Part shown: positions 1 through 64,000 of the stretch, one piece after another
Numbering within the stretch: the stretch's first letter is position 1
How the letters are laid out: every line of letters starts with the position of its first letter
DNA from: Bacteroidota bacterium
GTDB lineage: Bacteria; Bacteroidota; Bacteroidia; Cytophagales; UBA9547
Assembly: GCA_041191405.1 (NCBI GenBank)
Contig: JBEEOW010000007.1
Coordinates: 33,484-97,483 of the forward strand
Direction: 5' to 3'
DNA length: 64,000 nucleotides
Position numbers and translations under genes: made by a program
The notes under the pieces: generated by a model
Databases searched by the model: none
What the model saw: only the letters and a program-made list of their open reading frames with translations
What the model was told of the DNA's origin: nothing

Positions 1-273
1 ATATTTTCAGGGAATTGATCATTTAAGACTTTTACAGGTTTTTCTGAATTATGCAATTTAACATATACTTCAATATTGTTTTGTTGTTTATCTGCAATCT
101 TTTTTTGTTGTTTTAGTTTCGATAAGACAATTCTTTTTTTTGCATTTGATTCAGAATTATTTTTTTTCTCACAAGCAGAAATAATTAACAAAAGTATAGC
201 TATTTTATAAAATACATTTTTCATAATGCTCAGTTTAAAGTCAATTATCAAAAATACAGATTTGGTTAACATT

Positions 274-969
274 TCAAAACTCATCAAGATTAAATTTCAG
301 AAACTTAGCCATACTTTTAAATGATTCTTGAAAAGGCGCTTTAATAGAAACAGGTTCATTTGTAAATGGATGAGTAAATTCAAGTTTATAAGCATGTAAC
401 ATCATGTCATAAAATCCATGATTTTTCTCGAAATAATTGTTCTGTGTATTGTCTCCATGTTTTTTGTCGCCCAAAATATAATGCCTTAAATGAGCAGCAT
501 GGCGACGTAATTGATGCATTCGTCCGGTTTTGGGTAAAAATAATGCCAAAGAATATCTACTAGTTGGATAGCGTGAAACTTCAATATCTAATTCGCTGGT
601 TTGTAAACATTTGTAAGTTGTGTAAGCATCTTGAAGTTTACCATTTTCTTTCGCTAATGGTTTGTCAACAATACCCTCTTCGGGTAAATAACCTCTAACA
701 ATTGCAATATATTCTTTATGAGGTGTATGATTCATAAATTGTTTTTGCATGGCAGCATCTGCTTCACTCGAAAGTGCAAATAGCAACACACCTGCAGTTT
801 TACTATCAATTCTGTGACAAGGATAAACTCTTTGGTCTAATTGTTTATGTAAATATTGTAATGCAAATGCTTCCTTCTCTTCTGATATTTTAGTTCTATG
901 AACCAATAAGTTATGTGGCTTATTGATTGCAACATAATGTTCGTCTTGGTATAATATTTCTAATTGCAT
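274..969 (-). CDS. RluA-family pseudouridine synthase
   Basis: The motif HRIDSKTAGVLLFAL contains the catalytic Asp of the RluA/RsuA family. The length is typical at about 230 aa. The ATG at 969 is preferred over the TTG at 975 used by the ORF track. Confidence 0.8.
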   Translation of the reverse strand: MQLEILYQDEHYVAINKPHNLLVHRTKISEEKEAFALQYLHKQLDQRVYPCHRIDSKTAGVLLFALSSEADAAMQKQFMNHTPHKEYIAIVRGYLPEEGIVDKPLAKENGKLQDAYTTYKCLQTSELDIEVSRYPTSRYSLALFLPKTGRMHQLRRHAAHLRHYILGDKKHGDNTQNNYFEKNHGFYDMMLHAYKLEFTHPFTNEPVSIKAPFQESFKSMAKFLKFNLDEF

Positions 970-1032
970 ATTCAATAATTAATAACTCTATTTTGTCAAA
1001 TTAAATTCTATTTCCCTAAGTTTTCTACCCCT

Positions 1033-1389
1033 TTAACTTAAAAGAAAATCATTACAATAAGTTTTTAAATCATTAACAATTTCAATTAATGCATTTTCTG
1101 GTTTTAATTGACTATAAATCTTCCTTTCTTCATTTGGTAAATTATTTAAAAATATATCAATTTTAGAATTATTATCTTGTAATTTCAAAGAAATTCCATC
1201 AAATAAATCATAATGATGCATACAAAAACTTAAAATAATATTTTTTTCATTTTTATTAAAAACAACTTCATAAGAACCAATATTCTCTATTATAGTTTTA
1301 TGTAAAAAATGAAATCCATATTCTTTAAGAAAAGGCAATAATTTTATTTGCATTAATGTATCAAATGATTCTATTTCCTTACTTCCCAT
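1033..1389 (-). CDS. hypothetical protein (118 aa)
   Basis: Intact ORF with no recognisable motifs. Confidence 0.35.
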   Translation of the reverse strand: MGSKEIESFDTLMQIKLLPFLKEYGFHFLHKTIIENIGSYEVVFNKNEKNIILSFCMHHYDLFDGISLKLQDNNSKIDIFLNNLPNEERKIYSQLKPENALIEIVNDLKTYCNDFLLS

Positions 1390-1508
1390 TGTTTTTAAAA
1401 TTGTTGAAAGTTAATATAATTAATAATTAATAAAGTTAAAGTATTTAATAAAAATGTATTAAATCTTTTATTACAAATATTTTTTCTGGTTCAAGTTTAA
1501 TATAAGCA

Positions 1509-1533
1509 AAAAAGCCCATTAAGGGCTTTTTTG
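1509..1533. terminator. bidirectional intrinsic terminator hairpin
   Basis: The sequence aaaagccc-atta-agggctttttt has A-runs and T-runs on both sides. It lies downstream of the minus-strand gene 1576..2040. Confidence 0.6.
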
Positions 1534-1534
1534 A

Positions 1535-1590
1535 AATCTTAAATCTTAAATCTTAAATCTTAAGTCTAAAATCTTCTATCTTAATCTATC
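1535..1590. repeat. 7-bp tandem repeat (aaatctt)x4 plus degenerate units containing atcttaagtctaa
   Basis: The periodicity is visible directly in the sequence. The same module recurs at 50447-50480. Confidence 0.7.
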
Positions 1591-2040
1591 AGCAGCATTT
1601 ACTAATTTTTCATCACGTCTAATAAAACGACTAGCTAATGTATTTAAAACCATTGCCCCTACTGGCAACATAAATCCTGCACCAAATTTAGGCGCACCTT
1701 CAACAATAGAGCCACTTGTATAACCTTGGTATGCAACACAAACAAACAATGCCATGATTAAAAAGCTGTTCGCCAAACCAAGTAATAGTTGTAACGGACG
1801 TTTTTTGTATTGTAAAATAATATAAACAGATAAACCAATGATAATCAATGCTAATGCTTGAATATACCAAAGATTAGTATTTTCAACTGAACCTGCTTTA
1901 GTAACTGTTTTATAAGCAGTTGTAACAATTACTGAATCGCCTGTTTTTTCATTATTTACAGTTGCAACAGTTGCTCTTAAGAAAAAGCCTAAAACGCCAA
2001 CTACTGCAATTAAACATAAAGTTTGTATTCTCTGAATCAT
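1576..2040 (-). CDS. small integral membrane protein (4 predicted TM segments)
   Basis: Hydrophobic segments are present and the position is operon-like, directly downstream of the LMW-PTP gene. Confidence 0.5.
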   Translation of the reverse strand: MIQRIQTLCLIAVVGVLGFFLRATVATVNNEKTGDSVIVTTAYKTVTKAGSVENTNLWYIQALALIIIGLSVYIILQYKKRPLQLLLGLANSFLIMALFVCVAYQGYTSGSIVEGAPKFGAGFMLPVGAMVLNTLASRFIRRDEKLVNAADRLR

Positions 2041-2045
2041 TGTAA

Positions 2046-2528
2046 TTACTTTTTGATATTAAAATTTTTGTAAATATAATCAATTAGTGCAATTCCACCA
2101 CGATTTGTAATTTCATAAACTTCATTAAATCCCTCCATATTTCCATAATATGGGTCAGGTACATCTTTACCTTCAAAACCTTTGTCAAAATCTCTAAACA
2201 AGAAAACCTTTTTACTTGATTCATTATCAGGAGATACGGCTAAAATATCTTGAAAATTTGAATTGTCCATTGCCAAAATAATATCAAAATCTTGAAAATC
2301 TTTTTTTGATATTTGTCGGCCAAGATGCGATAATTTTATTCCATTATTTGCTAAAACTCTTAAAGTTCTTGGGTCGGCCAATTCACCAATATGATAAGCA
2401 GCAGTTCCTGCAGAATCACACTGAATTTTACTTGATAAACCCTCTTTTTCAACTAGATGCCTGAAAACGCCTTCTGCCATTGTAGATCTACAAATGTTAC
2501 CAAGGCACACAAATAATACTTTAACCAT
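2046..2528 (-). CDS. low-molecular-weight protein-tyrosine phosphatase
   Basis: The N-terminus VLFVCLGNICRSTMAEG carries the CX5R P-loop, and the protein has the C-terminal DP motif. It is 160 aa. Confidence 0.85.
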   Translation of the reverse strand: MVKVLFVCLGNICRSTMAEGVFRHLVEKEGLSSKIQCDSAGTAAYHIGELADPRTLRVLANNGIKLSHLGRQISKKDFQDFDIILAMDNSNFQDILAVSPDNESSKKVFLFRDFDKGFEGKDVPDPYYGNMEGFNEVYEITNRGGIALIDYIYKNFNIKK

Positions 2529-2532
2529 GTTA

Positions 2533-3759
2533 TTAATCTTCTAAATATTCTTGAATATCAGAATAGTTTGCTTCTAAAGTTTTTTTGATTTCTTTTTTAC
2601 TTAAATCTTGTGGCCATACTACATTCATATCATTGGTTGTAGCATCGTTTGAATTATTGTTTCCTCCAGCATCGTAGTTATTATTCATACCTTGTAATTC
2701 AATATATGGACTCATGGTGCCGTTGTAAGTTGGTTTTCCAAAATAATAACTAAACGAAAAACCTATAAACCCAGCATCTTGAATTTGAATATCTCTTCCT
2801 GCTCCTCTAAATACATTTGGTCCCCCAATTCCTGAAAGTCTTTGTGTTGAGTTTAAATTAACAACTCTGTTAGTAACAACACCTAAATTGAAAGAGAAAT
2901 ATAAGTTAGGTGTAAATGATTTGTTAATCATTAAACCTGTTAGCCATTCTGTTCTATTAAGTACTAATTCTGTTCCATCAATACCCGACCTAAAAATATT
3001 TTGGTTTGATTTGTCAATAACAAATTTATAAACTCCTCCATTTGGTCGAGTAAAAAGTCCAAAATAAGTTTTTTTAGAGATTCGAATATTGTAACTTATA
3101 TTTCTTGGAATTTGAATTAATAGAAAACTCTTGGTATAATCTCCAATCCTTACTCCTAATGTTGGCATAAATCTACCACCACCTAGTCTAAAATTATAAC
3201 TTAAACCTAATTGATAACTAAATCTGTTGTTTACACTTCTATTGTAAACCAAATCATACATATATCTCCATTTTGCTTTACCCACACTAAATCTATCTTC
3301 AGCAAAAAAACTATTTACATTCCACATAAGTATTCCTTTTTTGCCATCAAAATGAAATCCTCTTAAGCCAACTGACAGTTTTTTAAAATTTGGTTTTGAT
3401 TCGTAAAATGAGAATTGTGGATTAGAGGTTAGGATATTTCCTGTGAATAGTAATGTGAAAAATTTAGTTCTATCGTCTTTTTGAGTATATGAATTATAAA
3501 ATGGCAAAAATCCACTTAAACTTCGTTCCGAAAATCTATATTCTACTTCATTTAATAAAGGTGATTGAGTTTTTAATTTGGAAACTCCTGTTCCCCAAAC
3601 ATTTAAAGAAATAGTTGGTCGTAATTTGAATTTTTCAGGTGTTTTTGGGATTGAATCTTGGGCATTTGCAAAGCCCATTGAAGCCATTAATAATGTAAAA
3701 ATGGCTATATATTTAAAGGTAATAGTTCGCAAGTTGATGTCAGTTTTTGTTTTTGACAA
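2533..3759 (-). CDS. secreted hypothetical protein (signal peptide; possibly outer-membrane associated)
   Basis: It has an N-terminal signal peptide ending ANAQ and a composition rich in beta-strand-forming residues. There is no catalytic motif. Confidence 0.45.
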   Translation of the reverse strand: MSKTKTDINLRTITFKYIAIFTLLMASMGFANAQDSIPKTPEKFKLRPTISLNVWGTGVSKLKTQSPLLNEVEYRFSERSLSGFLPFYNSYTQKDDRTKFFTLLFTGNILTSNPQFSFYESKPNFKKLSVGLRGFHFDGKKGILMWNVNSFFAEDRFSVGKAKWRYMYDLVYNRSVNNRFSYQLGLSYNFRLGGGRFMPTLGVRIGDYTKSFLLIQIPRNISYNIRISKKTYFGLFTRPNGGVYKFVIDKSNQNIFRSGIDGTELVLNRTEWLTGLMINKSFTPNLYFSFNLGVVTNRVVNLNSTQRLSGIGGPNVFRGAGRDIQIQDAGFIGFSFSYYFGKPTYNGTMSPYIELQGMNNNYDAGGNNNSNDATTNDMNVVWPQDLSKKEIKKTLEANYSDIQEYLED

Positions 3760-3826
3760 TTATATATTCCAAAAGTTTAATTGGGAATCTAAATTTAGTA
3801 ATAATTTTGTAAAAACCTTTTCAATT

Positions 3827-5011
3827 ATGATTACTAACAGACAACTATTTCAACAAAATCTTGCTCAAACATCAGACTTCCCGTTAGCCTTAGAAATTCA
3901 TAAAGCTGAAGGAGTGTATTTATATGGAGAAAATGACAAAAAATATGTTGATTTAATTTCAGGAATTGCTGTTAGTAATGTTGGGCACCGAAACCCAAAA
4001 GTAGTTGAAGCTATAAAAAATCAAGTTGACCAATATATGCACTTATTGGTGTATGGCGAGTTCATACAAGCTCCTCAGGTTCAATTAGCTAATGCTATTT
4101 GTAAAACTTTACCTTCAACGCTTGACAATGTTTATTTTGTAAATTCTGGCACCGAAGCTATTGAAGGTGCAATGAAATTAGCCAAACGATATACTGGTAA
4201 ATCTGAAATCATTTCATGTTTTGATGCCTATCACGGTTCGTCACAAGGTGCATTGTCGATAATGGGAAGTGAGGTTTTTAAAAATGCTTTCAGACCATTA
4301 CTTCCAGGAGTTAAAAATATTCGATACGGTGCTTTTGATGATTTAAACCAAATCACTACTAATACTGCATGTATTATTATTGAAACTATTCAAGGTGAAG
4401 CAGGTGTTAGAGTTGCGAGTAAAGATTATTTTAAGGCGCTGCGAAAGAAATGTGATGAAACTGGCACTTTATTAATTTTGGATGAAATTCAATCAGGTTT
4501 TGGTAGAACAGGTACTTTTTGGGCATTTGAACAGTTTGATATTGTACCTGATATTTTTGTTACTGCCAAAGGTATGGGCGGAGGAATGCCAATTGGGGCA
4601 TTTGTTTCTTCAAATAAAATAATGTCGGCATTGAAAAATAACCCAATTTTGGGACATATTACCACATTTGGCGGACATCCAGTTTGTTGTGCAGCTTCAT
4701 TGGCTACTTTAAATTATATACTTGATGAAAAACTTTGTGAGTCGGTTAAAGAGAAAGAACAATTATTTAAAACCTTATTAGTTCACGAAAAAATAAAGGA
4801 ATTTAGAAGTGCAGGTTTAATGATGGCTGTTGAATTTGATTCCTTTGAAACTTTAAAAGCTATTATAGATAAAGCTATAGAATTTGGAGTAATTACAGAT
4901 TGGTTTTTATTTTGTGATAATTCAATGCGTATTGCACCACCTTTAACTATTACCACTGAAGAAATTGCTTATTCTTGTAAAATTATTTTAAAAGCAATTG
5001 ATATTATTTAA
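3827..5011 (+). CDS. class-III pyridoxal-phosphate aminotransferase (acetylornithine/ornithine aminotransferase family)
   Basis: Motifs LISGIAVSNVGHRNP, LILDEIQSGFGRTG and TAKGMGGGMPIGA are present. The start was moved to the ATG at 3827 (MITNRQ), because the ORF-track start at 3578 would overlap the convergent upstream gene. Confidence 0.8.
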   Translation: MITNRQLFQQNLAQTSDFPLALEIHKAEGVYLYGENDKKYVDLISGIAVSNVGHRNPKVVEAIKNQVDQYMHLLVYGEFIQAPQVQLANAICKTLPSTLDNVYFVNSGTEAIEGAMKLAKRYTGKSEIISCFDAYHGSSQGALSIMGSEVFKNAFRPLLPGVKNIRYGAFDDLNQITTNTACIIIETIQGEAGVRVASKDYFKALRKKCDETGTLLILDEIQSGFGRTGTFWAFEQFDIVPDIFVTAKGMGGGMPIGAFVSSNKIMSALKNNPILGHITTFGGHPVCCAASLATLNYILDEKLCESVKEKEQLFKTLLVHEKIKEFRSAGLMMAVEFDSFETLKAIIDKAIEFGVITDWFLFCDNSMRIAPPLTITTEEIAYSCKIILKAIDII

Positions 5012-5022
5012 ATAATAAATAT

Positions 5023-5994
5023 ATGAAAATCAAATATATAAATACATTATATTTAAGTATTACTTTATTGTTATTTTTATCTTTAAATAACTGTAAGGTA
5101 AACAAAGAACAAAGTAAAATTTCTGAATACAAAACTGAAAATATCATCGTTTTGGTAATGGATGGACCTCGATATTCAGAAACTTGGGGAGATTCTACTC
5201 ACCAGTATATTCCATTTATGGCTAATAAAATGGCAAAATCTGGGGTAATATTTACAAATTTTTTCAACGATGGGTTTACTTATACTAGCTCTGGGCACAC
5301 TGCTATTTGTACAGGATTTAAGCAAGAAGTTGAAAATTCCAAAGGAAATCAACTTCCAAGTTATCCTTCGTATTTTCAATATTATCTTAAAAAAACGAAT
5401 GCACCAAGCGAAAGTGCTTACATTATTACTTCAAAAGATAAATTACAGATTTTAGCAAATTGCGAAAATGTTGACTTTAAAAACAAGTATAATCCAATTG
5501 CTGATTGTGGTATAAACGGACTTGGTTCTGGTTATAGAAATGACACAACAACTTTCAGAAAAACAATTGAAATCTTAAATATAAAACAGCCTAAACTGCT
5601 ATTAGTCAACTTTAAAGAGCCAGATGTATCAGGGCATGCAAACAAGTGGAACGATTATTTGAAAGGAATAAAAACCTCAGATAGTTTGATTTATGAAATT
5701 TGGAAATTCATACAAAATGACCCAAAATATAAAAACAAAACTACCCTATTTGTTACCAATGATCATGGTCGTCATTTAAATGGAATAAAAGACGGATTCG
5801 TAAATCATGGTTGCCCATGCGATGGTTGCCGACATATTAATTTATTTGTCATGGGACCTGATTTTAAGAAAAATTTAATCATAAAAAACACTTATAATCA
5901 AGTAGATATCACAGCAACCATTGCTGAGTTACTATCCATTGAAATGCCTTTTGCACAAGGAAAATCAATAGATGAATTGTTTATTGAGGATTAA
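5023..5994 (+). CDS. alkaline-phosphatase-superfamily metalloenzyme-like lipoprotein
   Basis: It has a signal peptide with a lipobox-like LNNC. VLVMDGPRYSETWGD and TNDHGRH...NHGCPCDGCRH resemble the AP-superfamily metal-binding core. The family assignment is tentative. Confidence 0.45.
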   Translation: MKIKYINTLYLSITLLLFLSLNNCKVNKEQSKISEYKTENIIVLVMDGPRYSETWGDSTHQYIPFMANKMAKSGVIFTNFFNDGFTYTSSGHTAICTGFKQEVENSKGNQLPSYPSYFQYYLKKTNAPSESAYIITSKDKLQILANCENVDFKNKYNPIADCGINGLGSGYRNDTTTFRKTIEILNIKQPKLLLVNFKEPDVSGHANKWNDYLKGIKTSDSLIYEIWKFIQNDPKYKNKTTLFVTNDHGRHLNGIKDGFVNHGCPCDGCRHINLFVMGPDFKKNLIIKNTYNQVDITATIAELLSIEMPFAQGKSIDELFIED

Positions 5995-6004
5995 CTATAC
6001 TATT

Positions 6005-7096
6005 ATGAATATTCAATATATTATAATATTTACAAGTCTATTATATTTTTTATTAACGTGGTATATCTTTGGTAAAGATGTTAAAATCAAAGATTTAAAT
6101 ACCATAAATAAAGATTCTAAATTCAATTTTACTCCAGCTTTTGCTGAATATTTAAAAACACAATTTGTAAACCCTAAAATATTGTTTTTTACAATATTGA
6201 ATTTAGCATACAAAAAAGCGTTAATAATTACTGATAATCAGAAAGAATCATGGAAAGATAGCTATGTGTATATTTTAAGAAAATCAAATACATTACCAGA
6301 TGGTTTAGAGGAAGAAGAGCAAACAGTCTTAAATAACTTATTTTCAAGTAGAAATGAAATAATATTTAATAGATTAAATGCGAGAACATTGTTTTTGCAA
6401 CAATACGCTTTTATTGAAAATATATACAAAAAGAAGTATCCTTTAAAAAAGTATGTAACTAGCAATTGGCTACTAATATTTACTAACATTGTAGTGTTTA
6501 TTGCATCAATATATTTGCTAAAGTTTGTTGGGATGAAGTTTGAATTATGGTTGTACTATTTTCTGTTTATATTTTTAGTTATTCCTTTACTTATTGGCGA
6601 GTATATTTGGGGTACTTTAAAAACTAAAAAAGGATTGGTTGGATTAATATTCATTTTCCCTTTATGGACATTTGTAACTTTTGTTGCTTTTCAAGGTTAT
6701 AGAGCAATATTTCTTAATTTAAACGCATTTGATTCCTTGTTAATGACCATTTTAACATTGGGCTTTTACTTTAATTTGAGATTTATAAAGCGAAAAACCA
6801 ATATTGGAGAGTTGGCACAAACCGAAATTAACAATCATAGAAAATTTTTAATGAATTATAAAATGTCAACAAATAATGCTGAAAATCAATTGTTTTACGA
6901 GCAAAATATAGCATTTGCACTACATTTTGAAATAGAAAAAGAATGGGTTCAAAAATTTAAACCAATTTTGGATTCATTTGATAATTATAATACTAGTTTT
7001 CAAGTTTTTGGTGGACACACAGCTTTTGCTAAAGATAATTATTTTAAGTTCATAAAAACATTTGAAATAATTACAAAGCCTAAAAATAATAATTAG
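6005..7096 (+). CDS. polytopic membrane protein, hypothetical
   Basis: There are multiple hydrophobic helices. The start at 6005 (MNIQY) is preferred because it avoids overlap with the upstream gene. Confidence 0.5.
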   Translation: MNIQYIIIFTSLLYFLLTWYIFGKDVKIKDLNTINKDSKFNFTPAFAEYLKTQFVNPKILFFTILNLAYKKALIITDNQKESWKDSYVYILRKSNTLPDGLEEEEQTVLNNLFSSRNEIIFNRLNARTLFLQQYAFIENIYKKKYPLKKYVTSNWLLIFTNIVVFIASIYLLKFVGMKFELWLYYFLFIFLVIPLLIGEYIWGTLKTKKGLVGLIFIFPLWTFVTFVAFQGYRAIFLNLNAFDSLLMTILTLGFYFNLRFIKRKTNIGELAQTEINNHRKFLMNYKMSTNNAENQLFYEQNIAFALHFEIEKEWVQKFKPILDSFDNYNTSFQVFGGHTAFAKDNYFKFIKTFEIITKPKNNN

Positions 7097-7710
7097 GGAA
7101 TAGCTATTAATTCAAATTCAGCGGATTCATTTTTTAGTAAATCTATAAGTAAGTAAGCCATATCATGTTTTTCAATTATAAAATTATCAAAAGGAAGTTG
7201 TTTAATATTTTCTTTAAATTGCTTTATTGAATATCTTTTCATTGATTTATAAAACTCATCTCCAACTTTTTCAACTAATAGATATGTTGGATTATATTGC
7301 ATATTTGTATCTAAAAATATTTGCTGTTTTATAATTTTTAATAAATATATACTATAATGATTATCAATTTGATACGAAGGTATTTTATTTCTAATTACTG
7401 ATTCTGCATCAATTCGATTTCTTAAATCATTAATTGCATTTTGTAATTCAAATCCAGAATTATAAACAAACACTCTCCTATCTTTTTTATAAATGATATG
7501 ATAACCAAACCCGACAGGTAATTTTGTAATGTCTTTTGAATTTATGTACTTTTTTGATTGTATTGTAAAACAGTAAAAGTTTTCTAAATCTTGGAAATTA
7601 TTTAAAGTAAATTCATCACCGTAATTACTTAAAATATAATCGTTTGCTATGATTTTGAAATCTATTTTTTGAATTAAGTTATTCATCTGAAGTTCTTGAA
7701 ATTTTTTCAT
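7093..7710 (-). CDS. hypothetical protein
   Basis: Intact ORF that overlaps the upstream lipoprotein gene in an operon-like arrangement. Confidence 0.4.
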   Translation of the reverse strand: MKKFQELQMNNLIQKIDFKIIANDYILSNYGDEFTLNNFQDLENFYCFTIQSKKYINSKDITKLPVGFGYHIIYKKDRRVFVYNSGFELQNAINDLRNRIDAESVIRNKIPSYQIDNHYSIYLLKIIKQQIFLDTNMQYNPTYLLVEKVGDEFYKSMKRYSIKQFKENIKQLPFDNFIIEKHDMAYLLIDLLKNESAEFELIAIP

Positions 7711-8329
7711 ATAAATACTTAGTTTTTTCTACTAAGATGGAATCTGATTTTATTACTTTTTTATCAAACTTTATATTATCAAGATTGTACTTTTCAAAAG
7801 ATTTAGTGTGTAAAAATCTATTTAATGAAACAGTATTTTGTTGATTAAAAGTATAAATATTTTCTTCGGCTTTATATATGGTATTTTTATTTTCTGTTCC
7901 AAAATCTAAGATATCTAAATTCTCTTTTCTGTAATAAATTAACTTACTGTTTTTTAGAACAAATTGATCATTACTATATCCATAATCTCCACAATCATGT
8001 AAAAATATATATAATTCTACCATTTCTTGTTCATTAAAAAGTTTAATCATTGAAAAACAACAATCTCCGCCACAAATATCAAACAGATAACTTTTTTGTG
8101 TTGATGATTTAGATTCTAATTCGCTTCTTAAGCTATCTATATAACTATTAAAATTGACATTAAAATACGAACTATCAGAACTTGAAAACTCATAATCATT
8201 TTCATTATTTATATTATCGGTTTTGATTGAATCATTATTTTGATTGCTATTCTTAACATCTTTATTTTTTTCATTACAACTTGAAAGTAAGAACAGAAAA
8301 ATTATAACCAACTTAATTTTTTTATTCAT
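7679..8329 (-). CDS. hypothetical lipoprotein
   Basis: The sequence MNKKIKLVIIFLFLLSSC has a lipobox LSSC after the internal ATG at 8329. Confidence 0.45.
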   Translation of the reverse strand: MNKKIKLVIIFLFLLSSCNEKNKDVKNSNQNNDSIKTDNINNENDYEFSSSDSSYFNVNFNSYIDSLRSELESKSSTQKSYLFDICGGDCCFSMIKLFNEQEMVELYIFLHDCGDYGYSNDQFVLKNSKLIYYRKENLDILDFGTENKNTIYKAEENIYTFNQQNTVSLNRFLHTKSFEKYNLDNIKFDKKVIKSDSILVEKTKYLYEKISRTSDE

Positions 8330-8461
8330 TATATTTTTTTGCCAAATTATAAAAATATTATTCAATTAACACCAAAAACTCGCAAATTCCCCACTTTCAT
8401 ATTAGTTTTATTTAACAAAAAACATTTTCTTTGTTTATACTTGTAATATAGTTTTTAATCA

Positions 8462-9457
8462 TTGATTCGCATGGCAATTTCGGCAGAAGAGCAAACTCGT
8501 ATTTATCTCGAAAAAATTCAAAATATACAGAATGAACTTTCAAAAGTAGTTGTTGGTCAGCAATATATGGTTAACAGGTTGTTAATTGGCTTGTTTACTA
8601 ACGGACATATTTTGCTTGAAGGTGTTCCGGGTTTGGCTAAAACGCTTACTGTAAATACCTTAGCAAAAGTACTTGCTTTGAAGTTTAACAGAATTCAGTT
8701 TACTCCCGATTTGTTACCTTCTGATTTGGTTGGAACAATGATTTACAATCAAAAAGAAGGCATTTTTGAAGTTAAAAAAGGTCCAATTTTCGCCAATATT
8801 ATACTTGCCGATGAGGTAAACCGTTCGCCAGCAAAAGTACAATCTGCCCTACTTGAATGTATGCAAGAAAAGCAAGTTACACTTGGCGAAACTACCTATA
8901 TGCTTGAGCAACCTTTCTTGGTTTTGGCTACTCAAAATCCTGTAGATCAGGAAGGTACATATCCCCTACCTGAAGCTCAAATGGATAGGTTTATGATGAA
9001 AGTGTATGTAGATTACCTAAGCAAAGAAGATGAATTGGAGGTAATGCGTAGAATGGCAAACATGAGCTATGCACCAACAATTAACGCTTGGGTTACAAGA
9101 GAAGATATTCAAGGAATTAGAAAAGAAATAAATCAAGTAAATATTTCAGAACAGCTTGAAAAATACATTATTGAGTTGATTTTTGCTACTCGTCGCCCAC
9201 AAGAATATGGCTTAAAAGACGAGGCAAATTATATTCAATTTGGTGCATCGCCTCGTGCAAGTATCAGTATGAATTTAGCTGCAAAAGCTATTGCATACTT
9301 CGGTGGACGAGATTATGTATTACCCGAAGATATTAAAGATGTGGCAATGGATGTACTGAATCACAGGGTTTTACTGAATTACGAAGCCGAAGCTGATGGA
9401 GTAACTAGTCGCCAAATTATAGATAGTATTTTGAAAAAAGTAGCAATTAATAAGTAA
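8462..9457 (+). CDS. MoxR-family AAA+ ATPase
   Basis: It has the Walker A motif GVPGLAKT, and the length and conserved C-terminal region are typical of MoxR/RavA ATPases. Confidence 0.85.
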   Translation: MIRMAISAEEQTRIYLEKIQNIQNELSKVVVGQQYMVNRLLIGLFTNGHILLEGVPGLAKTLTVNTLAKVLALKFNRIQFTPDLLPSDLVGTMIYNQKEGIFEVKKGPIFANIILADEVNRSPAKVQSALLECMQEKQVTLGETTYMLEQPFLVLATQNPVDQEGTYPLPEAQMDRFMMKVYVDYLSKEDELEVMRRMANMSYAPTINAWVTREDIQGIRKEINQVNISEQLEKYIIELIFATRRPQEYGLKDEANYIQFGASPRASISMNLAAKAIAYFGGRDYVLPEDIKDVAMDVLNHRVLLNYEAEADGVTSRQIIDSILKKVAINK

Positions 9458-9472
9458 TTAAAATTTTTATAT

Positions 9473-10798
9473 ATGGACAATAAAGCATTGATTGATAGTT
9501 TATTAAATGCACTTTCATTTTCGCCTAATAATGTACCTTTGCGTTTACAAATTGCTGATTTGTTGGTAAAAGACGGTGAATTTGACAAGGCCATTGAGCA
9601 ATACACTAAAATAATTGAAATTGAGCCAAGTAATGCGCCAGCTAAATTTTTATTAGCACAGCAATATTACAATGTTGGTAAAATTTCGGTAGCAGCAGTT
9701 TTGCTTGATGAATTGTTGGCAATAAATGATTCGGTGCCTGATTTTTTACTGTTACTTGCTAAAATTCAACACAAGGAAGGCAATAAAGAAGAATGTTTAA
9801 ATACATATCAAAAACTACTGTCAATCAATCCATTATATACTGACGAAGAGCTTGACAATGTGTATCGCACGCCCTCAAATGATGCATTGTTTAATATAGT
9901 TGAGGAAATTGAAGATGGTTTTTCGGATTATATGATTTCAAAACCAGATGTTAATTTTTCGCATGTTGGTGGATTAGAGGATATTAAAAAAGAGGTTAAC
10001 TTAAAAATAATTGCGCCATTCAAAAATCCTGATTTGTTCAAGATGTATGGCAAAAAAGCTGGAGGTGGGATTTTGTTATACGGTCCTCCAGGTTGTGGAA
10101 AAACATTTTTAGCCAAAGCTACAGCTGGAGAAATCAATGCAAACTTCTTTAATGTTGGCATAAGCGATATTTTAGATATGTGGATTGGTAACAGCGAAAA
10201 AAACTTACACAATATTTTTGAGTTAGCTCGTAGAAAAAAACCTTGTGTACTGTTTTTTGACGAAGTAGATGCACTTGGAGCCAATAGAAATGACATGAAA
10301 AACTCAGCTGGTCGCCAAGTGATTAATCAATTTTTGGCAGAACTTGATGGTGTAGATACTGATAATGAAGGTGTTTTGATTTTAGCTGCAACCAATGCTC
10401 CTTGGCATTTAGACCCAGCTTTTCGTCGCCCAGGCAGGTTTGATAGAATTCTGTTTGTAGCTCCACCTGATGCTCCTGCAAGAGTTGAAATGTTTAAATC
10501 AATGTTGGCAGACAAACCAATTACTGATATTGATTATAATGCTTTGGCTAAAATTACTGATGGCTATTCAGGAGCTGATATTAAATCAATTATCGACAAA
10601 GCAATTGAAGGTGTACTTGAACAAGTAATGTTAACAGGCAACCCAATACCTTTGACAACCAATATGTTACTTGCTGCAGCTAAAAAGTCTGTCCCTTCAA
10701 CTGCTGAATGGTTAAGTACTGCAAAAAACTATGCTGTATATTCAAATGAAGCTGGTCAATATGATGAAATATTGAAATATTTAAAGTTGAAAAAATAG
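9473..10798 (+). CDS. TPR-repeat protein fused to a classical AAA ATPase domain (CDC48/FtsH clade)
   Basis: N-terminal TPR-like repeats are followed by Walker A LLYGPPGCGKTFLAKA, Walker B VLFFDEVDALG, and the second region of homology TNAPWHLDPAFRRPGRFDR. Confidence 0.8.
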   Translation: MDNKALIDSLLNALSFSPNNVPLRLQIADLLVKDGEFDKAIEQYTKIIEIEPSNAPAKFLLAQQYYNVGKISVAAVLLDELLAINDSVPDFLLLLAKIQHKEGNKEECLNTYQKLLSINPLYTDEELDNVYRTPSNDALFNIVEEIEDGFSDYMISKPDVNFSHVGGLEDIKKEVNLKIIAPFKNPDLFKMYGKKAGGGILLYGPPGCGKTFLAKATAGEINANFFNVGISDILDMWIGNSEKNLHNIFELARRKKPCVLFFDEVDALGANRNDMKNSAGRQVINQFLAELDGVDTDNEGVLILAATNAPWHLDPAFRRPGRFDRILFVAPPDAPARVEMFKSMLADKPITDIDYNALAKITDGYSGADIKSIIDKAIEGVLEQVMLTGNPIPLTTNMLLAAAKKSVPSTAEWLSTAKNYAVYSNEAGQYDEILKYLKLKK

Positions 10799-10918
10799 AT
10801 ATCATAGGATTTTCAAAGAAAATCAAAACTTATATGGTTTAAAGAATAAAATTATACTTCATTAAGTACATATAAGAGGATTTATTCTAAATCCGTTATT
10901 ACCATTAAACTATAAAAA

Positions 10919-12118
10919 ATGAGTGCCCAATTAGATTACGTTATCTTACTTTACAAACAAGAAAAATATGCTCAAGCGGCTGAACAATGTAAAAAATTGT
11001 TACAAGAAGACCCTGAGGATGTTTATGTAATCTATTTATTATCAACTATTTTACTTGAGCAACGCAAACTTGACGAAGCTTTAAAAACCATACAAAGTGG
11101 TATGGCTATTGCACCTGAATTTGCGCTTTTTCATTATGCACAAGCCATATATTTTTATTATAAAAACAAAACCAAAGATGCATTAAAATCACTTGCAGAA
11201 GCATTAAAACTGAATCCTTTTGATGATGATTTTTATACTTTAAAAGCACAAATTTTAATGCACGACAAAGAGTTTTCAAAGGCATTAATTGCTGCCAATG
11301 AAGCACTTAAATTTAATCCTGAAAATACAACTGCATTAAATCATCGTTCAAAATGCTTGGCAAGGTTAGGTAACAAAACCGAAGCTTTAGATTCGCTACA
11401 TAAGTCATTAGAACTTGACCCAAATAACGAAGCAACATTTACTAACCTCGGATACAGAGCATTAGAAGATGGAAACCATATACAAGCATTAGAGAGTTTT
11501 AAAGAAGCATTAAAACTACAACCTAACAATGTGGTAGCTCAGGAAGGAATGAAAGAAGCATTAAAATCAAAATATTGGTTTTACAGAAAATACTTATCAT
11601 TTGAGTTTTGGTTAGAAGAGCATAGAAGAAACATTTTTTATGTAGTAATTGCAATAAATGTATTGATAAAAGCTGCTGGTGCTTACAGTATGCTGCTTTC
11701 TATTTTGCTAATTATGAGCTTTTTAGCTATTAGATTAATCAAACCACTTTCAAATGTATATTTACTTTTACATCCATTTGGTAAATTGATACTCGATAAA
11801 AGAGAAAAACTAACCGCTAGAGTAATTGGTTCAGGATTTGGACTAGCTACCTTATTAGGAATCACCTATTTAATTACTCAAAACACTACTTTTGCAGGCA
11901 TTTCATTTGGTTTGTTTTTAATGTTAGTTCCACTATCAGTTAGTTTAGGAAATGTATTCGTAAACAAACTTTGGACAGGCATTAGCTGGACAATTTCTAT
12001 TGTAGCTATTATTTTAATGTTACTTTCAAGTACAGTTTCAATAGCAACAGGTATTGTAATCAATGATTTTAGTGTTTGGTTGTTAGTTTTGGTTTGCTTG
12101 TTTACTTGGGTGTTTTAA
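10919..12118 (+). CDS. TPR-repeat protein with C-terminal polytopic membrane domain
   Basis: The N-terminal ~230 aa carry several TPR-like repeats (for example ALKLNPFDDDFYTLKAQ and ALELDPNNEATF). The C-terminal ~150 aa are strongly hydrophobic. Confidence 0.65.
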   Translation: MSAQLDYVILLYKQEKYAQAAEQCKKLLQEDPEDVYVIYLLSTILLEQRKLDEALKTIQSGMAIAPEFALFHYAQAIYFYYKNKTKDALKSLAEALKLNPFDDDFYTLKAQILMHDKEFSKALIAANEALKFNPENTTALNHRSKCLARLGNKTEALDSLHKSLELDPNNEATFTNLGYRALEDGNHIQALESFKEALKLQPNNVVAQEGMKEALKSKYWFYRKYLSFEFWLEEHRRNIFYVVIAINVLIKAAGAYSMLLSILLIMSFLAIRLIKPLSNVYLLLHPFGKLILDKREKLTARVIGSGFGLATLLGITYLITQNTTFAGISFGLFLMLVPLSVSLGNVFVNKLWTGISWTISIVAIILMLLSSTVSIATGIVINDFSVWLLVLVCLFTWVF

Positions 12119-12134
12119 GTCAAATGTGTGATTT

Positions 12135-12554
12135 ATGTGGGGGTTGAGTGTAAAAAGTTTGAATTGGTATTTTTTTATAATAACCTTTATAAGTCTATTG
12201 ATTTGTATATTTAGTATTGGTATTGGACTACTATTCTATTTTCTTAGTTATCCATTTTTTATTTTTTTATTCTACAAATCAATGTATAAACTTAGTAAAC
12301 AAACGGAAATTCTTTATCCAGAAATATTCAATAAACATAAAACATTAGATAGAAGTAATAAATACATTATACAAGTTGATAATGATATTTTACTAGGAAA
12401 TAGTTCACTTAGTGAATCTTATAATAGTATTGACAATTTAGAATTAAAAAACTTATTTCATTTCTCAAAAAGATGTTCTTTATTGACTATAATTTCTTTG
12501 CCATTAGGTGTCTTTATAAGTATTATTATTTTTATATTTCAAAGGTATTTATAA
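12135..12554 (+). CDS. small membrane protein, hypothetical
   Basis: Hydrophobic ORF; it is the last gene of the moxR cluster. Confidence 0.35.
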   Translation: MWGLSVKSLNWYFFIITFISLLICIFSIGIGLLFYFLSYPFFIFLFYKSMYKLSKQTEILYPEIFNKHKTLDRSNKYIIQVDNDILLGNSSLSESYNSIDNLELKNLFHFSKRCSLLTIISLPLGVFISIIIFIFQRYL

Positions 12555-12595
12555 AAAAATACCTAACAGGTTTTAAAAACCTGTCAGGTATTTGT
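12553..12595. terminator. bidirectional terminator hairpin (copy 1 of a duplicated element)
   Basis: The sequence aaaaaaa-tacctaacagg-ttttaaaaa-cctgtcaggta-tttg forms an 11-bp stem with one mismatch, flanked by A-runs and T-runs. Confidence 0.6.
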
Positions 12596-12599
12596 AAAA

Positions 12600-15386
12600 T
12601 TACTCTTCAGTTACTACCATTTTTAAGCGGTGAATTTTTTCACTTATTACTTCAACAGTGTACACTCCTGGTGGCAAACTATGATTAATCATTACTGAAG
12701 TTTCAGTGCTTGTTTTTTCTTTAGCAAAAATCAAATTTCCACTAAAGTCATAAATATTAATTTTATCAATTGGATATTTACTTTGAGCAATTGAAACCTT
12801 ACCATCATTTGATGGATTTGGATACAATTTAATTAAATCAGGATTTTCAATTAAATCATTATCCAAATTTGTAAGAATTGATTTAATTTTAAAATATACT
12901 CTGTTTGAAATTTCGTTGTAGGAGTCATTTGTAAAAAACACTACAAAATATTCACCATCTAATTTGGGTACATTATCAGCTTGGAATGTAGCTGTGCCTT
13001 TTGGTAATCCACCTACATAAGCATAATTGATTAAAGGATCAATGTTCGGGTTTGCGTTTTTATTGAAAATCCCAAGCCAGTCTTTTGCTACACCTGGTCC
13101 ATCTTGAAAATCTACAGATATTAAATCTCCTAGATTGTATTCAATTTTATCAGTTTTAATTGTAGCAATTGTATCTCCATAGGAGAAATATAATTTATTA
13201 CCAACACCAGTGTAACCATCTGTTAATAAGTATTGTGCGTAATAATACCCTTTTGTTAATCCTGTAAATTTAAGAGTTCCATTCGTTCCTGTTGTGTAGC
13301 TCCATTTATCAGCAGGCGAACTTGCACCTGGGGTTTTTCCTACTCTATAAATACCTATCCAATCTTTTGCATTTGCGGGTGCATTCGAATAATTTATTTG
13401 TACTGTATCTTTGTTTTTGTAGGTGTTTTTATTTGATGTTAAAACTGGTATTGAACCAACATAAATATTTATTCTTGTTGCTAATTCAGTATAACCATCA
13501 TTTGAAAAATAAGCTATGTAATACTCTCCAGCAGTTGAAACAGTAAAATTAAGTACTCCACTAGCCCCTGTTACATACTTCCAAGTTGTTGAAGTAGTAC
13601 CTGAACCTGGAGTTTGTCCTTTTTTATAAATACCAATCCAATCTTTTAAGTTACCCGAACCATTGGTATAAGTTACTTGAATAGATTCACTGTTAATATA
13701 CTCAATTTTATCTGTAACTATTTTTGGGGTCGAAACTGTACTACCAGTAATAACCAAGGTTTGTACAGTTGACCAAGCCGACCAATTCATGTTTCTATCT
13801 CTATGTCTAACTCTTACATAATGAGTACCATTAGGTATTTCGCCTGAGTTTATTGTGTATTTAAAAATATCAACACCAGCACCAATATCTTTGGTTTTAT
13901 AAACTACCCCATCTTTACCAAATAAATTTTCATAATCTCTTAAAATATCCTTTTCTAAAGTTGAAAATGAATTTGTTTGTGAAATTTGGAATTGAGTAGA
14001 ATTGTAAGGCTCTGATGTTGTAGTGCTATATGTCGAACTTACCAAGGTAAACGGTAATGTGGTACTACTAGGAAATGTGTTTGTAAATGAAGGTGTTGCT
14101 GGAGATGCTTGTCCCGTTTTACGATAAAATTGATCAATTAACCTACTTTCTTCCCAAACAAATTTTGTGGTTGTATTTGTCCAATCATTAATTGAAGTAG
14201 TGTAACCAATTGAATATGATTCTATATTTACAGCATTCGTAACTAAATCAACTTCCATAATTTGGTAATTCCAATTACAAATAGTTTTCTGACAATCATC
14301 GTAATCAGCCTCTGTTGACATACCCCAATATTGGTCCCAAGCCGAACCACCAGAAATGATATTATAAACTGGTTTGTTTTTATCTTGTCCACGAGCATAT
14401 AGATGGTGATGAGCACCAACATTCATCAAATATTTCGATGAAGTAATCAATTTTGGATACATTGTATTTCTGATCCAAGTTGAAACGTCTCCAATATATT
14501 GTTCAGCTTGGTATGGTCTGTGCGCTAAAGAAACAATCCATTTTACATTAGGGTCAACATTGGCAGAATCTAAAACTTTTGCACCCCAAGTATATTGAGC
14601 TGCATTTAAAGTTGAACTTCCTTCTGTTGTGAAATTCATAAATAACACATTTCCAGCTAAAAAAGCATAATATTCTTCTGTACCCGAATTTATACCTTTA
14701 TAATTTATTCCATCATAATGAAAATGATTTTTGTATGCGGTTAAATTTAAAGAGCCATACGTTTCATGATTTCCAACTATTGTTGATATACCAATATATG
14801 GTGAAATTGCTTTTATCTTATTAAAATGTACATTTTCATAATGGTCTAGTGTTCCAACATCTACTTGGTCACCAACCATTACAACCATATCCACTGCCTC
14901 ATTTAACGGAACACCATATTTAGCTTCAACTTTGCGTTTAGCTCTGATTACCAATGAATCATAACGAGGTTCGTTTTTTAATTGGTTATCGCCCATAATT
15001 AAAAAACGCATTTTTTTATTACTTACCTCTGCCCCACCTGGCGAAGGCATGGTTCTAAATGAATAAACTGGAGAAACATACGCTCCAGTTTGTACTTTGT
15101 AATAATACTTGGTATAAGGCTGTAAACCAGTTAAATGTACAGAGTGATAGTAGTAATTGTTACTATAGCCAGCATCTGTCCAGATATTATTTGTACCTGT
15201 GGTTGTTAAATTCAGGTTTGATGAACTTTTACCATAAAGTACTTTACTTTCGGTACCTGATGAAGTTTTCCAGTTTATAAAAACCGAATTTGGTGTCATT
15301 ACCTCGAGGTAAGGCACAGTAGTTTGAGCTTTAAGGCTTGTTAATACTACAAAAAATAGCATTAAACTTAGTAATTTTGCTTTCAT
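12600..15386 (-). CDS. secreted calcineurin-like metallophosphoesterase with repeated beta-sandwich domains and a T9SS C-terminal sorting domain
   Basis: It has a signal peptide and the metallophosphoesterase motifs GDNQ, GDQVD and GNHE. Three ~90-aa repeats contain KDWIGIY. The C-terminus KLYPNPSNDGKVSI...YDFSGNLIF...GVYTVEV matches the Por/T9SS CTD. Confidence 0.75.
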   Translation of the reverse strand: MKAKLLSLMLFFVVLTSLKAQTTVPYLEVMTPNSVFINWKTSSGTESKVLYGKSSSNLNLTTTGTNNIWTDAGYSNNYYYHSVHLTGLQPYTKYYYKVQTGAYVSPVYSFRTMPSPGGAEVSNKKMRFLIMGDNQLKNEPRYDSLVIRAKRKVEAKYGVPLNEAVDMVVMVGDQVDVGTLDHYENVHFNKIKAISPYIGISTIVGNHETYGSLNLTAYKNHFHYDGINYKGINSGTEEYYAFLAGNVLFMNFTTEGSSTLNAAQYTWGAKVLDSANVDPNVKWIVSLAHRPYQAEQYIGDVSTWIRNTMYPKLITSSKYLMNVGAHHHLYARGQDKNKPVYNIISGGSAWDQYWGMSTEADYDDCQKTICNWNYQIMEVDLVTNAVNIESYSIGYTTSINDWTNTTTKFVWEESRLIDQFYRKTGQASPATPSFTNTFPSSTTLPFTLVSSTYSTTTSEPYNSTQFQISQTNSFSTLEKDILRDYENLFGKDGVVYKTKDIGAGVDIFKYTINSGEIPNGTHYVRVRHRDRNMNWSAWSTVQTLVITGSTVSTPKIVTDKIEYINSESIQVTYTNGSGNLKDWIGIYKKGQTPGSGTTSTTWKYVTGASGVLNFTVSTAGEYYIAYFSNDGYTELATRINIYVGSIPVLTSNKNTYKNKDTVQINYSNAPANAKDWIGIYRVGKTPGASSPADKWSYTTGTNGTLKFTGLTKGYYYAQYLLTDGYTGVGNKLYFSYGDTIATIKTDKIEYNLGDLISVDFQDGPGVAKDWLGIFNKNANPNIDPLINYAYVGGLPKGTATFQADNVPKLDGEYFVVFFTNDSYNEISNRVYFKIKSILTNLDNDLIENPDLIKLYPNPSNDGKVSIAQSKYPIDKINIYDFSGNLIFAKEKTSTETSVMINHSLPPGVYTVEVISEKIHRLKMVVTEE

Positions 15387-15632
15387 TATTAGGGTTTTGT
15401 AAATTATTAAATATTCTGAAACAACATTATTTCAGAGTAATAATCACTAGTCGATTTTAAATAAAAAGGTAACTTTTATATTTAGAGGTTAAAAATAAGT
15501 ATAATGTTGATAATCTAATAGTTAATGTTATTTTACAATAAAATGATTACCCTTTAATAATATTGAATGATATCTATTAAATTTTGAAAAATTATAAAGA
15601 AACATCTGAGTAATACTAAGAGTTGGATATTA

Positions 15633-15672
15633 AAAAAATTACCTAACAGGTTTTTAAAACCTGTCAGGTTTG
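15633..15672. terminator. terminator hairpin (copy 2, near-identical to 12553-12595)
   Basis: The sequence aaaaaaa-ttacctaacagg-tttttaaaa-cctgtcaggtt-tg lies downstream of the minus-strand gene 15683..16738. Confidence 0.6.
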
Positions 15673-15682
15673 ATAAATTTAA

Positions 15683-16738
15683 TTATCTACTTGTTTTTAT
15701 TCTGAAAACGAATTGTTTTGCATTTTCAATTTTAGATAATTTGTAGTTATTATTTGTTTTTGATTTGTTTGAAAGTTTAATTTTTACTTCCGATTTATTA
15801 ATTGCTTCAATGATTTCTTTTGATTTTAAGGCATACACAGCACCCTCATTTTCAGTATTTTTGGCTGTAATCACTCCTATCACATTTCCTTGTTCGTTAA
15901 ATAATGCTCCACCGCTATTTCCTGGATTTACCCAAATTCCAATTTGATATGCCAAGGTATCATCTTCGTAGCCATTTGCCGAACTTACATAACCTTCACC
16001 ATAAACGATACTTTTTTGTGGATAACCAAGCGTATAAACTTTTTGTCCTAATGGCGCTTGATTGGTTTCAAATTTAAATGGAATATTTCCAAAACCTTCA
16101 TTACTAGAATCTTCAATGGCTAAGATGGCGAAATCAAGTTTTTCGTTACTGTATATCAGTTTAGTTTTTATTGAACCAAACTTGTCATTTTCTGCAAAAA
16201 TCTTGTTTGCATCTTTAATAACATGATAATCAGTCAATATCATATTATTATTAATTGCAAAACCAGTTCCACCTGAAAGCATTTCTTCTGTTTTTTCTTC
16301 TTCTTCTTCGCTTACTACTTGCCACAATTTACTTTGCGATTTTTTAACTTTTTCTAAATCAAGTTTTAAAGCTTGGTAATGTGATTTTGTTTGGTTCGAT
16401 TTCATACCAATAAATGCAAAAGTCCCAATCACAAAAGCCAATGAAGCCGCAGCCATTATTGGCGTCCAGTTTTGATACCAAGGTATAATTTTGGTTTGTG
16501 GAGTTTGCGAAATTATATCTTTAGGCATTTCAGCATGAAACTGATTAAGTTTTGATTTTAATTCTAATCTATCTTTAAATACATCAAAACCATTCCTTAA
16601 CTTTTGATAATCAGCTACATCTTGCGCAAATATTGTTTCGTTTTTAAATCTATAATTGTATAATTCTATTTCTTCAGGAGTGGCAGTTCCTTCAAAATAT
16701 TTTTCTATTAGTTCAAATGTTAATCCTTTATCGTTCAT
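15683..16738 (-). CDS. membrane-anchored anti-sigma-like protein with periplasmic trypsin-like (S1) serine protease domain
   Basis: A ~95-aa cytoplasmic N-domain is followed by one TM segment (IMAAASLAFVIGTFAFIG) and then a chymotrypsin-fold domain. The catalytic triad is visible as His in LTDYHVI, Asp in LDFAIL and Ser in GNSGGALF. The start was moved to the ATG at 16738, which is 9 nt from the stop of the sigma gene. Confidence 0.7.
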   Translation of the reverse strand: MNDKGLTFELIEKYFEGTATPEEIELYNYRFKNETIFAQDVADYQKLRNGFDVFKDRLELKSKLNQFHAEMPKDIISQTPQTKIIPWYQNWTPIMAAASLAFVIGTFAFIGMKSNQTKSHYQALKLDLEKVKKSQSKLWQVVSEEEEEKTEEMLSGGTGFAINNNMILTDYHVIKDANKIFAENDKFGSIKTKLIYSNEKLDFAILAIEDSSNEGFGNIPFKFETNQAPLGQKVYTLGYPQKSIVYGEGYVSSANGYEDDTLAYQIGIWVNPGNSGGALFNEQGNVIGVITAKNTENEGAVYALKSKEIIEAINKSEVKIKLSNKSKTNNNYKLSKIENAKQFVFRIKTSR

Positions 16739-16746
16739 AACCTTAT

Positions 16747-17319
16747 TTATTCGAAGATGGATACTTTTTGATTTTGTTGTGATGCAAAGAACAGTTTTTT
16801 GAGTCTTTGCAAACACTTATATTTCTGATTTTTAGCATTATCAGCATTGGTATAGCCAAATTTATCTGCGATTGCATTCATTGATAAATTATGGATATAA
16901 TAGTCTTCAATAATCGTTTTACAGGGTTCGCCCAAACCAAGTAACGCAGTATTCATTTGTTGAAATTGAATTTCATTTTCAGTTTGGGTATTTAACTCCA
17001 CTTCTTCATACTTTTCATTTTCGTATAAATCAGCTACATATTTTGATTTTGCACTTAATTTCCTAAGCCATAGTCTTTTACAAATAGCATATAGATAAGT
17101 GGCTATACTACAAGTTAATTCAAATGAATTATCCCTAATTTTTTCATAAAACAAAATCACAGCTTCTTGATAAATATCTTTGGCTTCGTCTTCAGTACCG
17201 TTGTTATTCAGTACCAAAAAGTTAATTGGTTTAAAATGAGACTTATAAAGCAATTCTAATGCTTTATTATCACCATTTTTTATCCCTGAAATGAGTAATT
17301 GATCTGTTTGATATTGCAT
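16747..17319 (-). CDS. ECF (sigma-70 family) RNA polymerase sigma factor
   Basis: It has a region-2-like segment (ELLYKSHFKPI...EDEAKDIYQEAVILFYEKI) and a region-4-like segment near the C-terminus. It is 190 aa and is followed immediately by the membrane partner. Confidence 0.8.
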   Translation of the reverse strand: MQYQTDQLLISGIKNGDNKALELLYKSHFKPINFLVLNNNGTEDEAKDIYQEAVILFYEKIRDNSFELTCSIATYLYAICKRLWLRKLSAKSKYVADLYENEKYEEVELNTQTENEIQFQQMNTALLGLGEPCKTIIEDYYIHNLSMNAIADKFGYTNADNAKNQKYKCLQRLKKLFFASQQNQKVSIFE

Positions 17320-17432
17320 AGACTCAAATTTGGTGTCTTTTATGCAATAATGCGTTATAGGTAACCCAAAAAAATGAAAATATTTTAAAATTATCTTACA
17401 TCCTTTTATACCTTTACCACAAATAGTTAAGT

Positions 17433-17996
17433 ATGCTAAAAGAATATTTTAAATCATTCAATATATTTTCTGAAAGTGAAATAAATGAAATTGAAAATAT
17501 TGCCAAATTTAAATCTTTACATAAAAACGATTATTTAATTAAAGAAAACGAAGTTTGTAAAAATGTAGCATTTATAGTTTCGGGAACATTAAGGTCGTTT
17601 TATATTGCTAACAATGGAGATGAAATGAGCTATTGTATATCCTTTCCAAATCAATTTATTACTGCGTATTCATCGTTTATAACTGGTGCTGTTTCAAAAG
17701 AAAATATTCAGGCAATTACACCAGTTGAAATGTATTTGATTAGTAAAGAAGATATTGAATCAATTAGTGCCAATAATTTAAACTGGATTAAATTTCAAAA
17801 AATTATGGCTGAATTTCAGTATCTTGAATTAGAAAATAGAATTTTTCAATTACAAAGAGATTCTGCAACTGAAAGATATTTAAATTTAAAAACTTCTCAT
17901 CCTGAGTATTTTAGCAAAATTCCATTACAATATATTGCCTCCTATTTAGGAATTACACAACGACATTTAAGTAGAATTAGAAAAGAATGTAATTGA
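17433..17996 (+). CDS. Crp/Fnr-family transcriptional regulator
   Basis: It has an N-terminal cNMP-binding-like beta-roll and a C-terminal HTH (ASYLGITQRHLSRIRKE). Confidence 0.75.
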   Translation: MLKEYFKSFNIFSESEINEIENIAKFKSLHKNDYLIKENEVCKNVAFIVSGTLRSFYIANNGDEMSYCISFPNQFITAYSSFITGAVSKENIQAITPVEMYLISKEDIESISANNLNWIKFQKIMAEFQYLELENRIFQLQRDSATERYLNLKTSHPEYFSKIPLQYIASYLGITQRHLSRIRKECN

Positions 17997-18062
17997 TAGA
18001 CATTTGTCCTATTTGATAAGTATCATTTAAAGTAGTTTTGTATATAATTAAATGATATTCAG

Positions 18063-18641
18063 ATGAAAAAAATACTAATCATAAACGGACATCCAAATCT
18101 AGAGTCATACAATAAAGCATTGGCTGAATCATATAAAAATGGAGCTTTGGCTTCAAATGCTGAAGTAAAAGAAATCCATATTGGTAGTTTAAATTTTAAT
18201 CCTAATTTGGCATTTGGTTACCAAAAAAGAACAGAATTAGAACCTGATTTATTAGATGCTTGGGATAAAATTTTGTGGGCAAATCATCTAGTTTGGATTC
18301 ATCCTGTATGGTGGGGAGGTTTGCCAGCCATTACCAAAGGTTTTATAGATAGATTATTTTTACCTGGATTTGCTTTTCAATACCGTGAAAATTCTGTTTG
18401 GTGGGATAAACTTCTAAAAGGTAAAACTGCACACATTATCACCACTTTAGATCAACCAAGTTGTTATTATAAAATTATTTATGGCAACCCTAGTGTAAAT
18501 CAACTTAAAAAATCAACTTTGGAATTTTGTGGTATAAAGCCAGTAAAAGTAACCTATGTTGGGATTATTAAAAATTCGAGCCTAGAAAATAGACACAAAT
18601 GGATTGATAAGGTTAAGCAGTTAGGAATAAGATTGTTATAA
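18063..18641 (+). CDS. flavodoxin-like NAD(P)H dehydrogenase (quinone) family protein
   Basis: The sequence MKKILIINGHPNLESYNKALAESY is the typical N-terminus of the NAD(P)H-quinone oxidoreductase / general-stress-protein-14 family. Confidence 0.7.
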   Translation: MKKILIINGHPNLESYNKALAESYKNGALASNAEVKEIHIGSLNFNPNLAFGYQKRTELEPDLLDAWDKILWANHLVWIHPVWWGGLPAITKGFIDRLFLPGFAFQYRENSVWWDKLLKGKTAHIITTLDQPSCYYKIIYGNPSVNQLKKSTLEFCGIKPVKVTYVGIIKNSSLENRHKWIDKVKQLGIRLL

Positions 18642-18647
18642 AAATAA

Positions 18648-18679
18648 AAAGGTTCTTCAAAACTAATTGAAGAACCTTT
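18648..18679. terminator. bidirectional intrinsic terminator
   Basis: The sequence aaaggttcttcaa-aactaa-ttgaagaaccttt is a perfect 13-bp stem. A T-run follows it on the minus strand. Confidence 0.65.
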
Positions 18680-18699
18680 AACAAATTGCTTAATCAAAA

Positions 18700-18918
18700 T
18701 TATAATAGTTGTTTTACAACCAAATAACCAGTTACAACTACAGTTGAAATCATTATTGTTGAGAATAAATACAATAATGTATTAAATCCAACAATACTTA
18801 AGTTTTGGTGTTCTCTCCACAATTGGGCTATACTTTTTTTTCCTCTATTGCGTAACCATAAATACATTGCTCCAATACAAGAGTCAATACCTTCAGAATT
18901 TAATAAATCAAAAATCAT
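18700..18918 (-). CDS. small hydrophobic protein (72 aa), hypothetical
   Basis: ORF with a predicted TM helix. There is no other support. Confidence 0.25.
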   Translation of the reverse strand: MIFDLLNSEGIDSCIGAMYLWLRNRGKKSIAQLWREHQNLSIVGFNTLLYLFSTIMISTVVVTGYLVVKQLL

Positions 18919-19098
18919 TGTTATTGGTGTGTTTTGTGATTCAAAATTAGGTTTTAACTAGTTTATCTGCAATTTTATTCCCAAGAATTTTGCTTAATAT
19001 TCAAAAAATACAAGGAAATATACACTAAATACAACAATAAAATGAAAGGTAACCGATAATCGGAAAAAGAAGTAAATATTTTTATTATAAATTAAATA

Positions 19099-19713
19099 TT
19101 AATTTAAAATAACATCTTTCATGGTCCATTTTCGCACATCTACATACTGCATTCCAGCGGCAATGGCAGCATCTATCCCTGGCTGACCGTCTTCAAAAAC
19201 GATACAATCCTTTGGCTCTACTCCCATTAATTGTGCAGCTAATAAAAAAGTATCAGGTGCAGGTTTGCCATTTTTAACCATGTCACAACCAACAATAGCT
19301 TGAAAATAATTTTCCATACCGATAGTTTTTATAGTTTGTTTTCCCACTTCAGTAGTTGCACCTGTACCTAAAGCCATTGGTAATTTACCTAAGTAAACTT
19401 CTGCAACTTCGGCAGCAGGATTTAATGGTTTTACTTGTGGTATAAGTGTTTGAAAAATTGCTTCTTTTTCATCAGCAAGTGCATACCCATCAAAGGGTAA
19501 ATTTAAATCAACCATAAGCATTTGAAATACTTTATGCGTTGGAATACCTGCTTTTGCATAAAAATACTCCAAAGGGAAATCAAAACCTTTGGCATTACAA
19601 ACAATTTGCGATGCTTGATAATGTAAAGGCATGGTATCAGCAATGGTTCCGTCGATATCAAAAATAATTCCTTTGATATTTGCTGGAATTAATGGATGAA
19701 ATTGATTGTTCAT
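19099..19713 (-). CDS. HAD-superfamily hydrolase (subfamily IA, beta-phosphoglucomutase-like)
   Basis: Motif I is IKGIIFDIDGTIADT, and the downstream K and DG motifs are present. Confidence 0.75.
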   Translation of the reverse strand: MNNQFHPLIPANIKGIIFDIDGTIADTMPLHYQASQIVCNAKGFDFPLEYFYAKAGIPTHKVFQMLMVDLNLPFDGYALADEKEAIFQTLIPQVKPLNPAAEVAEVYLGKLPMALGTGATTEVGKQTIKTIGMENYFQAIVGCDMVKNGKPAPDTFLLAAQLMGVEPKDCIVFEDGQPGIDAAIAAGMQYVDVRKWTMKDVILN

Positions 19714-19841
19714 AGTTATATTTCTTTATTTAATGTCAGCCAGTTATTGGAGAAATGAATTATGTTTTATTGTATTTTTAGATTAAATTATTACAATATA
19801 TCCACCATTTGTTTTAGGTAAAAAGAACTATTCAAAACTAA

Positions 19842-19873
19842 CCACCTCCTTAAATTTTCATTTAAAGAGGTGG
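19842..19873. terminator. GC-rich hairpin downstream of tex
   Basis: ccacctc and gaggtgg form a 7-bp stem around an 18-nt loop. The T-run is weak. Confidence 0.35.
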
Positions 19874-19882
19874 GATGAAATA

Positions 19883-22156
19883 TTACTTAAACTTATTTTT
19901 CAAGGCTTGTAATTGGTCTTGCAATTGGTTGCCAGATTCTTTTACCGTTTCTTTTTTTGCAGGAATTGGTGTTCTTGCAGTAGTTGATTTGGCAGTTTTT
20001 TCAGTTTTAGTATTACTTGAAGTGAAACCATTCAATCCTTTCATAGTTAAAGATATACGTTTTCGTTGAACATCTACTTCTTGTACTTTTACTTTAACCT
20101 TTTGCTGTACTTTTACAGCTTGGTTTGGGTCTGAAATAAAGGTATCCGATAACTGTGAAATATGAACCAATCCATCTTGATGTACTCCAATATCCACAAA
20201 TGCACCAAAGGCTGTAACGTTGGTTACAACACCGGTTAACTCCATCCCTACTTTTAAATCTGCAATTGAGTTTACACCTTCTGCAAATTGAATTACTTCA
20301 AATCCATCACGAGGGTCACGTCCAGGTTTGGCTAATTCTTGTAAAATATCTGTTAATGTAGGCAAACCAACTTTATCAGTTACGTACTTTTTAAGGTCAA
20401 TTCCTTTTCTAATTTCAGCATTGGCAATTAAATCTTGTACTTTACACCCTAAATCTTTTGCCATTTTTTCAACAATGGCATAACTTTCAGGGTGTACAGC
20501 TGATGAATCTAAAATGTTTTTTGCATTATTTATTCTTAAAAATCCTGCCGCTTGCTCAAACACTTTTTCGCCCAAACGAGGCACTTTTTTTAATTCGGTT
20601 CTTGATTTAAAAGGTCCGTTTGCATTTCTATATTCAACAATATTTTGTGCCAATGCTGGACCTAAACCTGAAACATAGGTAAGTAACTGTTTACTAGCTG
20701 TATTCACTTCAACACCAACAGCATTTACACAACTCATAACCACATCATCAAGCATGTGTTTAAGTTTGTTTTGCTCCACATCGTGTTGATACTGACCCAC
20801 TCCTATTGATTTGGGATCTATTTTTACCAACTCAGCCAATGGATCCATTAATCTTCTTCCAATAGAAACTGAACCTCTCACGGTAATATCTTGGTCAGGG
20901 AATTCTTCTCTAGCAATATCCGATGCCGAATATATTGAAGCTCCACTTTCATTTACCATTACAACTAACACATTTTCAAGCTTTAAACCACGAATAAAAC
21001 TTTCCGTTTCTCGTCCTGCAGTACCGTTTCCAATAGCAATGGCTTCTATTTTGAATTGTATTACCAAGCTTCTTATTTTAGCCTCTGCATCAGCAAGTTT
21101 CGCTTGAGAATCGTGAGGGTAAATAACTTCGTTTACCTCTAATTTACCTTGCTCGTTTAGGCAAACAACTTTACATCCAGTTCTAAATCCCGGGTCAATT
21201 GCCAACACTCTTTTTTGCCCCAAAGGTGCAGCCATCAGCAATGTTTTTACATTGGATGCAAATACCTTGATAGCTTCTTCGTCGGCTTTTGCTTTGGTTA
21301 GTAAACGAACATCAGTTTCAATAGAAGGTTTAATTAATCTCTTGTAACTATCTCCAATTGCAAGTTTTACTTGGTGGGTCGATTCGTAGTGTCCTTTCAA
21401 TACTTGACGTTCAACCAATGCAACTGCATCTTCATCAACAGGCGAAATTTCAAGCATTAAAATCCCTTCTTTTTCGGCTCTACGTAATGCCAACAATCTA
21501 TGCGATGGAATATCTTTAATAGATTCGTCCCACTCAAAATAGTCTTTGTATTTTTCGCCAACATCCTCTTTTCCAGCGATAACTTTTGATTTTACAATAG
21601 CTGTTTTAACAAATAATTCACGTACAGAAGCACGAACTTCTTGTTGCTCACTCACCCATTCTGAAATTATATCTCTAGCACCTTGTAATGCTTGATGAAT
21701 ATCTTCTACGCCTTTTTCAGCAGAAATATATTTTTCAGCTTCAGCAAAAACATCTAATTTTTCTTGTGCAAAAAGTAGGTTTGCCAAAGGTTCTAAGCCT
21801 TTTTCTTTGGCTTGTGTAGCACGAGTTCGGCGTTTTGGTTTGTATGGCAAGTAAATATCCTCAAGTTCGGCCATTGTTTGTGCTGCACGAACTTTTTTCT
21901 CTAAATCCGGAGTTAAAAACTTGTTTTCGGTAAGTGATTTAATTACAGCTTCTTTGCGTTTTTCAAGCTCACGTAATTGCAATGCACGGTCTCTGATTGC
22001 TGCAACTTCTACCTCGTCTAAACTGCCTGTAACCTCTTTTCTATACCTCGAAATAAATGGAACAGTTGCTCCTTCGTCTAAAAGAGCTAATGTAGCTTCA
22101 ACTTGTTTTTTACTGATTGATAGCTCTTTAGCTACAATTTCATTGATGTCAAACAT
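19883..22156 (-). CDS. tex: Tex-like transcription accessory protein (YqgF/RuvC-like, HhH and C-terminal S1 domains)
   Basis: It is 757 aa and matches the conserved Tex N-terminus and the C-terminal S1 domain (GMELTGVVTNVTAFGAFVDIGVHQDGLVHIS). Confidence 0.9.
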   Translation of the reverse strand: MFDINEIVAKELSISKKQVEATLALLDEGATVPFISRYRKEVTGSLDEVEVAAIRDRALQLRELEKRKEAVIKSLTENKFLTPDLEKKVRAAQTMAELEDIYLPYKPKRRTRATQAKEKGLEPLANLLFAQEKLDVFAEAEKYISAEKGVEDIHQALQGARDIISEWVSEQQEVRASVRELFVKTAIVKSKVIAGKEDVGEKYKDYFEWDESIKDIPSHRLLALRRAEKEGILMLEISPVDEDAVALVERQVLKGHYESTHQVKLAIGDSYKRLIKPSIETDVRLLTKAKADEEAIKVFASNVKTLLMAAPLGQKRVLAIDPGFRTGCKVVCLNEQGKLEVNEVIYPHDSQAKLADAEAKIRSLVIQFKIEAIAIGNGTAGRETESFIRGLKLENVLVVMVNESGASIYSASDIAREEFPDQDITVRGSVSIGRRLMDPLAELVKIDPKSIGVGQYQHDVEQNKLKHMLDDVVMSCVNAVGVEVNTASKQLLTYVSGLGPALAQNIVEYRNANGPFKSRTELKKVPRLGEKVFEQAAGFLRINNAKNILDSSAVHPESYAIVEKMAKDLGCKVQDLIANAEIRKGIDLKKYVTDKVGLPTLTDILQELAKPGRDPRDGFEVIQFAEGVNSIADLKVGMELTGVVTNVTAFGAFVDIGVHQDGLVHISQLSDTFISDPNQAVKVQQKVKVKVQEVDVQRKRISLTMKGLNGFTSSNTKTEKTAKSTTARTPIPAKKETVKESGNQLQDQLQALKNKFK

Positions 22157-22262
22157 ATTTTTAGTTAAGAGTTTAGTGTTCAGAAGTTAAGAGTTTTCGA
22201 GTTAAGATTTTAAAATTTTTGTAAACTATAAACCCTAAACTCTATACTCTTAACTCTAAACT
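22157..22262. repeat. inverted array of gttaaga(g)tt-type heptamer repeats forming a long imperfect hairpin
   Basis: The left arm reads gttaagagtttag...gttaagagttttcgagttaagatttt and the right arm reads aaccctaaactctatactcttaactctaaact. It sits between the chorismate-enzyme stop and the tex start. Confidence 0.6.
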
Positions 22263-23443
22263 ATTAATTTCAATAAAGCATTTGCTTTGAGTAAACATTC
22301 TTCATATTCGTGTTCGGCATTTGCACCAGCAGTGATTGCCGAACCAACTTTTATACTTAAATATCCCGTTTTTGCATTATAACAAAAAGCTCTAATTACT
22401 ACATTTAAAGTAAAATCATTATCATTTCCATAACCAACAGTGCCAGAGTATAATTGTCGCTCAAAAGGCTCGAATTGAGCACTTATTTCAATAGCATTTT
22501 TCTTTGGTGCACCTGTCATACTTCCCATTGGAAATGTTGCTTCAAGAATGGTTTTTACATCTGTATCATTTTGAACATTTCCACTTATGGTAGAAATCAT
22601 TTGATGTACATTTTTGAAGGAATAAATACCAAAAAGTTCATCCACTTTTACTTGATTACAGATAGTTGATAAATCATTTCTAACCAAATCAACAACCATT
22701 ACATTTTCGTTTTGCTCTTTTGAATCATTACGTAATTGATTGATTATCTTTTGGTCAGCTACTGTATCAATACCTCGAGGTGCGGTACCTTTGATTGGTT
22801 TTGAATACAATTTTGAGCCTTGTTTTTCGAGAAATAATTCTGGCGAAGCACAAAGCAAATAACTATCATTATGCTTTACAAAACAAGAATATGGCGCTTG
22901 GTTATTAATGATTATTTTTTGCCATAAATCCAATACTGAAACTTTAACATTATCAGCACAAAGTTCTATACAATAATTAGTTATATAAATATCACCTCTT
23001 AAAATATGAGATTTTATTTTATCAAAATTATGAATATATTCTTGTTTTGAAATACTTGGTTTTAATTGAATTGAAGATTTTTCAGAAGATTCTTTAAGTT
23101 CTAAACCAATAATTTCATTATAAACTTGATTGGTGTTAATACCTTGAATTTCAATATTATTGACATTGATTTGTTTAATTGAAACTTGAGGTAAAAAGAA
23201 ATATTCATCTTCAAAATCAAATTTCATATCAGCATTTCCTTGTAAAGGATAGCATTTATATCCAGCCCAATTGTGTTGAGGTTTGGTTAGTTTGTTTTCA
23301 ATATTACCAATTGCCAAATAATTAACAAAACCTTTATGGTCATCCGTTGAATTACAGGTAAATACAACTATTTGAGCGTTATTCGCCCATTGAATAGCTT
23401 TCTCCCAAAAATTTTCTGTATATGGAAATTGAATTGTTTGCAA
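22256..23443 (-). CDS. chorismate-binding enzyme, aminodeoxychorismate/anthranilate synthase component I family (PabB-like)
   Basis: The C-terminal chorismate-binding motifs MGSMTGAPKKNAIEI and GYLSIKVGSAITAGANAE are present. The TGAPK motif favours the TrpE/PabB branch over isochorismate synthase. Confidence 0.7.
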   Translation of the reverse strand: MQTIQFPYTENFWEKAIQWANNAQIVVFTCNSTDDHKGFVNYLAIGNIENKLTKPQHNWAGYKCYPLQGNADMKFDFEDEYFFLPQVSIKQINVNNIEIQGINTNQVYNEIIGLELKESSEKSSIQLKPSISKQEYIHNFDKIKSHILRGDIYITNYCIELCADNVKVSVLDLWQKIIINNQAPYSCFVKHNDSYLLCASPELFLEKQGSKLYSKPIKGTAPRGIDTVADQKIINQLRNDSKEQNENVMVVDLVRNDLSTICNQVKVDELFGIYSFKNVHQMISTISGNVQNDTDVKTILEATFPMGSMTGAPKKNAIEISAQFEPFERQLYSGTVGYGNDNDFTLNVVIRAFCYNAKTGYLSIKVGSAITAGANAEHEYEECLLKANALLKLIV

Positions 23444-23478
23444 ACTGGATTTATTAATTCAGTTGCAATTTAGCCAAT

Positions 23479-24357
23479 TTACCTTAAAACAATCATTAAA
23501 ATGAAAGCAAAACTTAATGCAAAAGATGAAACATAATTTAGTTGCAATGTACTTTTGTAATCAATTTTTGAAAATGATTTATTGACTTTCACCAACCAAA
23601 ATCCAAAAAATAATATCAATGGTATCATACAAAAAATATACACTTCATAATAGAATAAATGATGTGTTGAAAATAATATGATTCCCAATATTTTAGAGGT
23701 AATTAAAAAGGATTTTCCACTAAATAAAATTGAACTCCAAACACTAATTTTAGTATTCAATTGCTGTGTTAAATCTTTGTGTTTGTTTAAATTATGTAAA
23801 TGAGTAACTGGGTAAGTACCTAAAATAAATAATGTACATAAAAATGAAAATGTTATATTGGTTTTGCTTAAAATTATTGGGGCTGGCACATGTAAACCTT
23901 CTTGAATAAATAAAAACAAAATTGAACCTTGAATAATACCTCCCACTACAAATCCATACAAATTAAATATACCTTTATTAACTAGAAAATATCCATATAA
24001 CTTGCTGATAATAATATAAATAAATATCATAACGGCAAAGTATTTACTTACCCATAATGACAAAATTATACTCAAAACATCTATCAAAATTAGAAAAAAA
24101 AGTGTTGATTGTTTGGTAACTTTAAGTGTTTCTGCATTGAATAATTTGTCTTTATCTGCCGATAAAAACCTGTTAAATGCAAATGTACTTGGGTGAATAA
24201 GTAGGTGAATAATTGCAAAAACTAATACCGCATTTGAAACTGAAGTACGATTTATTGTGGAAACTGCATAAGCAAACCAAAAAATAGGCATTAAAAACAA
24301 AGAATATCTTATTCTAAATAAATGCTTAAAATATTGAAATGTAAGATTTTTAATCAT
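23479..24357 (-). CDS. polytopic integral membrane protein, hypothetical
   Basis: It has 8-9 hydrophobic helices and no diagnostic motif. Confidence 0.45.
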   Translation of the reverse strand: MIKNLTFQYFKHLFRIRYSLFLMPIFWFAYAVSTINRTSVSNAVLVFAIIHLLIHPSTFAFNRFLSADKDKLFNAETLKVTKQSTLFFLILIDVLSIILSLWVSKYFAVMIFIYIIISKLYGYFLVNKGIFNLYGFVVGGIIQGSILFLFIQEGLHVPAPIILSKTNITFSFLCTLFILGTYPVTHLHNLNKHKDLTQQLNTKISVWSSILFSGKSFLITSKILGIILFSTHHLFYYEVYIFCMIPLILFFGFWLVKVNKSFSKIDYKSTLQLNYVSSFALSFAFILMIVLR

Positions 24358-24424
24358 TTTTGAGTATTAAACATTGTATGTTTTTATACTCTAAGAATGG
24401 ATTGAAAGTTTTGTAAAATATGAC

Positions 24425-25411
24425 TTATTTTAGATTGATGGTTTGAATTTTTTGATTTACTACCTCAATTTCTGTATTTACATTTAGTTTGTTGCTAAGT
24501 TCATTTAATTGATTTAATGTAGTTTGTAAATGTTGTAAATATTTAATTGAGTTAACTTGTATTGGTCTGTGATTGAAGTTATTAATTGCTTTTTGAAGTG
24601 ATTGTAAGAGTTTAATCGTTTCTTCATTAAAGTAAATTTCTTTGAATTTTTCAAAAATATATTGTTGAGCTATAGCATTAGGATGCAATAAATCGGCTTC
24701 ATAAAAACGATAATCTCTCAAATCATCTTGTACAAATTCATAAGCAGGGAAATAGCTGATTTCAGACTTAAAATGCTGAATTACATTATAAACTGAAATT
24801 AACAATTGTGATTTGCTTACATTATTTAGCACCAATGTATCTTTGATATGCCTAACTGGACTTACGGTTAAAACAGTTTCTATCTCTCTGTTTTTTGATT
24901 TAACTAATTCTAAAGCTTCAATTAAGTTTTTTTCAATTTCTTGATGTGTTAAAAGTATTTTATTAAATTGATTATTAGGTATTTTATGACAATTAGCTAC
25001 AGTTTTTTGTTGTTCAATTAATTCATAAACCCAAGCTGTACCGAGGGTAATAATTAACCATTTTGAGTTTAATAAATAGTTTTTAAACTCAATTTGAATA
25101 TTGTTTAATTTTTCAATTAACTCACTTTCAATATTTTCGCTAAGTGATGAATGTACATCAAAACAATGATATTGTTCATTATGAAATACTATATTCCATG
25201 AAAAATCATCCTGTAATGCTTTGTTTATCAAATAAGTAATTGATAATGGATTAAAAATAGTTCCGTAAGGATTATTACAAACATCAAATTTATTACTACT
25301 TAAAGTATTGCCTATAAAACTTGCAAAACACGAACCTATACTAATTATTTTATCCTGATAATTAATACTTTGTGAATATTTTTCGCTTATAAGTTCAGTT
25401 CTGAATTGCAT
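24425..25411 (-). CDS. GSCFA-family protein
   Basis: The eponymous N-terminal motif GSCFASFIGNTL is present. It is 328 aa. Confidence 0.7.
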   Translation of the reverse strand: MQFRTELISEKYSQSINYQDKIISIGSCFASFIGNTLSSNKFDVCNNPYGTIFNPLSITYLINKALQDDFSWNIVFHNEQYHCFDVHSSLSENIESELIEKLNNIQIEFKNYLLNSKWLIITLGTAWVYELIEQQKTVANCHKIPNNQFNKILLTHQEIEKNLIEALELVKSKNREIETVLTVSPVRHIKDTLVLNNVSKSQLLISVYNVIQHFKSEISYFPAYEFVQDDLRDYRFYEADLLHPNAIAQQYIFEKFKEIYFNEETIKLLQSLQKAINNFNHRPIQVNSIKYLQHLQTTLNQLNELSNKLNVNTEIEVVNQKIQTINLK

Positions 25412-25450
25412 ATATTGGCTTTACAATATTTCTATGTATTTTATTTTTTT

Positions 25451-25509
25451 ACCACAATAGGTACATAGGTTTGATTATTAATAATTTAAATCTATGTACC
25501 TATTGTGGT
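25451..25509. promoter_or_regulatory. perfect 18-bp inverted repeat (accacaataggtacatag / ctatgtacctattgtggt) with 23-bp AT-rich spacer
   Basis: Seen directly in the sequence. It lies between the start of the GSCFA gene and the stop of the upstream gene. Confidence 0.6.
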
Positions 25510-25580
25510 TTATTTAATTTGATTAAATGATGTAAAGTAAACATTAGAGGATTCATACTGAACCCTTTAATACTAATAAT

Positions 25581-26651
25581 TTATTCTTCTTTTAAGAAAT
25601 AAGTTTTATAAAAATACATTCCTTTTTCTTCATCGTAACCACGTTCTATTAAATCATGGCGACCATGTAAGTATATGTGAAAGTTTTTATCAAGCTTTAA
25701 GATACTTTTAAATACTTTTTGTGCTTTTTTTACAGCCTTTTCTGAAATATCAAATTCGTCAAAAGAAGTAATTTCATTGTTATTGAAGAATGTAGTTTTG
25801 TAATCTTTAAATGCCTCAATGATAATAGGTTCTTGCAAAGCTTCCTCCTCAAATTCTTGTTTGTTAAACACTTCTTTTGAAGTAAAATAATTCATTGCAT
25901 TTTCTTTGATTTTTAGCACTTCATTTCTTGGTGCATCTATCACAGTATCAATGTATTCTTCGCAAAAAGTATTACACATATCCAAATAGTTTTTGGTATG
26001 GTAAAACTTATCTTCACGAGGTTTTACATTCAAAAAATTATTCATCCAATATTGGGCTTCACTTCCTTTATTGGTGTTATCAATTATCATTAATTTGTAA
26101 CCTTGCTCCTTTTCAGTGTTAAAAATCAAACAACCTTTATCTAATTTATTGATACTCACCCCAGCATCTGATGATATTCCTACATTGCTTTTTTCGTGGT
26201 AAATTTTCAAATACGAATCCTTATTTTCAGATTTAAATAAACCAACAGCATCGCAAAGTTCATCATCAATTACACAATCTTTAAACTGAACAATATAAAA
26301 TTCTCCACCTTTTACTTTTGGATGATCGCTTTTATCATAAAGTAATTTTGCAAGTGCCTGACTTTGAAGTAAAAAATCATCTTCATGTTCAAAAATATGA
26401 TTTACATGATGCATAACTTCATTCAAAGCAATATCAGTTTCATGTTGAAAAACATACAAACTTTGGTCTTTAAATGAATGTAAAAAATACTGTTTTAGCA
26501 ACAAAGGCAATAAATCATCTTCAAGGTAAAGTTCGTTTTGAGATAGAATTAAATCTTGGTCTTGCGAGGAATTATCAACATAATGTACAGCTACTTTTCC
26601 TAAAACAGTTGAAGTATTATCAAGCATAAGTGAAATATTTATGAAATACAA
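25581..26651 (-). CDS. nucleoid-associated protein NdpA/YejK-like (tentative)
   Basis: The length and general sequence character match the family. There is no sharp motif, so the call is moderate. Confidence 0.45.
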   Translation of the reverse strand: MYFINISLMLDNTSTVLGKVAVHYVDNSSQDQDLILSQNELYLEDDLLPLLLKQYFLHSFKDQSLYVFQHETDIALNEVMHHVNHIFEHEDDFLLQSQALAKLLYDKSDHPKVKGGEFYIVQFKDCVIDDELCDAVGLFKSENKDSYLKIYHEKSNVGISSDAGVSINKLDKGCLIFNTEKEQGYKLMIIDNTNKGSEAQYWMNNFLNVKPREDKFYHTKNYLDMCNTFCEEYIDTVIDAPRNEVLKIKENAMNYFTSKEVFNKQEFEEEALQEPIIIEAFKDYKTTFFNNNEITSFDEFDISEKAVKKAQKVFKSILKLDKNFHIYLHGRHDLIERGYDEEKGMYFYKTYFLKEE

Positions 26652-26740
26652 AAATAAGGAAATACGCCAATGATGTTCACTATTTTGTAAAATCTTATTT
26701 ATTCAAGTATCTTCGTGCATTCAATTTTATTGATTTTAGT

Positions 26741-27499
26741 ATGCAATTATATCACAGAGAATTAGGTGAAGGAAAACCGCTAATTATTATTCATGGTTTA
26801 ATGGGTTCGTCGGATAACTGGTTAACAGTTTCAAAACCTTTGGCTGAAAAATACAAATTATACATAGTTGACCAACGTAATCATGGACGTAGTTTTTGGA
26901 GTAATAACTTCACTTACAATGACATGGCTAATGATTTGGGTAAATTTATTGAAACACATAAAATTGAAAATCCAATCATTATTGGGCATTCAATGGGCGG
27001 TAAAATTGCTATGAAATTTGCAACTGAAAATAGTGATTTAATAGATAAACTTATTGTAGTTGATATTGCTCCTCGTTATTATGCACCACATCATCAAGCA
27101 ATTTTAGCAGGTTTAAACTCAATAAATTTATCAACTTTAAGCTCTAGGAATGAGGCAGATGAATTACTGAGTATTCATATTTCAGATGCAGGTGTTCGTC
27201 AGTTTTTATTGAAAAATTTATATAGAAACGAGGCAGGCGCATTTGCTTGGAGAATTAACTTAGAAGTTATCAATGAACAAATAGGTAATATTGGTGAAGC
27301 ATTGGCTGAAAATGCCATTTTTGATAAACAAACATTATTTATTCGTGGTGATAGGTCGGCATATATCACTCCACCTGATGAAGCTGGGATAAAAAAACAT
27401 TTCCCTAAGGCGAGCATTAAAACCATTGTTGATTGCGGTCACTGGGTACAAGCCGAACAACCACAAGCTTTTATAAATGCGTTGAATAGTTTTATATAA
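26741..27499 (+). CDS. alpha/beta-fold hydrolase
   Basis: It has the nucleophile elbow GHSMGG and a late His near the C-terminus (CGHW). Confidence 0.75.
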   Translation: MQLYHRELGEGKPLIIIHGLMGSSDNWLTVSKPLAEKYKLYIVDQRNHGRSFWSNNFTYNDMANDLGKFIETHKIENPIIIGHSMGGKIAMKFATENSDLIDKLIVVDIAPRYYAPHHQAILAGLNSINLSTLSSRNEADELLSIHISDAGVRQFLLKNLYRNEAGAFAWRINLEVINEQIGNIGEALAENAIFDKQTLFIRGDRSAYITPPDEAGIKKHFPKASIKTIVDCGHWVQAEQPQAFINALNSFI

Positions 27500-27503
27500 A
27501 CCA

Positions 27504-28049
27504 TTGATTATGAAAAATATACTTATTTTAATTTTACTAACTTTAAGCATTCAAGTATTTGCACAACAAAACAATAAAGTAGATTTACCTAAAGGTGTAA
27601 TTTATAAATATTGTGATTCTATTACTTTTCAAAATGCAAAAAAAATCATTATTGATGAACTTGATAAAAATCCAAATTATATTTTAAGTGATGATATAAC
27701 ATTTGTGGGACCTATTTTATGGTCTCGATTTAAAAAAAGTAAAGAACTTAAGAGTATAGAAGGTGGAGATGTTACTTTATTAGTTGATAATACAAAGTTA
27801 TCTGGTAAAATGACTCAAAACCTAAAAGATAGTAAAAAAATTTGGGATGAATTAAGAAATGAAATAAATGGTAAAGATTTTATATTGCGAAAAGCTACTT
27901 TTTATGAATTGCAATATTATTGGTCAGTTATTTCATTTGATATTGAAGAACCATTAATTATTATTGAAACAAAGAAGCATAATTACATTCTTAATATTTC
28001 ACCTAAAAATTTTAAATTATTTTGGATTGATGAAGCTCCCAAAAAATAA
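27504..28049 (+). CDS. secreted hypothetical protein
   Basis: It has a signal peptide ending VFAQ. Confidence 0.4.
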   Translation: MIMKNILILILLTLSIQVFAQQNNKVDLPKGVIYKYCDSITFQNAKKIIIDELDKNPNYILSDDITFVGPILWSRFKKSKELKSIEGGDVTLLVDNTKLSGKMTQNLKDSKKIWDELRNEINGKDFILRKATFYELQYYWSVISFDIEEPLIIIETKKHNYILNISPKNFKLFWIDEAPKK

Positions 28050-28109
28050 TTTAAAATGTAAACATTCATTAAGCAGCGATTTAAAGCCTAAATTGCGAGT
28101 TATATAACA

Positions 28110-28829
28110 TTGAAAATGAGTAAAGGAAAATTATACCTTATCCCTTGTCCACTTACGGACGATACACTGAAAGACGTACTACCTTCGCAAGTAATAGATG
28201 CAATTTTAGCTTGTAAGTTTTTTTGGGTTGAAAATGCCCGTACTGCCCGTAGATTTATTAGTAGTCTCAAACTTGGAATTGATATCAGTACCCTTGAATT
28301 TGAAGAAATTCCGGGTAAATCAGTTACAAATGAGCAACTTAAACTTGGTTTTGAAAAAGTTAAAAATGGAGTAAATGCAGGTGTAATTTCGGAAGCGGGT
28401 TGCCCAGCAGTTGCCGATCCAGGTTCGCTGGTTGTTGCTCGTGCACATCAATTGAATATTGAAGTTATTCCTTTGGTTGGACCATCTTCTATCCTATTGG
28501 CGTTGATGGCATCAGGTTTTAATGGACAATCATTTACTTTTAATGGTTATTTGCCCATAAAATCGGATGAAAAATTAGCCAAATTAAAAGAATTGGAACG
28601 TAAAGTAAATGCTGAGAATCAATCTCAAATATTTATTGAAACACCTTTTAGAAACAATGGTATGTTTAAGGATTTGTTGAAAAATCTACAAAACAATACC
28701 AAACTTTGTGTGGCAGCCAATATAAACTCTCCTACCAAAGCTTATATTAAAACTTACCAAATTCACGAATGGAAACAAATTCCTGTTCCTGAATTGCACA
28801 AAATTCCTTGCATATTTATTATTGGATAA
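28110..28829 (+). CDS. SAM-dependent methyltransferase of the tetrapyrrole-methylase (RsmI-like) family
   Basis: Motifs KLYLIPCPLTD and SEAGCPAVADPG resemble the RsmI/TP-methylase motifs. Confidence 0.6.
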   Translation: MKMSKGKLYLIPCPLTDDTLKDVLPSQVIDAILACKFFWVENARTARRFISSLKLGIDISTLEFEEIPGKSVTNEQLKLGFEKVKNGVNAGVISEAGCPAVADPGSLVVARAHQLNIEVIPLVGPSSILLALMASGFNGQSFTFNGYLPIKSDEKLAKLKELERKVNAENQSQIFIETPFRNNGMFKDLLKNLQNNTKLCVAANINSPTKAYIKTYQIHEWKQIPVPELHKIPCIFIIG

Positions 28830-28980
28830 CAAAGATTCTGCCATATAATATTCTTAATTAATTAACATTTTAAGAATATTCTATTTAATTTAAAGATTAA
28901 CACAGATTTTCTTTAAAATATAAAAACTCAGTATTACATTTGCTTTTACAATTGAATTTTAAAAGAATAAAAAATATATA

Positions 28981-30291
28981 ATGGCTTTATTATTTACTTC
29001 AGAATCAGTGTCGGAAGGACACCCAGATAAAGTAGCCGATCAAATTTCGGATGCACTATTAGATGCACATTTAGCACAAGATCCACAATCTCGTTTTGCT
29101 TGTGAAACATTGGTAACTACAGGTTTAGTTGTGGTTGCTGGTGAAATCACTACTAAAGCAAATGTTGATGTACAAGCAGTTGTACGTGCAACAATCAACA
29201 AAATTGGTTATACCAAAGCTGAATATATGTTTGAAGCTGAGTCATGTGGTATCATGAATGCACTTCATGCACAATCACCTGATATTGCACAAGGTGTAAA
29301 CGAAGGCGAAGGTTTGGATAAAGAGCAAGGTGCTGGTGACCAAGGTATGATGTTTGGTTATGCATCAACTGAAACTCCTGAGTATATGCCAATGGCTTTA
29401 GCGTTTTCTCACAGATTAGTGAAAAAAATGTCTGAAATCAGAAAAGAAGGTAAAATAATGACATACCTTCGTCCAGATACAAAATCACAAGTTACAATAG
29501 AGTACGACGAAGCTGGTAAAGCAAAAAGAGTTGATACTATTGTAATTTCTACACAACATGATGATTTTGTAAAACCAACTAACAATAGCAAAGAAGCTAA
29601 ATTAGTAGCCGACAATGCAATGTTAGATGTTATCAAAGCTGATATTTTAGCAAATGTAATTCCTGCAGTAATCCCAGCTGAGTTATTAGATGCTAACACA
29701 AAATATTTTATTAACCCAACAGGCGTATTCGTAATTGGTGGTCCACATGGTGATTCTGGCTTAACAGGTAGAAAAATTATTGTTGATACTTACGGTGGAA
29801 AAGGTGCTCACGGTGGTGGTGCATTCTCTGGTAAAGACCCATCAAAAGTGGACCGTTCGGCAGCTTATGCAGCACGTCACGTAGCTAAAAACTTAGTTGC
29901 AGCGGGTGTTTGTACCGAAGCTTTAGTACAAGTTGCTTATGCAATTGGTATTGCTAAACCAGTTTCTATCAATGTAAATACTTATGGTACAGCAGTAAAT
30001 GGCTTATCTGATGCTAAAATTGCTGATGCTGTAAATAAAGTATTTGATATGAGACCAAAAGCTATTGTTGAAAGATTTGGATTAAAAAATCCAATTTATT
30101 CAGAAACAGCAGCTTACGGACACATGGGTAGAGAAAGCTACGAAAAAGAAATTGATGTAAACTATGTTACTGTTTCTGAAAACAATGGCGTAGTTACTGA
30201 AACTCGTACAGCATCTAAGAAAAAAGTAACTTTCTTCGGATGGGAGAAACTTGATTATGTTGATGCAATTAAGAAAGAATTAGGTATTTAG
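28981..30291 (+). CDS. metK: S-adenosylmethionine synthetase
   Basis: Motifs [33 protein letters not shown] and [16 protein letters not shown] are present. Confidence 0.95.
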
Positions 30292-30340
30292 TATTTAGTA
30301 TTTAGTATTTAGTACAAAGTATTAAGTATTAAGAAAAGAG
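30285..30340. repeat. 7-bp tandem repeat (tatttag)x5 - tacaaag - (tattaag)x2
   Basis: Seen directly in the sequence. It starts in the last codons of metK. A nearly identical module lies at 50401-50437. Confidence 0.7.
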
Positions 30341-30369
30341 GAATCGAGAAATCGGTTTCTCTTTTTTTG
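30337..30369 (+). terminator. metK intrinsic terminator
   Basis: The hairpin gagaaa-tcgg-tttctc is followed by ttttttt. Confidence 0.5.
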
Positions 30370-30392
30370 TGATTATTTGAAATTTAAATATA

Positions 30393-30977
30393 TTGTATTA
30401 CTTAAATAATAAATACTTTATGAGAGCTACTGCCTTTTTTAAAAATAAATTATTCTATATCGTTCTATTTCTTTTTTCTCTTACCCAAAGTTATAGTCAA
30501 TGTAGTTTTGAGTATAATGATTCATTTAAGAAAAGAAAAGTTTTAGAACAGAATTGGAATAATATAAAATTTGAATTTATTCCTGAAGACCTTAAAAAAT
30601 TCCCATTAATATTTCAACGATTTAGTGACGAAAATTATGAAAATAAAATAAACGTCCAAAAAGAAAAACTTTTAAGAAAAGACACTACTTGTAGTTGTTT
30701 AGAAGGTAATTATAGTACAATGTGGTATAATGAGGACTGGATTGAAAAATACTATAAAGGTGAATATACTTTTAAAAATATCGATTCTATTCAAGATTTT
30801 AATCCTGAAAAATTTCCTTATGTGATGATGTGTTATAATACTTTAGACTATTTTTCGAATGGTTACGGAAGCGGAAGAGTAGGTGTATATATTTGGGATA
30901 GAAGAACTGATAAAAAGTACAAAGTCATTAGTGTATGTGGTAAAAGTGAAATGGTTTGGTTTTTGAAAAATATATAA
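30393..30977 (+). CDS. secreted hypothetical protein
   Basis: It has a signal peptide ending SYSQ. Confidence 0.4.
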   Translation: MYYLNNKYFMRATAFFKNKLFYIVLFLFSLTQSYSQCSFEYNDSFKKRKVLEQNWNNIKFEFIPEDLKKFPLIFQRFSDENYENKINVQKEKLLRKDTTCSCLEGNYSTMWYNEDWIEKYYKGEYTFKNIDSIQDFNPEKFPYVMMCYNTLDYFSNGYGSGRVGVYIWDRRTDKKYKVISVCGKSEMVWFLKNI

Positions 30978-30992
30978 AAACATAAAAACACA

Positions 30993-31016
30993 AAAAGCGA
31001 GAACACCCTCGCTTTT
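30993..31016. terminator. bidirectional terminator between convergent genes
   Basis: The sequence is aaaagcgag-aacacc-ctcgctttt. Confidence 0.55.
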
Positions 31017-31043
31017 TGTGCTTTATAAAAATTTAACAAAACC

Positions 31044-32957
31044 CTATTCTTCTAATTTTTCATTTTTCTTTGGGTCCATCATTTCCATTAATTTTAAACC
31101 TAATAATCCGTCCATTGCTGAGCCGTTGCCGCCTCCATTTGCACCACCAATTAATATATCAGGTATTAATTTGATGTGTCCTTTAGCAAGCTCTTCAGTG
31201 ATTTTGTAACGTGTAAAGTTATCGCCTCCCATGGCTTTTACAGCTAACTCGTAAGCTTCGGCTGTTGACTGACCTATCGCTAAGATTTTACCTGCTTCCG
31301 CACTACCTGTTAATCTAATTTGCTCAGATTCAGCTTCTGCACGTAATTTGGTTGCTTCTGCTTCGGCTTTTGCTCTGGCTTTGGTTGCTTCTGCTTCGGC
31401 AAATGCTCTTAATTTTGTAGCTTCTGCCTCTGCTCCTACTGCAAGTTTTACACCAGCGGCATCTCCTTCTGATTTTTTCACTGTAGCACTTGCGGTACGT
31501 TCTGCAATTTCAACCGATTGTTGTGCTTTTACAATGTCCTTTTGCATATCTGCAATGGCAGTTTCTTTCTCCATCCCTTGACGAGTTTCTTGGGCTTGTT
31601 TTTGGGTTTCGTATGTCACTTTTTGCTCCTCAGCTATTTTCCTGTCGGTTAAGGTTTTCATTAATGATTCAGGAGGAACAATATCTCCAATTAAGGTATC
31701 AACTGCATTAACGTTGTATTCGTCAAGCACTTTTTTGATATGTTCTTTGGCCGATTCTTGACGTTCTTTACGAGTAGTTAAGAAAGCAATTACATCACTA
31801 TCTTGTGCCGAGTTACGGAAGTAGTTACCAATAGTTGGCTCAAGTACCTGAGAAACAAGGTTTGTCATGTTCCCAAATCGAGCAATTACTTTTGGCGCTT
31901 CGGTTGTTGGTACATGAATAATTTGCGAAACATCCAATTGGAAAGGGAAACCATCTTTTGAACGAACTGTAATTGTAGATAAGTTTTTATCCAGATTATG
32001 TGATTCTGTTCTTGCAGATGCCCAGTTTAACACAAGGTTTGTGGTTGGTACTTGCTCCACTTTCATTGTGTATTTGTTAATCGGGTATTTACCAGGACCA
32101 AGTGGTTGAATCCAAACACCTTTGTTTCCTTTTTCAACAATGTTACCATGTTTAAAGTCAACACCTGTTAAATCGTGTCCTTCCTGACCGATATATGAAA
32201 TCACAACTCCCACATAACCAATAGGAATTTCAGTCATCATAATTTCCTCTAACTGAATAGCCCAAGGGTTTAAGTTATACGAACCTGCTAAAATAACCTG
32301 TGGTTGTAAACCTCTATTTCCCCCTGCTTTTATAAATTTATCAAAATCTTGAAAGTTATTATGACCTTCAATTAATTTACCAGCAATTTGTCCAGCTTCA
32401 ATTGGCAAACCATCTAAAGTAGTAACAATACCTACCCTACTCTCTTGAATACGAACCATATCCGTTACCGAGATATGAAACAACATAGTGTTTATACGAT
32501 AAGTACCTGCGGTGATATATGAAGCTTGTCGACCTTTTTGCCCACCATCAAGTAAGAATTTAGCTGCATCTTGAAAGTTATCACATTCAACAAATTGACC
32601 TAAAATATTACCTGTTGGAATTTCGGCACCGTCATTAGCGAGTACCAAACCAATTTTACCCTCAGGAATGATTGTAAAATTTTCCATGATAACATCGTAC
32701 TGCCAAACCCATTTCCAGAAATACAAACCTGGAGCAAGTGGCTTAGCTTGGTAACCTGCTTCACCTTTAAGTGCAATAATTCTACCATCGGGTAACTCTT
32801 TGTCTTCACCAAAAAGAACAAACTTCTTTGTTACCAATCCAATTTTATCTTCGGGTACTATTACCATCCCGAATAAAAATCTAAGAATAAACCTGTGCCC
32901 AATAATACAAAAAACTATGAGCATAATCCACCACGCATTTGAGATAAAGTTCCCCAT
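31044..32957 (-). CDS. flotillin-like SPFH/band-7 protein
   Basis: It has an N-terminal TM segment, an SPFH core, and a long coiled coil with AEAEATK(L/A)RA tandem repeats, which is typical of bacterial flotillins. Confidence 0.8.
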   Translation of the reverse strand: MGNFISNAWWIMLIVFCIIGHRFILRFLFGMVIVPEDKIGLVTKKFVLFGEDKELPDGRIIALKGEAGYQAKPLAPGLYFWKWVWQYDVIMENFTIIPEGKIGLVLANDGAEIPTGNILGQFVECDNFQDAAKFLLDGGQKGRQASYITAGTYRINTMLFHISVTDMVRIQESRVGIVTTLDGLPIEAGQIAGKLIEGHNNFQDFDKFIKAGGNRGLQPQVILAGSYNLNPWAIQLEEIMMTEIPIGYVGVVISYIGQEGHDLTGVDFKHGNIVEKGNKGVWIQPLGPGKYPINKYTMKVEQVPTTNLVLNWASARTESHNLDKNLSTITVRSKDGFPFQLDVSQIIHVPTTEAPKVIARFGNMTNLVSQVLEPTIGNYFRNSAQDSDVIAFLTTRKERQESAKEHIKKVLDEYNVNAVDTLIGDIVPPESLMKTLTDRKIAEEQKVTYETQKQAQETRQGMEKETAIADMQKDIVKAQQSVEIAERTASATVKKSEGDAAGVKLAVGAEAEATKLRAFAEAEATKARAKAEAEATKLRAEAESEQIRLTGSAEAGKILAIGQSTAEAYELAVKAMGGDNFTRYKITEELAKGHIKLIPDILIGGANGGGNGSAMDGLLGLKLMEMMDPKKNEKLEE

Positions 32958-33226
32958 TTTGAGTTCAATTTAAGTGTGTTAAGAATAATTTATCAAATAC
33001 TCGAAAAGTAATTTCAGTGAATGCAAATGGATATTTAAGGTTAACTTTTGAACGCTTTGTACGAATCCATGATTAGTGAAAAAACTTCTTTTTCATTGTT
33101 GAAAAAGAATTATCACAATTCGAGCCAAAAGATTTAGTTTAAAAATATATTTTTAAAAATATTTAAATATTACAATTTTTACATTTTGGAGTGATATAAA
33201 TTGAGAAAAAAGTTGAAAATTTATTT

Positions 33227-33754
33227 TTACCATTGTAAAGAATCAATCATTTTTTTGATTTGTAAAATTAATTCTTGGTCAATAATTTCTTTTTGTTGAT
33301 TCAATTTTGAGTTTATAATTGGTATTGACAAACATCTTTCAGTATTAATTTGTGTACCTAATGCAGTTAATGTTTGGGTTAAGGAGAATAAACATTTTTC
33401 TCCGCCACTTCCTAAAGGCGAAACTGAAATTGCAAATACTAATTTTTCATTAAATTCACCAGATTGCACCAACCAATCTAATGCATTTTTCAACACACCT
33501 GGTACACCAAAAGCATATTCAGGAGTACATATTATAATTAAATCTGCCTTCGAAACTAAATCTCTTAATTCTTTTACTGAAGCTATTTCATTATCTTCAT
33601 CAGGATTAAAAGGAGGAATGCTTAAAAGGTTTTTATAGAAAATATACTCTGTATTTATTGGTAATAAATTAGCAATAGCACTTAAAACCACTGTATTCGA
33701 TGAATATTCTCTTACACTTCCCGAAATCCCTAAAACTGTTTTATTTATATTCAT
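33227..33754 (-). CDS. NADPH-dependent FMN reductase-like flavoprotein
   Basis: It has a flavodoxin-like fold, and GISGSVREYSSNTVV resembles the FMN-reductase P-loop. Confidence 0.65.
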   Translation of the reverse strand: MNINKTVLGISGSVREYSSNTVVLSAIANLLPINTEYIFYKNLLSIPPFNPDEDNEIASVKELRDLVSKADLIIICTPEYAFGVPGVLKNALDWLVQSGEFNEKLVFAISVSPLGSGGEKCLFSLTQTLTALGTQINTERCLSIPIINSKLNQQKEIIDQELILQIKKMIDSLQW

Positions 33755-33767
33755 AGAATATCAAAAT

Positions 33768-34811
33768 TTACTTACTTTTCTCATCCAACTCTTTTTTGAT
33801 AAACTCTAAAATTGCCAAATGGTGTTTAAAACTTATCATTAAATTACCATTTCCATAATCAACGTTTTCTAAAACAGTAATTGAAATTTTTTTATCGTAT
33901 CGAGGAAAATAATAATTCATTGATACAAAGCCTGGTGCAAAACCAGTTTGTCCAAATTGCTGTACTCCATTATTTTCAGTTATAGTAATTCCATAACCAT
34001 AATAAGTAGTTCCAAATAATGGATGATTACGAATTGCATTTGGTTGCTTTGTAATCATAAGCTTGTAAGTTTCAGGTTTTAAAAGCTTTACATGATAGTT
34101 ATTATGTAATTCTGCATTCCATAATGCCAAATCATTTACAGTTGAAACAAAGGAACCTGCCGCAGGATAATTTTCAAAACTTGCATTTTCAATTTCTAAT
34201 TTTCCTAAATCACTTTTTGTATATGCTTTTGCTAAATGTTTATATTGCTTATTATCAGGATGAAAAGTGTTTTCCATTCTACAACTTTTGAATAAATTTG
34301 CTGATAATTGAGCAAAGGTTTTACCCGAAGTTTTTTCAACAATTTCAGACAATAACTGATATCCTAGTTGCGAATACGAAAACTTTGAACCTGCTTTAAA
34401 TTCCGAAGGTTTATCCAATGCAACAATTCCGTGCGTATGTGTAAGTAAATGATGAACAGTTACAGAATCAGCCCAAGATTGTGTTAAATAAGGCAAGTAT
34501 TTTTTTATTGGAGTATGTAATTGTAATCTATTGCTATCCACTTCTTGTAATACAATTACAGCTGTAAATTGTTTACTTATTGAACCAACTACAAATTGGT
34601 CTATCCAATATTTTATTTTAGTTTTTGATTCAATATTTGAATATCCTTTTTCAATTACATGAACCCTTTTATCATTTTTAACCAAATACACTACCCCATT
34701 AAATGGATTCATTTTATCTAAAGAAAGAATAGAATCTAATTTATGTAAATCTTGAGCATTTAAAACAAAGATACTTTGTAGTAAAAAGAGGAAAGTGAGG
34801 AGTTTTTTCAT
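33768..34811 (-). CDS. serine hydrolase of the beta-lactamase/PBP family
   Basis: It has a signal peptide, the SxxK motif in VGSISKQFTA, and a downstream YxN-like element. Confidence 0.75.
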   Translation of the reverse strand: MKKLLTFLFLLQSIFVLNAQDLHKLDSILSLDKMNPFNGVVYLVKNDKRVHVIEKGYSNIESKTKIKYWIDQFVVGSISKQFTAVIVLQEVDSNRLQLHTPIKKYLPYLTQSWADSVTVHHLLTHTHGIVALDKPSEFKAGSKFSYSQLGYQLLSEIVEKTSGKTFAQLSANLFKSCRMENTFHPDNKQYKHLAKAYTKSDLGKLEIENASFENYPAAGSFVSTVNDLALWNAELHNNYHVKLLKPETYKLMITKQPNAIRNHPLFGTTYYGYGITITENNGVQQFGQTGFAPGFVSMNYYFPRYDKKISITVLENVDYGNGNLMISFKHHLAILEFIKKELDEKSK

Positions 34812-34897
34812 CTCATGTCTAATTATAATTCAATCTTTCTAAAATTACACTTATTTTCCAAATCTTTAAAATGCCAAAATATTATTTTAAAAAAATA

Positions 34898-35914
34898 TCA
34901 CAAACCTCTCAAAATCCCTGCTGCTTTTTCAGGAGCTAGCGGGTTGATAATATTCCCTCCAGCTGTTTCAAAACCAGCCAAGTATTTCAATTTATCGGCT
35001 TCACGTAAAGGTGGCGTAAATTTTATAAAAAACTGAAAATGATTAGCTTTATATTGACTTGTTGTGATTAATGGTGCATTAAATAGTTGAGTTATATTGG
35101 GCAATGAAAATCCAAATAACTTATCATATTTCTGTAAAATATCCTTTAAAATAAGCGCTAATGAAGTTTTTTCATTCGGCAATAAATGCCCTAAATGTTG
35201 AAAAAATCGCTTAGGAATCAACCATGTTTCATAAACATATTGTGCAAAATAGGGCACAATTACTATCCAATCTTCATTTTCGCAAACTACTCTTGTATTG
35301 GTTTTTAATTCATGTTGAACAATATCTTGCAAAATATTTGAACCATTTTCTGTAAAATATTCACTAAATGATTTTGCCATTTGAGCTATATTTTTCGGCA
35401 CAAAATCAGTTGCATACAATTGCCCATGTGGATGCGGATTTGAAACGCCTATAATTTTACCTTTGTTTTCAAAAAGTAAAATATAGGCGATTTTATTATT
35501 TTGAGCTAGTGTTTCAAACTCATTTTTCCATAAATCAATTACAAACTCAATTTCATTTTCGGTAAACTGACTTAATGTTTTTGAATGATCTCTACTATAA
35601 ACCAATACTTTACAAATTCCTTCTGCGGAGCTTGATTTAAATAAACTATTTTCTTCATTAAGCAATTTTTCATCTACAAATGCTAATGAAGGATAATCGT
35701 TTTCAAAACTAAACGGAAAAGTATAATCTGCATTTACTTTTCCGTTTGCTCTGGTATTTGTAGGGCACAAATAACAATTTGAATCATAGTTATTTGTGTC
35801 ATTTTCTTCTATTTTACTAACTGCTCCATTCCACGGACGAGAAGCTGTACTTTCAGCTATAATTACCCATTCCTGCAATAATGGATGCCACCTTTTTTCT
35901 CTAATTTGCGACAT
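34898..35914 (-). CDS. galT: galactose-1-phosphate uridylyltransferase
   Basis: The HIT-like motif NPHPHGQ is present. The gene overlaps galK by 14 nt. Confidence 0.85.
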   Translation of the reverse strand: MSQIREKRWHPLLQEWVIIAESTASRPWNGAVSKIEENDTNNYDSNCYLCPTNTRANGKVNADYTFPFSFENDYPSLAFVDEKLLNEENSLFKSSSAEGICKVLVYSRDHSKTLSQFTENEIEFVIDLWKNEFETLAQNNKIAYILLFENKGKIIGVSNPHPHGQLYATDFVPKNIAQMAKSFSEYFTENGSNILQDIVQHELKTNTRVVCENEDWIVIVPYFAQYVYETWLIPKRFFQHLGHLLPNEKTSLALILKDILQKYDKLFGFSLPNITQLFNAPLITTSQYKANHFQFFIKFTPPLREADKLKYLAGFETAGGNIINPLAPEKAAGILRGL

Positions 35915-37133
35915 ACAACTCAGCTTCTCTGTTTAGGGCATGTGCTCCAGCGGCAGGTTTTACGATATAAAAACTAGGAATTAATGAAGTTTTAGCAACA
36001 TAATCTGATGTGATTGCTGCTTCAAAATCTAACAAATTTTCTTTTCTAACCAATGAAACTGTACAACCGCCAAAACCAGCACCCGTCATTCTACTTCCTG
36101 CTACATAATGTAATGATTGTGCTTTTGAAACTAAAGTATCTAACTCAAAACCAGTCACTTCATAATCTTCTTTTAACGACAAATGTGATTCATTTAATAA
36201 TCTACCCACTTGTTTTACGTTACCAAATTCCAACGCTTCAACCATATCAATTACACGCTGATTTTCAGTAATGGTGTGTCGAGCTCGTTTTACCAGTGTG
36301 TCACTGTTTATCATTCTCTCTAATTCAGTAAAAAAAGTAGGACTTATATGGCACAATTGCTCAAATTTTAAATCATCCTGTGAATGTCTGTTAATTTCAT
36401 CTAACACCAATTTACACTCTTTTAATCTTTGATTATATGCCGATTCAATCAACTCTCTAGGTTTGTTTGAATTAATAATTACCCATTCATAATCAGTTAT
36501 ATGTAAAGGTATTTGTGTATGACTTAAGGTACTACAGTTCAATAATAAAGCATGATTTTGTTCAGCATTTAAACAAACATATTGGTCCATAATACCGCAT
36601 TGAACCCCAGCAAATTCATGTTCAGATTGCTGACATAAAACTGACAATTCTTTCCTATCAATTTTGATATTAAAAATAGATTCAAGTGCAATTGCGGTTA
36701 CCGCTTCAATTGATGCAGACGACGACAAACCAGAAGATTGTGGCAAATTACTTTGATAATAAAAATCCATGCCTTCAAGTTGTAATTGATATTTACGGTT
36801 AAATAATTCCATTACGCCCAATGGATAATTTACCCAATTACTTCCTTGATTTAAAATCGGATATTCGGCCTTGATATCAACTTCATCCTCTTTAGATTCG
36901 GAGAAAAAACGCCATACATTTAAGTCATTTTTTCTGATAGCCAAACTTGTACCTAAGTTCATCGCAAATGGCAAAACCAAGCCTCCATTGTAATCAATAT
37001 GTTCACCAATTAAGTTAACTCTGCCAGGAGAAAAAAACTCCATCACTTCGCTGCCTCTGGTACCAAAATGATTCAAAAATTGTTGTTTTAAGGATAAATT
37101 CATATCAAATTTTAGTTTCTCAAGATTAATCAT
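35901..37133 (-). CDS. galK: galactokinase
   Basis: It carries the galactokinase signature PGRVNLIGEHIDYNGG and the GHMP kinase motif PQSSGLSSSAS. Confidence 0.9.
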   Translation of the reverse strand: MINLEKLKFDMNLSLKQQFLNHFGTRGSEVMEFFSPGRVNLIGEHIDYNGGLVLPFAMNLGTSLAIRKNDLNVWRFFSESKEDEVDIKAEYPILNQGSNWVNYPLGVMELFNRKYQLQLEGMDFYYQSNLPQSSGLSSSASIEAVTAIALESIFNIKIDRKELSVLCQQSEHEFAGVQCGIMDQYVCLNAEQNHALLLNCSTLSHTQIPLHITDYEWVIINSNKPRELIESAYNQRLKECKLVLDEINRHSQDDLKFEQLCHISPTFFTELERMINSDTLVKRARHTITENQRVIDMVEALEFGNVKQVGRLLNESHLSLKEDYEVTGFELDTLVSKAQSLHYVAGSRMTGAGFGGCTVSLVRKENLLDFEAAITSDYVAKTSLIPSFYIVKPAAGAHALNREAELYVAN

Positions 37134-37192
37134 TAAATTGTATTAGCGAGTTAATACCCTGTAAATAAATTGTTAAGAAATTAATTTAGACT

Positions 37193-38086
37193 ATGGAATT
37201 AATAAAAATTACAAACAATGAAGGTTTTGAGCTAGAAGTTTGCTCGGTTGGTTTGGCTATCAAATCAGTTACACTTCCATGGAATAATTCACCAATAATT
37301 GGCTACAATACTATTGATGATTATAAAATTAACCCAAATTATCATGGTTGTATTGTTGGCAGAATTACCAACAGAATTAATAAAGGAAAATTAAATATTG
37401 ACAATAATAGCTTTCAGTTAGATATAAATCATGGGCAACATCATTTACATGGCGGAAACAATGGTTTACACCTTGCTAATTGGGAATTAACACAAGAAGA
37501 GAATAGCGTAATCGGTAAATACACTTCAAAATCAGGAGAAAGTGGTTACCCAGGTGAAATTGAAATTACTACAACAATAACTTTAGAGAATAATAAAGTA
37601 ATTATTAATTACCAAGCAACTTGCGATACCAAAACTCCATTGTCGTTAACACAACACCCCTATTTTAGTTTTGGAAACGATTTTTCAAATGTGGAAATGA
37701 ATATTTTTGCCCAAAAATATGTAGAAACTACCAATGAATTAATTGCTACTGGTAAACTGTTAACGTTTGAAAACTTTAATTTAGACTTAGGCATTGACAC
37801 TTGTTTTGTTACTGAAAATGAACAAGATAACATTCAACTTAATGCTACAATTTTGGACAAAGAATCTAAAACCAAACTAAATATTTTATCCGATTATCCT
37901 GCATTTCAAGTTTATACATCAACCAACAAACTAGCAAATGTATCAGCACCAATTGACAATGTTTGTATTTGCGTGGAACCTCAATTTGTAACTGGTTTTA
38001 CAGAATTTGAAAATGTAAAAGGCTTTTTCTTTGATGAAAAAAATGAATACAATCAAACGATTGTTTATGAGTTTTTGAGGGAGTGA
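37193..38086 (+). CDS. aldose 1-epimerase (galactose mutarotase-like)
   Basis: Motifs HHLHGGNNG and the position divergent from galKT support the call. Confidence 0.6.
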   Translation: MELIKITNNEGFELEVCSVGLAIKSVTLPWNNSPIIGYNTIDDYKINPNYHGCIVGRITNRINKGKLNIDNNSFQLDINHGQHHLHGGNNGLHLANWELTQEENSVIGKYTSKSGESGYPGEIEITTTITLENNKVIINYQATCDTKTPLSLTQHPYFSFGNDFSNVEMNIFAQKYVETTNELIATGKLLTFENFNLDLGIDTCFVTENEQDNIQLNATILDKESKTKLNILSDYPAFQVYTSTNKLANVSAPIDNVCICVEPQFVTGFTEFENVKGFFFDEKNEYNQTIVYEFLRE

Positions 38087-38395
38087 AAGGTTGTAAGAAT
38101 ATTGTTAAAAATAATTGTTTATAAGACGACGCTTGAATGTAAATTAACTAACAAAAAAACTGTAGAGATGTGGCAAACAATGTCTTATTTAAATTAGAGA
38201 AGATATATGGCATTTAGCAAAAAACTAATGCTTAAAATATCTATTTATAATTAAAACACAATAATATAATTGAGTTTATTAACAATTTTGTTTAATTAAA
38301 TCAATTTAGTATCATTATGCAAAACTATTAGTTATCTGCATGCCGAACAAAGTTGATTAAAATTCTTTAAAAAATTATAAACTATAATTTAAACT

Positions 38396-38788
38396 ATGAA
38401 AGAAACATCAGAATTTCTTAAACATAAGATTAATGAACTTATATTAAAGTATGGAGAGGTTCCTCCATTTTGGATTTACAAACCTAATTCTCATCCATAC
38501 AGTTTTTTGTGGAGACAAGGAAGCGGAGAAGTGTTTACTGATTGTTTCATAATTTGGTTTGAGGAAAATTGTAAGACATTAGAAGAAAAAATTAATTATT
38601 TTAAAAAATATTCACCTCCACCAAGATGGTTAGCAACCGTTGTAGAATCCCTATGGGATGTGGAAGGTTGGAATGATTCCGATTTTGATTACTCTCCATA
38701 CTTAAAACAACTTGAGGAATTAGGATTTTCAGGAACTTCTGATTACCAAAAAGATTTAGACGATGAAAAATGGTTAGAATTTGAATAA
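38396..38788 (+). CDS. hypothetical protein (130 aa)
   Basis: Intact ORF with no motif. Confidence 0.35.
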   Translation: MKETSEFLKHKINELILKYGEVPPFWIYKPNSHPYSFLWRQGSGEVFTDCFIIWFEENCKTLEEKINYFKKYSPPPRWLATVVESLWDVEGWNDSDFDYSPYLKQLEELGFSGTSDYQKDLDDEKWLEFE

Positions 38789-38957
38789 ATCTGACAGTAT
38801 GTTTTGGTAAAATTAGCTATCAATAAAAAGTGATAAACAAATTATTGATTATTGGGAACAAGAAAATTTAAATTATACGAATGGAATATTTGAAATTCCA
38901 GACAAAATAATGGAGTGGTAAAATACTAAATATTACTCATAATGTTAAATTAAGAAC

Positions 38958-41900
38958 CTATTCCACCACAATAGGAAAATCCTGACCTCGTGAGAAGGTG
39001 TATGGGAATTGAAGTTTACCGCTGTATTTATTGTTTAACTCTGGCACTTGGTCGTCGAGGTAAGATTTTAATTCATAAATAGTTACCTTGCCATCTTTAG
39101 GCGAACCATCGGCTTTGCCCGACATGGCATCGAGCAACACATAAGTAAATAATCCATGTTTCAATGTTGAAAGTTCTTTGGCATTTTGCTCGCTTCCCGC
39201 CGATGCCAACACATGTATTCCTGCACTTCGTGAAAGTTGTGCCAAGGCTTTTTCCTCCATCGAACCTCGCATTGCCAACAACTCTACCGAACCTCCTGAT
39301 TGACAAGCATCCATGATAATTATCTGCTTCAATGCTTTTATTTGTTTAAAAATCTCTTGCATTTCGGTAGCTGAAATGGCTGCTTTTGAAAGTCTGCCAT
39401 CATCAAACAAACGTGGGCAATCGCTTGGTATAAAATAAAATTTATTGTCGCTCATGCTTCCATGTCCAGCATAATAAAACACAAAAACATCGTGCGAAGA
39501 GGTGTGTTTTGCCAATGCATTGAGTGTATCAAGTATGTTTTGTTTCGTTGCTTGTTCATCAAAAATGGTATGTATTTTCATGGAAGTGTATAAAGCTCCT
39601 TTGTGTTTTTGTAAAGAATCTACAAAAGATTGGGCATCTTCATGTGCAAAATTCAGTGTCAAATTTGGGTTTTTATATTTGTTAATTCCAATTGCCAACA
39701 CATGGCAAACTATTTTATTATCAGCATTTTCTGCAAAATAGGCTGCACCAACAGGCGACGATTCAACCCTACCTTTGCTATAACCTGTAACCTCCAACTT
39801 ATTATGTCCACGAACCAAATTAACTGATTGATTGATAACAATGAAACTGTCTTTTTCCTGAGGGAAAATAATTTTTGAATGGTCAATTGGCAATAATTTC
39901 CCATTGTGACTTAGTTTTATTTCATCAATACCTCCACCAGAATTTATAATTTTAATTCTCAAATCCGCCGTTTGTCCGTCGGGTTTTACATTCAAGGCAG
40001 TTCTAATAATTGGCGGAGGCGAGGTATTTAACTTATCATTCATCGAAGGCATTTTGTTGGCTCCACCCCTATTTTTAAACAAACTTGGCAACAAGTCCGG
40101 ACGATAATATTCTTCAAAAAATTGGTCGGGAGCATAAACTTCCATGCCTTTTACAAAGTTTATTGCACTGCGAGCCATAGTAGTTGCGTTGAAATATCCA
40201 TCCTTTGTATGTGCCATCCATTCATTTTCGCCAAGGTGTAAATGTTCGTAAAACTCTACGCCTTTTTCAAGGTTCCAGCATTTAATAGCACCATCTAAAC
40301 TATAGGAAATCAACAACTTATTATCATTACTAATTTTAAGTGAAGTAATTTCTGATTGATGTCCTTCAAGTGTTTGAATTAATTTCCCAGAGTTTGCATC
40401 CCAAATCCTAATGATTCTATCTGCTCCAGCGGTGATAACTTTTTTATCGTCTTTGGTAAAAATTGCTGCATGAATAGCCCCTTCGTGACCTTTGAATTTT
40501 TGCAACATAATTCCTGTTGAAATATCCCAAATTCGTGCAGTTCCATCCCATGAGGCACTCAACATTTTGTATTTATCCAAACCAAAACTTACCGCCGACA
40601 CTATATCTGTATGTCCTAAAAATGAGCGAACTACGTTTTTACTATCTGGTTCAATCAATTGCAAGGTTTTATCAAGTTTTGCTACCACCAAATACAAACT
40701 ACTTGGCAAAAACGCAATACTATATCCTGAATAATTATTTAAATCAATGTCGGATATTTTTTTACCAGTAGATAAATTCCATAAAATAATACTTCCATCC
40801 CATGAGGAAGTAGCCACAGTTTCTCCATCTGGACTTAATTTAACATCGAAAATTGGTTCTCTGTGACCTTTAAATGTTTTCAGTTTTTTACCCGTTTCCA
40901 TTTCCCACAACATTGCTTCTCCACTTGCATCAGCGGTTACAAGTAGCTTATTATCAACACTAATATCAAAACAAATTACTGCTTTTTCGTGCCCTGTAAA
41001 TGCAGTTTCTGGTTTGCCCGAAGCAATATTCCATTTAATAGCTTTTCGAGCAATTTTGCCTGTTATAAAAAACTTGTCATCTTTACTTAAGGCAATTAAA
41101 TTCTTGTATCTTAAATATTTAGCAATATTTGATTGCCAATAATTATCAGGGTCATAATCGAGCCCTCCATTATCTTGACCATTTAAAATTCCACTTAATT
41201 TACCAATCACTTTTCCGTTTAAAGCATTATAAATCAATGCAATATTTTTATTGCAAGCTGTAATTATACTATTGCCATCAATGCTATAAATTGCTTCATT
41301 TACACTTCCTGCTGCTGTATCTGATTTAAAAGTTTGAATTAACTTATTGGTAGTCAAATCATATTGCGAAACAAAATCAGCAACTAGCAACAGTTTTTTG
41401 CCATCAGCACTAAAATTCAGACCTTGTAATTTATCAACTTCGGCACCAAATTTTAATTTTTCTTTTCCTGTTAAAACATCAAAAAGTCTTAAGGTATCAT
41501 TATGAGATAATTTTGCAAGATACTTATTATCAGCACTAAACTCAACCAAAGTACCACAGCCACCACACCAACCTTCTGCTGGAGCAATTGTATGTAACAA
41601 AGAAAAATCACTTGTTTTATAAATTTTTGCAGTTTTATTGTCTTCACCAATAGCAAGTAATTTACTATCGTTACTAAATGCAAGGCTAATTCCGTAGCCC
41701 GAACCTTGGTCAGCATTGGTAGCAATTTTGGTTATTAAAGTCCAATTTGAAGTATTATACACCTCCGCTGAATCACTATAACCAGCTAAAATTAAATACT
41801 TTGCATCAGGCGAAAAAGCGACATCGGTTACATATTTATTTTGTTCAGGTGATGAAAAAACTAATTTCCCTGAATTTACAAGCCAAACTTTCACTGTATT

Positions 41901-42188
41901 ATCAGCACTTGAAGACGCTATATATTTCCCATCTTTACTCCACGACAAACCATTAACTGTGGAAGTATGCCCCAACAAACTTCTAATTTGAGCACCTGTA
42001 CTTGCATCCCAAATAATAATACTTTTGTCTCTACTTCCTGTTGCAAAGTATTTACCATCAGTACTAGTAGCAATTGCTTTTACAGCCGCTGAATGTCCTT
42101 TTTGAATAACAGTTTCAAGTTTGTTTTGTGCAAAGCTTGCAAATGTGATAAGGATTAAAAATATTGGTAAAATGTGTTTTAATTTCAT
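38958..42188 (-). CDS. secreted WD40-repeat (two beta-propellers) protein with C-terminal caspase-like (peptidase C14) domain
   Basis: It has a signal peptide ending SFAQ and about 14 WD-like repeats (for example GHTSTVNGLSWSKDGKYIASSSADNTVKVW). The C-terminal domain carries the caspase His/Cys dyad contexts YYAGHGS and IIMDACQSGG. Confidence 0.8.
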   Translation of the reverse strand: MKLKHILPIFLILITFASFAQNKLETVIQKGHSAAVKAIATSTDGKYFATGSRDKSIIIWDASTGAQIRSLLGHTSTVNGLSWSKDGKYIASSSADNTVKVWLVNSGKLVFSSPEQNKYVTDVAFSPDAKYLILAGYSDSAEVYNTSNWTLITKIATNADQGSGYGISLAFSNDSKLLAIGEDNKTAKIYKTSDFSLLHTIAPAEGWCGGCGTLVEFSADNKYLAKLSHNDTLRLFDVLTGKEKLKFGAEVDKLQGLNFSADGKKLLLVADFVSQYDLTTNKLIQTFKSDTAAGSVNEAIYSIDGNSIITACNKNIALIYNALNGKVIGKLSGILNGQDNGGLDYDPDNYWQSNIAKYLRYKNLIALSKDDKFFITGKIARKAIKWNIASGKPETAFTGHEKAVICFDISVDNKLLVTADASGEAMLWEMETGKKLKTFKGHREPIFDVKLSPDGETVATSSWDGSIILWNLSTGKKISDIDLNNYSGYSIAFLPSSLYLVVAKLDKTLQLIEPDSKNVVRSFLGHTDIVSAVSFGLDKYKMLSASWDGTARIWDISTGIMLQKFKGHEGAIHAAIFTKDDKKVITAGADRIIRIWDANSGKLIQTLEGHQSEITSLKISNDNKLLISYSLDGAIKCWNLEKGVEFYEHLHLGENEWMAHTKDGYFNATTMARSAINFVKGMEVYAPDQFFEEYYRPDLLPSLFKNRGGANKMPSMNDKLNTSPPPIIRTALNVKPDGQTADLRIKIINSGGGIDEIKLSHNGKLLPIDHSKIIFPQEKDSFIVINQSVNLVRGHNKLEVTGYSKGRVESSPVGAAYFAENADNKIVCHVLAIGINKYKNPNLTLNFAHEDAQSFVDSLQKHKGALYTSMKIHTIFDEQATKQNILDTLNALAKHTSSHDVFVFYYAGHGSMSDNKFYFIPSDCPRLFDDGRLSKAAISATEMQEIFKQIKALKQIIIMDACQSGGSVELLAMRGSMEEKALAQLSRSAGIHVLASAGSEQNAKELSTLKHGLFTYVLLDAMSGKADGSPKDGKVTIYELKSYLDDQVPELNNKYSGKLQFPYTFSRGQDFPIVVE

Positions 42189-42301
42189 TTGGACAAATAA
42201 ATTATATTAGACAATTCATTAATAAATAAGGAATTACACATAAAAACTATAATCAACATAATAGAAATTCTTACTAGTTATTAACAAAATTTAGTAAAAA
42301 C

Positions 42302-42874
42302 TTATTGATTCAGAATCAATTTTTCTTCTAAAACCTTAGCAAATTTATAGCAAATCAAAGCAAAAAGTACTCCAGTAATACCTCCTGCAAGTACATCAGT
42401 TGTGTAGTGAACTGCTAAATATACTCTACTATAACTAATTAAAGTCGCCCAAAGTAACATTCCTGTTAACCAGTATTTTCGTGGTTTTAACCATAAGCCA
42501 AATATTATTGCAATTGCAAATGAGTTTGCAGCATGTGAGGATATAAAACCATATTGACTACCTGCTTTTTCAGGAACTTGTAATTTTGGCGCTAAATTAA
42601 CATCATAACAAGGTCTGTATCGTTTGAAAAATGGCTTACAAAATCCAGATGAAAATCTATCTGCCATGGCAATTAACAGTACAATTATTAAAACTTTGAT
42701 TCCCACACTTTTTAATGGGTAGCTTTTGTACAAACAAAATAACAAAATTGCATAAAAAATATACCACGTTTGTTTACGTGATACAAATAGCATAAACTTA
42801 TCCCAAAATGGTGTATGTGTATTATTTATTGCAAATAATATAACCTCGTCCCAATGTTGAATAGTTTCTAGCAT
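42302..42874 (-). CDS. PAP2-family phosphatase (membrane)
   Basis: Motifs KRYRPCYD, SSHAANSFA and SRVYLAVHYTTD match the three PAP2 motifs. Confidence 0.75.
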   Translation of the reverse strand: MLETIQHWDEVILFAINNTHTPFWDKFMLFVSRKQTWYIFYAILLFCLYKSYPLKSVGIKVLIIVLLIAMADRFSSGFCKPFFKRYRPCYDVNLAPKLQVPEKAGSQYGFISSHAANSFAIAIIFGLWLKPRKYWLTGMLLWATLISYSRVYLAVHYTTDVLAGGITGVLFALICYKFAKVLEEKLILNQ

Positions 42875-42878
42875 GTTG

Positions 42879-42975
42879 TAGTTGAGAGTTAAGAGTTAAG
42901 AGTTGAGAGTTAAGAGTTGAGAGTTGAGAGTTGAGAGTTTAAACAAAAACTCTTAACCCTCAACTCTTAACCCTC
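42879..42975. repeat. eight tandem gttgaga/gttaaga heptamers followed by inverted complement units (aactcttaaccctc x2)
   Basis: Seen directly in the sequence. It forms a long imperfect hairpin and exactly fills the hisIE-PAP2 intergenic space. Confidence 0.7.
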
Positions 42976-42977
42976 TA

Positions 42978-43583
42978 CTATTTATGTCTTGCTTTTAATA
43001 CTTCTAACACCTCATCAAGCGTGTAATTTTTAGCTTCTAATAAAACCAAGTAATGGAATAACAAATCAGCAGCTTCACCAAGGAATAGCTCTTTGTTGTC
43101 ATCTTTAGCTTCTATTACCAATTCTACGGCTTCCTCTCCTACTTTTTGAGCAACTTTGTTAATTCCTTTGTGAAATAAACTTGAAGTATATGACGATTCT
43201 GGAGAAGCTGCTTTACGTTGTTTAACAACCTCTTTTAATTGATTAATAAACAATGTATTATCAACTTTGTTTGGTTCATTAAAACAAGTATCAGCACCAG
43301 TGTGACATACGGGACCAACTGGTTCAGCTTTAATTAAAACAGTATCTTTGTCGCAGTCAACAATGATATTTTTAACCATCAAAAAATTGTTTGATGTTTC
43401 ACCTTTGGTCCACAAACGATTTTTTGTTCTACTAAAAAATGTAACCTTACCTTCAGCAACAGTTTTTTCTAATGCTACTTTATTCATAAACCCAACCATT
43501 AGCACTTTAGATGTTTGAACATCTTGCACTACTGCTGGGATTAAACCACCTTGTTTTTCGAAATCAATCTCTGCTATATTCAT
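42978..43583 (-). CDS. hisIE: bifunctional phosphoribosyl-AMP cyclohydrolase / phosphoribosyl-ATP pyrophosphatase
   Basis: The HisI part matches GGLIPAVVQDVQTSKVLMVGFMN...CHTG, and the HisE part matches the C-terminus (LFLGEAADLLFHYLVLL). Confidence 0.85.
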   Translation of the reverse strand: MNIAEIDFEKQGGLIPAVVQDVQTSKVLMVGFMNKVALEKTVAEGKVTFFSRTKNRLWTKGETSNNFLMVKNIIVDCDKDTVLIKAEPVGPVCHTGADTCFNEPNKVDNTLFINQLKEVVKQRKAASPESSYTSSLFHKGINKVAQKVGEEAVELVIEAKDDNKELFLGEAADLLFHYLVLLEAKNYTLDEVLEVLKARHK

Positions 43584-43643
43584 CTTTTATATCGTTGGAG
43601 GATTTTCAAAAATCCCTTTTATAAATATCTAATTATAATGTTA

Positions 43644-44714
43644 TTATCTAATTCTTAGTTTTCGACCAACTTTTAATGTTGTTCTCATACTAATTCCATT
43701 CAACTTACAAATTCTACCTGCGGAAACTTTGTATTTTTTTGCAATTCCACCAATAGTATCACCAGATTTTACTCTATGATAATACACTTTTCTTGCACGA
43801 TTTAAATACTGAAAGTTCTCTTTTGTAATTAAGCAAACTCTACTGATTACTTGTCCATCCTCGAAATCAAAGAAATATTCAGCATCTATTGGCGAACCTT
43901 CAAATCGAACTTCAAAATGCAAATGTGGACCAGTACTTCTACCTGTGCTTCCACCCCAACCAATAAAATCACCCGCTTTAACATATTGACCAACTTCAAC
44001 AAACGATTTAGTTAAGTGACCATATAAAGTTTCAAGTCCATTGTAATGCCTCAGTGTGATATAGTTACCGTAACCTCCACCATCATATTTCGACATACGA
44101 ACTATTCCATCAAATACTGCAAAAACTGAATCTTTTATATCTAATTCTAAATCAGTACCAAAATGCCAACGTGACCAACGAGCACCAAAATCACTGGTTA
44201 CAAATGTTTTTCTTAATGGTGGATGAAAATAACGACCTTGCGTTGAGTCGTACAATGTAATTTGTACAGTATCTTTAAAATTACTATGGTCAATTCTGTA
44301 TGGATTTACACTTCTTGAATCCCAAATAGAGTAATATTCTGCAATTTTAACCCAAACGCAGTCCATTTTCATCTCTTCAGTTACTTCAACTATGCTTAAT
44401 TCTCCATCTTCCATTGAAGATGTATCTTCACTCACGATAGATAATTTTCTTCTTGGATCAAAAACTGAGCGCTTTGCATCAGAATATTCGTCAAATAAAT
44501 CACCTTCTTCTACATGAATAATGGATGTATCTGCCTCTACTGCATCTATTTTAGGTGCTTTAATATCCCAGATATCGCTTGTTCCTCTTTTGGGTGGTTT
44601 ATTGGGCTGACTTTGAGCAAATGCACTTGTAAAAAGTGTAAAAAGTAGCGTAATTATATATATTTTTTTGAAATTCATAGGCAATACTATTTGATACTTT
44701 ATCGTATCGTGCAA
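43644..44714 (-). CDS. M23-family metallopeptidase with C-terminal LysM domain
   Basis: It has a signal peptide, the M23 motifs HFGTDL and GPHLHFEV, and a LysM domain (YHRVKSGDTIGGIAKKY). Confidence 0.8.
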   Translation of the reverse strand: MHDTIKYQIVLPMNFKKIYIITLLFTLFTSAFAQSQPNKPPKRGTSDIWDIKAPKIDAVEADTSIIHVEEGDLFDEYSDAKRSVFDPRRKLSIVSEDTSSMEDGELSIVEVTEEMKMDCVWVKIAEYYSIWDSRSVNPYRIDHSNFKDTVQITLYDSTQGRYFHPPLRKTFVTSDFGARWSRWHFGTDLELDIKDSVFAVFDGIVRMSKYDGGGYGNYITLRHYNGLETLYGHLTKSFVEVGQYVKAGDFIGWGGSTGRSTGPHLHFEVRFEGSPIDAEYFFDFEDGQVISRVCLITKENFQYLNRARKVYYHRVKSGDTIGGIAKKYKVSAGRICKLNGISMRTTLKVGRKLRIR

Positions 44715-44792
44715 AACAAATATTCCCGATTATATACTTTTATAGAAATACAATCGGGAATAAAGGTAATAAAAAATATTGTATTTTGAAAC

Positions 44793-45734
44793 TTATTCTT
44801 GCGAAGCAAGGTATCTTTCAGCATCTAAAGCTGCCATACAGCCAGTTCCTGCGGCAGTAATTGCTTGTCTGTAAACGTGGTCTTGAACATCTCCACAAGC
44901 AAAAACGCCTTCTACATTTGTTTTTGAACTATCAGGTTTAGTGATGATATAACCACTTTCGTCCATATCAATTACACCTTTAAATATATCAGAATTTGGT
45001 TTGTGACCAATAGCTACAAAGAAACCAGTTACCGCTTTTTGAGTTATTTCACCTGTTCGAACATTTTTTACAGTAAATCCGTCAACACCATCTTTACCTA
45101 AAATTTCTTGTGTTTCTGATTCCCATAAAATTTCAATTTTAGGATTGTTCATTACACGTTTTTGCATAATTACCGAAGCTCTCATTTGACCTTCTGGCTT
45201 ACGCACAATCATATACACTTTATTACAAAGATTTGCTAAATAAGTAGCTTCTTCACAAGCTGTATCACCAGCTCCAACAATGGCAACATCTTGATTTCTA
45301 TAGAAAAAACCGTCGCAAACAGCACAAGCCGAAACGCCCATACCATTCAAACGTGTTTCTGATTCTAAACCTAACCATTTTGCAGATGCACCTGTCGAAA
45401 TAATTACAGTATCAGCCTCAATAACTGTGGTTTCGTCAATAGTAACTTTTTTGTTTTTAGGGTCTGAAAAATCCACTGAAGTTGCTATACCTATGCGAAT
45501 ATCAGCACCAAAACGTTTAGCTTGCTCTTCAAATTGAACCATCATTTCTGGACCAGTAACTCCTTCTGGGTAGCCAGGGAAATTCTCTACATCATTAGTC
45601 ATAGTAAGCTGACCACCAGGTTGTGGACCTGTATATAAAACTGGTTTTAAACCAGCTCTTGATGCATAAATTGCCGCTGTATATCCCGCAGGACCTGATC
45701 CAATAATTAAACAATGTACTTTTTCTGCTGACAT
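44793..45734 (-). CDS. trxB: thioredoxin-disulfide reductase
   Basis: It has the FAD motif GSGPAGYTAA, the redox centre CAVCDG and the NADPH motif GAGDTA. Confidence 0.9.
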   Translation of the reverse strand: MSAEKVHCLIIGSGPAGYTAAIYASRAGLKPVLYTGPQPGGQLTMTNDVENFPGYPEGVTGPEMMVQFEEQAKRFGADIRIGIATSVDFSDPKNKKVTIDETTVIEADTVIISTGASAKWLGLESETRLNGMGVSACAVCDGFFYRNQDVAIVGAGDTACEEATYLANLCNKVYMIVRKPEGQMRASVIMQKRVMNNPKIEILWESETQEILGKDGVDGFTVKNVRTGEITQKAVTGFFVAIGHKPNSDIFKGVIDMDESGYIITKPDSSKTNVEGVFACGDVQDHVYRQAITAAGTGCMAALDAERYLASQE

Positions 45735-45931
45735 AATATTTCTAGTTTATCTATTCTCAAAATTGATATTACAAAAATGGTTAATCAATGCCTTAAACAC
45801 AAATTATATGGCATTGATTATTTTTATTTCAAGATAAAAATTATTGATAGTTTTCTTCAAGACTTAGGATGAATGACATAAGACTTTGTAATAAAATATT
45901 ATTAATTGAGATGTAGATGAGCGGTGGGCAA

Positions 45932-46058
45932 AAAATCCTTGGATATGGCATCATGATTGTAAATCAGGACGAGCACGATAATCATACTACAAAAAGGTTC
46001 GGAGAACCTAATTTATCTACTGTTCGAGATGCGCTTCGCTAACATCTCGAACAGCAAG
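45932..46058 (+). repeat. R1 repeat copy a (~127 bp) ending in a 12-bp-stem hairpin plus T-run
   Basis: It is about 90% identical to 46853-46979. The hairpin ctgttcgagatg-cgcttcgctaa-catctcgaacag at 46020-46054 is followed by agattttatt. Confidence 0.65.
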
Positions 46059-46065
46059 ATTTTAT

Positions 46066-46169
46066 TAGTTTTTGTTCTTAATTTTTAAGGGAAGGTGTCG
46101 ATGAGCGGTCGTTTATCTAGTTTTTGTTGTTAATTTTTAAGAGAAGATGTGGAAGAGCGGACAATATCT
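46066..46169. repeat. 52-bp tandem duplication (2 units)
   Basis: The units are tagtttttgttcttaatttttaagggaaggtgtcgatgagcggtcg and tagtttttgttgttaatttttaagagaagatgtggaagagcggaca. A related gatgtagatgagcggtgggc sits at 45903. Confidence 0.55.
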
Positions 46170-46594
46170 TAAATTTTAACACCTATAGTAATTAGATGGA
46201 GTATATTATTTAATTTTTTTACATTATTAACTTTTAATATGTGATATTCAGATTGGGTCATTTGCCAACTCTGAATTTTGGAAATTTCTTTAATTAAGAA
46301 ATCTGACCATAAGCTACTTTTTGAAAAATAAAAAAATAACTTTTCAGGTTCATTTAAAATATCATATTCATCTTTAGGGAAAGGTTCTTCCCAATTGTCA
46401 AAATAATCTGGCACATCCCTAATTATTTCAATATAATTTTCAAAAATAGATTTGCTCAAAGTTTTTAATTGCTCGTTATCAATTGATATTATTATCTGAA
46501 TTTTTACCTTAGAATTAACTCTTTCATTGTCTGACCAAGTAAATTCGTCATAACTCAATTTATTAAACCCTAATGATAAATTTTCTATTCTCAT
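46169..46594 (-). CDS. hypothetical small acidic cytoplasmic protein (141 aa)
   Basis: Intact ORF flanked by repeat elements. It has no motif. Confidence 0.4.
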   Translation of the reverse strand: MRIENLSLGFNKLSYDEFTWSDNERVNSKVKIQIIISIDNEQLKTLSKSIFENYIEIIRDVPDYFDNWEEPFPKDEYDILNEPEKLFFYFSKSSLWSDFLIKEISKIQSWQMTQSEYHILKVNNVKKLNNILHLITIGVKI

Positions 46595-46705
46595 TATGTA
46601 TTTCGCACTTATTAATGTTATGCACTGTAGCTACCCTTGTTATTCTTATGACCAACAAGCCACTATATTTTATATCTTACTCCAATCTGAGTAATGACAT
46701 AAAAT

Positions 46706-46818
46706 TTCCGCTACTCGACTTCTTCCCTAACCACTTACACAACTGCAAGATAGTGTGGCTATTCGATATTTGCAATGTCGAATCAGTATCAGTGGATTTG
46801 CAATCCACATAAACAGTT
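46706..46818. repeat. R2 repeat copy a (~110 bp)
   Basis: It matches 47811-47916, apart from a 12-bp indel and a few substitutions. Confidence 0.6.
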
Positions 46819-46852
46819 GTTAAAAAAACATTTTGCTAACTATTTAGGATTG

Positions 46853-46979
46853 AAAATCCTTAGATATAGCATCCAGATTGCAAATCATTACGAGCACGAT
46901 AATCATACTACAAAAAGGTTCAGAGAACCTAATTTATCTACAGTTCGAGATGCGCTTCGCTAACATCTCGAACAGCAAG
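46853..46979 (+). repeat. R1 repeat copy b, hairpin plus ttttttt
   Basis: It is a direct repeat of 45932-46058. Its terminator-like hairpin lies at 46942-46975 and is followed by a T7 run. Confidence 0.65.
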
Positions 46980-47089
46980 TTTTTTTGAATCTATTATATT
47001 CAGTCGTTGCACTTACTACAGCTAAACCTGCTTGTACAAAGGAACTTGCCCTGCAAAGTTCACTGTTATTTTCTTTCCCATTAAAGTAT

Positions 47090-47602
47090 TCAGCGGTCTT
47101 GCCCCCTAATTTTATTGAAATTCAATACTAAATAAAGAGGAACTTTTCTTTTTATAAATTCATTCCCTCGTCTTATTCTGATTACCCCATCGCCTAAATA
47201 CATTACATTCAAACTTAGGTTAAAACATTTATATTGTCCTTCTTTAGTGCTCAATATAGATGTCTCGTATTTTTCCAAAACCGAATGAAGAGAATCATTT
47301 ATACCAATACTAAAGTATTTTATTGATTTACTATTTTGTTCATTAATACATTGTTTGGGCACTTCTAATCCATATTCAAAGGCATAAAAACCTTCCTTAT
47401 AAGCAATACTATCATTTTGTATAACAAATAAAGAAGCCCTTCTATATATCATATCATCTTCAGACCATAAATCATTTGACCATTCAAAAGCAAAATCCCC
47501 TTCTATATGTTTTACATCACATATCTTCAAGTCTTGACCATAGGTTTTTAAGCTAATAAAAACAAACAGTATATATATATACTTGCTACTTAATTTTAAC
47601 AT
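47090..47602 (-). CDS. secreted hypothetical protein (170 aa, signal peptide)
   Basis: It has a signal peptide ending TYGQ. Its ATG overlaps the last five codons of the metalloprotease remnant. Confidence 0.45.
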   Translation of the reverse strand: MLKLSSKYIYILFVFISLKTYGQDLKICDVKHIEGDFAFEWSNDLWSEDDMIYRRASLFVIQNDSIAYKEGFYAFEYGLEVPKQCINEQNSKSIKYFSIGINDSLHSVLEKYETSILSTKEGQYKCFNLSLNVMYLGDGVIRIRRGNEFIKRKVPLYLVLNFNKIRGQDR

Positions 47603-47849
47603 TTTTTAAGTTTGTATTAATTATATCAATATTATTCTTCTTTGTAGGTCTAATTATACCCTGTTTATTGCTCATCATCCCGTCTTGGCTATAATCGTCT
47701 TTTGCATGATTAAGACCAAAGTTATGTCCCATCTCATGTGCAACTAAGTCTTTCTCATCAGCTCCATGCTCGGCTACATTTATATCTATAGGGTTCTTTC
47801 CAAAAACTTCATCATTTCCGCTCCTCGAGTTCTTCCCTAACCACTTACA
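47586..47849 (-). pseudogene. start-less C-terminal remnant of an HExxHxxGxxH zinc metalloprotease (metzincin-like)
   Basis: The translation is CKWLGKNSRSGNDEVFGKNPIDINVAEHGADEKDLVAHEMGHNFGLNHAKDDYSQDG...NVKIK*. There is no start codon upstream of the HExxH motif, and the reading frame opens inside repeat R2b. Confidence 0.55.
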
Positions 47850-47916
47850 CTACTGCAAGATAGTGTAGCTATTCGATATTTACAATGTCGAATATTTGCA
47901 ATCCACATAAACAGTT
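47811..47916. repeat. R2 repeat copy b
   Basis: It is a direct repeat of 46706-46818. On the minus strand its end encodes CKWLGK(N/K)S(R/S)SGN in frame with the metalloprotease remnant. Confidence 0.6.
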
Positions 47917-47995
47917 TTTAATTAAACCATTTATTTATTCATTTAAACATTCAAAAAATCAATTAATACATTAATTTTAATGAAAATTTTAACTT

Positions 47996-48679
47996 ATGAA
48001 AAATTTAGTAGTTCTAACAGGTGCAGGTATAAGTGCCGAAAGTGGCATAAAAACTTTTAGAGATTCTGACGGATTATGGGAAGGACACGATGTAATGGAA
48101 GTGGCTACTCCTCAAGGTTTTGCGAAGAACCCTGCGTTGGTTTTAGAGTTTTATAACCAACGTAGAAAACAAGCTCTTGAAGTAAAACCAAATGGTGGTC
48201 ACATAGGTTTGAAAGACTTAGAAAAACATTTTAATGTATCAATCATTACCCAAAATGTAGATTCATTACACGAACATGCAGGTTCAAAAAATGTACTTCA
48301 TTTACATGGAAAATTAGACGAAAGTAGAAGTACTAAAAACCCTGATTTAGTGTATAAATTAAATTCTTGGGAGCTTAACTTAGGAGATAAATGTGAATTA
48401 GGTTCTCAACTTCGCCCAAATATAGTATGGTTTGGTGAGGCGGTTCCAGCCATTGAGGGTGCAATAGAAATTGTAGCCAAAGCTGATATTTTCGTCATAA
48501 TTGGTACATCATTAGTTGTTTACCCAGCCGCAAGTTTGATTGATTATGTTCCTAAAAAAGTGCCAGTTTATGTAATTGACCCAAATAAACCCTCACTTAC
48601 AAATATCAAACACAATATAACTTTTATTGAAGAAATGGCTAGTGTTGGGGTGGAAAAATTAAAGGGTTTGATAATATAA
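47996..48679 (+). CDS. NAD-dependent protein deacylase, Sir2 family (CobB-like)
   Basis: It has the Sir2 motifs GAGISAESGIKTFRD, QNVDSLH and an HG in LHLHGKL. The Zn-ribbon region has only one conserved Cys, which matches the short bacterial CobB forms. It is 227 aa. Confidence 0.85.
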   Translation: MKNLVVLTGAGISAESGIKTFRDSDGLWEGHDVMEVATPQGFAKNPALVLEFYNQRRKQALEVKPNGGHIGLKDLEKHFNVSIITQNVDSLHEHAGSKNVLHLHGKLDESRSTKNPDLVYKLNSWELNLGDKCELGSQLRPNIVWFGEAVPAIEGAIEIVAKADIFVIIGTSLVVYPAASLIDYVPKKVPVYVIDPNKPSLTNIKHNITFIEEMASVGVEKLKGLII

Positions 48680-48714
48680 GGGCGATTGAACTCCCTTATA
48701 TTATCAATTTAATT

Positions 48715-50394
48715 TTAAAAACTCTTCCCAATTTTATATTTTTCCCAAAATGCTGCATTGATCAATTTGTCGGTTTCAATTTCTAAAATAGAAGCTGAAT
48801 CTGATTTTAAAAATGCAGCTATTTGAACATCAAATGATTCATAATCATTTGCAAAATAGTAGTTTAAACCAAAATCACTTGCTGTATTTTTAGCATTTAG
48901 TTTTTGATTGGTTTCAAAATAAGTATCTATTTCAGGCTGAGTACTTGGGCCATCAATTAACCTAAAAATACCTCCAGCATGATTATTTAAAATAATAACT
49001 TTTAAATTACTTGGAATATGATTGTGCCAAAAAGCATTTCTATCATAAAAGAAAGCTAAATCGCCAGTAATCAATACATTAGGTGCATTATTTACAAGTG
49101 CATTTCCTAAAGCTGTACTTGTACTACCATCTATTCCACTTGTACCTCTATTGCAATAAATTGGTATATAATTTTTGATACCAATAATATTCACATACCT
49201 AACAGTCATACTATTAGATAAATGTAAATGACAATTCGTTGGAATTTTAGGCAATATTTTGGCTATTACCGAAAACTCATTAAAACTTGTTTCCTCTTTA
49301 ATTTTTCTATTGATATAATCCTCTGCATCTTCATTGAGTTCTTCCCATTGATTTGCATAATCCATACTAAACGAAATTTTATTGTTCAATATGGCTTGTG
49401 ATATTTGTGTAAAAAATGAATCAGCAGAAACTTGAATATGCTTTGTTAATTGTTGAAACGAATCAGGCGCAACAATTTCCTCAGAAACATGCCATTGTGC
49501 TTTTGCTTTGTATTTTCTTAGGAAATTTTTTAAACCTTTTGACAACACTTGTCCGCCAAATGTAATCAATAAATCTGGTTGTAAATCTTGCAAACTATCC
49601 TCTCCTATTGCATTTATAAAAATGTCATGATGACTAACTACATTTTCTAATGAATGACAATTAGCTATAGAATCTGCAACTAAAACAGCCTGCGAACTTA
49701 AAGTAAACGAAAATAGAGAATCCAACAAATGATTATTTATTGGCGATTGTCCAGCAACAATCAATACTTTTGAATATTGTTTTAACTCAGTTATTAATGA
49801 GTTAATTTCTAAATTTTTACTTGTATCTTGAATTTCAATAACTCTTGGAGCATTATCAAAAACAATTTCATCATTGCTGTATAATGGTTCCCTTAAAGGA
49901 ACATTTACATGAACTGGACCTTTAGGCGATTGATTTGAATGATTAATTGCCTCATTAAGCGTCCTATTAATAAACCATTGAGCATCTGAATTTGAGTAAT
50001 CTTCTGGTAATTGATATGATTGTTTTACGTGTTTTCCAAAAATATTTTGCTGAAAAATAGTTTGTCCATCTTGTTGAGCAATCCATTCTGTTGGTCTATC
50101 AGCAGTTAGTAAAAGTAAAGGAATATTTCTAAAAAATGCTTCGGCAACAGCAGGTGCAAAATTATAAACCGCTGATCCACTTGTACATATTAAAGCAACC
50201 GTATTATTACTCGCTTCAGCCATACCCAAAGCCACAAATGCAGCAGCACGTTCATCAGGGATAACAAAAGTTTCAATTTCAGGATGACGAGCAAAAGCAA
50301 TTGTTAATGGAGCGCATCTTGAACCCGGACACATAACTACTTTATTTACTTTTTTAGCTGCGCAAAGAGATGCGATATTGTAAATTGCTTTCAT
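48715..50394 (-). CDS. menD: 2-succinyl-5-enolpyruvyl-6-hydroxy-3-cyclohexene-1-carboxylate synthase (TPP-dependent)
   Basis: It has the MenD-like N-terminus (VVMCPGSRCAPLTIAF) and the TPP-binding motif GDLAFFYDRNAF...NNHAGGIF. It is 559 aa. Confidence 0.75.
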   Translation of the reverse strand: MKAIYNIASLCAAKKVNKVVMCPGSRCAPLTIAFARHPEIETFVIPDERAAAFVALGMAEASNNTVALICTSGSAVYNFAPAVAEAFFRNIPLLLLTADRPTEWIAQQDGQTIFQQNIFGKHVKQSYQLPEDYSNSDAQWFINRTLNEAINHSNQSPKGPVHVNVPLREPLYSNDEIVFDNAPRVIEIQDTSKNLEINSLITELKQYSKVLIVAGQSPINNHLLDSLFSFTLSSQAVLVADSIANCHSLENVVSHHDIFINAIGEDSLQDLQPDLLITFGGQVLSKGLKNFLRKYKAKAQWHVSEEIVAPDSFQQLTKHIQVSADSFFTQISQAILNNKISFSMDYANQWEELNEDAEDYINRKIKEETSFNEFSVIAKILPKIPTNCHLHLSNSMTVRYVNIIGIKNYIPIYCNRGTSGIDGSTSTALGNALVNNAPNVLITGDLAFFYDRNAFWHNHIPSNLKVIILNNHAGGIFRLIDGPSTQPEIDTYFETNQKLNAKNTASDFGLNYYFANDYESFDVQIAAFLKSDSASILEIETDKLINAAFWEKYKIGKSF

Positions 50395-50400
50395 TTTTTT

Positions 50401-50480
50401 AGTATTAGGTATTAGGTACTAAGTACAAAGTATTTGAAAAATAAAATCTTAAGTCTAATGTCTATAATCTTAAGTCTAAA
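50401..50480. repeat. heptamer repeat module (gtattag x2, gtactaa, gtacaaa, gtatttg) followed by the atcttaagtctaa module x2
   Basis: It shares agtacaaagtatt with the metK locus and atcttaagtctaa with the 1535-1590 locus. Confidence 0.65.
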
Positions 50481-50819
50481 TTAAAAGTGTTTTCTTTCTG
50501 AAATTACCCTTCCATGTAATTGCATCAATTTAATATATTCAGGCTCAGCAATAATTAACTGAATAGAATAATCACGCATTAAACTAAACCCATGATTGGT
50601 TACAAAGACCTTATTTCCATATAAATCTTTTGCCCAAAAATCTACATTTAAATATTGCCATGAACCACTATACTTCAAAACAAAATTACCTGTAACAGGA
50701 TAAGTTACAGGTAATAAATCTTTAGTAATTTGCGAATATGAATTAATATTGAATAAAAACATCAATACAATAAATGAAAATAAATTCCTTAATTTAAAGT
50801 ATTGAGTTTTTAATCTCAT
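50481..50819 (-). CDS. secreted hypothetical protein (112 aa)
   Basis: It has a signal peptide. The stop is 4 nt from the aroA stop side and it forms an operon-like unit with aroA. Confidence 0.35.
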   Translation of the reverse strand: MRLKTQYFKLRNLFSFIVLMFLFNINSYSQITKDLLPVTYPVTGNFVLKYSGSWQYLNVDFWAKDLYGNKVFVTNHGFSLMRDYSIQLIIAEPEYIKLMQLHGRVISERKHF

Positions 50820-50826
50820 TTTATAT

Positions 50827-52062
50827 TTAATTATTTATGATTGAAAAACCTACAGATTTTAAATCATTCCAATAACCTGGATATGATTTTTTTACAACAT
50901 CAGGTTCTTCGATAATCACATCACCTACCAATGCCAATGGAGCAAATGCCATTGCCATTCTGTGGTCATCGTAAGTATCAACTATTTGATTATCAATTTT
51001 AAAACTATCACTTTCAACCACAAAAACACCTTCTTCTGCTTCGTTCATGCTAGCACCAAATTTAGCTAATTCAGTTTGAATAGCATAAATTCTATCAGTT
51101 TCTTTGATTCTTAAACTCTCTAAACCTGATAATGATAACTTGATATTTTTTGCAGCTGCCACTACCGACAATGTTTGTGCAATATCAGGGCAGTGTGTAA
51201 AATCTATACTTACTTCTTTTTGATGTGGTATTTTAGTCAACACCACTCCTCTTTCATTGAAAGTTGATTTAACTCCTAGTGGTTGCATAATATCAACCAA
51301 AACTGAATCCCCTTGTAATGAATTTTCTTTCAAACCTAGTAATTCAATACTTGTATTTTCATCAGCTAAAGCTACAATAGAATACCAATAACTTGCACCT
51401 GACCAATCAGATTCAATTGTATATTCTTGCACTTTATATTGTTGTCCACCAGCAATATGAATTTCATTATTTACCCATTGGTGTTGTACTCCAAAATGAC
51501 TCATTAAAACCAAAGTCATATCCAAATATGGGCGAGAAGCAATTTTTCCGGTTAATTCAACAATCAAACCATCTTCAAACAAAGGTGCATTCATTAGTAC
51601 AGCAGAAATATACTGACTACTTACATCACCTTGCATGGTAATTTTGTTTTTCAATTTACCAGTATATGGCTTGATACTCAATGGCGGAAAACCTTCTTTT
51701 TGAAGATAATTAATATCGCAACCAATTGATTTTAAAGCTTCAGCTAAAATACCAATCGGACGTTCGCACATACGTGAAGTACCAGTCATGATGGTTTCAC
51801 GTTTACTAATTGCTGTAAAAGCAGTTAAAAAACGCATTGTTGTACCAGCATCAATTACATCCAAAGTTACATCATTACTTGCTAAAAGTCTTTGCATAGT
51901 TTGTGTATCACGAGCTTCAGACAAGTTGTGAAGTGTACATTTATTTCCAGAAACTGCATTGATAATCAAAGCTCTGTTACTTTCACTTTTTGAAGAAACA
52001 AGTTTAACAGTTGCTTGAATAGACTTATTGGGTACTGATACTTTTATACTTGAATGTGACAT
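50827..52062 (-). CDS. aroA: 3-phosphoshikimate 1-carboxyvinyltransferase (EPSP synthase)
   Basis: Motifs LSLSGLESLRIKETDRI and the C-terminal DHRMAMAFA are present. It is 411 aa. Confidence 0.85.
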   Translation of the reverse strand: MSHSSIKVSVPNKSIQATVKLVSSKSESNRALIINAVSGNKCTLHNLSEARDTQTMQRLLASNDVTLDVIDAGTTMRFLTAFTAISKRETIMTGTSRMCERPIGILAEALKSIGCDINYLQKEGFPPLSIKPYTGKLKNKITMQGDVSSQYISAVLMNAPLFEDGLIVELTGKIASRPYLDMTLVLMSHFGVQHQWVNNEIHIAGGQQYKVQEYTIESDWSGASYWYSIVALADENTSIELLGLKENSLQGDSVLVDIMQPLGVKSTFNERGVVLTKIPHQKEVSIDFTHCPDIAQTLSVVAAAKNIKLSLSGLESLRIKETDRIYAIQTELAKFGASMNEAEEGVFVVESDSFKIDNQIVDTYDDHRMAMAFAPLALVGDVIIEEPDVVKKSYPGYWNDLKSVGFSIINN

Positions 52063-52248
52063 TGAATGCTATATAAATTTTGACATTTTTTTTTGAATTG
52101 GAATTAATAATTTCTAATTCAAAATTTATTAATTATTTAACCAAATAGGAACATAGTTTCTTGAAAATATAAATCAAATTTCTAAGTTCTTATGTGTTTA
52201 ATTTTAAATTACACTTAAGTGGATTTATTCTAAATCCTTTAGTGCTAA

Positions 52249-53037
52249 TTATTTAAAAGGAACATTTTGATTTCCTTCTTTCATAATATTAGGAGTTGCA
52301 AATGAACCAACTACGTTAGCTTTTAATGAAATTTTAGCATACTTAGTTACAATATCATTAGAAGTTATAGAAACCACTTCTTCTATTTCTCCAAGGTTTT
52401 TAGGGGTATAAATTAATTCTAAAATTACAGTTTCTTTTGGTTTAATAGTTTCTTTTGAAATTTTGTATTCAATACAACCACAACCTGCCAAAATAGCGTT
52501 ATTCAAAGGAATCTTCAAGTCGCTCATTCCTGTGTTTGTGATTTTAAACTTATAATTAACACGTTGACCTTTTTCAATTTTACCAAAATTGTAACTTACT
52601 TTATCTACAGTTAATCTTGGAGAAGCTTTTATTTCAGCAGCTGTGTATTTATTTTCTTCTTTTTTCTCAACAATACCTCTGATATAGATAGTTTTATTAG
52701 TTTCGTTTGTTGCATTTGAAACAACAGCAATACTTTTATTGAATACACCTAATCTACCTTGACTATTGTAAGATGCTTTGATTAAACCTGTTTTTCCAGG
52801 CATAATTGGCTCTTTACTCCACTCAGGAGTAGTACATCCGCATGAAGGTTGAACAGATGAAATAACCAATGGAGCTGAACCAGTGTTGGTTACTTCAAAA
52901 GTAAATGATGCTTGTACACCTTCTTCAACAATTCCAAAATCGTGGCTTTCTGTTTTGAATTTAATTGTTTGAGCAATAGAATTATATCCTAAAAATAAGG
53001 ACATTACAGCTAGGGCACTTATTCTTTTATAGTTCAT
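52249..53037 (-). CDS. DUF1573 domain protein (two copies), secreted
   Basis: It has a signal peptide and two modules with the characteristic PSCGCTTPEW / AGCGCIEYK cysteine pair. Confidence 0.7.
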   Translation of the reverse strand: MNYKRISALAVMSLFLGYNSIAQTIKFKTESHDFGIVEEGVQASFTFEVTNTGSAPLVISSVQPSCGCTTPEWSKEPIMPGKTGLIKASYNSQGRLGVFNKSIAVVSNATNETNKTIYIRGIVEKKEENKYTAAEIKASPRLTVDKVSYNFGKIEKGQRVNYKFKITNTGMSDLKIPLNNAILAGCGCIEYKISKETIKPKETVILELIYTPKNLGEIEEVVSITSNDIVTKYAKISLKANVVGSFATPNIMKEGNQNVPFK

Positions 53038-53285
53038 CTTTAAAGAAGATTTAAATTACAAATATTTATACTAAACAGATTTTGCTGTGTAAAAATAAGA
53101 AAAATTATAACATATTAACGAATATATATTGAGAAATTGTGTTTCAAAGTAAATTTAATATTAGATAAGAAACTTAAAAGAAATAGCTTAAAATGATTAA
53201 AATCAATTAATTAAGTCAAAATTAATGCAAAAATAATCGAAAACTAACACTTCGACTACGCTCAGTGAACGTTTTCGAGTATTTT

Positions 53286-56200
53286 TCATCGTATCAAACT
53301 ATATCCAAAATGATGTTTCATCGACAATCCTGATTGCCAATGTGTATTTAACTTATTTTGAGGTACTTCAATTGCTCCATTTTGTGCATTTTGAGCCCAA
53401 ACTAAGTAATTTTTCAACAATGAAATTCCTTCGTGTTTGGCAGTTTCGGTTTGTAATTGGTTTGGATCAAAACTGATAAAAATATCCATTTTTGATTTAG
53501 CTCTTGTAATAGCAACATTCAATCTTTTTTCACCATTTTTTTGCGACAATGAACCAAATTGCATTTTAAAATTCCCTTTTTTATCTGGTGCATAAGCAAC
53601 TGATAATAAAACTATATCTGCTTCATCACCTTGTACGTTTTCAATATTTTTATTGAATACTATTACATCAGTTGAAATCTTTTTTTCATTTATTGCTTGC
53701 TCAATTTTTTGTTGAATTAACTCTTGTTGGTTAAAGTTGAAACTAATAAACCCAATTGATTTTTTACCTAAATTATAATATTCAATTGCTTTATTTACAA
53801 CCTGTTCTGCTTCAAATTCATTGCTTCTATTTTCCCAAATTCCAACATTATTTTGATGAACTTGAATAGGGAAATTAACATTTTCACTGATTCTAGAAGT
53901 AAAATTCAATTTACTCTTATAAAAATGTTCATTTGAAAAGGCTATTAAACCATAATTTTCACTCCTATAATGGTTTTGCAAATAAAATTCAGGAAAATAT
54001 CTAGCACAAAGTTCTAAATAAGATTCAACTTCTAATGTTGGGGAATCTTCTTCATCTTCATCGCCTTCCCACCTATTTTGGTACAATGTACTTGGGCTCA
54101 ATTGCTGACTATCACCCGCAACAACAATTTGCTTACCTCTGAAAATCAACGGAAAACCTCGTTCAGAAAAACATTGAGAAGCCTCATCAACAATTACTAC
54201 ATCAAAATACTGCTCCAAAGGAAAAATTGCTGAAATAGTTTCTGGAGAAGCCATCCAACATGGTAAAAGTTTGAAAATATCGGCTTCATTTTCTGCAATT
54301 AACTTTCTAATTGGCCAAATATTTTTCTTTTTATTTACCTGATGTTTTAATTCTCTGTATGAAACTACATTCGTTAATCTATTGTATTGTAAGTGTTTAT
54401 ATGTTTGTTCTTTAAGTCTGATTGATACAATTCTCTCAGAAAGAGTTTGTTTTTCTTTAATCAAATGTTTCAGTTCTTTACTTAACTCTTGTAACTGATT
54501 ATTTTGTAATAAATTCAACGCTGGATATGAATAAAATGCTTGTTTTAGCCATTTTCGTTCAAACTCCAGTACAACATTTTCAATTGATTCATTTTCAATT
54601 AGTTTAAAAAGTTTTTTCTCATTAACACTTAAAGCATTAAAATTTATATCTATTTGTTGAAATAAATTGAAATACTGATTTAAATAAGAAATTACTTCAT
54701 TTAATCCTTCTTCATTTAATTGCGCTAATGCTATTACCTGATTTTCAGTTAGTGTAGTTAATAAATTAGCATTCAATACTTTTAAATTCAATAACTGTGA
54801 AATTAATTCTTGAACCTTTTTAGTAAATACTTGAATATTTTCAGATTTAAATAAATACTCATAACTAATTGAATTTGTGCTAAATAACTTCTTTAATTCA
54901 ATTAACTGAGTTAAATTATCAATTCGAGTTACTATTTCTATCAAACTATTTTCAGAAATTGAACTAGAAATACCTGAAAAAATAGAGTTTTCAATTGTTT
55001 CTGTTATTTTTTTGCAATTTTCTAAATGTGTATGTACTTTTTTAATATCATCAATTGATTTAAAACTAAGTGAGTTTTTAGTTAAATACAATTGTAATTT
55101 TTTGTTTTTATTACTTGAAAAAGTATGTAATGCTTTCATTAGCAAACTTTTATCATGCCATAAAATAGCATCATTTGTTTCTTCAAGTAGTAAATTTATT
55201 TCATCTAAAGTTGATGGTATTTCAAGTTTTACTTCTTTTTCTTTTGCTTGAAATGAAGTGATAGCTTTATTTAATTTATTTAAATCAGTTATCTTTTTTA
55301 AAGCATTTTTATCTAAAAGTATGTTCAATATTTCATTTAAATCACTGTTTAAAAGTGATTTAAGTTTCAATAATTGTTCAAGTTCAACATTTAAAAGTGA
55401 TTCAGAATTGATATCTTCTTGATCAATATTTAAAATGCTTGAAATATTTTTCAAAGCTTGTTTGTAATCAGTAATATTCTGATTTAAGTTGTTAAAATCA
55501 ATATGATCAAAAACATGCTTGCGAACTTTCCAAAAGTAATGTTTTGGAGCTTGTTTTAGTAAATTTTGAACTTCAACTATATTTGTCAAAGCATCAGATA
55601 AATCAAAGATTGACAATGCATTAGCTAACTCATCTGAAATTATATCCTTGTTTGAAATATGATGATTTACTTTTTGCCAAAGTTCCTCTACATTATAGCC
55701 ACAAGGCAAAATTTTAAAATAAGCATCTTTAAAATCGTCTAACTGTAGCGTAATTTGTTCACTTCTCTTGGCATTAATTACAAAGTTTCTTTCAAGTGCA
55801 ATAGTTTCATAACCAAGCGTACTTTGCTTTAACTCTTCAAGTTTATCTATTTGATTAGCAATACTTTTATATAATGATTCTCTATCATAAACATGGTCGT
55901 GAACCAATGCCACAAACGAGTCTGCTTCTATCGATTTTAACCTTTGCAGAATAACCTCAAGTGCTACTTTTTTCTCTGAAGCAACCAATACTTTTTTGCC
56001 TTGAGAAACCAATTGACATATTAAATTGGCAATTAACTGCGATTTACCCGTTCCAGGTGGACCTTGAACTACAACACTTTTGCCATGTTGCACAGCTTTA
56101 ATGATATTTTCTTGAAAAATATCAATTTTAAATGGTGTAACTATTTGTTCTTCACGAACTTTATTGATAAAATTTAAATCATTTTGGTTATGTTGATTTT

Positions 56201-56999
56201 GAAAAAAATGCTCAAAATAATTATCAATAGAAGGGTAATTAAATTTTTGCTCAATTAATTCGTAATCATTGTTTTGTATATTTCCAAGTAAAGGAAACAT
56301 ACCAATTACTGCTTCTGGAAATAGTTTTAATATCCCTTCGTTGTAAAATAACTCAAAATCATTCTTTTTATAATTTAAAAAATGTTCAAGTTTTAAAGAG
56401 AATAAGTCTCTGTTAAACTGAATGTTAAACCCTATTTCTTTAAGTATATTAAATAGATGGGTTATGAATGAAGTTGCGTCCGTTGGTGCATCATTAAATG
56501 CTTTATTTAGAATATCGTAATTTAGCTTTGATTTAGTATTTTTTTGATAAGCTAACAACAAACTTTCATTCCATTGAATATCTCCATGCAATTGCAGAAA
56601 CCAACCTTTTTCATCTTGTTCTAAAGTTGTTTGCCATAATAACAATGGCGCTCTTAAATATTGATTATCACCGAAATTTCCATGTAAAAATGGCCATGCT
56701 AAATACAATTCATGGCTACCATTTTCATTTAACAAATAATTCGCTCGTCGTTGAATTTGACGTAATTTATTTGAAACAGTGTTATTTGATGCATCTCTTG
56801 GGTCAAAAACAGGTGCAATAAAAACTCTTTTATTACCTTCGATAAATGAATTAATAATACCAAACGAATCACTCCCATTTAAAAAATCTAAATTTTTCAA
56901 ATCCAAGTCATTAGCTGTAAGTCGGGGTAAAAATATAAGTTTATTACTCGCCCCAAGGTTAGCTAATCTTCGCTGATATGTTAAAACATCGTTTTGCAA
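53286..56999 (-). CDS. Upf1/DNA2-like superfamily-I helicase (DUF4011-type N-terminus, AAA_11/AAA_12 motor split by ~550-aa insertion)
   Basis: Walker A VVVQGPPGTGKSQLIANL sits near aa 310 and Walker B VVIVDEASQ near aa 935. Motif III VVAGDSQQLSP and motif VI VAITRAKSKMDIF are also present. There is no signal peptide. Confidence 0.8.
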   Translation of the reverse strand: MQNDVLTYQRRLANLGASNKLIFLPRLTANDLDLKNLDFLNGSDSFGIINSFIEGNKRVFIAPVFDPRDASNNTVSNKLRQIQRRANYLLNENGSHELYLAWPFLHGNFGDNQYLRAPLLLWQTTLEQDEKGWFLQLHGDIQWNESLLLAYQKNTKSKLNYDILNKAFNDAPTDATSFITHLFNILKEIGFNIQFNRDLFSLKLEHFLNYKKNDFELFYNEGILKLFPEAVIGMFPLLGNIQNNDYELIEQKFNYPSIDNYFEHFFQNQHNQNDLNFINKVREEQIVTPFKIDIFQENIIKAVQHGKSVVVQGPPGTGKSQLIANLICQLVSQGKKVLVASEKKVALEVILQRLKSIEADSFVALVHDHVYDRESLYKSIANQIDKLEELKQSTLGYETIALERNFVINAKRSEQITLQLDDFKDAYFKILPCGYNVEELWQKVNHHISNKDIISDELANALSIFDLSDALTNIVEVQNLLKQAPKHYFWKVRKHVFDHIDFNNLNQNITDYKQALKNISSILNIDQEDINSESLLNVELEQLLKLKSLLNSDLNEILNILLDKNALKKITDLNKLNKAITSFQAKEKEVKLEIPSTLDEINLLLEETNDAILWHDKSLLMKALHTFSSNKNKKLQLYLTKNSLSFKSIDDIKKVHTHLENCKKITETIENSIFSGISSSISENSLIEIVTRIDNLTQLIELKKLFSTNSISYEYLFKSENIQVFTKKVQELISQLLNLKVLNANLLTTLTENQVIALAQLNEEGLNEVISYLNQYFNLFQQIDINFNALSVNEKKLFKLIENESIENVVLEFERKWLKQAFYSYPALNLLQNNQLQELSKELKHLIKEKQTLSERIVSIRLKEQTYKHLQYNRLTNVVSYRELKHQVNKKKNIWPIRKLIAENEADIFKLLPCWMASPETISAIFPLEQYFDVVIVDEASQCFSERGFPLIFRGKQIVVAGDSQQLSPSTLYQNRWEGDEDEEDSPTLEVESYLELCARYFPEFYLQNHYRSENYGLIAFSNEHFYKSKLNFTSRISENVNFPIQVHQNNVGIWENRSNEFEAEQVVNKAIEYYNLGKKSIGFISFNFNQQELIQQKIEQAINEKKISTDVIVFNKNIENVQGDEADIVLLSVAYAPDKKGNFKMQFGSLSQKNGEKRLNVAITRAKSKMDIFISFDPNQLQTETAKHEGISLLKNYLVWAQNAQNGAIEVPQNKLNTHWQSGLSMKHHFGYSLIR

Positions 57000-57003
57000 A
57001 TTA

Positions 57004-58923
57004 TTATCGAATAGATTCTAAAACTAAAGTAACTTTATTAAAATCAGCAGCAGCATTGATAACTTTACGGTATTGTTCAAAATTTGCAACACTACAATTT
57101 ATTGTTTTATAATATTCTTCAACCTTAATTTTCAACTTATTACCTTCAATTTTATAAGTTGATGTAAATATAAAATCAGCCCCTAATTGTTGTTTCAAAT
57201 TGATATCATTTAGATTCTTAACTCTATATCCATTTGGAATTTCCAAATCAATTTCTCTAATATAAATTCTATTAAAATCAGCTTCAATTTCTTGTTGACG
57301 TTTATTTGGTTGATACATTTCCATTTGGTCTCCAATTAATTCACCAATTTTAAACAAATACTTTTCACCTGCTCTTTCAATGAGTGAAGTTGATTCAAAA
57401 TCAGATTCAATTATCAATGGATTTGTAACTACAGATAAATTCAAGTCTGAATTTATTACATTAACGCTTTTAATTTTTGCATCAGGAGCCGATGATTTTA
57501 CAATTCCTTCTAATATTTCTTTTTTTTGTTCTTCAGTAATAACTTGTAAATATGGCTTTACATACATTGCTTTATGACCACTCATAACGTTTTTTATGTG
57601 CCCCAAAACAAGTTCATTAACAAAATCAATTTTACATTGAATATAATGGTTATGTTGACTTTGTGTGGCATTACTTGGCTCAATAAATTTAACTTTTGAT
57701 TCATGAGAATTTATAAATAAACCATAATTGTGTGTAAACTGATAAGGAACCAAAGGGTATCTATATTCTGGTTCTGAAGGACTTAAGTATGAGTTCAAAT
57801 TCGGAAAATAAATTAAAAACTCTTGTAAAGCGAGTGGAAATTCAAATTTTGAATCAAATTTTGCTAAAGTTCTATCGTTGGTTAAAACTAATTCATAATT
57901 AACTGATGCCACTTTTAAACAAGCAAAAAACAATCTTGAAATACCCCAATCTTGTCCATTTTTTTGCTCAATAATTTCTGTTATTGATTGCGTATTTGAG
58001 TTGTCGTCAATTGTAAAATTTGTCTTAAGGTAGTTTTCTATTTTAGTAATTTTAACTAACTCATCGGTTTCATTTTTCGGAATTTTAATAGCTTTTATTA
58101 ATTTCTTAACTGCTTTTAATTCTTTCTCCGAAAACTCGTTATAAGTCAATTTAATCAAATTTGCATTTACATCCCATGAATGTTGTTCTTTTGTTTTGGG
58201 AGTATTTACAACGTAATCAACCCTTGTTAAATTAGCTCTATAACTTGAAAACTCTTCCTCATTAAGTGCAGTTAATTGATTTACAGAAAAATGATGTTTT
58301 GAAGGTGCATTGAATGCTGCACTATCAATAAATGTAAAACTTTCTTTATAATTATAAACTTTTGGAGTAACTATAATATTTGGGTATGAATAGATTGTAA
58401 AATCTAGATTTTTAGTATTAAACTCACTTTGCAAATACTCTCTTCCATATTCATGATTGGGGGTTTTTACAGAATAAAAATATTCAATTTCAGCACCTTT
58501 TTCTACACCTTCTACTGCAAAAATTCGGTAAGCACCTGCATTTTCTAGATTATCTATTTCTTTAATATTTTCTTTATTTAACAATATTTCTTTACCATTC
58601 ATTAAAATTACCCTCACCTTTAATTGTATAATTTTACTATTTCCAGAAATTGGTATAAATACTTTGTTAAACCTTTCAATTGCAGCTTCAGAATTAACCT
58701 TTATTATTTTATGATATAGTTTATAACAGTCAATCTGTTCGCCATCTTTTGAAAAAAACTCAAAAGTACGTTTATCTTTTAAAATAATTACTTGTTCTTT
58801 ATGTTCTAAATCAGATAATTTAAACTGTTTTCTTGAGGTTTGCCAATCGTAATTTGGGATTTTTTGTGCAAATAGTACCCCTTCAATTAAACTAAATAAT
58901 ATTAATATTATATATCTAAACAT
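57004..58923 (-). CDS. secreted DUF3857/DUF3858-type protein with degenerate transglutaminase-like core
   Basis: It has a signal peptide. The central segment GISRLFFACLKVAS is a transglutaminase-fold remnant. Its stop is 4 nt upstream of the helicase start. Confidence 0.55.
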   Translation of the reverse strand: MFRYIILILFSLIEGVLFAQKIPNYDWQTSRKQFKLSDLEHKEQVIILKDKRTFEFFSKDGEQIDCYKLYHKIIKVNSEAAIERFNKVFIPISGNSKIIQLKVRVILMNGKEILLNKENIKEIDNLENAGAYRIFAVEGVEKGAEIEYFYSVKTPNHEYGREYLQSEFNTKNLDFTIYSYPNIIVTPKVYNYKESFTFIDSAAFNAPSKHHFSVNQLTALNEEEFSSYRANLTRVDYVVNTPKTKEQHSWDVNANLIKLTYNEFSEKELKAVKKLIKAIKIPKNETDELVKITKIENYLKTNFTIDDNSNTQSITEIIEQKNGQDWGISRLFFACLKVASVNYELVLTNDRTLAKFDSKFEFPLALQEFLIYFPNLNSYLSPSEPEYRYPLVPYQFTHNYGLFINSHESKVKFIEPSNATQSQHNHYIQCKIDFVNELVLGHIKNVMSGHKAMYVKPYLQVITEEQKKEILEGIVKSSAPDAKIKSVNVINSDLNLSVVTNPLIIESDFESTSLIERAGEKYLFKIGELIGDQMEMYQPNKRQQEIEADFNRIYIREIDLEIPNGYRVKNLNDINLKQQLGADFIFTSTYKIEGNKLKIKVEEYYKTINCSVANFEQYRKVINAAADFNKVTLVLESIR

Positions 58924-58940
58924 TTTTCAATAATTTAAAA

Positions 58941-60896
58941 TCAGTTATTTTTTTTCAAAACCACAGCTTCTCTATAAGCTTTACTTAATTCAGTAACCAT
59001 GGTATTCCATGAATCAAAGTTTTCTTTTTGAAGCAGTAAAGCATCTAACCAAACACTCCTTTTCATTTTAATTTTATTTCCAATTTGTTCAAATGAAATT
59101 CTATAACCAAAATATTTTGAAGCAAATTCTTGTCCGTGAGGCAAATACGATAACTTAAAACCTTGAGGTATTTGTAAAACTACAATTTCATCATCAATAA
59201 ATTTATAATCTTTTTCTATACTAATATCCCTTTCAGGTTTTGTTTGTGTATTATAAAAAGGTTTTTTTAAATGAAGATTAATATAAATTTCATCATCAAT
59301 AGTTTTTGCATAATCTTCAATTTTAAAGTTGTAATTAATTTTAGCAACTTTATCTCGATTATATAAATCTAAAATTTGTTCATTTTCTAGAAAAAATTTA
59401 TTTGAACCCTTTTGTAAATATGAAGCAATTGCATCTTTTTGTTTTTTTGGATCGTGTGTTAATTGCGTATAAATCAAATCTATTTTAGGATAACCTTGTA
59501 AAACATTTACTCCTGCCCCCAAAATAGCATTTCCTTTAATAGAAATATTTACAGAATCTGTTCTAGTATTTTGTTCTTTATCTAAAATTGGAACAAAAGT
59601 TTTTTCAAAATTATTTTCATCAATTCCAATTAAACATTGTTTACCTTGAATCATATCTGTAGGTAAACCAAACGGCATATACATACCTGTTGCATCAAAA
59701 AACAACCATTTTTCATCTATTTTGGCAGTACAAATCATGTGATTTGCAGCACTTGGAGATGGATTTTCATCAAAAGTATATGGCAATTCTCTACTTCCAA
59801 TCCAAGTTAAATAGGCTTTAATACCCGCTTGTTTTAACATGTAGGTAGTTAAATTGGCCATGTCTTTACAATCACCATATCTTTTAGAAAGTACAGCCCC
59901 TGGTGTACGTGGGATAAATCCACCAAATCCATCCTCAAAAGCAATATATTTGATATTATCTTGAATCCAATAAAAAATTTTCTTTGCCTTTTCAGTTTCA
60001 GTTTTTGATTTACTAACCAGAGAATCAACTAATTTATCAACAGTAGGTTCTTTAATGTTTACTTGGTCTTTAACAAAACCATAAAAAAACTTATATAAAC
60101 TTTTTATATCACCCGAAAACTTCTTTTTATCACCCAATTTAGTTGTTACTTCTTCTACAAACATCATAATATGAGGTGCATAGTATCTTAAATTCGGACT
60201 TTCATCTTCCATTTTATGAACTGCAATTTTATTAGCAGACCATGTAACAGTTATGATATTTCCTTTTTTTGATTCAGAAAAAGTAAGTAATTTAGGGTCA
60301 ATGCCAAATACTTGAAATCTTAATTTTATTCCTTCTGGATGTGAAATACTAAACTCTGAACTCAAAACATTTAAATGTTCGGAAAAGAAGAATGATGAGA
60401 TAAACCTTGGTTCTTTTATTTTTTGTTTATAATTCAAAATTGTTCTAGCCCCAACTCTAACCGCTGGATAAACAAAGGATGTTTGTTTTCCATCATCAAA
60501 AAACACACCTGCCCCAAAGTTATCTTGAGTTTCGAATTTTGTAACTGGAATTGTTTCAAATTTATTTTTTTTAATAGGTATTAATGTTTTTGCATCAATA
60601 CTTGCAAGTTCCATAAAATGAGAGTGATATACTGATTTTTCGGATAATTGATGTGACTGTTCAGTTAAATGTAACATTTCAGAGTAATACTCTGATGTAA
60701 TTACTAAACTGTCATTTATTAACTGTAAATCAAGATGTTCTCGTTTTTTTAAATAAACAGCATGATGCCCTTCGTATTCTTTTTTTATGTCTTCAAACTG
60801 TACATCAATTTGAGAGTATATGTTGAAATTAACTAAACAAAAAAATATCAGTAAAATACTTTTAAAGTAAGATTTAAATACCAATTCAAAATTCAT
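58941..60896 (-). CDS. secreted DUF3857 plus transglutaminase-like cysteine protease domain protein
   Basis: It has a signal peptide and the canonical transglutaminase-like catalytic Cys context RYGDCKDMANLTTYMLK, with downstream His and Asp. Confidence 0.7.
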   Translation of the reverse strand: MNFELVFKSYFKSILLIFFCLVNFNIYSQIDVQFEDIKKEYEGHHAVYLKKREHLDLQLINDSLVITSEYYSEMLHLTEQSHQLSEKSVYHSHFMELASIDAKTLIPIKKNKFETIPVTKFETQDNFGAGVFFDDGKQTSFVYPAVRVGARTILNYKQKIKEPRFISSFFFSEHLNVLSSEFSISHPEGIKLRFQVFGIDPKLLTFSESKKGNIITVTWSANKIAVHKMEDESPNLRYYAPHIMMFVEEVTTKLGDKKKFSGDIKSLYKFFYGFVKDQVNIKEPTVDKLVDSLVSKSKTETEKAKKIFYWIQDNIKYIAFEDGFGGFIPRTPGAVLSKRYGDCKDMANLTTYMLKQAGIKAYLTWIGSRELPYTFDENPSPSAANHMICTAKIDEKWLFFDATGMYMPFGLPTDMIQGKQCLIGIDENNFEKTFVPILDKEQNTRTDSVNISIKGNAILGAGVNVLQGYPKIDLIYTQLTHDPKKQKDAIASYLQKGSNKFFLENEQILDLYNRDKVAKINYNFKIEDYAKTIDDEIYINLHLKKPFYNTQTKPERDISIEKDYKFIDDEIVVLQIPQGFKLSYLPHGQEFASKYFGYRISFEQIGNKIKMKRSVWLDALLLQKENFDSWNTMVTELSKAYREAVVLKKNN

Positions 60897-61099
60897 AATT
60901 GCCTAATATTTTTTTATTGTTTTAACAATAGCTCAAATATAATTAATAATGCGATTTCAAACCTCAATTAAAGATTTTTTTTGAAAATACTAAAGAAAAA
61001 CATGTAGATACAAAAAATATATTTTCCCAATTATAAACCCTTTTATCATATCTTTTTTTCAACATAAGCGTAAAAAACAATCAATTTATTTAAAACTAT

Positions 61100-61843
61100 A
61101 TGAATTATTTAAGACAAGTTATTATAATTTTAATTTGTACTATTATTACTTTAACATCTTGTACAAATTCCGAAAATCATCAAACACAGAATAATGATTC
61201 AATTGTTTCATTATCAAATGATGAAATTTTTCAAATTGCTTCTGCAATATTATCTAGGGATAAAAATGAAATGATTTGGAATTTAACTGATGTTGACTCT
61301 GTACCTCAATTAGATACAATGGATTTTTTCACGAATTCAAATACCAAAGATAGATTAATATTAATGAGTGGTCATGCAGGATTATCATCAGGAACTGCTG
61401 ATAACCTATTGATTTTATTTGAAAATAATTCTAAAAATGTGCTTTTTGTTTGTCAAATTGGGAATATTGCTCCTGAAGATTTAAGAGATTTAACAAATGA
61501 TGGTATTAAAGAAATTATAAGTAAATCATACTCAATATATCAAGGTGAATGTAATGATAATGTGAATATTTTTAATTTAAAAAATGGTAAACATAATATT
61601 CTCTATAAAAACTTTTCAAAATCTGTAATTGAATGTGGATTAGAAAATTTAAACTCTACCTTCAAACAAGGTGATACACTCGAAGAAAAATTTGAATTCT
61701 CAATTAAAAATACAGTTAAAAATGAGTATTATATTGAACAAATAAAAACTACCAAAATTCATAATGGAGGTAAAAGCAATGCTGAAATTATTAAAAATGC
61801 GAATGTTACGTATGAAAATAAATCAATCTATTTGAATCAATAA
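61100..61843 (+). CDS. hypothetical lipoprotein
   Basis: It has a signal peptide with the lipobox LTSC. Confidence 0.4.
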   Translation: MNYLRQVIIILICTIITLTSCTNSENHQTQNNDSIVSLSNDEIFQIASAILSRDKNEMIWNLTDVDSVPQLDTMDFFTNSNTKDRLILMSGHAGLSSGTADNLLILFENNSKNVLFVCQIGNIAPEDLRDLTNDGIKEIISKSYSIYQGECNDNVNIFNLKNGKHNILYKNFSKSVIECGLENLNSTFKQGDTLEEKFEFSIKNTVKNEYYIEQIKTTKIHNGGKSNAEIIKNANVTYENKSIYLNQ

Positions 61844-61869
61844 TTTCAAAAGTATATTTATTTTTAAAA

Positions 61870-63438
61870 TTACCATTTAACTAAATATCCTTGTGCTAAT
61901 GCTGTAAACGACTCGATTTGAGCATCAATCCACTGTTGAGGTTTGTGTAATTCTTTCGCCATAATTTGTGCAACAATTGGCGCTGATTCAATAGAAGCTT
62001 TTGCATCTAACAACAAAAATCTTATTCTTCTAGCTAAAAAATCTTCAACATTTATTGCCATTTCATTACGAACTGCCCACACAATTTCAGCTTTCATAAA
62101 TGGGTAATTGGGATGAATTTTTTCTGCTAATGATTCATCAGCTTGAATTAATTGATTTATATTTTTTGCATCTGAACCATAAATATATAAATGTGATGAT
62201 TTATCCTCATTTAAGGTGTAACCATGAATTTTAAAATCGTTTGTTTTACAATTTTCATACTTTAAACCACCAGCTTTAATAGCCAGATTAACAGTATCTT
62301 CTGCCATTCGTCTGTAGGTAGTCCATTTACCTCCAGTAATTGTAACCAAACCACTTTTGTTTACAAACAACTTATGGCTTCGTGATATTTCCTTGGTACT
62401 TTTGCCTTCTTTATCGGGTTTTGCAAGTGGACGTAAACCACTAAAAATTGATAAAATATCCGACTTAGTTGCTTTTTTATAGATATATTGATTCAATGTT
62501 TCAAGAATAAATACTACTTCTTGTTGCAACGGTTTTGGTTCTAAACTTTCATTTTCAATTAAAGTGTCAGTAGTGCCTACCAATAATTTATCATGCCATG
62601 GAATAGCGAACAGCACCCTCCCATCACTTGTTTTAGGTATCATTAAGGCGTATTCTGTTGGCAAAAATGATTTATCTAGCACAATATGAGTACCTTGGCT
62701 CACACTTACTGTTGGTGCTTTTCCTTTTTCATCGAAACCTAGAATCTTATCAACAAAAACGCCTGTAGCATTTACTACAACTTTTGTTTTAAAATTATAC
62801 TCTTTCCCTGATTCTAAATCTTTTGCAAAAACACCATTTACTTTTCCGATTTCACTTTTTTGCAAACGTGTAACTTGAAAATAATTCAATATACATGCTC
62901 CATTTTCTTGAGCTGTTTGTGCTAAATTTATTCCTAAGCGAGCATCATCAAATTGTCCATCGTGATACACAATTCCATTTTGTAAATTTTGTTTATTGAT
63001 GCCTGGTAAAGATTTAATTACTTGTTTTGCAGTAATATAACCCGATTTTCCTAAACTTAATTTGCCTGCTAATAAATCATATAATTTCAAACCAACAGTG
63101 TATTTTAATCCATCAAAAAATGAAAACGAAGGAATAATAAAAGTTTGATTATCTGTTACATGAGGTGCATTTTTCAATAATAATCCTCTTTCATGCAAGG
63201 CCTCTAAAACCAACTTTATATCACCTTGAGCCAAATATCTTACTCCACCATGAACGAGTTTTGTACTTCTACTTGAAGTTCCTTTAGTGAAATCAGCTTG
63301 TTCGAGTAATAAAGTTTTATATCCTCTCAAAGTTGCATCAAGTGCCACACCTAAACCAGTTGCTCCTCCTCCTATCACAATCATATCCCATTGAATATCA
63401 TCATTTTCAATGAAATGAATATTTTCTGAACGGTTCAT
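61870..63438 (-). CDS. glpD: FAD-dependent glycerol-3-phosphate dehydrogenase
   Basis: It has the N-terminal FAD motif DMIVIGGGATGLGVALDA and GlpD/GlpA family conservation over 522 aa. Confidence 0.85.
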   Translation of the reverse strand: MNRSENIHFIENDDIQWDMIVIGGGATGLGVALDATLRGYKTLLLEQADFTKGTSSRSTKLVHGGVRYLAQGDIKLVLEALHERGLLLKNAPHVTDNQTFIIPSFSFFDGLKYTVGLKLYDLLAGKLSLGKSGYITAKQVIKSLPGINKQNLQNGIVYHDGQFDDARLGINLAQTAQENGACILNYFQVTRLQKSEIGKVNGVFAKDLESGKEYNFKTKVVVNATGVFVDKILGFDEKGKAPTVSVSQGTHIVLDKSFLPTEYALMIPKTSDGRVLFAIPWHDKLLVGTTDTLIENESLEPKPLQQEVVFILETLNQYIYKKATKSDILSIFSGLRPLAKPDKEGKSTKEISRSHKLFVNKSGLVTITGGKWTTYRRMAEDTVNLAIKAGGLKYENCKTNDFKIHGYTLNEDKSSHLYIYGSDAKNINQLIQADESLAEKIHPNYPFMKAEIVWAVRNEMAINVEDFLARRIRFLLLDAKASIESAPIVAQIMAKELHKPQQWIDAQIESFTALAQGYLVKW

Positions 63439-63552
63439 TTTGAGAAATTATTTATTAAAACAATAAAATACTTTTGAATGAATATTTTGACATTGAATTC
63501 AAACTAAACTTCAACTACCTTATACCGTATAACGCAAAAAAAGTCTGAAACT

Positions 63553-64000
63553 ATGCTAAACTTTTTATCACCTCCGAAAGCAAAACCACTTATTTCAGAC
63601 GAAAAAATAAGTAGTGAATACAAAAAGTTACGATTTCAAGTTTTTTTAGGGATTTTTGTTGGCTATGCAGGATATTATTTAGTGCGAAAAAACTTTACAC
63701 AAGTTATGCCCGACTTGGTAAAATTGGGTTTCACAAAAGCTGAACTAGGATTTGCCTTATCAGGAATTTCAATTGCTTATGGAGTAAGTAAATTTGTGAT
63801 GGGAATGGTTTCTGATAAAAGTGATGCCAGGGTATTTTTAAGTTTGGGTTTATTTTTATCAGGATTAACAATGATTGTGATGGGACATTTTTCTTGGGCA
63901 ACTAGTTCAATTCCAATTATGTTTACCATTTTATTGATACTTGGTTGGTTTCAAGGAATGGGTTGGCCACCATCAGGCAGAGTGATGGTTTACTGGTTTT
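63553..64000 (+). CDS. glpT: glycerol-3-phosphate transporter (MFS), 5' partial at window edge
   Basis: The ATG at 63553 opens an ORF that runs to the window edge. FQVFLGIFVGYAGYYLVRKNF, SKFVMGMVSDKSDAR and GWFQGMGWPP match the GlpT/UhpT family. The gene is divergent from glpD. Confidence 0.7.
   Translation, partial: MLNFLSPPKAKPLISDEKISSEYKKLRFQVFLGIFVGYAGYYLVRKNFTQVMPDLVKLGFTKAELGFALSGISIAYGVSKFVMGMVSDKSDARVFLSLGLFLSGLTMIVMGHFSWATSSIPIMFTILLILGWFQGMGWPPSGRVMVYWF

Follow-up and report, generated by a model that had tools for sequence, protein, structure and literature searches.

Which kind of sequence element is represented by the short 7-nt repeats that lie at several gene boundaries in the genome of this uncultured, Cytophagales-like freshwater member of the Bacteroidota, and do these repeats act on the neighboring genes? 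In the analyzed stretch of 64,000 nucleotides of contig JBEEOW010000007.1 (the window), a sequence-only reading had listed five intergenic sites with arrays of strict heptad periodicity, and the units that it named are present at all five of them (sites 1–5) and at the coordinates that it gave. Tandem Repeats Finder called period-7 arrays of 2.4–8.6 copies with 79–100% matches and 0% indels at 1534–1584, 22222–22262, 30284–30330, 42880–42939, and 50402–50418. In a lag-autocorrelation analysis over periods 2–15, long arrays were restricted to periods 7 and 14 (a multiple of 7) and lay exactly at the same five loci, with 4–5 arrays at 7/14 compared to 0–2 at any other period. Since the scan gave period-7 arrays nowhere else, the list of sites is complete for the window. 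Compositional noise would have produced the same heptamers at equal density in coding or random intergenic DNA; however, the density of the listed heptamers is 76 per kb within the arrays, whereas coding sequence has 1.8 and the remaining intergenic sequence 3.7 per kb, which corresponds to an about 20–40 times higher density in the arrays than in the rest of the window. Strict heptad periodicity applies to the arrays except for the left arm of site 2 (22157–22210), which is degenerate, includes 8-nt units, was missed by Tandem Repeats Finder, and is known mainly via its complementarity to 22222–22262. Arrays occupy 5 of about 25 co-directional spacers of at least 60 nt in the window and none of the 8 divergent ones. 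The individual features are as follows:

1534–1590, minus strand: site 1 array, sense strand TAG-AAGATTT-TAGACTT-(AAGATTT)x4; period 7, 7.3 copies, score 74
1507–1533, minus strand: canonical intrinsic terminator directly 3' of the site 1 array, 11-bp stem followed by a T-run
22222–22262, minus strand: site 2 5' arm (relative to transcription), G-type units AGTTTAG/AGTTAAG/AGTATAG; period 7, 5.9 copies
22157–22210, minus strand: site 2 3' arm, degenerate C-type units CTCTTAA and CTTAACT, complementary to the 5' arm
30279–30333, plus strand: site 3 array, (AGTATTT)x4, AGTACAA, (AGTATTA)x2; period 7, 6.7–8.4 copies
30330–30369, plus strand: canonical metK intrinsic terminator directly after the site 3 array, 18-pair stem and T-run
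30403–30419, plus strand: short C-type partner of site 3, TAAATAA TAAATAC TTT, complementary to (AGTATTT)n
42947–42977, minus strand: site 4 5' arm (relative to transcription), about 4 G-type units GAGGGTT AAGAGTT GAGGGTT AAGAGTT
42879–42940, minus strand: site 4 3' arm, C-type units CTCTCAA/CTCTTAA, 8.6 copies, 92% matches, score 99
50446–50480, minus strand: site 5 module A, sense strand TTAGACT TAAGATT ATAGACA TTAGACT TAAGATT, G-type, the same module as at site 1
50398–50437, minus strand: site 5 module B, sense strand AATACTT TGTACTT AGTACCT AATACCT AATACTA, C-type

The positions confirm that the arrays adjoin or overlap stop codons and/or terminators. At three sites the stop codon lies inside the array, namely at 1576–1578, where the site 1 array covers the last codons and the stop of a DUF4293 gene (1576–2040), at 22256–22258, where the site 2 5' arm overlaps the TAG of a chorismate-binding (isochorismate-synthase-like) gene (22256–23443), and at 30289–30291, the metK stop codon within the site 3 array. 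The two other sites begin 1–2 nt past a stop codon, whereby the site 4 5' arm starts one base past the TAG of hisIE (42978–42980) and module A of site 5 starts 1 nt after the stop (50481–50483) of a 112-aa ORF. The canonical terminators are located next to sites 1 and 3; that of metK had no counterpart in shuffled sequences, and that of site 1 is kept in the allele L088 despite differing array modules.

Where both a stop-proximal and a start-proximal array are present, they form a long hairpin whose repeated arms can pair in many registers (sites 2 and 4) or a pair that brackets an ordinary terminator (site 3). At site 2 the 5' arm contains 11 G and no C in the sense strand, the arms are 74–85% complementary in several registers, and RNA folding gave −29.3 kcal/mol (z −4.35). 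The spacer holding the 3' arm reaches the ATG of tex (22154–22156), a start codon that must be right since the match to the Tex N-terminal domain begins at residue 3. The site 4 arms pair in at least five registers and fold with −43 kcal/mol (z −10.2) and 28 contiguous pairs, the start codon staying unpaired. Here, the 5' arm keeps about 4 units across the alleles seen, which differ in it by point changes, and the copy-number-variable part is the 3' arm, which stops 4 nt short of the ATG (42872–42874) of a PAP2-family gene. At site 3 the arms are 15–19 nt long and 84–93% complementary, and the fold contains the long-range pairing (z −6.4). As the partner is complementary to the array and ends at the next ATG (30420, the same start as in the JGI gene call), two heptad blocks bracket the metK terminator. 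Lone arrays were found between stop codon and terminator at site 1, where fold and inverted-repeat search revealed neither a partner nor a hairpin, and as two unrelated modules back to back at site 5. The latter arrangement had been proposed for the menD-upstream site and is correct: module B equals the site 3 module in opposite orientation, is not complementary to module A, and stops 3 nt before the ATG (50392–50394) of a menD-like gene, whose product matches the N-terminal domain of TPP enzymes from residue 7. No structure (fold z +0.5) and no inverted repeat was detected at site 5.

The sequence-only reading had also argued that terminators alone do not explain the arrays, and this is borne out by sites 2, 4, and 5, which lack a terminator-like site (at site 4, none was found within 42800–43050). 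The hairpins of sites 2 and 4 were considered as intrinsic (Rho-independent) terminators and rejected; their 3' arms run into AAAAAT-ATG and ACTACAAC-ATG, respectively, with no U-run. An Rfam search gave no match at gathering score, and the only match at E ≤ 0.1, in which the site 4 hairpin was aligned with a plant microRNA precursor, is spurious (35.6 bits compared to a threshold of 72 bits). That reading had overlooked the inverted repeats at sites 2 and 4, the partner of site 3, the strand polarity of the arrays, and their membership in a published class of repeats.

Its suggestion of a dispersed repeat family with modules common to different loci holds up in the counts of two of these modules. 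The 13-mer ATCTTAAGTCTAA is confined to sites 1 and 5 (3 matches, 0.18 expected), and units like GAGTTAAGAGTT are almost restricted to sites 2 and 4 (14 matches, 0.28 expected). GTACAAAGTATT is exactly common to sites 3 and 5 and is not significant when one mismatch is allowed. A core shared by all units was not detected, AG being present in 33 units compared to 27.6 expected from composition.

The arrays had furthermore been suspected to be slippage hotspots, and a comparison of copy numbers across strains, drawn from short-read assemblies, supports this with whole-unit differences at sites 1 and 4, while the flanking proteins are identical or 97–99% identical. On contigs that code for an identical DUF4293 protein, the unit number of site 1 is 5, 6, or at least 8, or the modules are different ones, and the 3' arm of site 4 has 5, 6, or 8 units in strains with 97–100% identical HisIE. 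In strain L179 (HisIE 97% identical), the whole site 4 hairpin is swapped for a CAGTTTT/AAAACTG family with unchanged boundaries, and the replacement still folds (−36.6 kcal/mol, z −5.4); one and the same ACTGA-type family is located on both sides of the PAP2 gene of this strain. Arrays can also be present in one and absent from another of two strains with 97% identity. Thus, slipped-strand mispairing by whole units of 7 nt is well supported as the process from which the arrays originate and through which they turn over.

For comparison, 1.35 Mb from related Cytophagales-type genomes, comprising 80 related loci, and a second set were analyzed. At a strict threshold the 80 loci yielded 27 arrays of period 7 and at most 9 of any other period; a further count gave 101 period-7 arrays (81 after merging of overlaps) versus at most 16 for the other periods from 5 to 12, and the second set gave 18 versus at most 5. 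Although 85% of this DNA is coding, 75 of the 81 arrays are mostly intergenic. They are distributed over co-directional, convergent, and divergent spacers as 63, 8, and 2, compared to 45.4, 9.0, and 18.6 expected from spacer length (p = 2e-5). Arrays therefore persist almost only in transcribed spacers that follow genes. The unit families are genome-specific, and one family is common to orthologous his-operon spacers of several Algoriphagus species.

The position of the arrays depends on their strand. Of 32 G-type arrays, 22 are at most 6 nt away from a stop codon (3.5 expected), and of 27 C-type arrays, 15 are at most 6 nt away from a start codon (2.0 expected), whereby start-codon distances are based on crude ORF calls from the first ATG. 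G exceeds C in 22 of 25 stop-proximal arrays and C exceeds G in 16 of 20 start-proximal ones (p = 5e-7), and arrays with no partner keep this polarity (11:0 next to stops, 2:9 next to starts; p = 2e-4). Leaders that are free of arrays are also G-poor (G 12.5%, C 18.6%); the G enrichment of lone stop-proximal arrays is not accounted for by background composition. Hence, in the sense strand a G-containing array starts at or on the stop codon, and a complementary array, poor in G but containing C, stops a few bases ahead of the following start codon, a rule that all five window sites obey. An inverted partner within 200 nt was found for 39 of the 81 arrays compared to 2 of 81 in the control, and in the related genomes, too, the arms bracket canonical terminators. 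The pairing itself carries no sense-strand signature (18 G-U-compatible and 20 A-C mismatches), and the folding energies of sense and antisense strands do not differ significantly (33 versus 18 spacers, Wilcoxon p = 0.4).

The five sites are heptanucleotide simple-sequence repeats, that is, 7-nt variable-number arrays, and the explanation that we consider probable, if far from assured, is that these turn over by slippage and would take effect at the RNA level. The arrays may act as 3'-UTR or intercistronic stem-loops, which is our best inference, with near-neutral turnover as a serious rival. The polarity may mirror constraints on the mRNA, as translation start regions in these bacteria, which are poor in Shine-Dalgarno sequences, would avoid G. 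A stem-loop of paired arrays could protect or delimit the upstream message and hide or expose the leader of the downstream gene, so that gain or loss of units in one arm might tune downstream expression. The arms might stay complementary owing to selection, or because one arm of a quasi-palindrome is copied from the other. Speaking against a role in RNA are the missing sense-strand signature, the hairpin-free sites 1 and 5, and a presence/absence turnover as in near-neutral DNA. It might even be that paired arrays constitute a self-renewing RNA device across phyla, a slip-register hairpin that extends from the upstream stop to the downstream start and serves for coupling or insulation and as a rheostat, which we regard as unlikely. 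A ribosome that terminates on the upstream gene would then open the stem at its base and thereby make the G-poor leader accessible, resulting in translational coupling or insulation. Heptad gain or loss in one arm would be a heritable rheostat on the downstream gene, and the sequence would be free to change as long as the arms stay complementary, as in the unit replacement within the hisIE-PAP2 spacer. The flanking genes are functionally unrelated, so that a coupling as in operons is not obvious.

Alternatively, the arrays could be functionless, near-neutral by-products of a heptamer-biased replication slippage, with location and polarity merely reflecting where they are tolerated, which would exclude coding sequence, promoters, and G-rich sequence in front of start codons. 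This reading has a real, if clearly smaller, chance of being right. The hypervariable copy number and modules behind identical proteins, the presence/absence differences between 97%-identical strains, the lack of a conserved motif and of a sense-strand bias in arm mismatches, and the general G-poverty of leaders all agree with it, and published work on heptamers likewise found no function (PMC4692102). However, 22 of 32 arrays abut stop codons where random placement in the same spacers would give 3.5, and lone stop-proximal arrays are G-type throughout in spite of the lack of G enrichment downstream of stops. A complementary partner exists for half of the arrays, the hairpin architecture of site 4 outlived a full replacement of its units, and the same unit family recurs in the Algoriphagus his-operon spacers. 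The idea of contingency loci, in which unit gain or loss before a start codon would switch or grade the downstream gene via promoter or leader spacing, could draw on the variable part of site 4 being the arm that adjoins the PAP2 start codon, and on heptamer repeats upstream of Nostoc recF and recO that changed reporter output. We nevertheless consider it quite unlikely, including a classical promoter spacer in the sense of the phase-variable spacer that the sequence-only reading had suggested. Contingency repeats for phase variation lie inside a reading frame or between promoter elements of a surface or virulence gene, whereas the arrays start at the stops of DUF4293, isochorismate-synthase-like, metK, and hisIE genes and stand in front of tex, PAP2, and menD-like genes, with housekeeping genes on either side. 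Downstream of sites 1 and 3 there is a terminator instead of a gene, divergent promoter spacers are avoided, and unit changes leave reading frames intact.

A small mobile or copy-and-paste palindromic element (cf. REP/BIME, MITE) that inserts after genes and has heptads as its internal structure is hardly to be expected. Such an element would explain the exact 13–15-nt stretches, including variant units, that distant loci have in common, the cassette swap at site 4 within fixed boundaries, the ACTGA-type family around the L179 PAP2 gene, and the REP-like location after genes and not in divergent spacers. However, neither a conserved core nor a terminal inverted repeat nor a target-site duplication is common to the copies, their lengths vary by entire units, the five sites comprise three unrelated modules, and lone direct and paired arrays are equally frequent; in an unsystematic look at part of the window proteins, no transposase was linked to the arrays. 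It is most improbable that the arrays are sites for a sequence-specific DNA- or RNA-binding protein with one heptad per subunit, as modeled on the omega repressor of pSM19035, HutP, or cold-shock proteins. The 7-nt period fits the footprint of some heptad-reading binding proteins. Heptamer binding has been described for CspB (cited in PMC4679880), the unit families are genome-specific, and strand polarity would suit an RNA-binding protein. A protein-binding array on DNA, as the sequence-only reading had suggested, is not supported, as the unit sequences vary by locus and strain, the modules of one genome have no common core, one strain carries a wholly different heptad family at site 4, promoter-only (divergent) spacers are avoided, and orientation follows the transcribed strand even in unpaired arrays. 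A heptad operator array of the omega repressor type was rejected in particular, with no consensus enriched beyond composition and units replaced outright between strains. A weakly specific single-strand binder could still be the reader of the arrays.

Among known systems, REP/BIME elements of enterobacteria are imperfect palindromes in transcribed spacers after genes and are rare between divergent genes. They can act as mRNA 3' stabilizers or attenuators, and REP elements consist of one conserved unit of roughly 35 nt per genome, which is tied to a dedicated transposase. Compared to these elements, the arms here are tandem heptads that are locus-specific and change by unit slippage. A dispersed palindrome of the REP/BIME type was also rejected for the window, since two of the sites have no palindrome and the modules are unrelated. 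Closer relatives are found among repeats with 7-nt units, a known class (Mrazek 2007; cyanobacterial STRR; Rehm 2015, PMC4692102; MacGregor 2015, PMC4679880) that is over-represented in intergenic DNA of several bacterial phyla. Cyanobacterial STRR (short tandemly repeated repetitive) sequences are hairpin-capable 7-bp tandem repeats in spacers, e.g., between hupS and hupL, with proposed roles in transcript stability, translational coupling, and transcription termination (PMC2670836). They differ from the present arrays in unit sequence and phylum, and function is a proposal in both. TAACTGA and other heptamer direct repeats were described from Beggiatoaceae, Cyanobacteria, and five Bacteroidetes, whereby the spacers of Bacteroidetes contain other heptamers as well and contigs are interrupted at the arrays; neither pairing into hairpins nor strand polarity is given there for Bacteroidetes (MacGregor 2015, PMC4679880). 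The window contains no tandem TAACTGA arrays, but the L179 allele of site 4 has NNACTGA units in forward orientation directly before the start codon, similar to these repeats, and L027 has related NNACTGA units. The Xanthomonas and Nostoc heptamers GGGAATC/GGGGAYT (Rehm et al., 2015), which fall within the long simple-sequence repeat class of Mrazek et al. (2007), have their G-rich strand as coding strand near stops and as non-coding strand near starts, are strongly intergenic and rare between divergent genes, include some inverted pairs, and vary in length and sequence among close relatives at conserved positions (PMC4692102). Position and strand rule, divergent depletion, inverted pairs, and variation are all reproduced in our arrays, which differ in phylum, in AT-rich units with scattered G at most, and in a much more common inverted pairing. 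The units AAGATTT, AGTATTT, and GAGTTAA contain no G-tracts capable of forming G-quadruplexes, which take four or more runs of GGG, and just two GGG runs are present, both in the 5' arm of site 4; G-quadruplexes are thus unlikely to be the basis of the shared positional rule. With tandem 7-nt units, predominance of period 7, exclusion from coding DNA, and whole-unit polymorphism (in short-read assemblies), the window arrays have the characteristics of long simple-sequence repeats of 5–11 nt and are genuine repeats of a kind that has been described from bacteria before.

All five intergenic sites described by the sequence-only reading were found to carry heptads when the sequence was re-read. 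Tandem Repeats Finder assigned period 7 without indels to each array, and a lag-autocorrelation scan of the window over periods 2–15 returned long self-matches solely at lag 7 and at lag 14, a multiple of it, located exactly at the five sites. All of them lie between co-directional genes, and each begins at or on the stop codon of the upstream gene. Here, G-type and C-type denote arrays of G-containing and of G-poor, C-containing heptads, respectively, as read on the sense strand, whereas 5' arm and 3' arm denote the two complementary heptad blocks of one inverted repeat in transcription sense. The sites are organized as follows, with the Tandem Repeats Finder array given first:

Site 1 (1534–1590): array 1534–1584, 7.3 copies; (AAGATTT)n follows the DUF4293 gene and precedes a canonical terminator (1507–1533).
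Site 2 (22157–22262): array 22222–22262, 5.9 copies; inverted repeat made of a G-containing arm on the stop-codon side and a C-containing, complementary arm that reaches the tex ATG.
Site 3 (30279–30419): array 30284–30330, 6.7 copies; (AGTATTT)n follows metK and precedes a canonical terminator (30330–30369), after which the short block TAAATAATAAATACTTT, complementary to the array, extends to the ATG of the next gene.
Site 4 (42879–42977): array 42880–42939, 8.6 copies; inverted repeat in the spacer from hisIE to a PAP2-family gene, made of a G-containing arm on the stop-codon side and a C-containing, complementary arm that reaches the PAP2 ATG.
Site 5 (50398–50480): array 50402–50418, 2.4 copies; two unrelated modules, G-type after the stop codon and C-type before a menD-like ATG.

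The possibility that these heptamers are compositional noise in a window of 30% G+C did not hold, as they occur at 76/kb in the arrays versus 1.8/kb in coding and 3.7/kb in other intergenic DNA. Module sharing among sites is real as well, whereby the exact match GTACAAAGTATT common to sites 3 and 5 is statistically weaker than the other shared modules. The proposed strict periodicity applies except to the left arm of site 2, which is degenerate. The arrays are real, non-random, and correctly placed. A sixth heptad array, minimal and either C-type or AT-only, may be present at 1416–1433: this small (ATAATTA)x2.6 block lies in the leader of the ORF at 1033–1389, some tens of bases ahead of its start, and the leader is free of G.

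Folding is predicted for both inverted repeats, with −29 kcal/mol (z −4.4) at site 2 and −43 kcal/mol (z −10) at site 4; as their arms consist of repeats, several pairing registers exist. No U-run follows either hairpin on its 3' side, and no structure is predicted for site 5. An Rfam search of the window matched no family, and the window contains no tRNAs. The site 4 hairpin (42885–42981) resembles the plant microRNA precursor MIR1888 with 35.6 bits, below the gathering score of 72, which is a chance likeness of long hairpins. Other repeats were also recorded in the window. Two near-identical palindromic, terminator-like hairpins (ACCTGACAGGTTTT...AAAACCTGTTAGGT; 12557–12593 and 15641–15669) flank a gene for 928 aa (12600–15386); their 14-mer has seven matches at up to two mismatches versus 0.44 expected, and they may form a second, non-heptad dispersed palindrome family. 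The top Tandem Repeats Finder score of the window (156) belongs to a 52-nt unit (46061–46160; x1.9, 87% matches) in the long, 434-nt spacer that precedes the ORF at 46169–46594. A 33-nt repeat (31345–31427; x2.5) lies in-frame, as 11 codons, in a Band_7-family ORF (637 aa, 31044–32957).

A comparison of copy number per locus across strains, as proposed by the sequence-only reading, revealed whole-unit differences at sites 1 and 4, with strain-level alleles obtained solely via exact-protein look-ups. Next to an identical DUF4293 protein, the unit number of site 1 is 6 (the window and two other contigs), 5, or at least 8, and in another contig with the identical protein (L088) the site consists of (TTAAGAC)x2 and (TAATTAA/TAATTAG)x4 ahead of the same terminator. 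At site 4, strains with 97–100% identical HisIE carry a 3' arm of 5, 6, or 8 units, whereas the 5' arm stays at about 4 units. In strain L179 (HisIE 97% identical) the entire site 4 hairpin is swapped for a CAGTTTT/AAAACTG family with unchanged boundaries, and the replacement is again predicted to fold (−36.6 kcal/mol, z −5.4). Sites 2, 3, and 5 were invariant in the small number of other contigs compared. The arrays are tandem repeats of 7 nt that change by whole units and have modules common to different loci. At site 4, short-read contigs approaching from either side terminate within the array (L003–L005, L176, L178, and L184; Logan), so that some copy-number calls need long-read confirmation; since heptad arrays fragment such assemblies, their number in metagenome-assembled genomes is probably underestimated. 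The site 4 spacer with 5, 6, or 8 units and a wholly replaced hairpin constitutes a natural allelic series that is directly clonable for expression tests. Strain L179 also carries a second hairpin of its replacement family, (TCAGTAA)n...(AAACTGA)n, after the PAP2 gene (1575–1680), which is then followed by a different, convergent gene; the corresponding region of the window (42189–42301) has no array. Strains differ in both arrays and gene order.

The same scan was extended to the surroundings of hisIE in Cytophagales and Chitinophagales genomes, covering 80 loci and 1.3 Mb. Contigs in JGI, ENA, NCBI, and Logan that match the window belong to an uncultured "Bacteroidota bacterium". The closest named genomes belong to the Cytophagales/Cyclobacteriaceae, with HisIE identities of at most 74% in the scan of genome contigs; the scan of metagenome contigs gave at most 73%. 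At a strict threshold, period 7 accounted for 27 arrays versus at most 9 for any other period; a looser threshold yielded 101 period-7 arrays, or 81 once overlaps were merged, and among the 80 loci and the window, taken together as 81 sequences, 36 contain at least one array. Based on ORF calls that are crude in the relatives, 75 of the 81 arrays are mostly intergenic in DNA that is 85% coding, and the spacers in which arrays lie are co-directional, convergent, or divergent for 63, 8, and 2 arrays versus a length-based expectation of 45.4, 9.0, and 18.6 (p = 2e-5). An inverted partner within 200 nt was found for 39/81 arrays versus 2/81 in a composition-matched control, and in several relatives a canonical terminator is bracketed by the two arms. 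A smaller second set of metagenome loci agrees with the first one. The heptad units vary by genome (AACTAAC, ATTTACG, GAGATTT, GACCGAA, CAAATAC, and others), and no common core among them is enriched above composition. By eye, most units read AG(T/A)NNNN, which resembles a conserved NAG core every 7 nt as in HutP-like RNA sites; this idea was dropped, as AG occurs in 33 units versus 27.6 expected from within-unit shuffling, a weak enrichment.

The his operons of Algoriphagus (L044, L057, L064, L079, L081) have unusually long intercistronic spacers of 100–250 nt, and in several species of this genus a center of ~70 nt without an obvious terminator is flanked there by (ATTTACG)n...(CGTAAAT)n arms (e.g., L081, 7970–8125 and 8860–9010). 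Locus L070 has the variant AAATACG/CGTATTT, which suggests that unit families are genome-specific. The longest array of the survey, ~13 near-perfect tandem copies of CAAATAC in a Roseivirga MAG (L058, 8385–8484), is almost G-free and ends 2 nt upstream of a predicted start codon.

Arrays are oriented relative to the flanking genes. On the same crude ORF calls, 22 of 32 G-type arrays are no more than 6 nt away from a stop codon (3.5 expected) and 15 of 27 C-type arrays no more than 6 nt away from a start codon (2.0 expected), the contrast between stop-proximal and start-proximal arrays being significant with p = 5e-7. Partnerless arrays keep this polarity (11:0 at stops, 2:9 at starts; p = 2e-4), and it is therefore linked to the transcribed strand and not a mere consequence of palindrome symmetry. 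The arrays are confined to post-gene transcribed spacers, strand-polar relative to the flanking genes, and half of them are paired. Array-free leaders are G-poor (12.5% G versus 18.6% C from −30 to −1), so the start-side orientation follows a general rule of these genomes. This composition agrees with the typically G-poor translation start regions of the Shine-Dalgarno-poor Bacteroidota. DNA after stop codons is not G-rich, and base composition there does not explain the stop-side orientation. "Three-frame stop pads" were rejected as its cause, as all three frames are closed by 45% of arrays in the G orientation versus 38% in the C orientation.

Taken together, slipped-strand mispairing probably makes and resizes the arrays, and selection at the mRNA level, including that for G-poor translation start regions, would set where they persist and in which orientation. 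At the RNA level, paired arrays may function as a stem-loop, either in the 3'-UTR or between cistrons. In this stem the 5' arm has the stop codon at its base, and the start codon follows immediately beyond the 3' arm, a geometry that might conceivably reflect ribosome-dependent unmasking of the downstream leader, for which it is the expected one. Two results speak, if anything, against an RNA-level reading: arm mismatches on the sense strand show no G-U bias (18 G-U-compatible versus 20 A-C), and sense and antisense folding energies are similar, without significant asymmetry.

It might also be that the arrays turn over near-neutrally without function. Arm-to-arm copying within a quasi-palindrome would account for the terminator association too, and since it could maintain complementary arms without selection, we retain near-neutral turnover as a serious, though less likely explanation. 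A protein-binding array on DNA and a phase-variable spacer, as proposed by the sequence-only reading, are disfavoured, and so are a classical contingency locus and a mobile palindrome. Integron attC-like sites, to whose GTTRRRY core GTTAAGA is similar, were rejected by reasoning on the housekeeping flanks and the unrelated units elsewhere. Ladders of target-site duplications, as successive rounds of transposon insertion and excision would leave, have no support, and there is no element.

Work on cyanobacterial STRR sequences and a 2007 survey of simple repeats made heptamer repeats known in bacteria, and, to our knowledge, no function has been accepted for them. According to the summary in PMC4679880, Mrazek et al. 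(2007) found that among long simple repeats heptanucleotides outnumber all others in most of the genomes examined, and polymerase slippage was suggested as their origin. Arrays of TAACTGA directly upstream of start codons, and further heptamer arrays in spacers of several Bacteroidetes, were described by MacGregor (2015; PMC4679880). STRR hairpins in the cyanobacterial hupS–hupL spacer were suggested to act in transcript stabilisation or translation coupling (PMC2670836), and heptamers upstream of Nostoc recF and recO altered reporter output. [quoted passage not shown] The arrays of the window are a new example of this already described repeat class and not a new type of element; what they add to it is a polarity that extends to unpaired arrays and the allelic series of site 4. 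They follow the same stop-side/start-side strand rule as the G-rich heptamers of other phyla but are AT-rich and unable to form G-quadruplexes, and the positional rule is therefore independent of G-quadruplex formation.

Follow-up and report, generated by a model that had tools for sequence, protein, structure and literature searches.

Organization of the locus

We analysed a stretch of 64 kb from a Bacteroidota bacterium (hereafter the window). Two adjacent genes on its minus strand encode an ECF (group 4) sigma-70 family sigma factor (positions 16747..17319; 190 aa) and a protein of 351 aa in which an anti-sigma-like domain is joined to an HtrA-like protease domain (15683..16738, stop codon included; in the following the fusion). 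The initial annotation had described this pair with a distance of 9 nt between stop and start; its elements were all confirmed at the positions given, apart from this distance. The stop codon of the sigma gene (TAA, 16749..16747) and the ATG of the fusion gene at 16738 leave a gap of 8 nt. The methionine at 16738 as start of the fusion is backed by the alignment of homologues; the list of open reading frames began at a GTG at 16816. A sigma gene followed after 8 nt by the gene for a single-pass membrane protein with a cytoplasmic N-domain of about 90 aa represents the canonical order of sigma and anti-sigma genes.

Upstream of the sigma gene an ECF-type promoter-like element (17339..17367, minus strand) is composed of a −35 sequence GGGTTAC (17367..17361), a 15-nt spacer, and a −10-like sequence GCATAAA (17345..17339). 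A hairpin with a 13-bp stem and a 3-nt loop, followed by a T-run, starts 14 nt past the stop codon of the fusion gene and resembles an intrinsic terminator (15631..15669, minus strand). It is the sole terminator-like site in 15380..17440, where 0.5 such sites are expected from shuffled sequence. Promoter-like element and hairpin enclose exactly the sigma and the fusion genes. On this bioinformatic evidence, the two genes are predicted to be co-transcribed as a two-gene operon with a single terminator after the second gene.

The sigma factor and its putative promoter

Residues 20–175 of the 190 aa sigma factor match the sigma70-ECF model TIGR02937 with 58.8 bits, above the cutoff of 42.9 (E = 5e-16); the match to Pfam Sigma70_r2 stays below its cutoff (20.8 versus 24). 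The protein is small, has regions 2 and 4 only and is recognized by a curated ECF model, which places it in group 4 and is in agreement with the initial annotation.

The sequence GGGTTAC-N15-GTATTAA is found 31–62 nt 5′ of the sigma start, and its position is kept in 21 aligned related loci. At the window locus, GGTTAC begins 47 nt before the ATG of the sigma gene. The −35 sequence is perfect here, while the −10 sequence GCATAAA departs from the consensus; the same variant (xxATAAA) occurs in one relative with 49% identity (L090). Because of this variant −10, the window promoter scored within the range of shuffled sequence when a position weight matrix derived from 15 related promoters was applied, and the promoter call at this locus rests on its position and on the perfect −35. 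The matrix scan of the 64-kb window gave no second convincing copy. The conserved, group-specific promoter makes it likely, as far as bioinformatics can tell, that the operon is autoregulated. In many relatives, the same promoter also precedes one to four genes for small Asp/Thr-rich lipoproteins; the window has no such gene.

Linkage of sigma factor and fusion in related loci

Related loci were gathered by a metagenome scan with an alignment as query; a search of genome contigs with the fusion protein as sole query gave only one irrelevant protease match. At all 24 loci for which a full-length relative and upstream DNA were available, an orthologous sigma gene lies directly upstream on the same strand, and the sigma homologues upstream of every family member were recognized by phmmer with E values from 1e-48 to 1e-61. 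Since this holds for 24 of 24 related loci, the juxtaposition cannot be ascribed to chance. The initial annotation had named two observations that would speak against its reading, orthologues not linked to a sigma gene and an N-domain unlike anti-sigma domains; neither was made, and linkage was seen without exception. No such sigma gene lies upstream at 58 loci with similarity to the protease domain only, and the flanking genes vary from locus to locus. The pair of sigma factor and fusion is conserved across the Bacteroidota.

Neither a second protease gene, nor an RseB-like partner, nor another anti-sigma candidate is conserved in the neighbourhood of the related loci. A motif search for a site-2 protease gene found none in the 64-kb window, a result that is uninformative. 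A Crp-like regulator gene neighbours the operon in the window, and one is also present 3 kb from the operon of P. saltans (30% identity); such regulators are very common and the gene is missing at the other loci, and we consider this linkage a coincidence.

According to the initial annotation, this architecture is not commonly described, and our searches bear this out. No curated Pfam or NCBIfam family covering the N-domain or the whole fusion protein was found, and members of the family are named in public databases only as "serine protease" or "S1C family serine protease". The available parts of the ECF re-classification paper, of its preprint, and of the paper on ASDI coevolution do not mention an anti-sigma factor fused to a trypsin/HtrA domain. 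We found no published description of the fusion in the accessible literature; the supplementary group descriptions of PMC7826278 or the ECF Hub might mention one.

The N-terminal domain

The predicted cytoplasmic N-domain (aa 1–91; 16466..16738, minus strand) consists of three helices (residues 3–16, 21–33, and 35–70) followed by a tether. The family shares the motif ELIExY(L/F)xGxxxxxE in this domain, and the tether is poorly conserved. It had been suggested that the N-domain would resemble anti-sigma domains. This applies to its fold: the two best structural matches are anti-sigma domains, and the N-domain shows the helical-bundle fold of class I anti-sigma domains (ASDI; RsiW/RseA/ChrR type). 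It does not apply to its sequence. With residues 1–153 as query and E ≤ 10, no Pfam family was found, including zf-HC2 (PF13490) and RseA_N (PF03872), and a profile of the N-domain compared to PDB sequences at E ≤ 10 retrieved no anti-sigma chain, only two chance matches with E of about 1. The zinc motif H-x3-C-x2-C of the ZAS subgroup is absent: the N-domain is devoid of cysteine, and the family has no cysteine pair. His68 is kept in 146 of 150 family members; a histidine at position 44 is semi-conserved and replaced by tyrosine in the window protein.

The N-domain profile retrieves 7336 proteins. Among 96 of these that were checked, 38 match Trypsin_2, others TPR, and some show weak-to-strong matches to zf-HC2 or RseA_N over the same N-terminal motif. 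One protein with the same N-domain but a different, non-protease periplasmic part (P0150) is encoded directly 3′ of a related ECF sigma gene. Since this non-protease protein also adjoins a related ECF sigma factor, the N-domain appears as the constant partner of the sigma factor. From fold, synteny, and this domain swap we infer that the N-domain binds the sigma factor. The fusion is very probably the anti-sigma factor cognate to it, with a periplasmic protease domain that is active.

Membrane segment, probable stalk, and linker

The hydropathy profile of the fusion has one hydrophobic peak at residues 92–112 and no second (16403..16465, minus strand; helix 92–110 in the AF2 model), in line with the single transmembrane (TM) helix of the initial annotation. 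Ala97 and Ala98, near the cytoplasmic end of this helix, are invariant in 150 of 150 members, while neighbouring TM positions vary. Residue 96 is valine, isoleucine, or alanine, and Ser99 is present in 127 of the 150 members. The resulting XAA-type motif (V/I/A)96-A97-A98-S99 is a candidate ClpXP degron that could be exposed by site-2 cleavage.

Of 121 family members, 75 have more lysine and arginine residues on the N-terminal than on the C-terminal flank of the TM helix, and 8 have fewer. Against this bias, the window protein has one such residue on the N-flank and three on the C-flank. The family-wide charge distribution (the window protein excepted) predicts a single-pass protein with the N-terminus inside and the C-terminus outside, placing the 239 residues C-terminal to the TM helix in the periplasm.

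The periplasmic juxtamembrane region (aa 118–143; 16310..16387, minus strand) is modelled by AF2 as a helix. Its heptad a/d positions are 121, 124, 128, 131, 135, 138, and 142, and hydrophobic residues at a spacing of 3–4 are kept in 150 sequences. This helix is probably a coiled-coil stalk. It is followed by an acidic low-complexity linker (EEEEEKTEE, aa 144–152; 16283..16309, minus strand). The Glu-rich linker noted initially is thus real, and it varies in length and sequence across the family and is disordered, with pLDDT values below 50 at residues 144–150 of the AF2 model. We consider the acidic linker a candidate region for site-1 cleavage; a distinct cleavage site in the fusion could not be identified from the sequence.

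The protease domain and the C-terminal tail

The remaining part of the protein comprises a chymotrypsin-fold protease domain (aa 153–315; 15794..16282, minus strand) and a conserved C-terminal tail (aa 316–351; 15686..15793, minus strand). Trypsin_2 (PF13365) matches residues 157–289 with E = 9e-21 and 75.5 bits (cutoff 27.6). The catalytic triad recognized initially is intact and consists of H172 (DYHVI), D202 (DFAIL), and S275 (GNSGG), each invariant in 150 of 150 members. A regular expression had hinted at many members lacking GNSGG and hence at a pseudo-protease; the alignment revealed GNSG(S/A) variants, with the serine kept in all 150. The invariant triad predicts that the protease is an active enzyme under selection. 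The domain has no conserved cysteines.

Best matches in a Foldseek search of the PDB are HTRA1, DegS-deltaPDZ, MucD, DegQ, and MarP, with E of about 2e-10 and a probability of 1.00. Fold, His-Asp-Ser triad, and the HtrA-type order and motifs assign the domain to the HtrA/S1C type; the HtrA-type NCBIfam models all score far below their cutoffs for the fusion. No PDZ domain was found by Pfam, and the chain ends just 36 residues after the protease domain. The initial description of an anti-sigma-like partner carrying a DegS-like protease therefore needs to be divided: fold and intact triad are indeed HtrA/DegS-like, but control of the enzyme is not. Regulation of DegS is defined by its PDZ domain, which is missing here, and the domain is better termed HtrA-like and PDZ-less. 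The tail sits where the PDZ domain would be. It is modelled by AF2 as a helix (333–343) and a terminal β-strand (344–350), with a mean pLDDT of 92 for block 341–350, and has the family consensus R..Q(I)KK(I/L)QD(Y/F)VFxVKVY.

A model for sigma factor release, and alternatives

Observations at this locus and its relatives comprise the domain anatomy, the strict linkage to the sigma factor, the conserved promoter, and two sets of invariant residues, the catalytic triad and the Ala-Ala pair of the TM helix. We lean, with slightly more belief than doubt, towards a self-contained, autoregulated ECF module, in which the fusion is an anti-sigma factor equipped with a catalytically competent, PDZ-less HtrA-type sensor, and in which the sigma factor is released through self-cleavage, a site-2 protease, and Clp. 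In the resting state, the three-helix N-domain with its class I anti-sigma-like fold would keep the sigma factor at the membrane. The steps from here to degradation are drawn by analogy to RseA/DegS/RseP/ClpXP and to RsgI. The periplasmic parts may oligomerize through the heptad stalk and the protease domains in the manner of HtrA proteins, with the protease at low activity. An envelope signal, most likely an unfolded or mislocalized envelope protein that serves as substrate or allosteric activator, would then activate the protease, which could cut the disordered linker or the stalk, either in the same chain or in an adjacent one. This would correspond to a DegS-type site-1 cleavage. The remaining stub may become the substrate of an RseP-type site-2 protease, whose cut would fall at the invariant (V/I/A)-Ala-Ala motif of the TM helix, and the exposed XAA end could act as a ClpXP-type degron, leading to degradation of the N-domain and freeing of the sigma factor. 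Free sigma factor would transcribe from GGGTTAC-N15-GTATTAA promoters, namely its own operon, which would reset the system, and in many relatives the lipoprotein genes. Self-cleavage as the trigger, the autoproteolytic module considered in the initial annotation, is compatible with the invariant triad, the TM Ala-Ala, and the disordered linker, and is one among several roles that a fused protease could have; as a single element of the model we regard it as possible, with doubt still outweighing confidence.

A different reading assigns the protease to the output: it would be a product of the sigma factor for quality control or processing in the envelope, tethered to the membrane, and the intact fusion would titrate the sigma factor in a negative feedback. 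E. coli sigma-E, which induces DegP, serves as a model for this. For the sigma factor to be released, either some other protease, Prc/Tsp-like or a second HtrA, would have to make the site-1 cut that removes the periplasmic part, or substrate load would have to change the conformation or stability of the fusion. The predicted autoregulation makes the protease itself a member of the regulon, and a housekeeping substrate would explain the invariant triad equally well. In M. tuberculosis, htrA is co-transcribed with rseA beside sigE, as a separate protein and with the link unexplained (PMC10027907). What this explanation leaves unaccounted for is the covalent joining of protease and anti-sigma domain at all 24 loci. 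Judging by its disordered linker and the invariant Ala-Ala in its TM helix, the fusion moreover looks like a target of regulated proteolysis in its own right, and the neighbourhood offers no conserved second protease gene. We hold this alternative to be rather unlikely.

It is improbable that the fusion is no anti-sigma factor at all, with an N-domain that serves as an anchor or in another cytoplasmic role of a sigma-dependent membrane protease, and with the true anti-sigma factor, if any, located elsewhere. A class I anti-sigma domain can be recognised in the vicinity of only 6% of the Bacteroidetes ECFs, and other means of regulating them have been suggested for the phylum (PMC7406223); this would fit an N-domain that matches neither a curated anti-sigma family nor a solved anti-sigma chain in sequence. 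Its top two structural matches are nevertheless anti-sigma domains, in related proteins the shared N-terminal motif falls on positions of the zf-HC2 model, a related ECF sigma factor is again the neighbour where this N-domain is joined to another kind of periplasmic part, the gene order is that of sigma and anti-sigma genes, and no other candidate is conserved in the neighbourhood. An inverted topology, with the N-domain outside and a cytoplasmic protease acting on the sigma factor or on cytoplasmic substrates, is suggested by the charges flanking the TM helix of the window protein and by the lack of conserved cysteines that would mark a periplasmic location. We judge it very improbable: the family has the opposite charge bias, export of a highly charged domain of 91 residues without a signal peptide is unlikely, the N-domain is folded like cytoplasmic anti-sigma domains, and the nearest relatives of the protease (DegS, DegQ, MucD, MarP, HTRA1) are all extracytoplasmic.

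Returning to the self-contained module, a more far-reaching version may be envisaged, which we put forward as speculative and on balance unlikely. The fusion would be RseA and DegS in one protein, sensing damage to envelope proteins by its own HtrA domain through substrate-activated trans-autoproteolysis in a coiled-coil-stalked oligomer, with no separate site-1 protease. The disordered Asp/Thr-rich lipoproteins induced by the sigma factor might serve as competing substrates or buffers that close the feedback loop, and a direct functional coupling of anti-sigma factor and HtrA would be implied for other phyla in which the two are no more than co-transcribed, such as rseA-htrA in mycobacteria.

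No other kind of alternative sigma factor is as numerous as the ECF type. Among all phyla, Bacteroidota have the most ECF sigma factors per genome, 22.5 on average (PMC7826278). The fusion family would supply one missing Bacteroidota anti-sigma partner, masked by its annotation as protease. If the favoured model is true, the fusion represents a minimal switch based on regulated proteolysis, with sensor, site-1 protease, and anti-sigma factor in one chain, and merges two steps that E. coli splits between RseA and DegS. It could be a simple system for studying PDZ-free activation of HtrA-type proteases, and synthetic biology could use it as a compact and perhaps orthogonal sensor of envelope stress. 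Ser275, TM Ala97-Ala98, the promoter motif as a reporter, and the candidate regulon genes offer handles for tests.

Comparison with known systems

The proposed pathway resembles E. coli sigma-E/RseA/DegS/RseP/ClpXP and AlgU/MucA/AlgW of P. aeruginosa, in which the periplasmic step is also carried out by a protease of the HtrA family (for the roles of DegS and RseA see PMC8103513). The Ala-Ala motif in the TM helix of the fusion is likewise of a type that becomes exposed by site-2 cleavage (PMC12203970). The fusion is one polypeptide, whereas RseA and DegS are separate proteins whose genes lie at different places in E. coli. Without a PDZ domain it has no switch operated by OMP C-termini, and no RseB-like partner is conserved beside it. 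The N-domain has no detectable sequence similarity to RseA_N, and the NCBIfam score of the fusion for DegS is 45, with a cutoff of 423.

RsiW, the class I anti-sigma factor of SigW in B. subtilis, is likewise a single-pass membrane protein whose removal involves site-1 and site-2 proteases and Clp. It has the H-x3-C-x2-C zinc motif that is missing from the fusion family, and its site-1 cleavage is the task of PrsW, a separate membrane protein with an unrelated fold. Among the NCBIfam models, the best match of the fusion is MarP (Rv3671c; NF033740, E = 5.5e-22), another PDZ-less, HtrA-like, membrane-tethered periplasmic protease; this match covers the protease part only and, at 78.3 bits, stays far below the cutoff of 250. 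In contrast to the single TM helix of the fusion, four are present in MarP, which is not known to contain an anti-sigma-like domain or to be linked to a sigma factor.

M. tuberculosis RseA is cytoplasmic and degraded after phosphorylation, and mycobacterial HtrA carries a PDZ domain. The two are separate proteins, and HtrA has a known amidase-related substrate. The arrangement sigE – rseA-htrA-tatB is still similar to that described here, as an anti-sigma factor and a membrane-anchored HtrA are co-transcribed beside an ECF sigma gene; the link between rseA and htrA was described as not understood (PMC10027907), and the fusion, as a "Rosetta stone", could hint at why these genes are co-transcribed in mycobacteria.

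RsgI of Clostridium thermocellum and the FecR/FoxR-type regulators make the first periplasmic cut themselves and thus do without a separate site-1 protease, followed by RseP and ClpXP (PMC12203970; PMC9249621), and XAA motifs in the TM helix of RsgI are the ends made by RseP and recognized by ClpXP (PMC12203970). A self-made first cut is only proposed for the fusion. In FoxR the cut results from an N-O acyl shift at Gly-Thr and in RsgI from an autocleavage domain, and cleavage is often constitutive, whereas the candidate agent in the fusion is a complete Ser/His/Asp protease domain that is predicted to be able to process other substrates as well.

An ECF Sigma Factor Gene Is Followed by a Gene for a Membrane-Bound HtrA-Like Protease

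The gene pair lies on the minus strand. The product of the first gene (17319..16747, 190 aa) is, by its sequence, an ECF sigma factor, scoring 58.8 bits with TIGR02937 against a curated cutoff of 42.9. The second gene extends from the ATG at 16738 to 15683 and encodes a 351 aa membrane protein (the fusion) with a cytoplasmic N-domain (aa 1–91). The automatic ORF call placed its start at a GTG within the sigma gene, and every homologue begins at the methionine matching 16738. The initial annotation had proposed a sigma factor paired with a protease bearing an intact triad. Since the sigma factor model was passed and all quoted motifs are present, with H172 (DYHVI), D202 (DFAIL) and S275 (GNSGG), this observation is confirmed. 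The only correction concerns the spacing of 9 nt: the sigma stop codon at 16749..16747 is separated by 8 nt from the ATG of the fusion gene.

An AlphaFold2 model of the fusion (39 homologues as input, mean pLDDT 79.6) predicts three N-terminal helices (aa 3–16, 21–33 and 35–70, pLDDT 89–95), a tether of low confidence, a single TM helix (aa 92–110), a periplasmic juxtamembrane helix (aa 118–143), a disordered acidic linker (aa 144–150, pLDDT < 50) and a two-barrel protease domain (aa 153–315, pLDDT mostly around 90). Conserved hydrophobic residues of the juxtamembrane helix are found at 121, 124, 128, 131, (Q135), 138 and 142, a 3–4 heptad spacing typical of a coiled-coil stalk, which the helix probably forms.

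The fusion matched Trypsin_2 (PF13365, E 9e-21, residues 157–289) and Trypsin (E 3e-11) in Pfam. Its NCBIfam matches were to HtrA-type models only, all well under their cutoffs (MarP 78/250, DegP 73/416, DegS 45/423), and the fusion is outside the MarP family. In a Foldseek comparison with PDB structures, HTRA1, DegS-deltaPDZ, MucD, DegQ, plant Deg proteases and MarP came out on top (E about 2e-10, probability 1.00). Fold and triad of the protease are of the HtrA type, but there is no PDZ domain, and only 36 residues remain after the protease domain. In this tail (aa 316–351, window 15686–15793, minus strand) the model shows, at high confidence, a helix (333–343) and a terminal strand (344–350). 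Conservation was counted over 150 aligned members, comprising 50%-identity representatives and top hits. The tail, which takes the position of the PDZ domain, is conserved (R333 in 134/150, Q336 in 139/150, terminal strand (Y/F)VFx(V/I)KVY); a lid, an oligomerisation surface or a peptide-binding surface are candidate roles.

The Fusion Is Strictly Linked to the Sigma Factor

Relatives of the fusion number in the thousands. The best 120 of these cover 85–100% of the query (mostly 96–100%), are 341–394 aa long and are named in databases only as "serine protease", "S1C family serine protease" or "serine protease Do"; their named sources are Bacteroidota (Pseudopedobacter, Pedobacter, Mucilaginibacter, Cytophagaceae, Cyclobacteriaceae). 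The fusion gene comes straight after a Sigma70_r2 gene both in Pseudopedobacter saltans (CP002545) and on another long contig, and the flanking genes are not shared. A metagenome scan yielded 80 loci: in 22 the relative is full-length and upstream DNA is available, and 58 match the protease domain only. Sigma linkage of orthologues had been named beforehand as a refutation test, and the reading was not refuted: in all 24 full-length loci (the 22 from metagenomes, P. saltans and the other contig) the gene directly preceding the fusion gene, on its strand, encodes a close homologue of the sigma in the window (phmmer E 1e-48 to 1e-61). No such sigma was found at the loci matching the protease domain alone (0/58). 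All-against-all clustering left sigma and fusion as the only universally conserved ORFs.

H172, D202 and S275 are each present in 150/150 members, indicating that catalysis is under strict selection; by this invariance a pseudo-protease is ruled out. The fusion forms a conserved family in which neither the link to sigma nor the triad varies.

The N-Domain as a Putative Anti-Sigma Domain

For the N-domain, structural matches modestly support a class I anti-sigma domain (ASDI) fold, with PupR at rank 9 and RskA at rank 51, while membership of Pfam zf-HC2 or RseA_N and a zinc motif were not found. Pfam gave no match to the N-domain at E <= 10, and a search of PDB sequences with its family profile found no anti-sigma chain. 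The profile matched 7336 proteins at E <= 1e-3 among 1.84 billion representatives. Among the top 96, 38 contain Trypsin_2 (by phmmer, 39 resemble the protease domain), 12 contain TPR repeats, and 4 match zf-HC2, the Pfam model for zinc-binding anti-sigma domains, over the same E-x-Y-L-x-G-x-L helix. The gene for P0150, a 314 aa non-protease protein with the N-domain, comes directly after that of an ECF-type sigma which is a relative of the one in the window. The constant pair is thus sigma and N-domain with an exchangeable periplasmic part, the signature of an anti-sigma module. For an anti-sigma role of the N-domain the support is good, though short of proof.

The N-terminal module (ExYLxGxLxxxExxxFE...) occurs widely. 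It is also joined to periplasmic parts that contain TPR repeats or have no annotation (P0121–P0264, proteins matched by the profile; example locus L085:2442–3945), and sometimes forms 2–9 tandem copies per protein. Bacteroidota may possess in it a large family of anti-sigma modules that has escaped annotation.

Operon Signals and Putative Regulon

In 21 aligned related loci a motif, tGGGTTAC-N15-GTATTAA, is located 31–62 nt 5′ of the sigma start. It does not fit the consensus of housekeeping promoters, and its two blocks are arranged as in ECF promoters, implying autoregulation. The window version, GGGTTAC-N15-GCATAAA (17367..17339, minus strand), lies 47 nt from the sigma ATG; its xxATAAA variant is also present in the 49%-identical relative. 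The only terminator-like hairpin in 15380..17440 (15669..15641, followed by a T-run) lies 14 nt past the fusion stop; together with the promoter-like motif this argues for a bicistronic operon.

At least 11 of 22 related loci have the full motif again (GGTTAC-N15-GTATTA, −35 to ATG usually 58–71 nt), ahead of 1–4 tandem genes divergent from sigma; in two more (L012 and L019), homologous ORFs occupy this position. The genes encode lipoproteins of 58–95 aa with a signal peptide (MKNxFKxGFLALAISLSxxAC), a lipobox Cys and low-complexity Asp/Thr/Ser/Lys repeats, e.g., VDTTVK. They are found on the minus strand at L002:3811–3993, L005:1508–2295, L009:1483–2341, L010:1168–2166, L013:654–2154, L021:926–2199 and other loci. 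Because the full motif precedes each gene, they probably make up the regulon of sigma and are the best candidates for it; the 64 kb window contains no small Asp/Thr lipoprotein gene of this kind. At L012:1000–1060, L019:1870–1925 and L024:2235–2290 the divergent promoters form an inverted repeat, GGTAACCC ... GGGTTACC, in which the −35 elements stand back to back with about 25–35 nt between them; by its layout this is a compact bidirectional ECF promoter region.

The downstream neighbour in the window (12600–15386, minus strand) encodes a 928 aa secreted purple-acid-phosphatase/metallophosphoesterase with a type IX secretion C-terminal sorting domain (Por_Secre_tail), a mark of a Bacteroidota source; the contig is also recorded by JGI as metagenome contig Ga0451751_0000022. 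Divergent from sigma are genes for a Crp/Fnr-type cNMP-binding regulator (17433–17996, plus strand) and a flavodoxin-like NAD(P)H quinone reductase (18063–18641, plus strand). P. saltans has a Crp-like gene (30% identical; L002:604–1182, minus strand) at 3 kb from its operon; this neighbourhood is probably a coincidence, since it is not conserved in other loci.

Proposed Mechanism and Alternatives

Within the otherwise variable TM helix, Ala97-Ala98 is present in 150/150 members; the residue before it is V/I/A, and Ser comes next in 127/150 ((V/I/A)-Ala-Ala, aa 96–98, window 16445–16453, minus strand). RseA ends in VAA after cleavage by RseP. In RsgI anti-sigma factors, RseP cleavage leaves the XAA motifs of the TM helix as C-termini, which ClpXP recognises (PMC12203970). 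A TM helix that serves as a site-2 protease/Clp substrate therefore accounts best for the invariant Ala-Ala, and we read the pair, by analogy, as a putative site-2 cleavage site and ClpXP XAA degron. As established for RseP, site-2 proteases take only substrates with a trimmed periplasmic part (review PMC8103513), so the 239-residue periplasmic part requires an earlier cut. The chain itself has a competent protease domain adjoining the disordered linker.

From this we infer a membrane anti-sigma factor with an active PDZ-less HtrA-type protease as sensor. Damage to envelope proteins would switch on the protease domain, which would make the site-1 cut on its own or an adjacent chain; a site-2 protease and then Clp would act on the remainder, and the freed sigma would transcribe its own operon. 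We slightly favour this explanation as a whole. That the fusion is the cognate anti-sigma factor with an active periplasmic protease domain is likely, and self-cleavage as the trigger is more tentative.

A less probable view takes the protease mainly as the output of sigma, in line with the predicted autoregulation, with the fusion as negative feedback and sigma released by another protease or by substrate load; the invariant Ala-Ala and the disordered linker speak against it. It is improbable that the N-domain is something other than an anti-sigma domain; the silence of Pfam would fit that view, and the P0150 locus, which pairs the N-domain again with a related sigma, speaks against it. Regarding topology, hydropathy gave one TM segment in 121/121 family members (mean 2.17 versus 0.88 for the runner-up segment), and K+R are richer on the N-flank in 75/121 and poorer in 8/121, the window fusion being one of the eight. 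The family bias supports an N-in/C-out topology, and an inverted one is very improbable.

Comparison with Known Systems

The components of the fusion and the logic of regulated proteolysis are already known. As far as checked, the covalent joining of an anti-sigma domain to a complete HtrA-type protease is uncharacterised and unannotated; we found no earlier description of such a fusion in the literature outside the supplementary ECF group descriptions of PMC7826278. The function resembles that of RseA/DegS/RseP/ClpXP (PMC8103513), two of these four players being fused here. The gene arrangement is reminiscent of the mycobacterial rseA-htrA-tatB operon beside sigE, the rationale of which was described as unclear (PMC10027907). 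The self-cleaving anti-sigma factors RsgI and FoxR/FecR follow a similar logic (PMC12203970, PMC9249621), but their autocleavage relies on non-protease chemistry.

Follow-up and report, generated by a model that had tools for sequence, protein, structure and literature searches.

Among the long simple-sequence repeats of prokaryotes, heptanucleotide repeats are reportedly the most abundant class (Mrazek 2007, as cited in PMC4679880). In Xanthomonas, each genome contains 70 to 75 convergent, inverted pairs of GGGAATC arrays, whose stem-loop potential has been noted (Rehm et al. 2015, PMC4692102). These pairs are intergenic, lie mostly between codirectional genes near the end of the upstream open reading frame (ORF), and vary in length between related genomes while their type, single or paired, is kept (PMC4692102). 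The STRR heptanucleotide repeats of the cyanobacteria Calothrix and Nostoc are, as summarized in the same work, dispersed intergenic tandem arrays, and inverted pairing is rare among the Nostoc repeats (PMC4692102). TAACTGA direct repeats are known from Beggiatoaceae, Cyanobacteria, and some Bacteroidetes, such as Flexibacter litoralis (MacGregor 2015, PMC4679880). They are described as "forward," end a few nucleotides before start codons, sometimes extend over the upstream stop codon, and carry stops in all three frames; nearly all are direct repeats that lack a partner and a predicted structure (PMC4679880). A transcribed heptamer hairpin has been studied in the 5' untranslated region (UTR) of the phase-variable adhesin genes hmw1A and hmw2A of H. 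influenzae, where an (AUCUUUC)n repeat of 11 to 63 copies forms the 5' arm, pairs with a G-rich arm, and is cleaved by RNase III, with demonstrated effects on expression (Rapun-Araiz et al. 2025, PMC12721329). No natural strain carries fewer hmw1A repeats than the stem needs, the lowest natural repeat number being slightly above that requirement, and surplus repeats leave the stem unchanged (PMC12721329).

Here, we analyzed a 64-kb stretch of DNA (the window) from an uncultured Bacteroidota lineage, in which the whole spacer between hisIE and a PAP2-family phosphatase gene (locus 1) is made up of an inverted pair of heptanucleotide simple-sequence-repeat arrays, or heptamer hairpin. In the order of the mRNA, its parts are as follows.

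42978 to 43583, minus strand: hisIE (PRA-CH plus PRA-PH; Pfam), the upstream cistron, with its TAG stop codon at 42978 to 42980.
42948 to 42979, minus strand: G-rich arm, 5' on the mRNA, repeating every 14 nt (GAGGGUUAAGAGUUGAGGGUUAAGAG), supported by Tandem Repeats Finder, the fold, and strain comparison.
42940 to 42947, minus strand: nonrepeat spacer between the arrays, reading UUUUUGUU within GAGUUUUUGUUUAAACUC in the sense direction.
42880 to 42939, minus strand: 3' arm on the mRNA, pyrimidine-rich and G-free, with 8.6 copies of ACUCUCA/ACUCUUA, supported by Tandem Repeats Finder, the fold, and strain comparison.
42302 to 42874, minus strand: PAP2-family phosphatase (Pfam), the downstream cistron, with its ATG at 42872 to 42874 and the heptamer array as its 5' leader.

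The original prediction held that a heptamer array and its inverted complement form a hairpin filling the gap between a hisIE stop codon at 42978 and a PAP2 start codon at 42874. Both gene boundaries were borne out, on the minus strand and with Pfam support, and the hairpin itself is real, as demonstrated by repeat finding and by significant folds of both strands. Tandem Repeats Finder returned 8.6 copies of AGTTGAG/AGTTAAG with a period of 7 and 92% matches at 42880 to 42939, followed by 2.3 copies with a period of 14 (AACTCTTAACCCTC) at 42948 to 42979, and the second array is an imperfect inverted complement of the first. The arms, 32 to 35 nt long and 82 to 88% complementary, can pair in several registers with 6 to 36 nt between them because they are repetitive. 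When folded as RNA, the minus (sense) strand reached -43.0 kcal/mol (z = -10.2) and the plus strand -38.9 kcal/mol (z = -6.2); none of 200 shuffles was equally stable, and folds with DNA parameters were likewise significant.

On the sense strand, where the G-rich arm comes 5' and the heptamer run 3', the stem comprises 28 bp plus a 3-bp outer helix that takes in two bases of the hisIE stop codon, in agreement with the predicted length of more than 25 bp. Its 3' strand (42887 to 42918) ends 12 nt short of the PAP2 ATG, and the hairpin fills the gap, beginning in one stop codon and ending just ahead of the next start codon. The array as a whole, in forward orientation, ends 5 nt ahead of that ATG. 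At the other end, the 5' arm overlaps the hisIE stop codon, and a second in-frame TAG follows. The 12-nt loop proposed originally needs correction, since the loop depends on the pairing register; in the minimum-energy sense fold, three surplus units are looped out (42919 to 42947), and the apical loop consists of 42919 to 42939 together with the spacer at 42940 to 42947. This single hairpin dominates the fold, with no alternative pairing. The sense strand of locus 1 contains only two GGG tracts, neither of them in the heptamer run, fewer than the at least four G-tracts of a G-quadruplex.

Locus 1 has the defining features of a heptanucleotide long simple-sequence repeat, namely, tandem 7-nt units beyond chance and whole-unit variation between strains, and the hairpin belongs to a known and widespread kind of bacterial repeat, the heptamer simple-sequence repeat in an inverted pair. 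Like the Xanthomonas pairs, it consists of two convergent arrays on opposite strands, close to each other, intergenic, and near the end of the upstream ORF. Unlike them, it has AT-rich units (AGTTGAG/AGTTAAG) without G-quadruplex potential, occupies the gap from stop to start codon completely, and comes from an uncultured Bacteroidota lineage. With the cyanobacterial STRR repeats it shares tandem heptamers in an intergenic position, but the units and the phylum are others and the arrays form an inverted pair. The likeness to the TAACTGA repeats lies in the forward orientation, the end of the array 5 nt before the ATG, and five of the seven unit bases (TAACTCT/CAACTCT versus TAACTGA); the unit nevertheless differs, and the inverted partner and hairpin are the main feature of locus 1. 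No TAACTGA tandem is present in the window, where the units are TAACTCT/CAACTCT.

REP/BIME palindromes of enterobacteria and pseudomonads are thought to stabilize upstream mRNA and to modulate downstream expression, and REPs are high-copy, near-identical units of 20 to 40 bp mobilized by RAYT transposases. Locus 1 resembles them as an imperfect palindrome in an intergenic region at a gene 3' end. However, heptamer hairpins arise in situ from tandem heptamers, are not alike between sites, and change in 7-nt steps, and only two hairpins, with no common sequence, were found within the 64 kb. The nearest mechanistic precedent is the H. influenzae hmw 5'-UTR hairpin. At locus 1, too, a pyrimidine-rich heptamer repeat is predicted in silico to form a long, imperfect structure with a G-rich arm ahead of a start codon, and surplus units leave the predicted stem unchanged; in contrast to hmw, the repeat forms the 3' arm of this predicted fold, has 5 to 8 copies, and is intercistronic, ahead of a housekeeping-type PAP2 gene.

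A sister structure had been proposed for the junction between a PabB-like gene and tex, which we refer to as locus 2.

22157 to 22255, minus strand: sister hairpin, degenerate, between the stop codon of the PabB-like (chorismate-binding) gene and the tex start codon, supported by its fold and by comparison of its arms.

The proposal stands as regards the type of unit and the layout between the two codons, but the structure is degenerate, with arms of 26 nt and 81% complementarity and a sense fold of -29.3 kcal/mol (z = -4.35). RNA folding, suggested as a check for the two loci, thus gave significant structures at both, with locus 1 the stronger. The 5' arm of locus 2 reads UUUAGAG UUAAGAG UAUAGAG UUUAGGG in the sense direction, with the TAG stop codon of the PabB-like gene (22256 to 22258) inside the first unit; an A/U-rich loop comes next and then an interrupted CUCUUAA-type 3' arm that ends 8 nt before the tex ATG. 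Loci 1 and 2 have their unit type in common but not their sequence. Strain variation at locus 2 was assessed from the two relatives recovered, one copy in a second assembly, which is identical, and one related organism with a 93%-identical PabB-like homolog, in which a UUAAGAC/UUAAGAU array comes straight after the stop codon.

The two hairpins are part of a wider pattern in the window. Among periods 4 to 12, only period 7 gave a strong self-match in the 64 kb, and runs of at least three near-identical heptamers numbered five, compared with 0 to 3 (mostly 0 or 1) in shuffles. In addition to loci 1 and 2, the arrays are as follows.

1534 to 1584, minus strand: unpaired sense array of five UUAAGAU units that crosses the DUF4293 gene's stop codon, with a canonical terminator behind it at 1506 to 1532.
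30275 to 30333, plus strand: sense array of eight UUUAGUA/UUAAGUA units that begins within the metK stop codon and has a canonical terminator behind it.
50402 to 50470, minus strand: two adjacent arrays, UUAGACU/UAAGAUU and then AUACCUA-type, filling the 86-nt gap between codirectional genes.

All five are intergenic, and each starts at or within the stop codon of the upstream gene. Their sense units share a UUWAG core (UUAAGAG, UUGAGGG, UUUAGAG, UUAAGAU, UUUAGUA, and UUUAGAC), and the upstream genes, encoding HisIE, a PabB-like enzyme, MetK, a DUF4293 protein, and a hypothetical protein, are functionally unrelated. Three short codirectional gaps (42875 to 42977, 22157 to 22255, and 50395 to 50480) consist wholly of a sense array, an A/U-rich spacer, an antisense-type array, and the ATG. 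A short inverted remnant at about 30400 to 30418, just ahead of the next ATG, is the predicted pairing partner of the metK array. At 50395 to 50480, one of the three gap-filling cases, the arms are not complementary and gave no significant fold; therefore, pairing is frequent but neither universal nor obligatory. Separately, dispersed repeats at 45.7 to 48 kb, examined as a possible REP/RAYT source, contain no transposase domain.

Scans for sigma-70-type promoters and for the Bacteroidetes -7 box (TAnnTTTG) found none in either hairpin gap, and the hisIE-PAP2 gap contains no ATG-initiated leader ORF. The locus 1 stem is followed by ACUACAACAUG, and no U-tract comes after the stem at either locus. 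A terminator scan called no terminator-like site at locus 1 or locus 2 while calling canonical terminators elsewhere in the window, and a search of the whole window against Rfam 15 gave no match at gathering score. The hisIE gene lies outside any his operon here.

Comparison of strains allowed us to observe how locus 1 changes. Independent assemblies from other samples, with hisIE 97 to 100% identical, carry 5, 6, or 8 units in the pyrimidine 3' arm, always differing in whole 7-nt steps, and the G-rich 5' arm has a constant length in all strains compared. Two length alleles occur even among contigs encoding an identical HisIE protein, and in five short-read contigs the sequence ends within the array or right at it. 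This polymorphism shows that the arrays lengthen and shorten in 7-nt steps by slipped-strand mispairing. Whichever of the three alleles is folded, one common stem forms with its base at the stop codon (-41.9, -41.4, and -43.0 kcal/mol), and the alleles differ in the apical loop alone. The smallest number of units seen, in a sample of three alleles on about nine contigs, is 5, and the stem needs about 4. Compensatory changes in the stem, another suggested check, did not appear at the strain level: of three point differences that fall within the stem or next to it, one is neutral (A-U to G-U) and the other two are disruptive. Judged by hisIE, the source lineage is isolated, because its next relatives are just 74% identical. 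At none of 80 related loci does hisIE adjoin a PAP2 or M23 peptidase gene.

The 613 kb of sequence surrounding hisIE in 80 other Bacteroidota genomes contain 10 tandem arrays with period 7, 3 with period 8, and 1 with period 11, and none at periods 4 to 6, 9, 10, or 12. An inverted partner within 150 nt accompanied five of nine Bacteroidota arrays versus none in the controls. "Reversed" and "complement" controls are invalid for AGTTGAG, which reads almost the same backwards, and the comparison therefore relies on the unbiased and viral sets. In Cyclobacteriaceae, the junction that precedes hisH is occupied in most Algoriphagus-type genomes by a heptamer hairpin, built from one of three mutually incompatible unit families (GAAGACC/GGTCTTC, TAGACAT/ATGTCTA, and CGGATGT/ACATCCG). 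Arms pair within their own family at -28 to -47 kcal/mol, compared with a mean of -15.5 kcal/mol across families. In other relatives, this junction holds an ordinary GC-rich stem-loop or, as in L001, a true terminator.

A scan for (AGTTRAG)3 returned more than 120 metagenome contigs of 35 to 65% GC. In one of them (L102), from a member of the Roseiflexaceae (Chloroflexota) with 65% GC, the arrangement stop-[AGTTAAG x4.5]-loop-[CTCTTAA x5]-GAA-ATG lies between the genes for an ABC permease and its ATPase; in relatives whose ATPases are 87 to 91% identical, the same junction is a 6-nt gap, an AAATTGC/GCAATTT hairpin, or a 156-nt GC-rich spacer. By rough ORF calls on the AGTTRAG strand, 64 of 130 metagenome arrays have a stop codon at most 60 nt upstream, mostly at -6 to +12 nt, and a start codon lies at most 14 nt downstream of the CTYAACT strand in 21. 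A test of whether arrays are chosen for stops in three frames is circular, since any ORF entering a sense array is necessarily stopped there. Paired arrays were found between codirectional (36), convergent (18), and divergent (7) genes, and so mostly at a gene's 3' end. We dropped the idea that AGTTRAG is a special motif, since permuted heptamers also form arrays in viral contigs (57 stretches for AGTTRAG versus 45 and 12 for two permuted heptamers), so that the unit is common rather than unique; AGTGRAT is itself a natural array unit and hence a poor control.

At the sequence level, these comparisons demonstrate that the class is evolutionarily labile, its arrays being gained, lost, and replaced by other units, that at homologous junctions in other lineages the two arms remain complementary over evolutionary time, and that heptamer hairpins stand where relatives have conventional stem-loops. 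The complementarity could be kept by selection for pairing or, without selection, by templated correction between the arms. The latter could apply because there is no general sense-strand stability bias: in the 36 codirectional paired arrays, drawn from many sources, the sense strand was the more stable in 14 and the antisense strand in 20 (P = 0.39), and the 20 hairpins at the hisH junction gave 9 versus 9. On these grounds, G-U asymmetry was abandoned as evidence for RNA-level selection, and the better sense-strand fold at the two window loci may be chance.

Our best explanation, to which we give about even chances of being right, is that a slippage-prone inverted heptamer pair acts as an intercistronic double-stranded RNA stem and would thereby affect the processing and translation of PAP2. 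The spacer would lie in one minus-strand transcript with hisIE and PAP2; it is most simply read as part of one transcript because the gap contains no promoter or terminator motif. Within this RNA, the predicted 28+3-bp imperfect stem would have the hisIE stop codon at its base and the PAP2 leader from -12 to -43 as its other strand. The region where PAP2 translation starts would mostly stay hidden until the stem is opened, either by a ribosome that terminates on hisIE or by an endonuclease. The stem would also be a double-stranded RNA substrate for RNase III. Such processing, which corresponds to one of the roles originally suggested, is plausible because the hmw1A stem, likewise a heptamer repeat paired with a G-rich arm, is an experimentally shown RNase III substrate. 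After cleavage, the stem may block 3'-to-5' exonucleases, protecting the upstream message, and masking, cleavage, and protection together would uncouple the amounts of the hisIE and PAP2 cistrons. Changes in copy number would touch the apical loop only and leave the base of the stem unchanged. The element is not specific to histidine biosynthesis; like arrays follow metK and the DUF4293, PabB-like, and hypothetical genes.

The alternative that survives best, although we hold it only tentatively, is that the hairpins are a neutral by-product. In this scenario, arrays arise from replication slippage and their partners from fold-back template switching, and both are tolerated at gene 3' ends and in operon gaps with no role in expression. 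Copy number does change fast, as this would lead us to expect, but no allele was seen below the number of units needed for a full stem, within the small sample of alleles given above. Presence or absence and unit replacement at homologous junctions also fit, but the Cyclobacteriaceae hisH junction carries mostly a heptamer hairpin or an ordinary stem-loop in many species and with three unit families, which suggests that a hairpin is wanted there. That many unrelated heptamers form arrays, as the viral contigs illustrate, that the sense strand shows no stability bias, and that the window includes one nonpairing example (50395 to 50480) are all in keeping with neutrality, as is the published idea that polymerase slippage favors 7 nt (Mrazek 2007, as cited in PMC4679880). 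On the other hand, AT-rich units persist in a 65% GC genome, and the stems are anchored at stop and start codons rather than placed at random within the gap.

It is also conceivable, though in our view unlikely, that the intercistronic stems belong to a widespread, as yet unnamed class of elements in Bacteroidota, Chloroflexota, and their phages that replaces ordinary operon stem-loops. Their arms would coevolve by slippage and arm-to-arm templating, and copy number would give graded, RNase III-dependent expression of the downstream gene (here PAP2), as a nonpathogen counterpart of hmw phase variation.

Spaced triplets are bound by HutP (UAG, 4 nt apart) and by TRAP (GAG/UAG). The 7-nt-spaced NAG/UUWAG motifs could in turn be sites for an oligomeric RNA- or DNA-binding protein that controls termination or translation, a reading that we consider improbable. 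The sense arrays of this genome do share the UUWAG core, in one orientation and directly after stop codons, and the related TAACTGA repeats have been proposed as sites for a translational regulator (PMC4679880). However, one and the same junction has wholly different units in different lineages, and arrays are known for many permuted heptamers; there is no single conserved binding motif. Nor was a candidate binding protein identified, and the inverted partner would be left unexplained.

Quite improbable, in turn, is a role as a transcription terminator or his attenuator, in which the hairpin would halt or tune RNA polymerase in the hisIE-PAP2 gap. The stem is long and stable and sits at a gene 3' end, relatives such as L001 have true terminators at analogous junctions, and paired arrays are overrepresented between convergent genes. 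Yet the missing U-tract and terminator-like call at both stems, set against the canonical terminators elsewhere in the window, argue otherwise and uphold the original view that structures this long and regular are more than simple terminators. The attenuator proposed at the same time fares worse: the hairpin lies downstream of hisIE rather than upstream of a his operon, lacks a leader peptide or leader ORF and any alternative pairing, and has counterparts after unrelated genes.

Least probable of all is a MITE- or REP-like palindromic element inserted between the genes: empty and filled sites at homologous junctions, an AT-rich element in a GC-rich genome, the AGTTRAG unit in contigs of widely different GC content (35 to 65%), and the resemblance of GTAG...CTAC at the outer ends of locus 1 to a REP tag (as outlined in PMC3733652) would suit it, but locus 1 has no target-site duplication and no repeated full-length copy, its length changes are whole 7-nt units inside the array, loci 1 and 2 are alike in unit type only and no identical dispersed copies occur in the 64-kb window, the GTAG stems from tandem stop codons and is absent at locus 2, and no transposase or RAYT domain is present in the neighboring ORFs examined. 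The recombination or insertion scar raised in the original prediction is thus retained in part. Empty sites and unrelated heptamers at homologous junctions do represent gain and replacement, but a transposon scar is not indicated; the 7-nt step polymorphism, the lack of identical dispersed copies, and the lack of a recognizable transposase nearby point to slippage-driven arrays.

What is new here is modest: AT-rich units with both arms repetitive, complete bridging from stop to start codon, an uncultured Bacteroidota lineage, and a comparative series of unit replacement with covarying arms. In environmental Bacteroidota and Chloroflexota, heptamer repeats typically occur as inverted pairs spanning the distance from a stop codon to the start codon after it, and such pairs turn over fast and can stand where relatives have ordinary stem-loops. 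Annotators should recognize these repeats, since short-read assemblies break there and stop codons can come from them. If the hairpins affect mRNA processing or translation, as in the intercistronic-stem reading that we prefer, they would represent a common, tunable layer of operon regulation and a source of expression differences within populations.

At the junction upstream of hisH, Algoriphagus-type genomes carry hairpins built from heptamer arrays (tandem 7-nt repeats), and these belong to three mutually incompatible unit families that differ by genome (Cyclobacteriaceae his loci L033 to L079, about 60 to 175 nt upstream of hisH). Other relatives have ordinary stem-loops or a terminator at this junction. 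The content of the ABC permease-to-ATPase junction in Roseiflexaceae (65% GC) varies by relative, with four states found at 1882-1963 of contig L102 and around 1045-1200 of L326 to L332:

AGTTAAG/CTCTTAA hairpin
AAATTGC hairpin
6-nt gap
GC-rich spacer

In a related organism whose PabB-like gene is 93% identical (L333), the tex junction is replaced by a roughly 45-nt motif, ATATCCT.G.GATG.GTG.AAGCCCATCGTA, present twice downstream of that gene (1455-1538).

In single viral contigs from IMG/VR (L233, L252) the AGTTRAG unit forms four or five distinct arrays within about 15 kb, and this multiplicity suggests a regular intergenic placement of the arrays in some phage genomes. Runs of (CTCTCAA)n were also observed within apparent coding sequences, LeuRS-like and aconitase-like, in L184 (about 3654-3690) and L209 (about 1541-1575); chimeric assembly at the repeats or insertion in frame may account for them.

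The surroundings of the hisIE-PAP2 gap include a gene directly downstream of PAP2, whose product combines numerous WD40 repeats with an extended C-terminal region of non-WD40 sequence, and a region of dispersed repeats (45700-48050) bearing no relation to the heptamers. The small ORFs between these repeats had no match in Pfam.

38958-42188, minus strand, 1076-aa WD40-repeat protein
45932-46063 and 46853-46984, 132-nt module, copies 92% identical
46061-46160, 52-nt tandem
46169-46594 and 47090-47602, minus strand, small ORFs
46704-46783 and 47814-47893, 80-nt module, copies 94% identical
47996-48679, SIR2-family gene, next after these ORFs

In several genes of the window the stop codon comes from the heptamer array that follows, within its first unit, or tandem stops are present there:

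42975-42980, tandem stops TAG TAG, ending hisIE at its array
22256-22262, array-derived or tandem stop
30289-30291, array-derived or tandem stop
1576-1578, array-derived or tandem stop

Since gene stops lie in the first array units, or tandem stops occur there, the arrays overlap coding sequences on the 3' side and partly determine where these end.

Follow-up and report, generated by a model that had tools for sequence, protein, structure and literature searches.

A probable two-cassette array of orphan immunity genes with an Rhs-type toxin remnant in an uncultured Bacteroidota genome

The islet between trxB and the Sir2 gene in the genome of an uncultured, freshwater-type Bacteroidota bacterium is probably a two-cassette array of orphan interbacterial-immunity genes that retains a toxin remnant and is framed by repeats. 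Cassette 2, which adjoins the Sir2 gene, would comprise the non-functional 3' end of a toxin gene of the Rhs family and an intact cognate immunity gene (ORF170). In cassette 1, which adjoins trxB, ORF141 would confer immunity to another toxin, of a nucleotidyltransferase-like kind. Both genes are most likely kept for survival of toxins delivered by neighbouring bacteria; the toxins themselves would not be made by the host cell. Orphan immunity arrays govern bacterial survival under contact-dependent toxin attack, and they have reportedly been worked out mainly in gut Bacteroidales and Proteobacteria.

The window, that is, the whole stretch of DNA analysed, spans 64,000 nucleotides. Within it, the flanks of the islet were assigned by profile match to trxB (Pyr_redox_2, 7e-48) and Sir2 (6e-42). 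The islet contains ORF141, ORF170, a start-less remnant with an HExxHxxGxxH motif, two copies each of the repeats R1 and R2, and a 52-bp tandem duplication (Table 1). The array is small, with two cassettes only. Both units are arranged R2-cargo-R1 in one orientation, with cargos that are unrelated to each other. The islet does not stand out in GC content, with 27-35% against 28-38% for the flanks. An earlier note on this DNA had described two R1 copies of about 127 bp, two R2 copies of about 110 bp, the tandem duplication, the start-less HExxH metalloprotease C-terminus, a 141-aa ORF, and a 170-aa ORF whose start overlaps the stop of the remnant. All of these features were recovered, with coordinates that agree exactly or to within a few bases; R1 measures 132 nt and R2 about 120-130 nt.

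Table 1. Positions of the islet features in the window.
Feature	Position	Strand	Evidence
10-nt sequence AATGACATAA	45872..45881, repeated 46693-46702	+	sole two copies in window
R1a, downstream repeat of cassette 1	45932..46063	-	repeat search; terminator 46009-45995; z -5.5
Two 52-bp tandem units	46061..46160	+	1.9 copies, 87%
ORF141, 141 aa	46169..46594	-	7-sequence family, neighbour genes of homologs
R2a, upstream repeat of cassette 1	46704..46834	-	repeat search, nhmmer
23-nt motif, cargo-proximal end of R2a, left inverted arm around ORF141	46708..46730	-	motif scan
Spacer R1b/R2a, 18 bp	46835..46852	.	sequence, repeat search
R1b, downstream (3') multi-hairpin repeat of cassette 2	46853..46984	-	terminator 46930-46916; z -3.7
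ORF170, 170 aa	47090..47602	-	homologs adjoin toxin in other loci
Start-less toxin remnant	47586..47816	-	Reprolysin_4, HMMER relatives, alignment, PDB profile search
R2b, upstream (5') non-coding repeat of cassette 2, abuts remnant	47814..47932	-	repeat search, nhmmer
23-nt motif TTAGGGAAGAACTCGAGGAGCGG, cargo-proximal end of R2b	47818..47840	-	motif scan

The remnant reads as the dead tail of an Rhs-type, metzincin-like metallopeptidase toxin C-terminal (CT) domain. Its frame (LQ*CKWLGKNSRSGNDEVFG...HEMGHNFGLNH...KIK*) has no start codon ahead of the motif. It matched Reprolysin_4 in Pfam (8e-7, 29.3 bits; cut-off, 22), and the extended metzincin motif HEMGHNFGLNH (HExxHxxGxxH) is followed by a Met-turn-like GMMSN. 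A HMMER search of 1.84 billion proteins with the remnant as the query returned 14 matches, and the relatives P0012-P0021 were found in this way. In the longer relatives (282-406 aa), residues 11-86 of the remnant align at the extreme C-terminus, and H266, E267, H270, G273, and H276 are invariant in the toxin family alignment. The remnant corresponds to the last ~75 residues of the toxin domain; the N-terminal two thirds are absent. It lacks the N-terminal subdomain and therefore cannot be active.

The N-termini of four relatives (P0012, P0013, P0016, and P0021) matched the Rhs-associated core model TIGR03696 Rhs_assc_core with 36-58 bits, above its curated cut-off of 32.5 bits. A PDB profile search likewise related the N-terminus to the ends of Rhs/TccC cores and the C-terminus to ADAM/MMP active-site helices. 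The remnant is thus homologous to a domain that directly follows the Rhs-associated core in longer proteins. Neither core homology nor a full-length rhs gene upstream, as expected of an orphan module, was found in the islet: the remnant starts in the last third of the CT domain, and R2 is not core-like. As the earlier note had observed, the window holds no full-length parent toxin, and no Rhs, transposase, or T6SS gene occurs among its Pfam-annotated ORFs. Pfam Tox-MPTase2-5 gave no match to seven full-length relatives at E <= 0.1 or to the remnant at E <= 1; Tox-MPTase1 is also absent among the Pfam matches, although the presence of such a model in Pfam is uncertain. The toxin domain has no specific Pfam or NCBIfam family.

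Homologs of ORF170 lie directly downstream of an intact toxin in three independent loci (L017, L018, and L032). In a fourth (L013), a 35-aa toxin-tail remnant, shorter than that of the window, precedes the homolog P0003. Because its homologs adjoin the toxin in three loci and a toxin-tail remnant in one, ORF170 is taken as the cognate immunity protein; the immunity gene is immediately downstream and the pairing is conserved across all four loci. L017 is a classic orphan array, in which an Rhs core with another CT domain is followed by a 285-aa gene, an Rhs core with the metzincin CT domain, and a 176-aa homolog of ORF170, the toxin stop and the start of the homolog overlapping. The remnant stop and the ORF170 start overlap in the same manner in the islet. 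The earlier note had proposed an orphan toxin-CT/immunity cassette of the polymorphic toxin type, and both the Rhs-core relatives and the conserved toxin-immunity pairing agree with that proposal.

The N-terminus of ORF170 has a charged start and a hydrophobic core (IYILFVFISL), followed by TYG/QD, an arrangement common to all homologs. From this reading of the sequence, ORF170 is predicted to carry a signal peptide and to be exported, which points to the periplasm or cell envelope as the site of toxin action. The last 3-4 codons of ORF170 lie beyond the end of homology with its relatives, at ~47103. Its structure model was unusable (pLDDT 49), and neither Pfam nor NCBIfam has a family for it.

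ORF141 belongs to a family of seven sequences that are 51-62% identical. A gene with an NTase-like motif ends 5 nt ahead of one homolog, P0011, and in L014, L015, and L016 the homologs are preceded by a remnant of the tail of this neighbour. By these neighbourhoods, ORF141, which the earlier note had placed at a second junction, behaves as an orphan immunity gene; its toxin would be nucleotidyltransferase-like and absent here. No toxin remnant was detectable upstream of ORF141 in the window. The AF2 model of ORF141 (pLDDT 79) had no fold match with E < 0.3 in the PDB, and a protein-based scan of species-representative genomes yielded no relatives of the family. Pfam and NCBIfam have no family for ORF141, nor for the neighbours of ORF141 and ORF170 in other loci. 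The suggestion of an undescribed toxin/immunity family, also made in the earlier note, still stands because both immunity families and the toxin domain are without a specific Pfam or NCBIfam family.

Both cargos are framed by repeats. R1a and R1b are 92% identical over 132 nt. R2a and R2b are 94% identical over their first 80 nt and, after a 12-nt indel, 87% identical over 39 nt. In nhmmer searches of the 64 kb, the profiles of R1 and R2 each recovered two copies and no others. Terminator-like sites were found in R1 only (4 versus 0.7 expected), and R1, downstream of each cargo, is a multi-hairpin element with this intrinsic-terminator motif; its fold scores z -5.5 for R1a and -3.7 for R1b. 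R1 as a plus-strand sRNA gene was rejected, as the minus strand, which is the sense strand of the cassette genes, folds better. In an exact look-up, a spurious 41-aa ORF inside R1 was found at this locus only, with no cluster variants. R2 upstream of each cargo may supply a transcription start or leader. R2b has no significant structure as RNA (z -0.9), and no exact Bacteroidetes -7 box (TAnnTTTG) is present in R2, the best candidate being TATCTTGC; a promoter role of R2 is therefore a guess.

R1b, the 18-bp spacer, and R2a form an inter-cassette module of ~280 bp. The 3' end of R1 and the 5' part of R2 are imperfect inverted repeats (39 nt, 74% complementary, nhmmer E 0.004). The left boundary of R1a, CTTGCTGTTCGAG, is identical in four cargo contexts, and the right-hand boundary of R2a (...AGCGGAAAT) is the same in three. 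The 23-nt motif has four matches in the window versus 0 expected; each 52-bp unit ends in an inverted copy (46086-46108 and 46138-46160), which provides the right arm or arms around ORF141. The A3 region (45890-45925) and the region downstream of ORF170 had no extended similarity to R2 above shuffles. Rfam searches at gathering thresholds (whole window) and at E <= 10 (islet) gave only chance-level matches to eukaryotic snoRNAs and lncRNAs, and a tRNA/tmRNA search found none.

Cassette content varies between strains. The comparison of related strains proposed in the earlier note was carried out on metagenome contigs whose TrxB protein is 100% identical, and these contigs differ next to trxB. 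ORF141 is next to trxB in the window, L001, and L002; L009 lacks the ORF141 cassette beside trxB; L003 and L008 have a different 69-aa ORF there; and L010 has a rearranged module set. In L004, R2 is joined straight onto the trxB upstream region, and the copies of the 10-nt sequence AATGACATAA mark the ends of the ~821-bp segment (ORF141, the tandem units, and R1a) that is absent from this contig. Short metagenome contigs end inside R1b. The conserved R1 and R2 frames may provide homology or sites for cassette gain, loss, and swap.

No copy of R1 or R2 was found in the rest of the window or in 62 kb of related loci. Exact-pattern scans gave 0 matches for R2 in genome contigs and 0 for R1 in metagenome contigs, a collection evidently without the source samples. 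In viral contigs, R1 was not found, and the 23-nt motif had one chance match in a high-GC coding region. The known copies of R1 and R2 are all from one lineage. A BLAST comparison of the islet with plasmids and phages gave no match, and a phage or plasmid origin was rejected. No ORF of at least 100 aa in the window matched Phage_integrase or any other recombinase. Elsewhere, RAYT-like genes adjoin related cassettes in L014 and L024, and an integrase-like fragment does so in L032; in other organisms, related cassettes are found together with IS110, RAYT, and other IS genes.

Three other explanations were weighed against an immunity array with non-coding repeats. The earlier note had taken R2 as the 3' end of an in-frame constant part of a parent toxin, at which C-terminal modules are swapped. 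Both copies can indeed be read as ...CKWLGK(K/N)S(S/R)SGN, which in R2b runs in frame into the remnant, and the observation that R2a shares these codons and ends 8 codons later (...CKWLGKKSSSGN, then a stop) was confirmed. However, the R2a frame is open for 43 codons only, and in R2b the frame is interrupted by a TAA 6 codons and a TAG 17 codons ahead of CKWLG. The real constant region of the toxin family is the Rhs core, which has no similarity to R2; in the relatives, the residues before NDEVFG are toxin domain and not CKWLGK... Toxin homology starts directly after R2, the full HMMER search having aligned from residue ~10 onward only. A word-based search of 5.8 billion proteins with the R2 peptide plus the remnant returned the 48-aa ORF of this locus alone, and no longer gene carrying R2 was found across protein searches, exact-pattern scans, and nhmmer. 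A coding constant region, which now seems scarcely credible, was rejected on the grounds of the in-frame stops and the lack of homology. R2 is a non-coding repeat that abuts the truncation point, and the two copies have these codons in common simply as copies of one repeat.

The two remaining explanations concern how the frame arose. It is unlikely that the R2-cargo-R1 units are mobile cassettes, moved by site-specific or single-strand (HUH/tyrosine) recombination whose enzyme is encoded in another part of the genome; recombination would then take place at the inverted 23-nt motifs, at the hairpin whose conserved loop is TTAGCG(A/T)AGCG, and at the outer inverted repeats, and the islet would be an integron-like capture platform for immunity genes. 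Such movement would fit the repeat boundaries, sharp across 3-4 cargo contexts, the bracketing of ORF141 by inverted 23-nt motifs, and the inverted match between the 5' part of R2 and the 3' end of R1. L003 has the loop of the R1 hairpin in inverted form, L010 has that loop on an unrelated stem, and the 821-bp segment that L004 lacks is bordered on each side by a 10-mer found nowhere else in the window. Mobile-element genes lie beside related cassettes (L014, L024, and L032), and rAID-1 offers a precedent for recombinase-associated immunity arrays. Against it, no recombinase or transposase gene lies within the 64 kb, no further R1 or R2 copy was found in the window, related loci, or scanned collections, and cassette 2 lacks a good right-hand 23-nt motif, of which CAGCGG alone survives. 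The cargo edges cut genes, inside the toxin and at the last ORF170 codons, a pattern closer to illegitimate or homologous recombination than to clean cassette excision, and L009 is fully explained by homologous recombination between R1a and R1b. An undescribed immunity-gene capture system of environmental Bacteroidota, with structured DNA sites (the conserved-loop hairpin and the inverted 23-nt ...AGCGG motifs) and a distant recombinase or HUH enzyme, is doubtful; if true, it would parallel rAID and integrons but act in trans, with its recombinase encoded at a distance, and would have inserted here at a hot spot near trxB. Still less probable is that R1 and R2 are the remains of a non-autonomous element (a MITE or IS fragment) in an older orphan array, which truncated the toxin, was then duplicated, and plays no part in cassette biology. 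The similarity of the R2 5' part and the R1 3' end resembles terminal inverted repeats, R2b sits exactly at the toxin truncation point, assemblies break at R1, and IS110, RAYT, and other IS genes occur with related cassettes in other organisms. Yet each repeat has two copies, both in the islet, with none elsewhere in the 64 kb or the scanned collections; no target-site duplications surround the R2...R1 units; the missing 5' part of the toxin does not lie across R2b; and both units share one R2-cargo-R1 order and orientation although their cargos are unrelated, which is not expected from random insertion.

An array of orphan immunity genes thus remains the preferred reading. It overturns nothing in current understanding and extends orphan immunity arrays to an uncultured environmental Bacteroidota lineage. 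Three leads follow from it: a metzincin-like Rhs toxin domain paired with a conserved, predicted-exported immunity protein; a second, ORF141-like immunity family tied to a nucleotidyltransferase-like toxin; and a compact frame of promoter- and terminator-like repeats with strain turnover and no adjacent recombinase, which could show how arrays grow and shrink.

Among known systems, classic orphan rhs-CT/immunity modules keep a core-coding piece as swap homology and lie beside a full-length rhs gene (Zhang et al., 2012; PMC3482391). The islet resembles such modules (e.g. L017) in that its CT family follows the Rhs-associated core, the toxin part is truncated, and the immunity gene is directly downstream with overlapping stop and start. 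It differs in that the remnant retains the last third of the toxin domain and no core, the window has no rhs gene, and the repeated sequence is non-coding (R2/R1) rather than core. Tox-MPTase1-5 are zincin-like metallopeptidase toxin domains of polymorphic toxins, including those of Bacteroidetes, for which the 2012 catalogue lists no immunity family (PMC3482391). Like them, the islet toxin family has its HExxH metallopeptidase domain C-terminally in Rhs-repeat toxins; unlike them, it has no Pfam Tox-MPTase match (E <= 0.1, full-length relatives), and it has the extended metzincin HExxHxxGxxH with a Met-turn-like GLMSN as well as a conserved, predicted-exported immunity partner. For VgrG2b of Pseudomonas aeruginosa, a C-terminal zinc metallopeptidase is described that acts as an antibacterial toxin in the periplasm and is neutralised there by a periplasmic immunity protein (Wood et al., 2019; PMC6899460). 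The metzincin-like CT domain and ORF170 may follow the same logic; the carrier here is Rhs rather than a VgrG spike, the phylum is different, and the likeness drawn is one of logic rather than of sequence.

Like integron cassettes, the islet has promoter-less cargo in one orientation, a structured, imperfect-palindrome element after each cargo, and strain-variable content. Unlike attC-bounded cassettes, it has no IntI or attI, and its cargo has a repeat on either side, R2 before and R1 after; a GTTRRRY-type core could not be recognised in the islet, and the search with Rfam families gave no match there. Of the systems described so far, rAID-type orphan immunity arrays come closest (Ross et al.). 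The rAID-1 arrays combine a recombinase with co-oriented short orphan immunity genes and conserved intergenic motifs (bioRxiv 10.1101/471110; PMC12247911). Unlike rAID-1, the islet has no XerD-like tyrosine recombinase at the array head or elsewhere in the 64 kb, has two cassettes only, and is not skewed in GC, whereas rAID-1 arrays have a GC content below that of the host genome. Its host is an environmental MAG and not a gut Bacteroidales strain, and its immunity genes relate to Rhs-CT toxins, with no T6SS link known here. Like rAID-1 of gut Bacteroidales, the islet has short orphan immunity genes of 141 and 170 codons that share the minus strand, a toxin-gene remnant, a Bacteroidota host, and signs of active gain and loss between strains; its repeated intergenic modules, R1 and R2, may correspond to the conserved intergenic motifs of rAID-1. 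The islet is a known kind of interbacterial defence island in an unusual, recombinase-less form.

The structural elements that the earlier note had placed in the islet were all confirmed by reading positions 45400-48400 and by repeat finders. The islet is flanked by trxB and a Sir2-family gene, its GC content is unremarkable, and its ORFs were deposited as RLZZ175_1105-1108 (NCBI proteins MEY5047746-49), "hypothetical protein", from an uncultured Bacteroidota MAG. In gene orientation (minus strand), the order is Sir2<, R2b, the remnant (a start-less HExxH metalloprotease C-terminus), ORF170, R1b, 18 bp, R2a, ORF141, two 52-bp units, R1a, about 50 bp, the trxB upstream region, and trxB>; hence, the interval consists of two head-to-tail units, each R2-cargo-R1. 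The boundaries of R1 and R2 are sharp. Matches to nhmmer profiles (three copies per repeat) were confined to two sites per repeat within the 64-kb window; all R1 and R2 copies came from one lineage. Of the readings considered, an orphan-immunity array of two cassettes with a single toxin remnant has the best support.

Features of the islet between trxB and the Sir2-family gene
Feature	Coordinates	Strand	Description
R1	45932-46063, 46853-46984	-	132 nt, 92% identical copies
R2	46704-46834, 47814-47932	-	80 nt at 94%, 12-nt indel, 39 nt at 87%
52-bp tandem	46061-46160	+	1.9 copies, 87%
ORF141	46169-46594	minus	
ORF170	47090-47602	minus	
Remnant frame		minus	start-less; ...LQ-stop-CKWLGKNSRSGNDEVFGKNPIDINVAEHGADEKDLVAHEMGHNFGLNH...KIK-stop; stop overlaps ORF170 start

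Pfam recognized in the remnant generic metzincin signatures at HExxHxxGxxH alone (Reprolysin_4, 8e-7; Astacin and Matrixin weaker). In a word-indexed search of 5.8 billion proteins, the sole match was a 48-aa self ORF, and an exhaustive HMMER search of 1.84 billion representatives returned 14 proteins. The longer relatives were P0012 (309 aa), P0013 (321 aa), P0015 (282 aa), P0016 (406 aa), P0018 (354 aa), and P0021 (311 aa). Residues 11-86 of the remnant align with the last ~75 residues of these proteins at 45-61% identity, and the alignment begins directly after the R2-encoded peptide. Four relatives carry the RHS repeat-associated core (TIGR03696) at the N-terminus, above NCBI's cut-off. 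The family profile matches the core ends of solved Rhs/TccC/SGS proteins at its N-terminal end and ADAM/ADAMTS/MMP active-site helices at its C-terminal end. The HMMER relatives, the Rhs core, and the matches to solved structures argue that the remnant is the tail of an Rhs-type polymorphic-toxin C-terminal domain (CT) of ~230 aa. Its zinc-binding helix is still present, as is a Met-turn-like GMMSN; with two thirds of the domain gone from the N-terminal side and no start codon, the remnant is dead. The Pfam Tox-MPTase models did not match the full-length relatives. Rhs-borne zincin-like toxin domains were catalogued as a class in 2012, with immunity proteins not assigned (PMC3482391).

The upstream half of the islet contains a single exact -7 box of the Bacteroidetes type, TAACTTTG (47717-47724, minus strand), and this lies inside the remnant. 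Conserved H-N-F-G codons make up the box, which precedes the ORF170 start by ~115 nt and has a TTG 19 nt upstream of it. This box could be an internal immunity-gene promoter, which might account for the retention of this part of the toxin gene.

The neighborhoods of the relatives bear on ORF170. Locus L017 is a textbook orphan array, in which an 82-aa gene, an Rhs-core fragment with an unrelated CT (336 aa), a 285-aa gene, an Rhs-core fragment with a metzincin-like CT (P0013), and a 176-aa gene follow one another; the start of the last gene overlaps the P0013 toxin stop, and its product shares 25% identity with ORF170 across 167 residues. Downstream of toxin P0012 (L018) comes an ORF170-like gene truncated by the contig end, and downstream of P0016 (L032) a 176-aa ORF170 homolog. 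In L013, homolog P0003 (55% identical to ORF170) comes after 35 aa of the same toxin tail, a shorter remnant than that in the window, and P0002 (80% identical) stands alone after surE in L011 and L012. By sequence inspection, a signal-peptide-like N-terminal segment and a DDMI(Y/F)R motif are common to all homologs; homology to ORF170 ends 3-4 codons before the stop codon. ORF170 is most probably the cognate immunity protein of the metzincin-like toxin and a putative exported one, and from its predicted export we infer a toxin that would act in the envelope. Downstream of P0016 and its partner, a frameshifted integrase-like sequence (...FGCTTGLRSSDL...) was seen at L032 2043-2531, with Pfam Phage_integrase at E 0.018 only, on stitched frames. 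Another locus, L024, holds a frameshifted copy of the metzincin-like CT (P0019) and, in three places between cassettes, a GC-rich repeat (translated ...NLRRVCPAPASSRCWTTLRPRSRTH...).

ORF141 has six homologs (51-62% identity) and no family in Pfam or NCBIfam; its AlphaFold model (pLDDT 79) has no significant PDB neighbor. In L020, homolog P0011 starts 5 nt 3' of a gene ending ...GGSKVRGNATSISDLDVGFDG...YSPSGYISIDALGNIQLGK-stop, in which we read, by eye and not by HMM, what looks like a nucleotidyltransferase-like G-S...D-x-D motif. The homologs in L016 and in Flavobacterium oreochromis (L014, L015; neighbors IS110 and a RAYT-like fragment) are preceded by a 16-19-residue remnant of this gene's tail. 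No toxin remnant was detectable beside the window copy of ORF141. ORF141 is probably a second orphan immunity gene, judging from these neighborhoods. RAYT/IS200-like genes (REP-associated tyrosine transposases, by eye) were seen beside related orphan cassettes in two unrelated organisms (L024 1-6300, L014 1-262); Pfam found no such family in the L014 fragment.

The earlier note held that R2 is a coding junction whose two copies share the same codons and join alternative C-terminal modules. This was not borne out. Two in-frame stops closely precede CKWLG in R2b, the R2a frame is open for 43 codons only, the relatives have toxin-domain residues at the position of the R2 peptide, and the true constant region of the toxin family is the Rhs core. 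Thus, the "same codons" reflect one repeat placed next to two distinct cargos. Beyond the right end of R2 (...AGCGGAAAT) lies the remnant in the case of R2b and the ORF141 leader in the case of R2a; in strain contig L004, R2 runs straight into the trxB upstream region. That R2 acts as a promoter or leader can be no more than conjectured, because it did not fold into a structure and contains no exact Bacteroidetes -7 box.

The left end of R1 (CTTGCTGTTCGAG...) comes after the ORF170 3' flank, the 52-bp units, or, in contig L003, an unrelated 69-aa ORF. On its sense (minus) strand, R1 forms a row of hairpins (z -5.5 and -3.7), including a 12-14-bp hairpin with loop TTAGCGAAGCG and an intrinsic-terminator-like GGTTCTC(C/T)GAACC followed by T5; within the interval, terminator-like sites occur in R1 only. 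A weak inverted repeat links the 5' part of R2 to the R1 3' end. A 23-nt motif, TTAGGGAAGnnGTCGAnnAGCGG, has four copies in the window versus none expected. Each R2 copy carries one on the minus strand at its cargo-proximal end, and each 52-bp unit ends in one on the plus strand, so that inverted copies bracket ORF141. At the equivalent right-hand place in cassette 2 (R2b-remnant-ORF170-R1b), CAGCGG alone remains of the motif, and ORF170 homology ends there too.

Within the large R1 hairpin, the loop contains a GCGAAGC-type mini-hairpin; such mini-hairpins have very high stability as single-stranded DNA. In a closely related strain (L003 240-272 versus window 46020-46052), the stem is unchanged and the loop is inverted (CGCTTCGCTAA versus TTAGCGAAGCG). 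A hairpin at L010 1-45 has an unrelated stem and the same loop (TTAGCGTAGCG).

The locus is a population hot spot, and contigs with 100%-identical TrxB differ in content upstream of trxB. L001 and L002 are the same as the window. In L009, the ORF170 3' flank is joined to an R1a-type R1 without the ORF141 cassette, an arrangement that recombination between R1a and R1b can explain. In L003 and L008, R1 is preceded by a different small ORF, and the big-hairpin loop is inverted. In L004, R2 is joined to the trxB upstream region, and the contig lacks 821 bp of the window, which are flanked there by the only two window copies of AATGACATAA. In L010, R1 is reduced to its 3' half and accompanied by a single 52-bp-type unit. 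The ORF170 cassette is present in all contigs with identical Sir2. Several short assemblies end inside R1.

Other repeats were observed in the window. Intergenic tandem heptamers (AAATCTT, TAAACTC, GTATTTA, AGTTGAG, and others; 6-9 per tract) occur at 1534-1584, 22222-22267, 30274-30333, 42880-42979, and 50398-50473; the tracts at 22.2 kb and 42.9 kb are mutually inverted, with an additional hairpin at 42898-42982. The tracts may represent a lineage-specific class of intergenic repeats. Near-identical (95%) copies of a 37-nt hairpin element, AAAAAAATACCTAACAGGTTTTAAAAACCTGTCAGGT, at 12553-12589 and 15633-15669 flank a 928-aa T9SS-cargo phosphoesterase gene (12600-15386) on both sides. A 52-nt intergenic repeat containing hairpin GGATTTATTCTAAATCC (10864-10915, 25535-25586, 52207-52258) looks like a dispersed terminator or REP-like family. 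A 1076-aa WD40/beta-propeller-rich protein (38958-42188; precomputed Pfam hits only) is encoded among housekeeping genes 3 kb from the islet.

In the two-cassette array, the repeated inter-cassette module R1-spacer-R2 would end one cassette and precede the next, and would supply the homology, or possibly the sites, for cassette turnover. Trans-acting mobile cassettes rank next, followed by decayed MITE/IS ends and, last, by R2 as a coding junction. Pfam on all window ORFs of at least 100 aa identified ordinary housekeeping genes and T9SS cargo, and no recombinase, transposase, Rhs, VgrG/Hcp, or other T6SS genes.

The VgrG2b metallopeptidase has a periplasmic immunity protein (PMC6899460), a logic that the metzincin-like toxin and ORF170 would share. 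Classic rhs orphan modules differ from the islet in that they keep core-coding homology beside a full-length rhs gene. Among described systems, rAID-1 of gut Bacteroidales comes closest; it combines a tyrosine recombinase and low GC with short, co-oriented orphan immunity genes and conserved motifs between them (bioRxiv 10.1101/471110; PMC12247911). The islet resembles rAID-1 in having an array and repeated intergenic modules, but it has neither a recombinase in the 64-kb window nor low GC; therefore, it is not filed as rAID-1.
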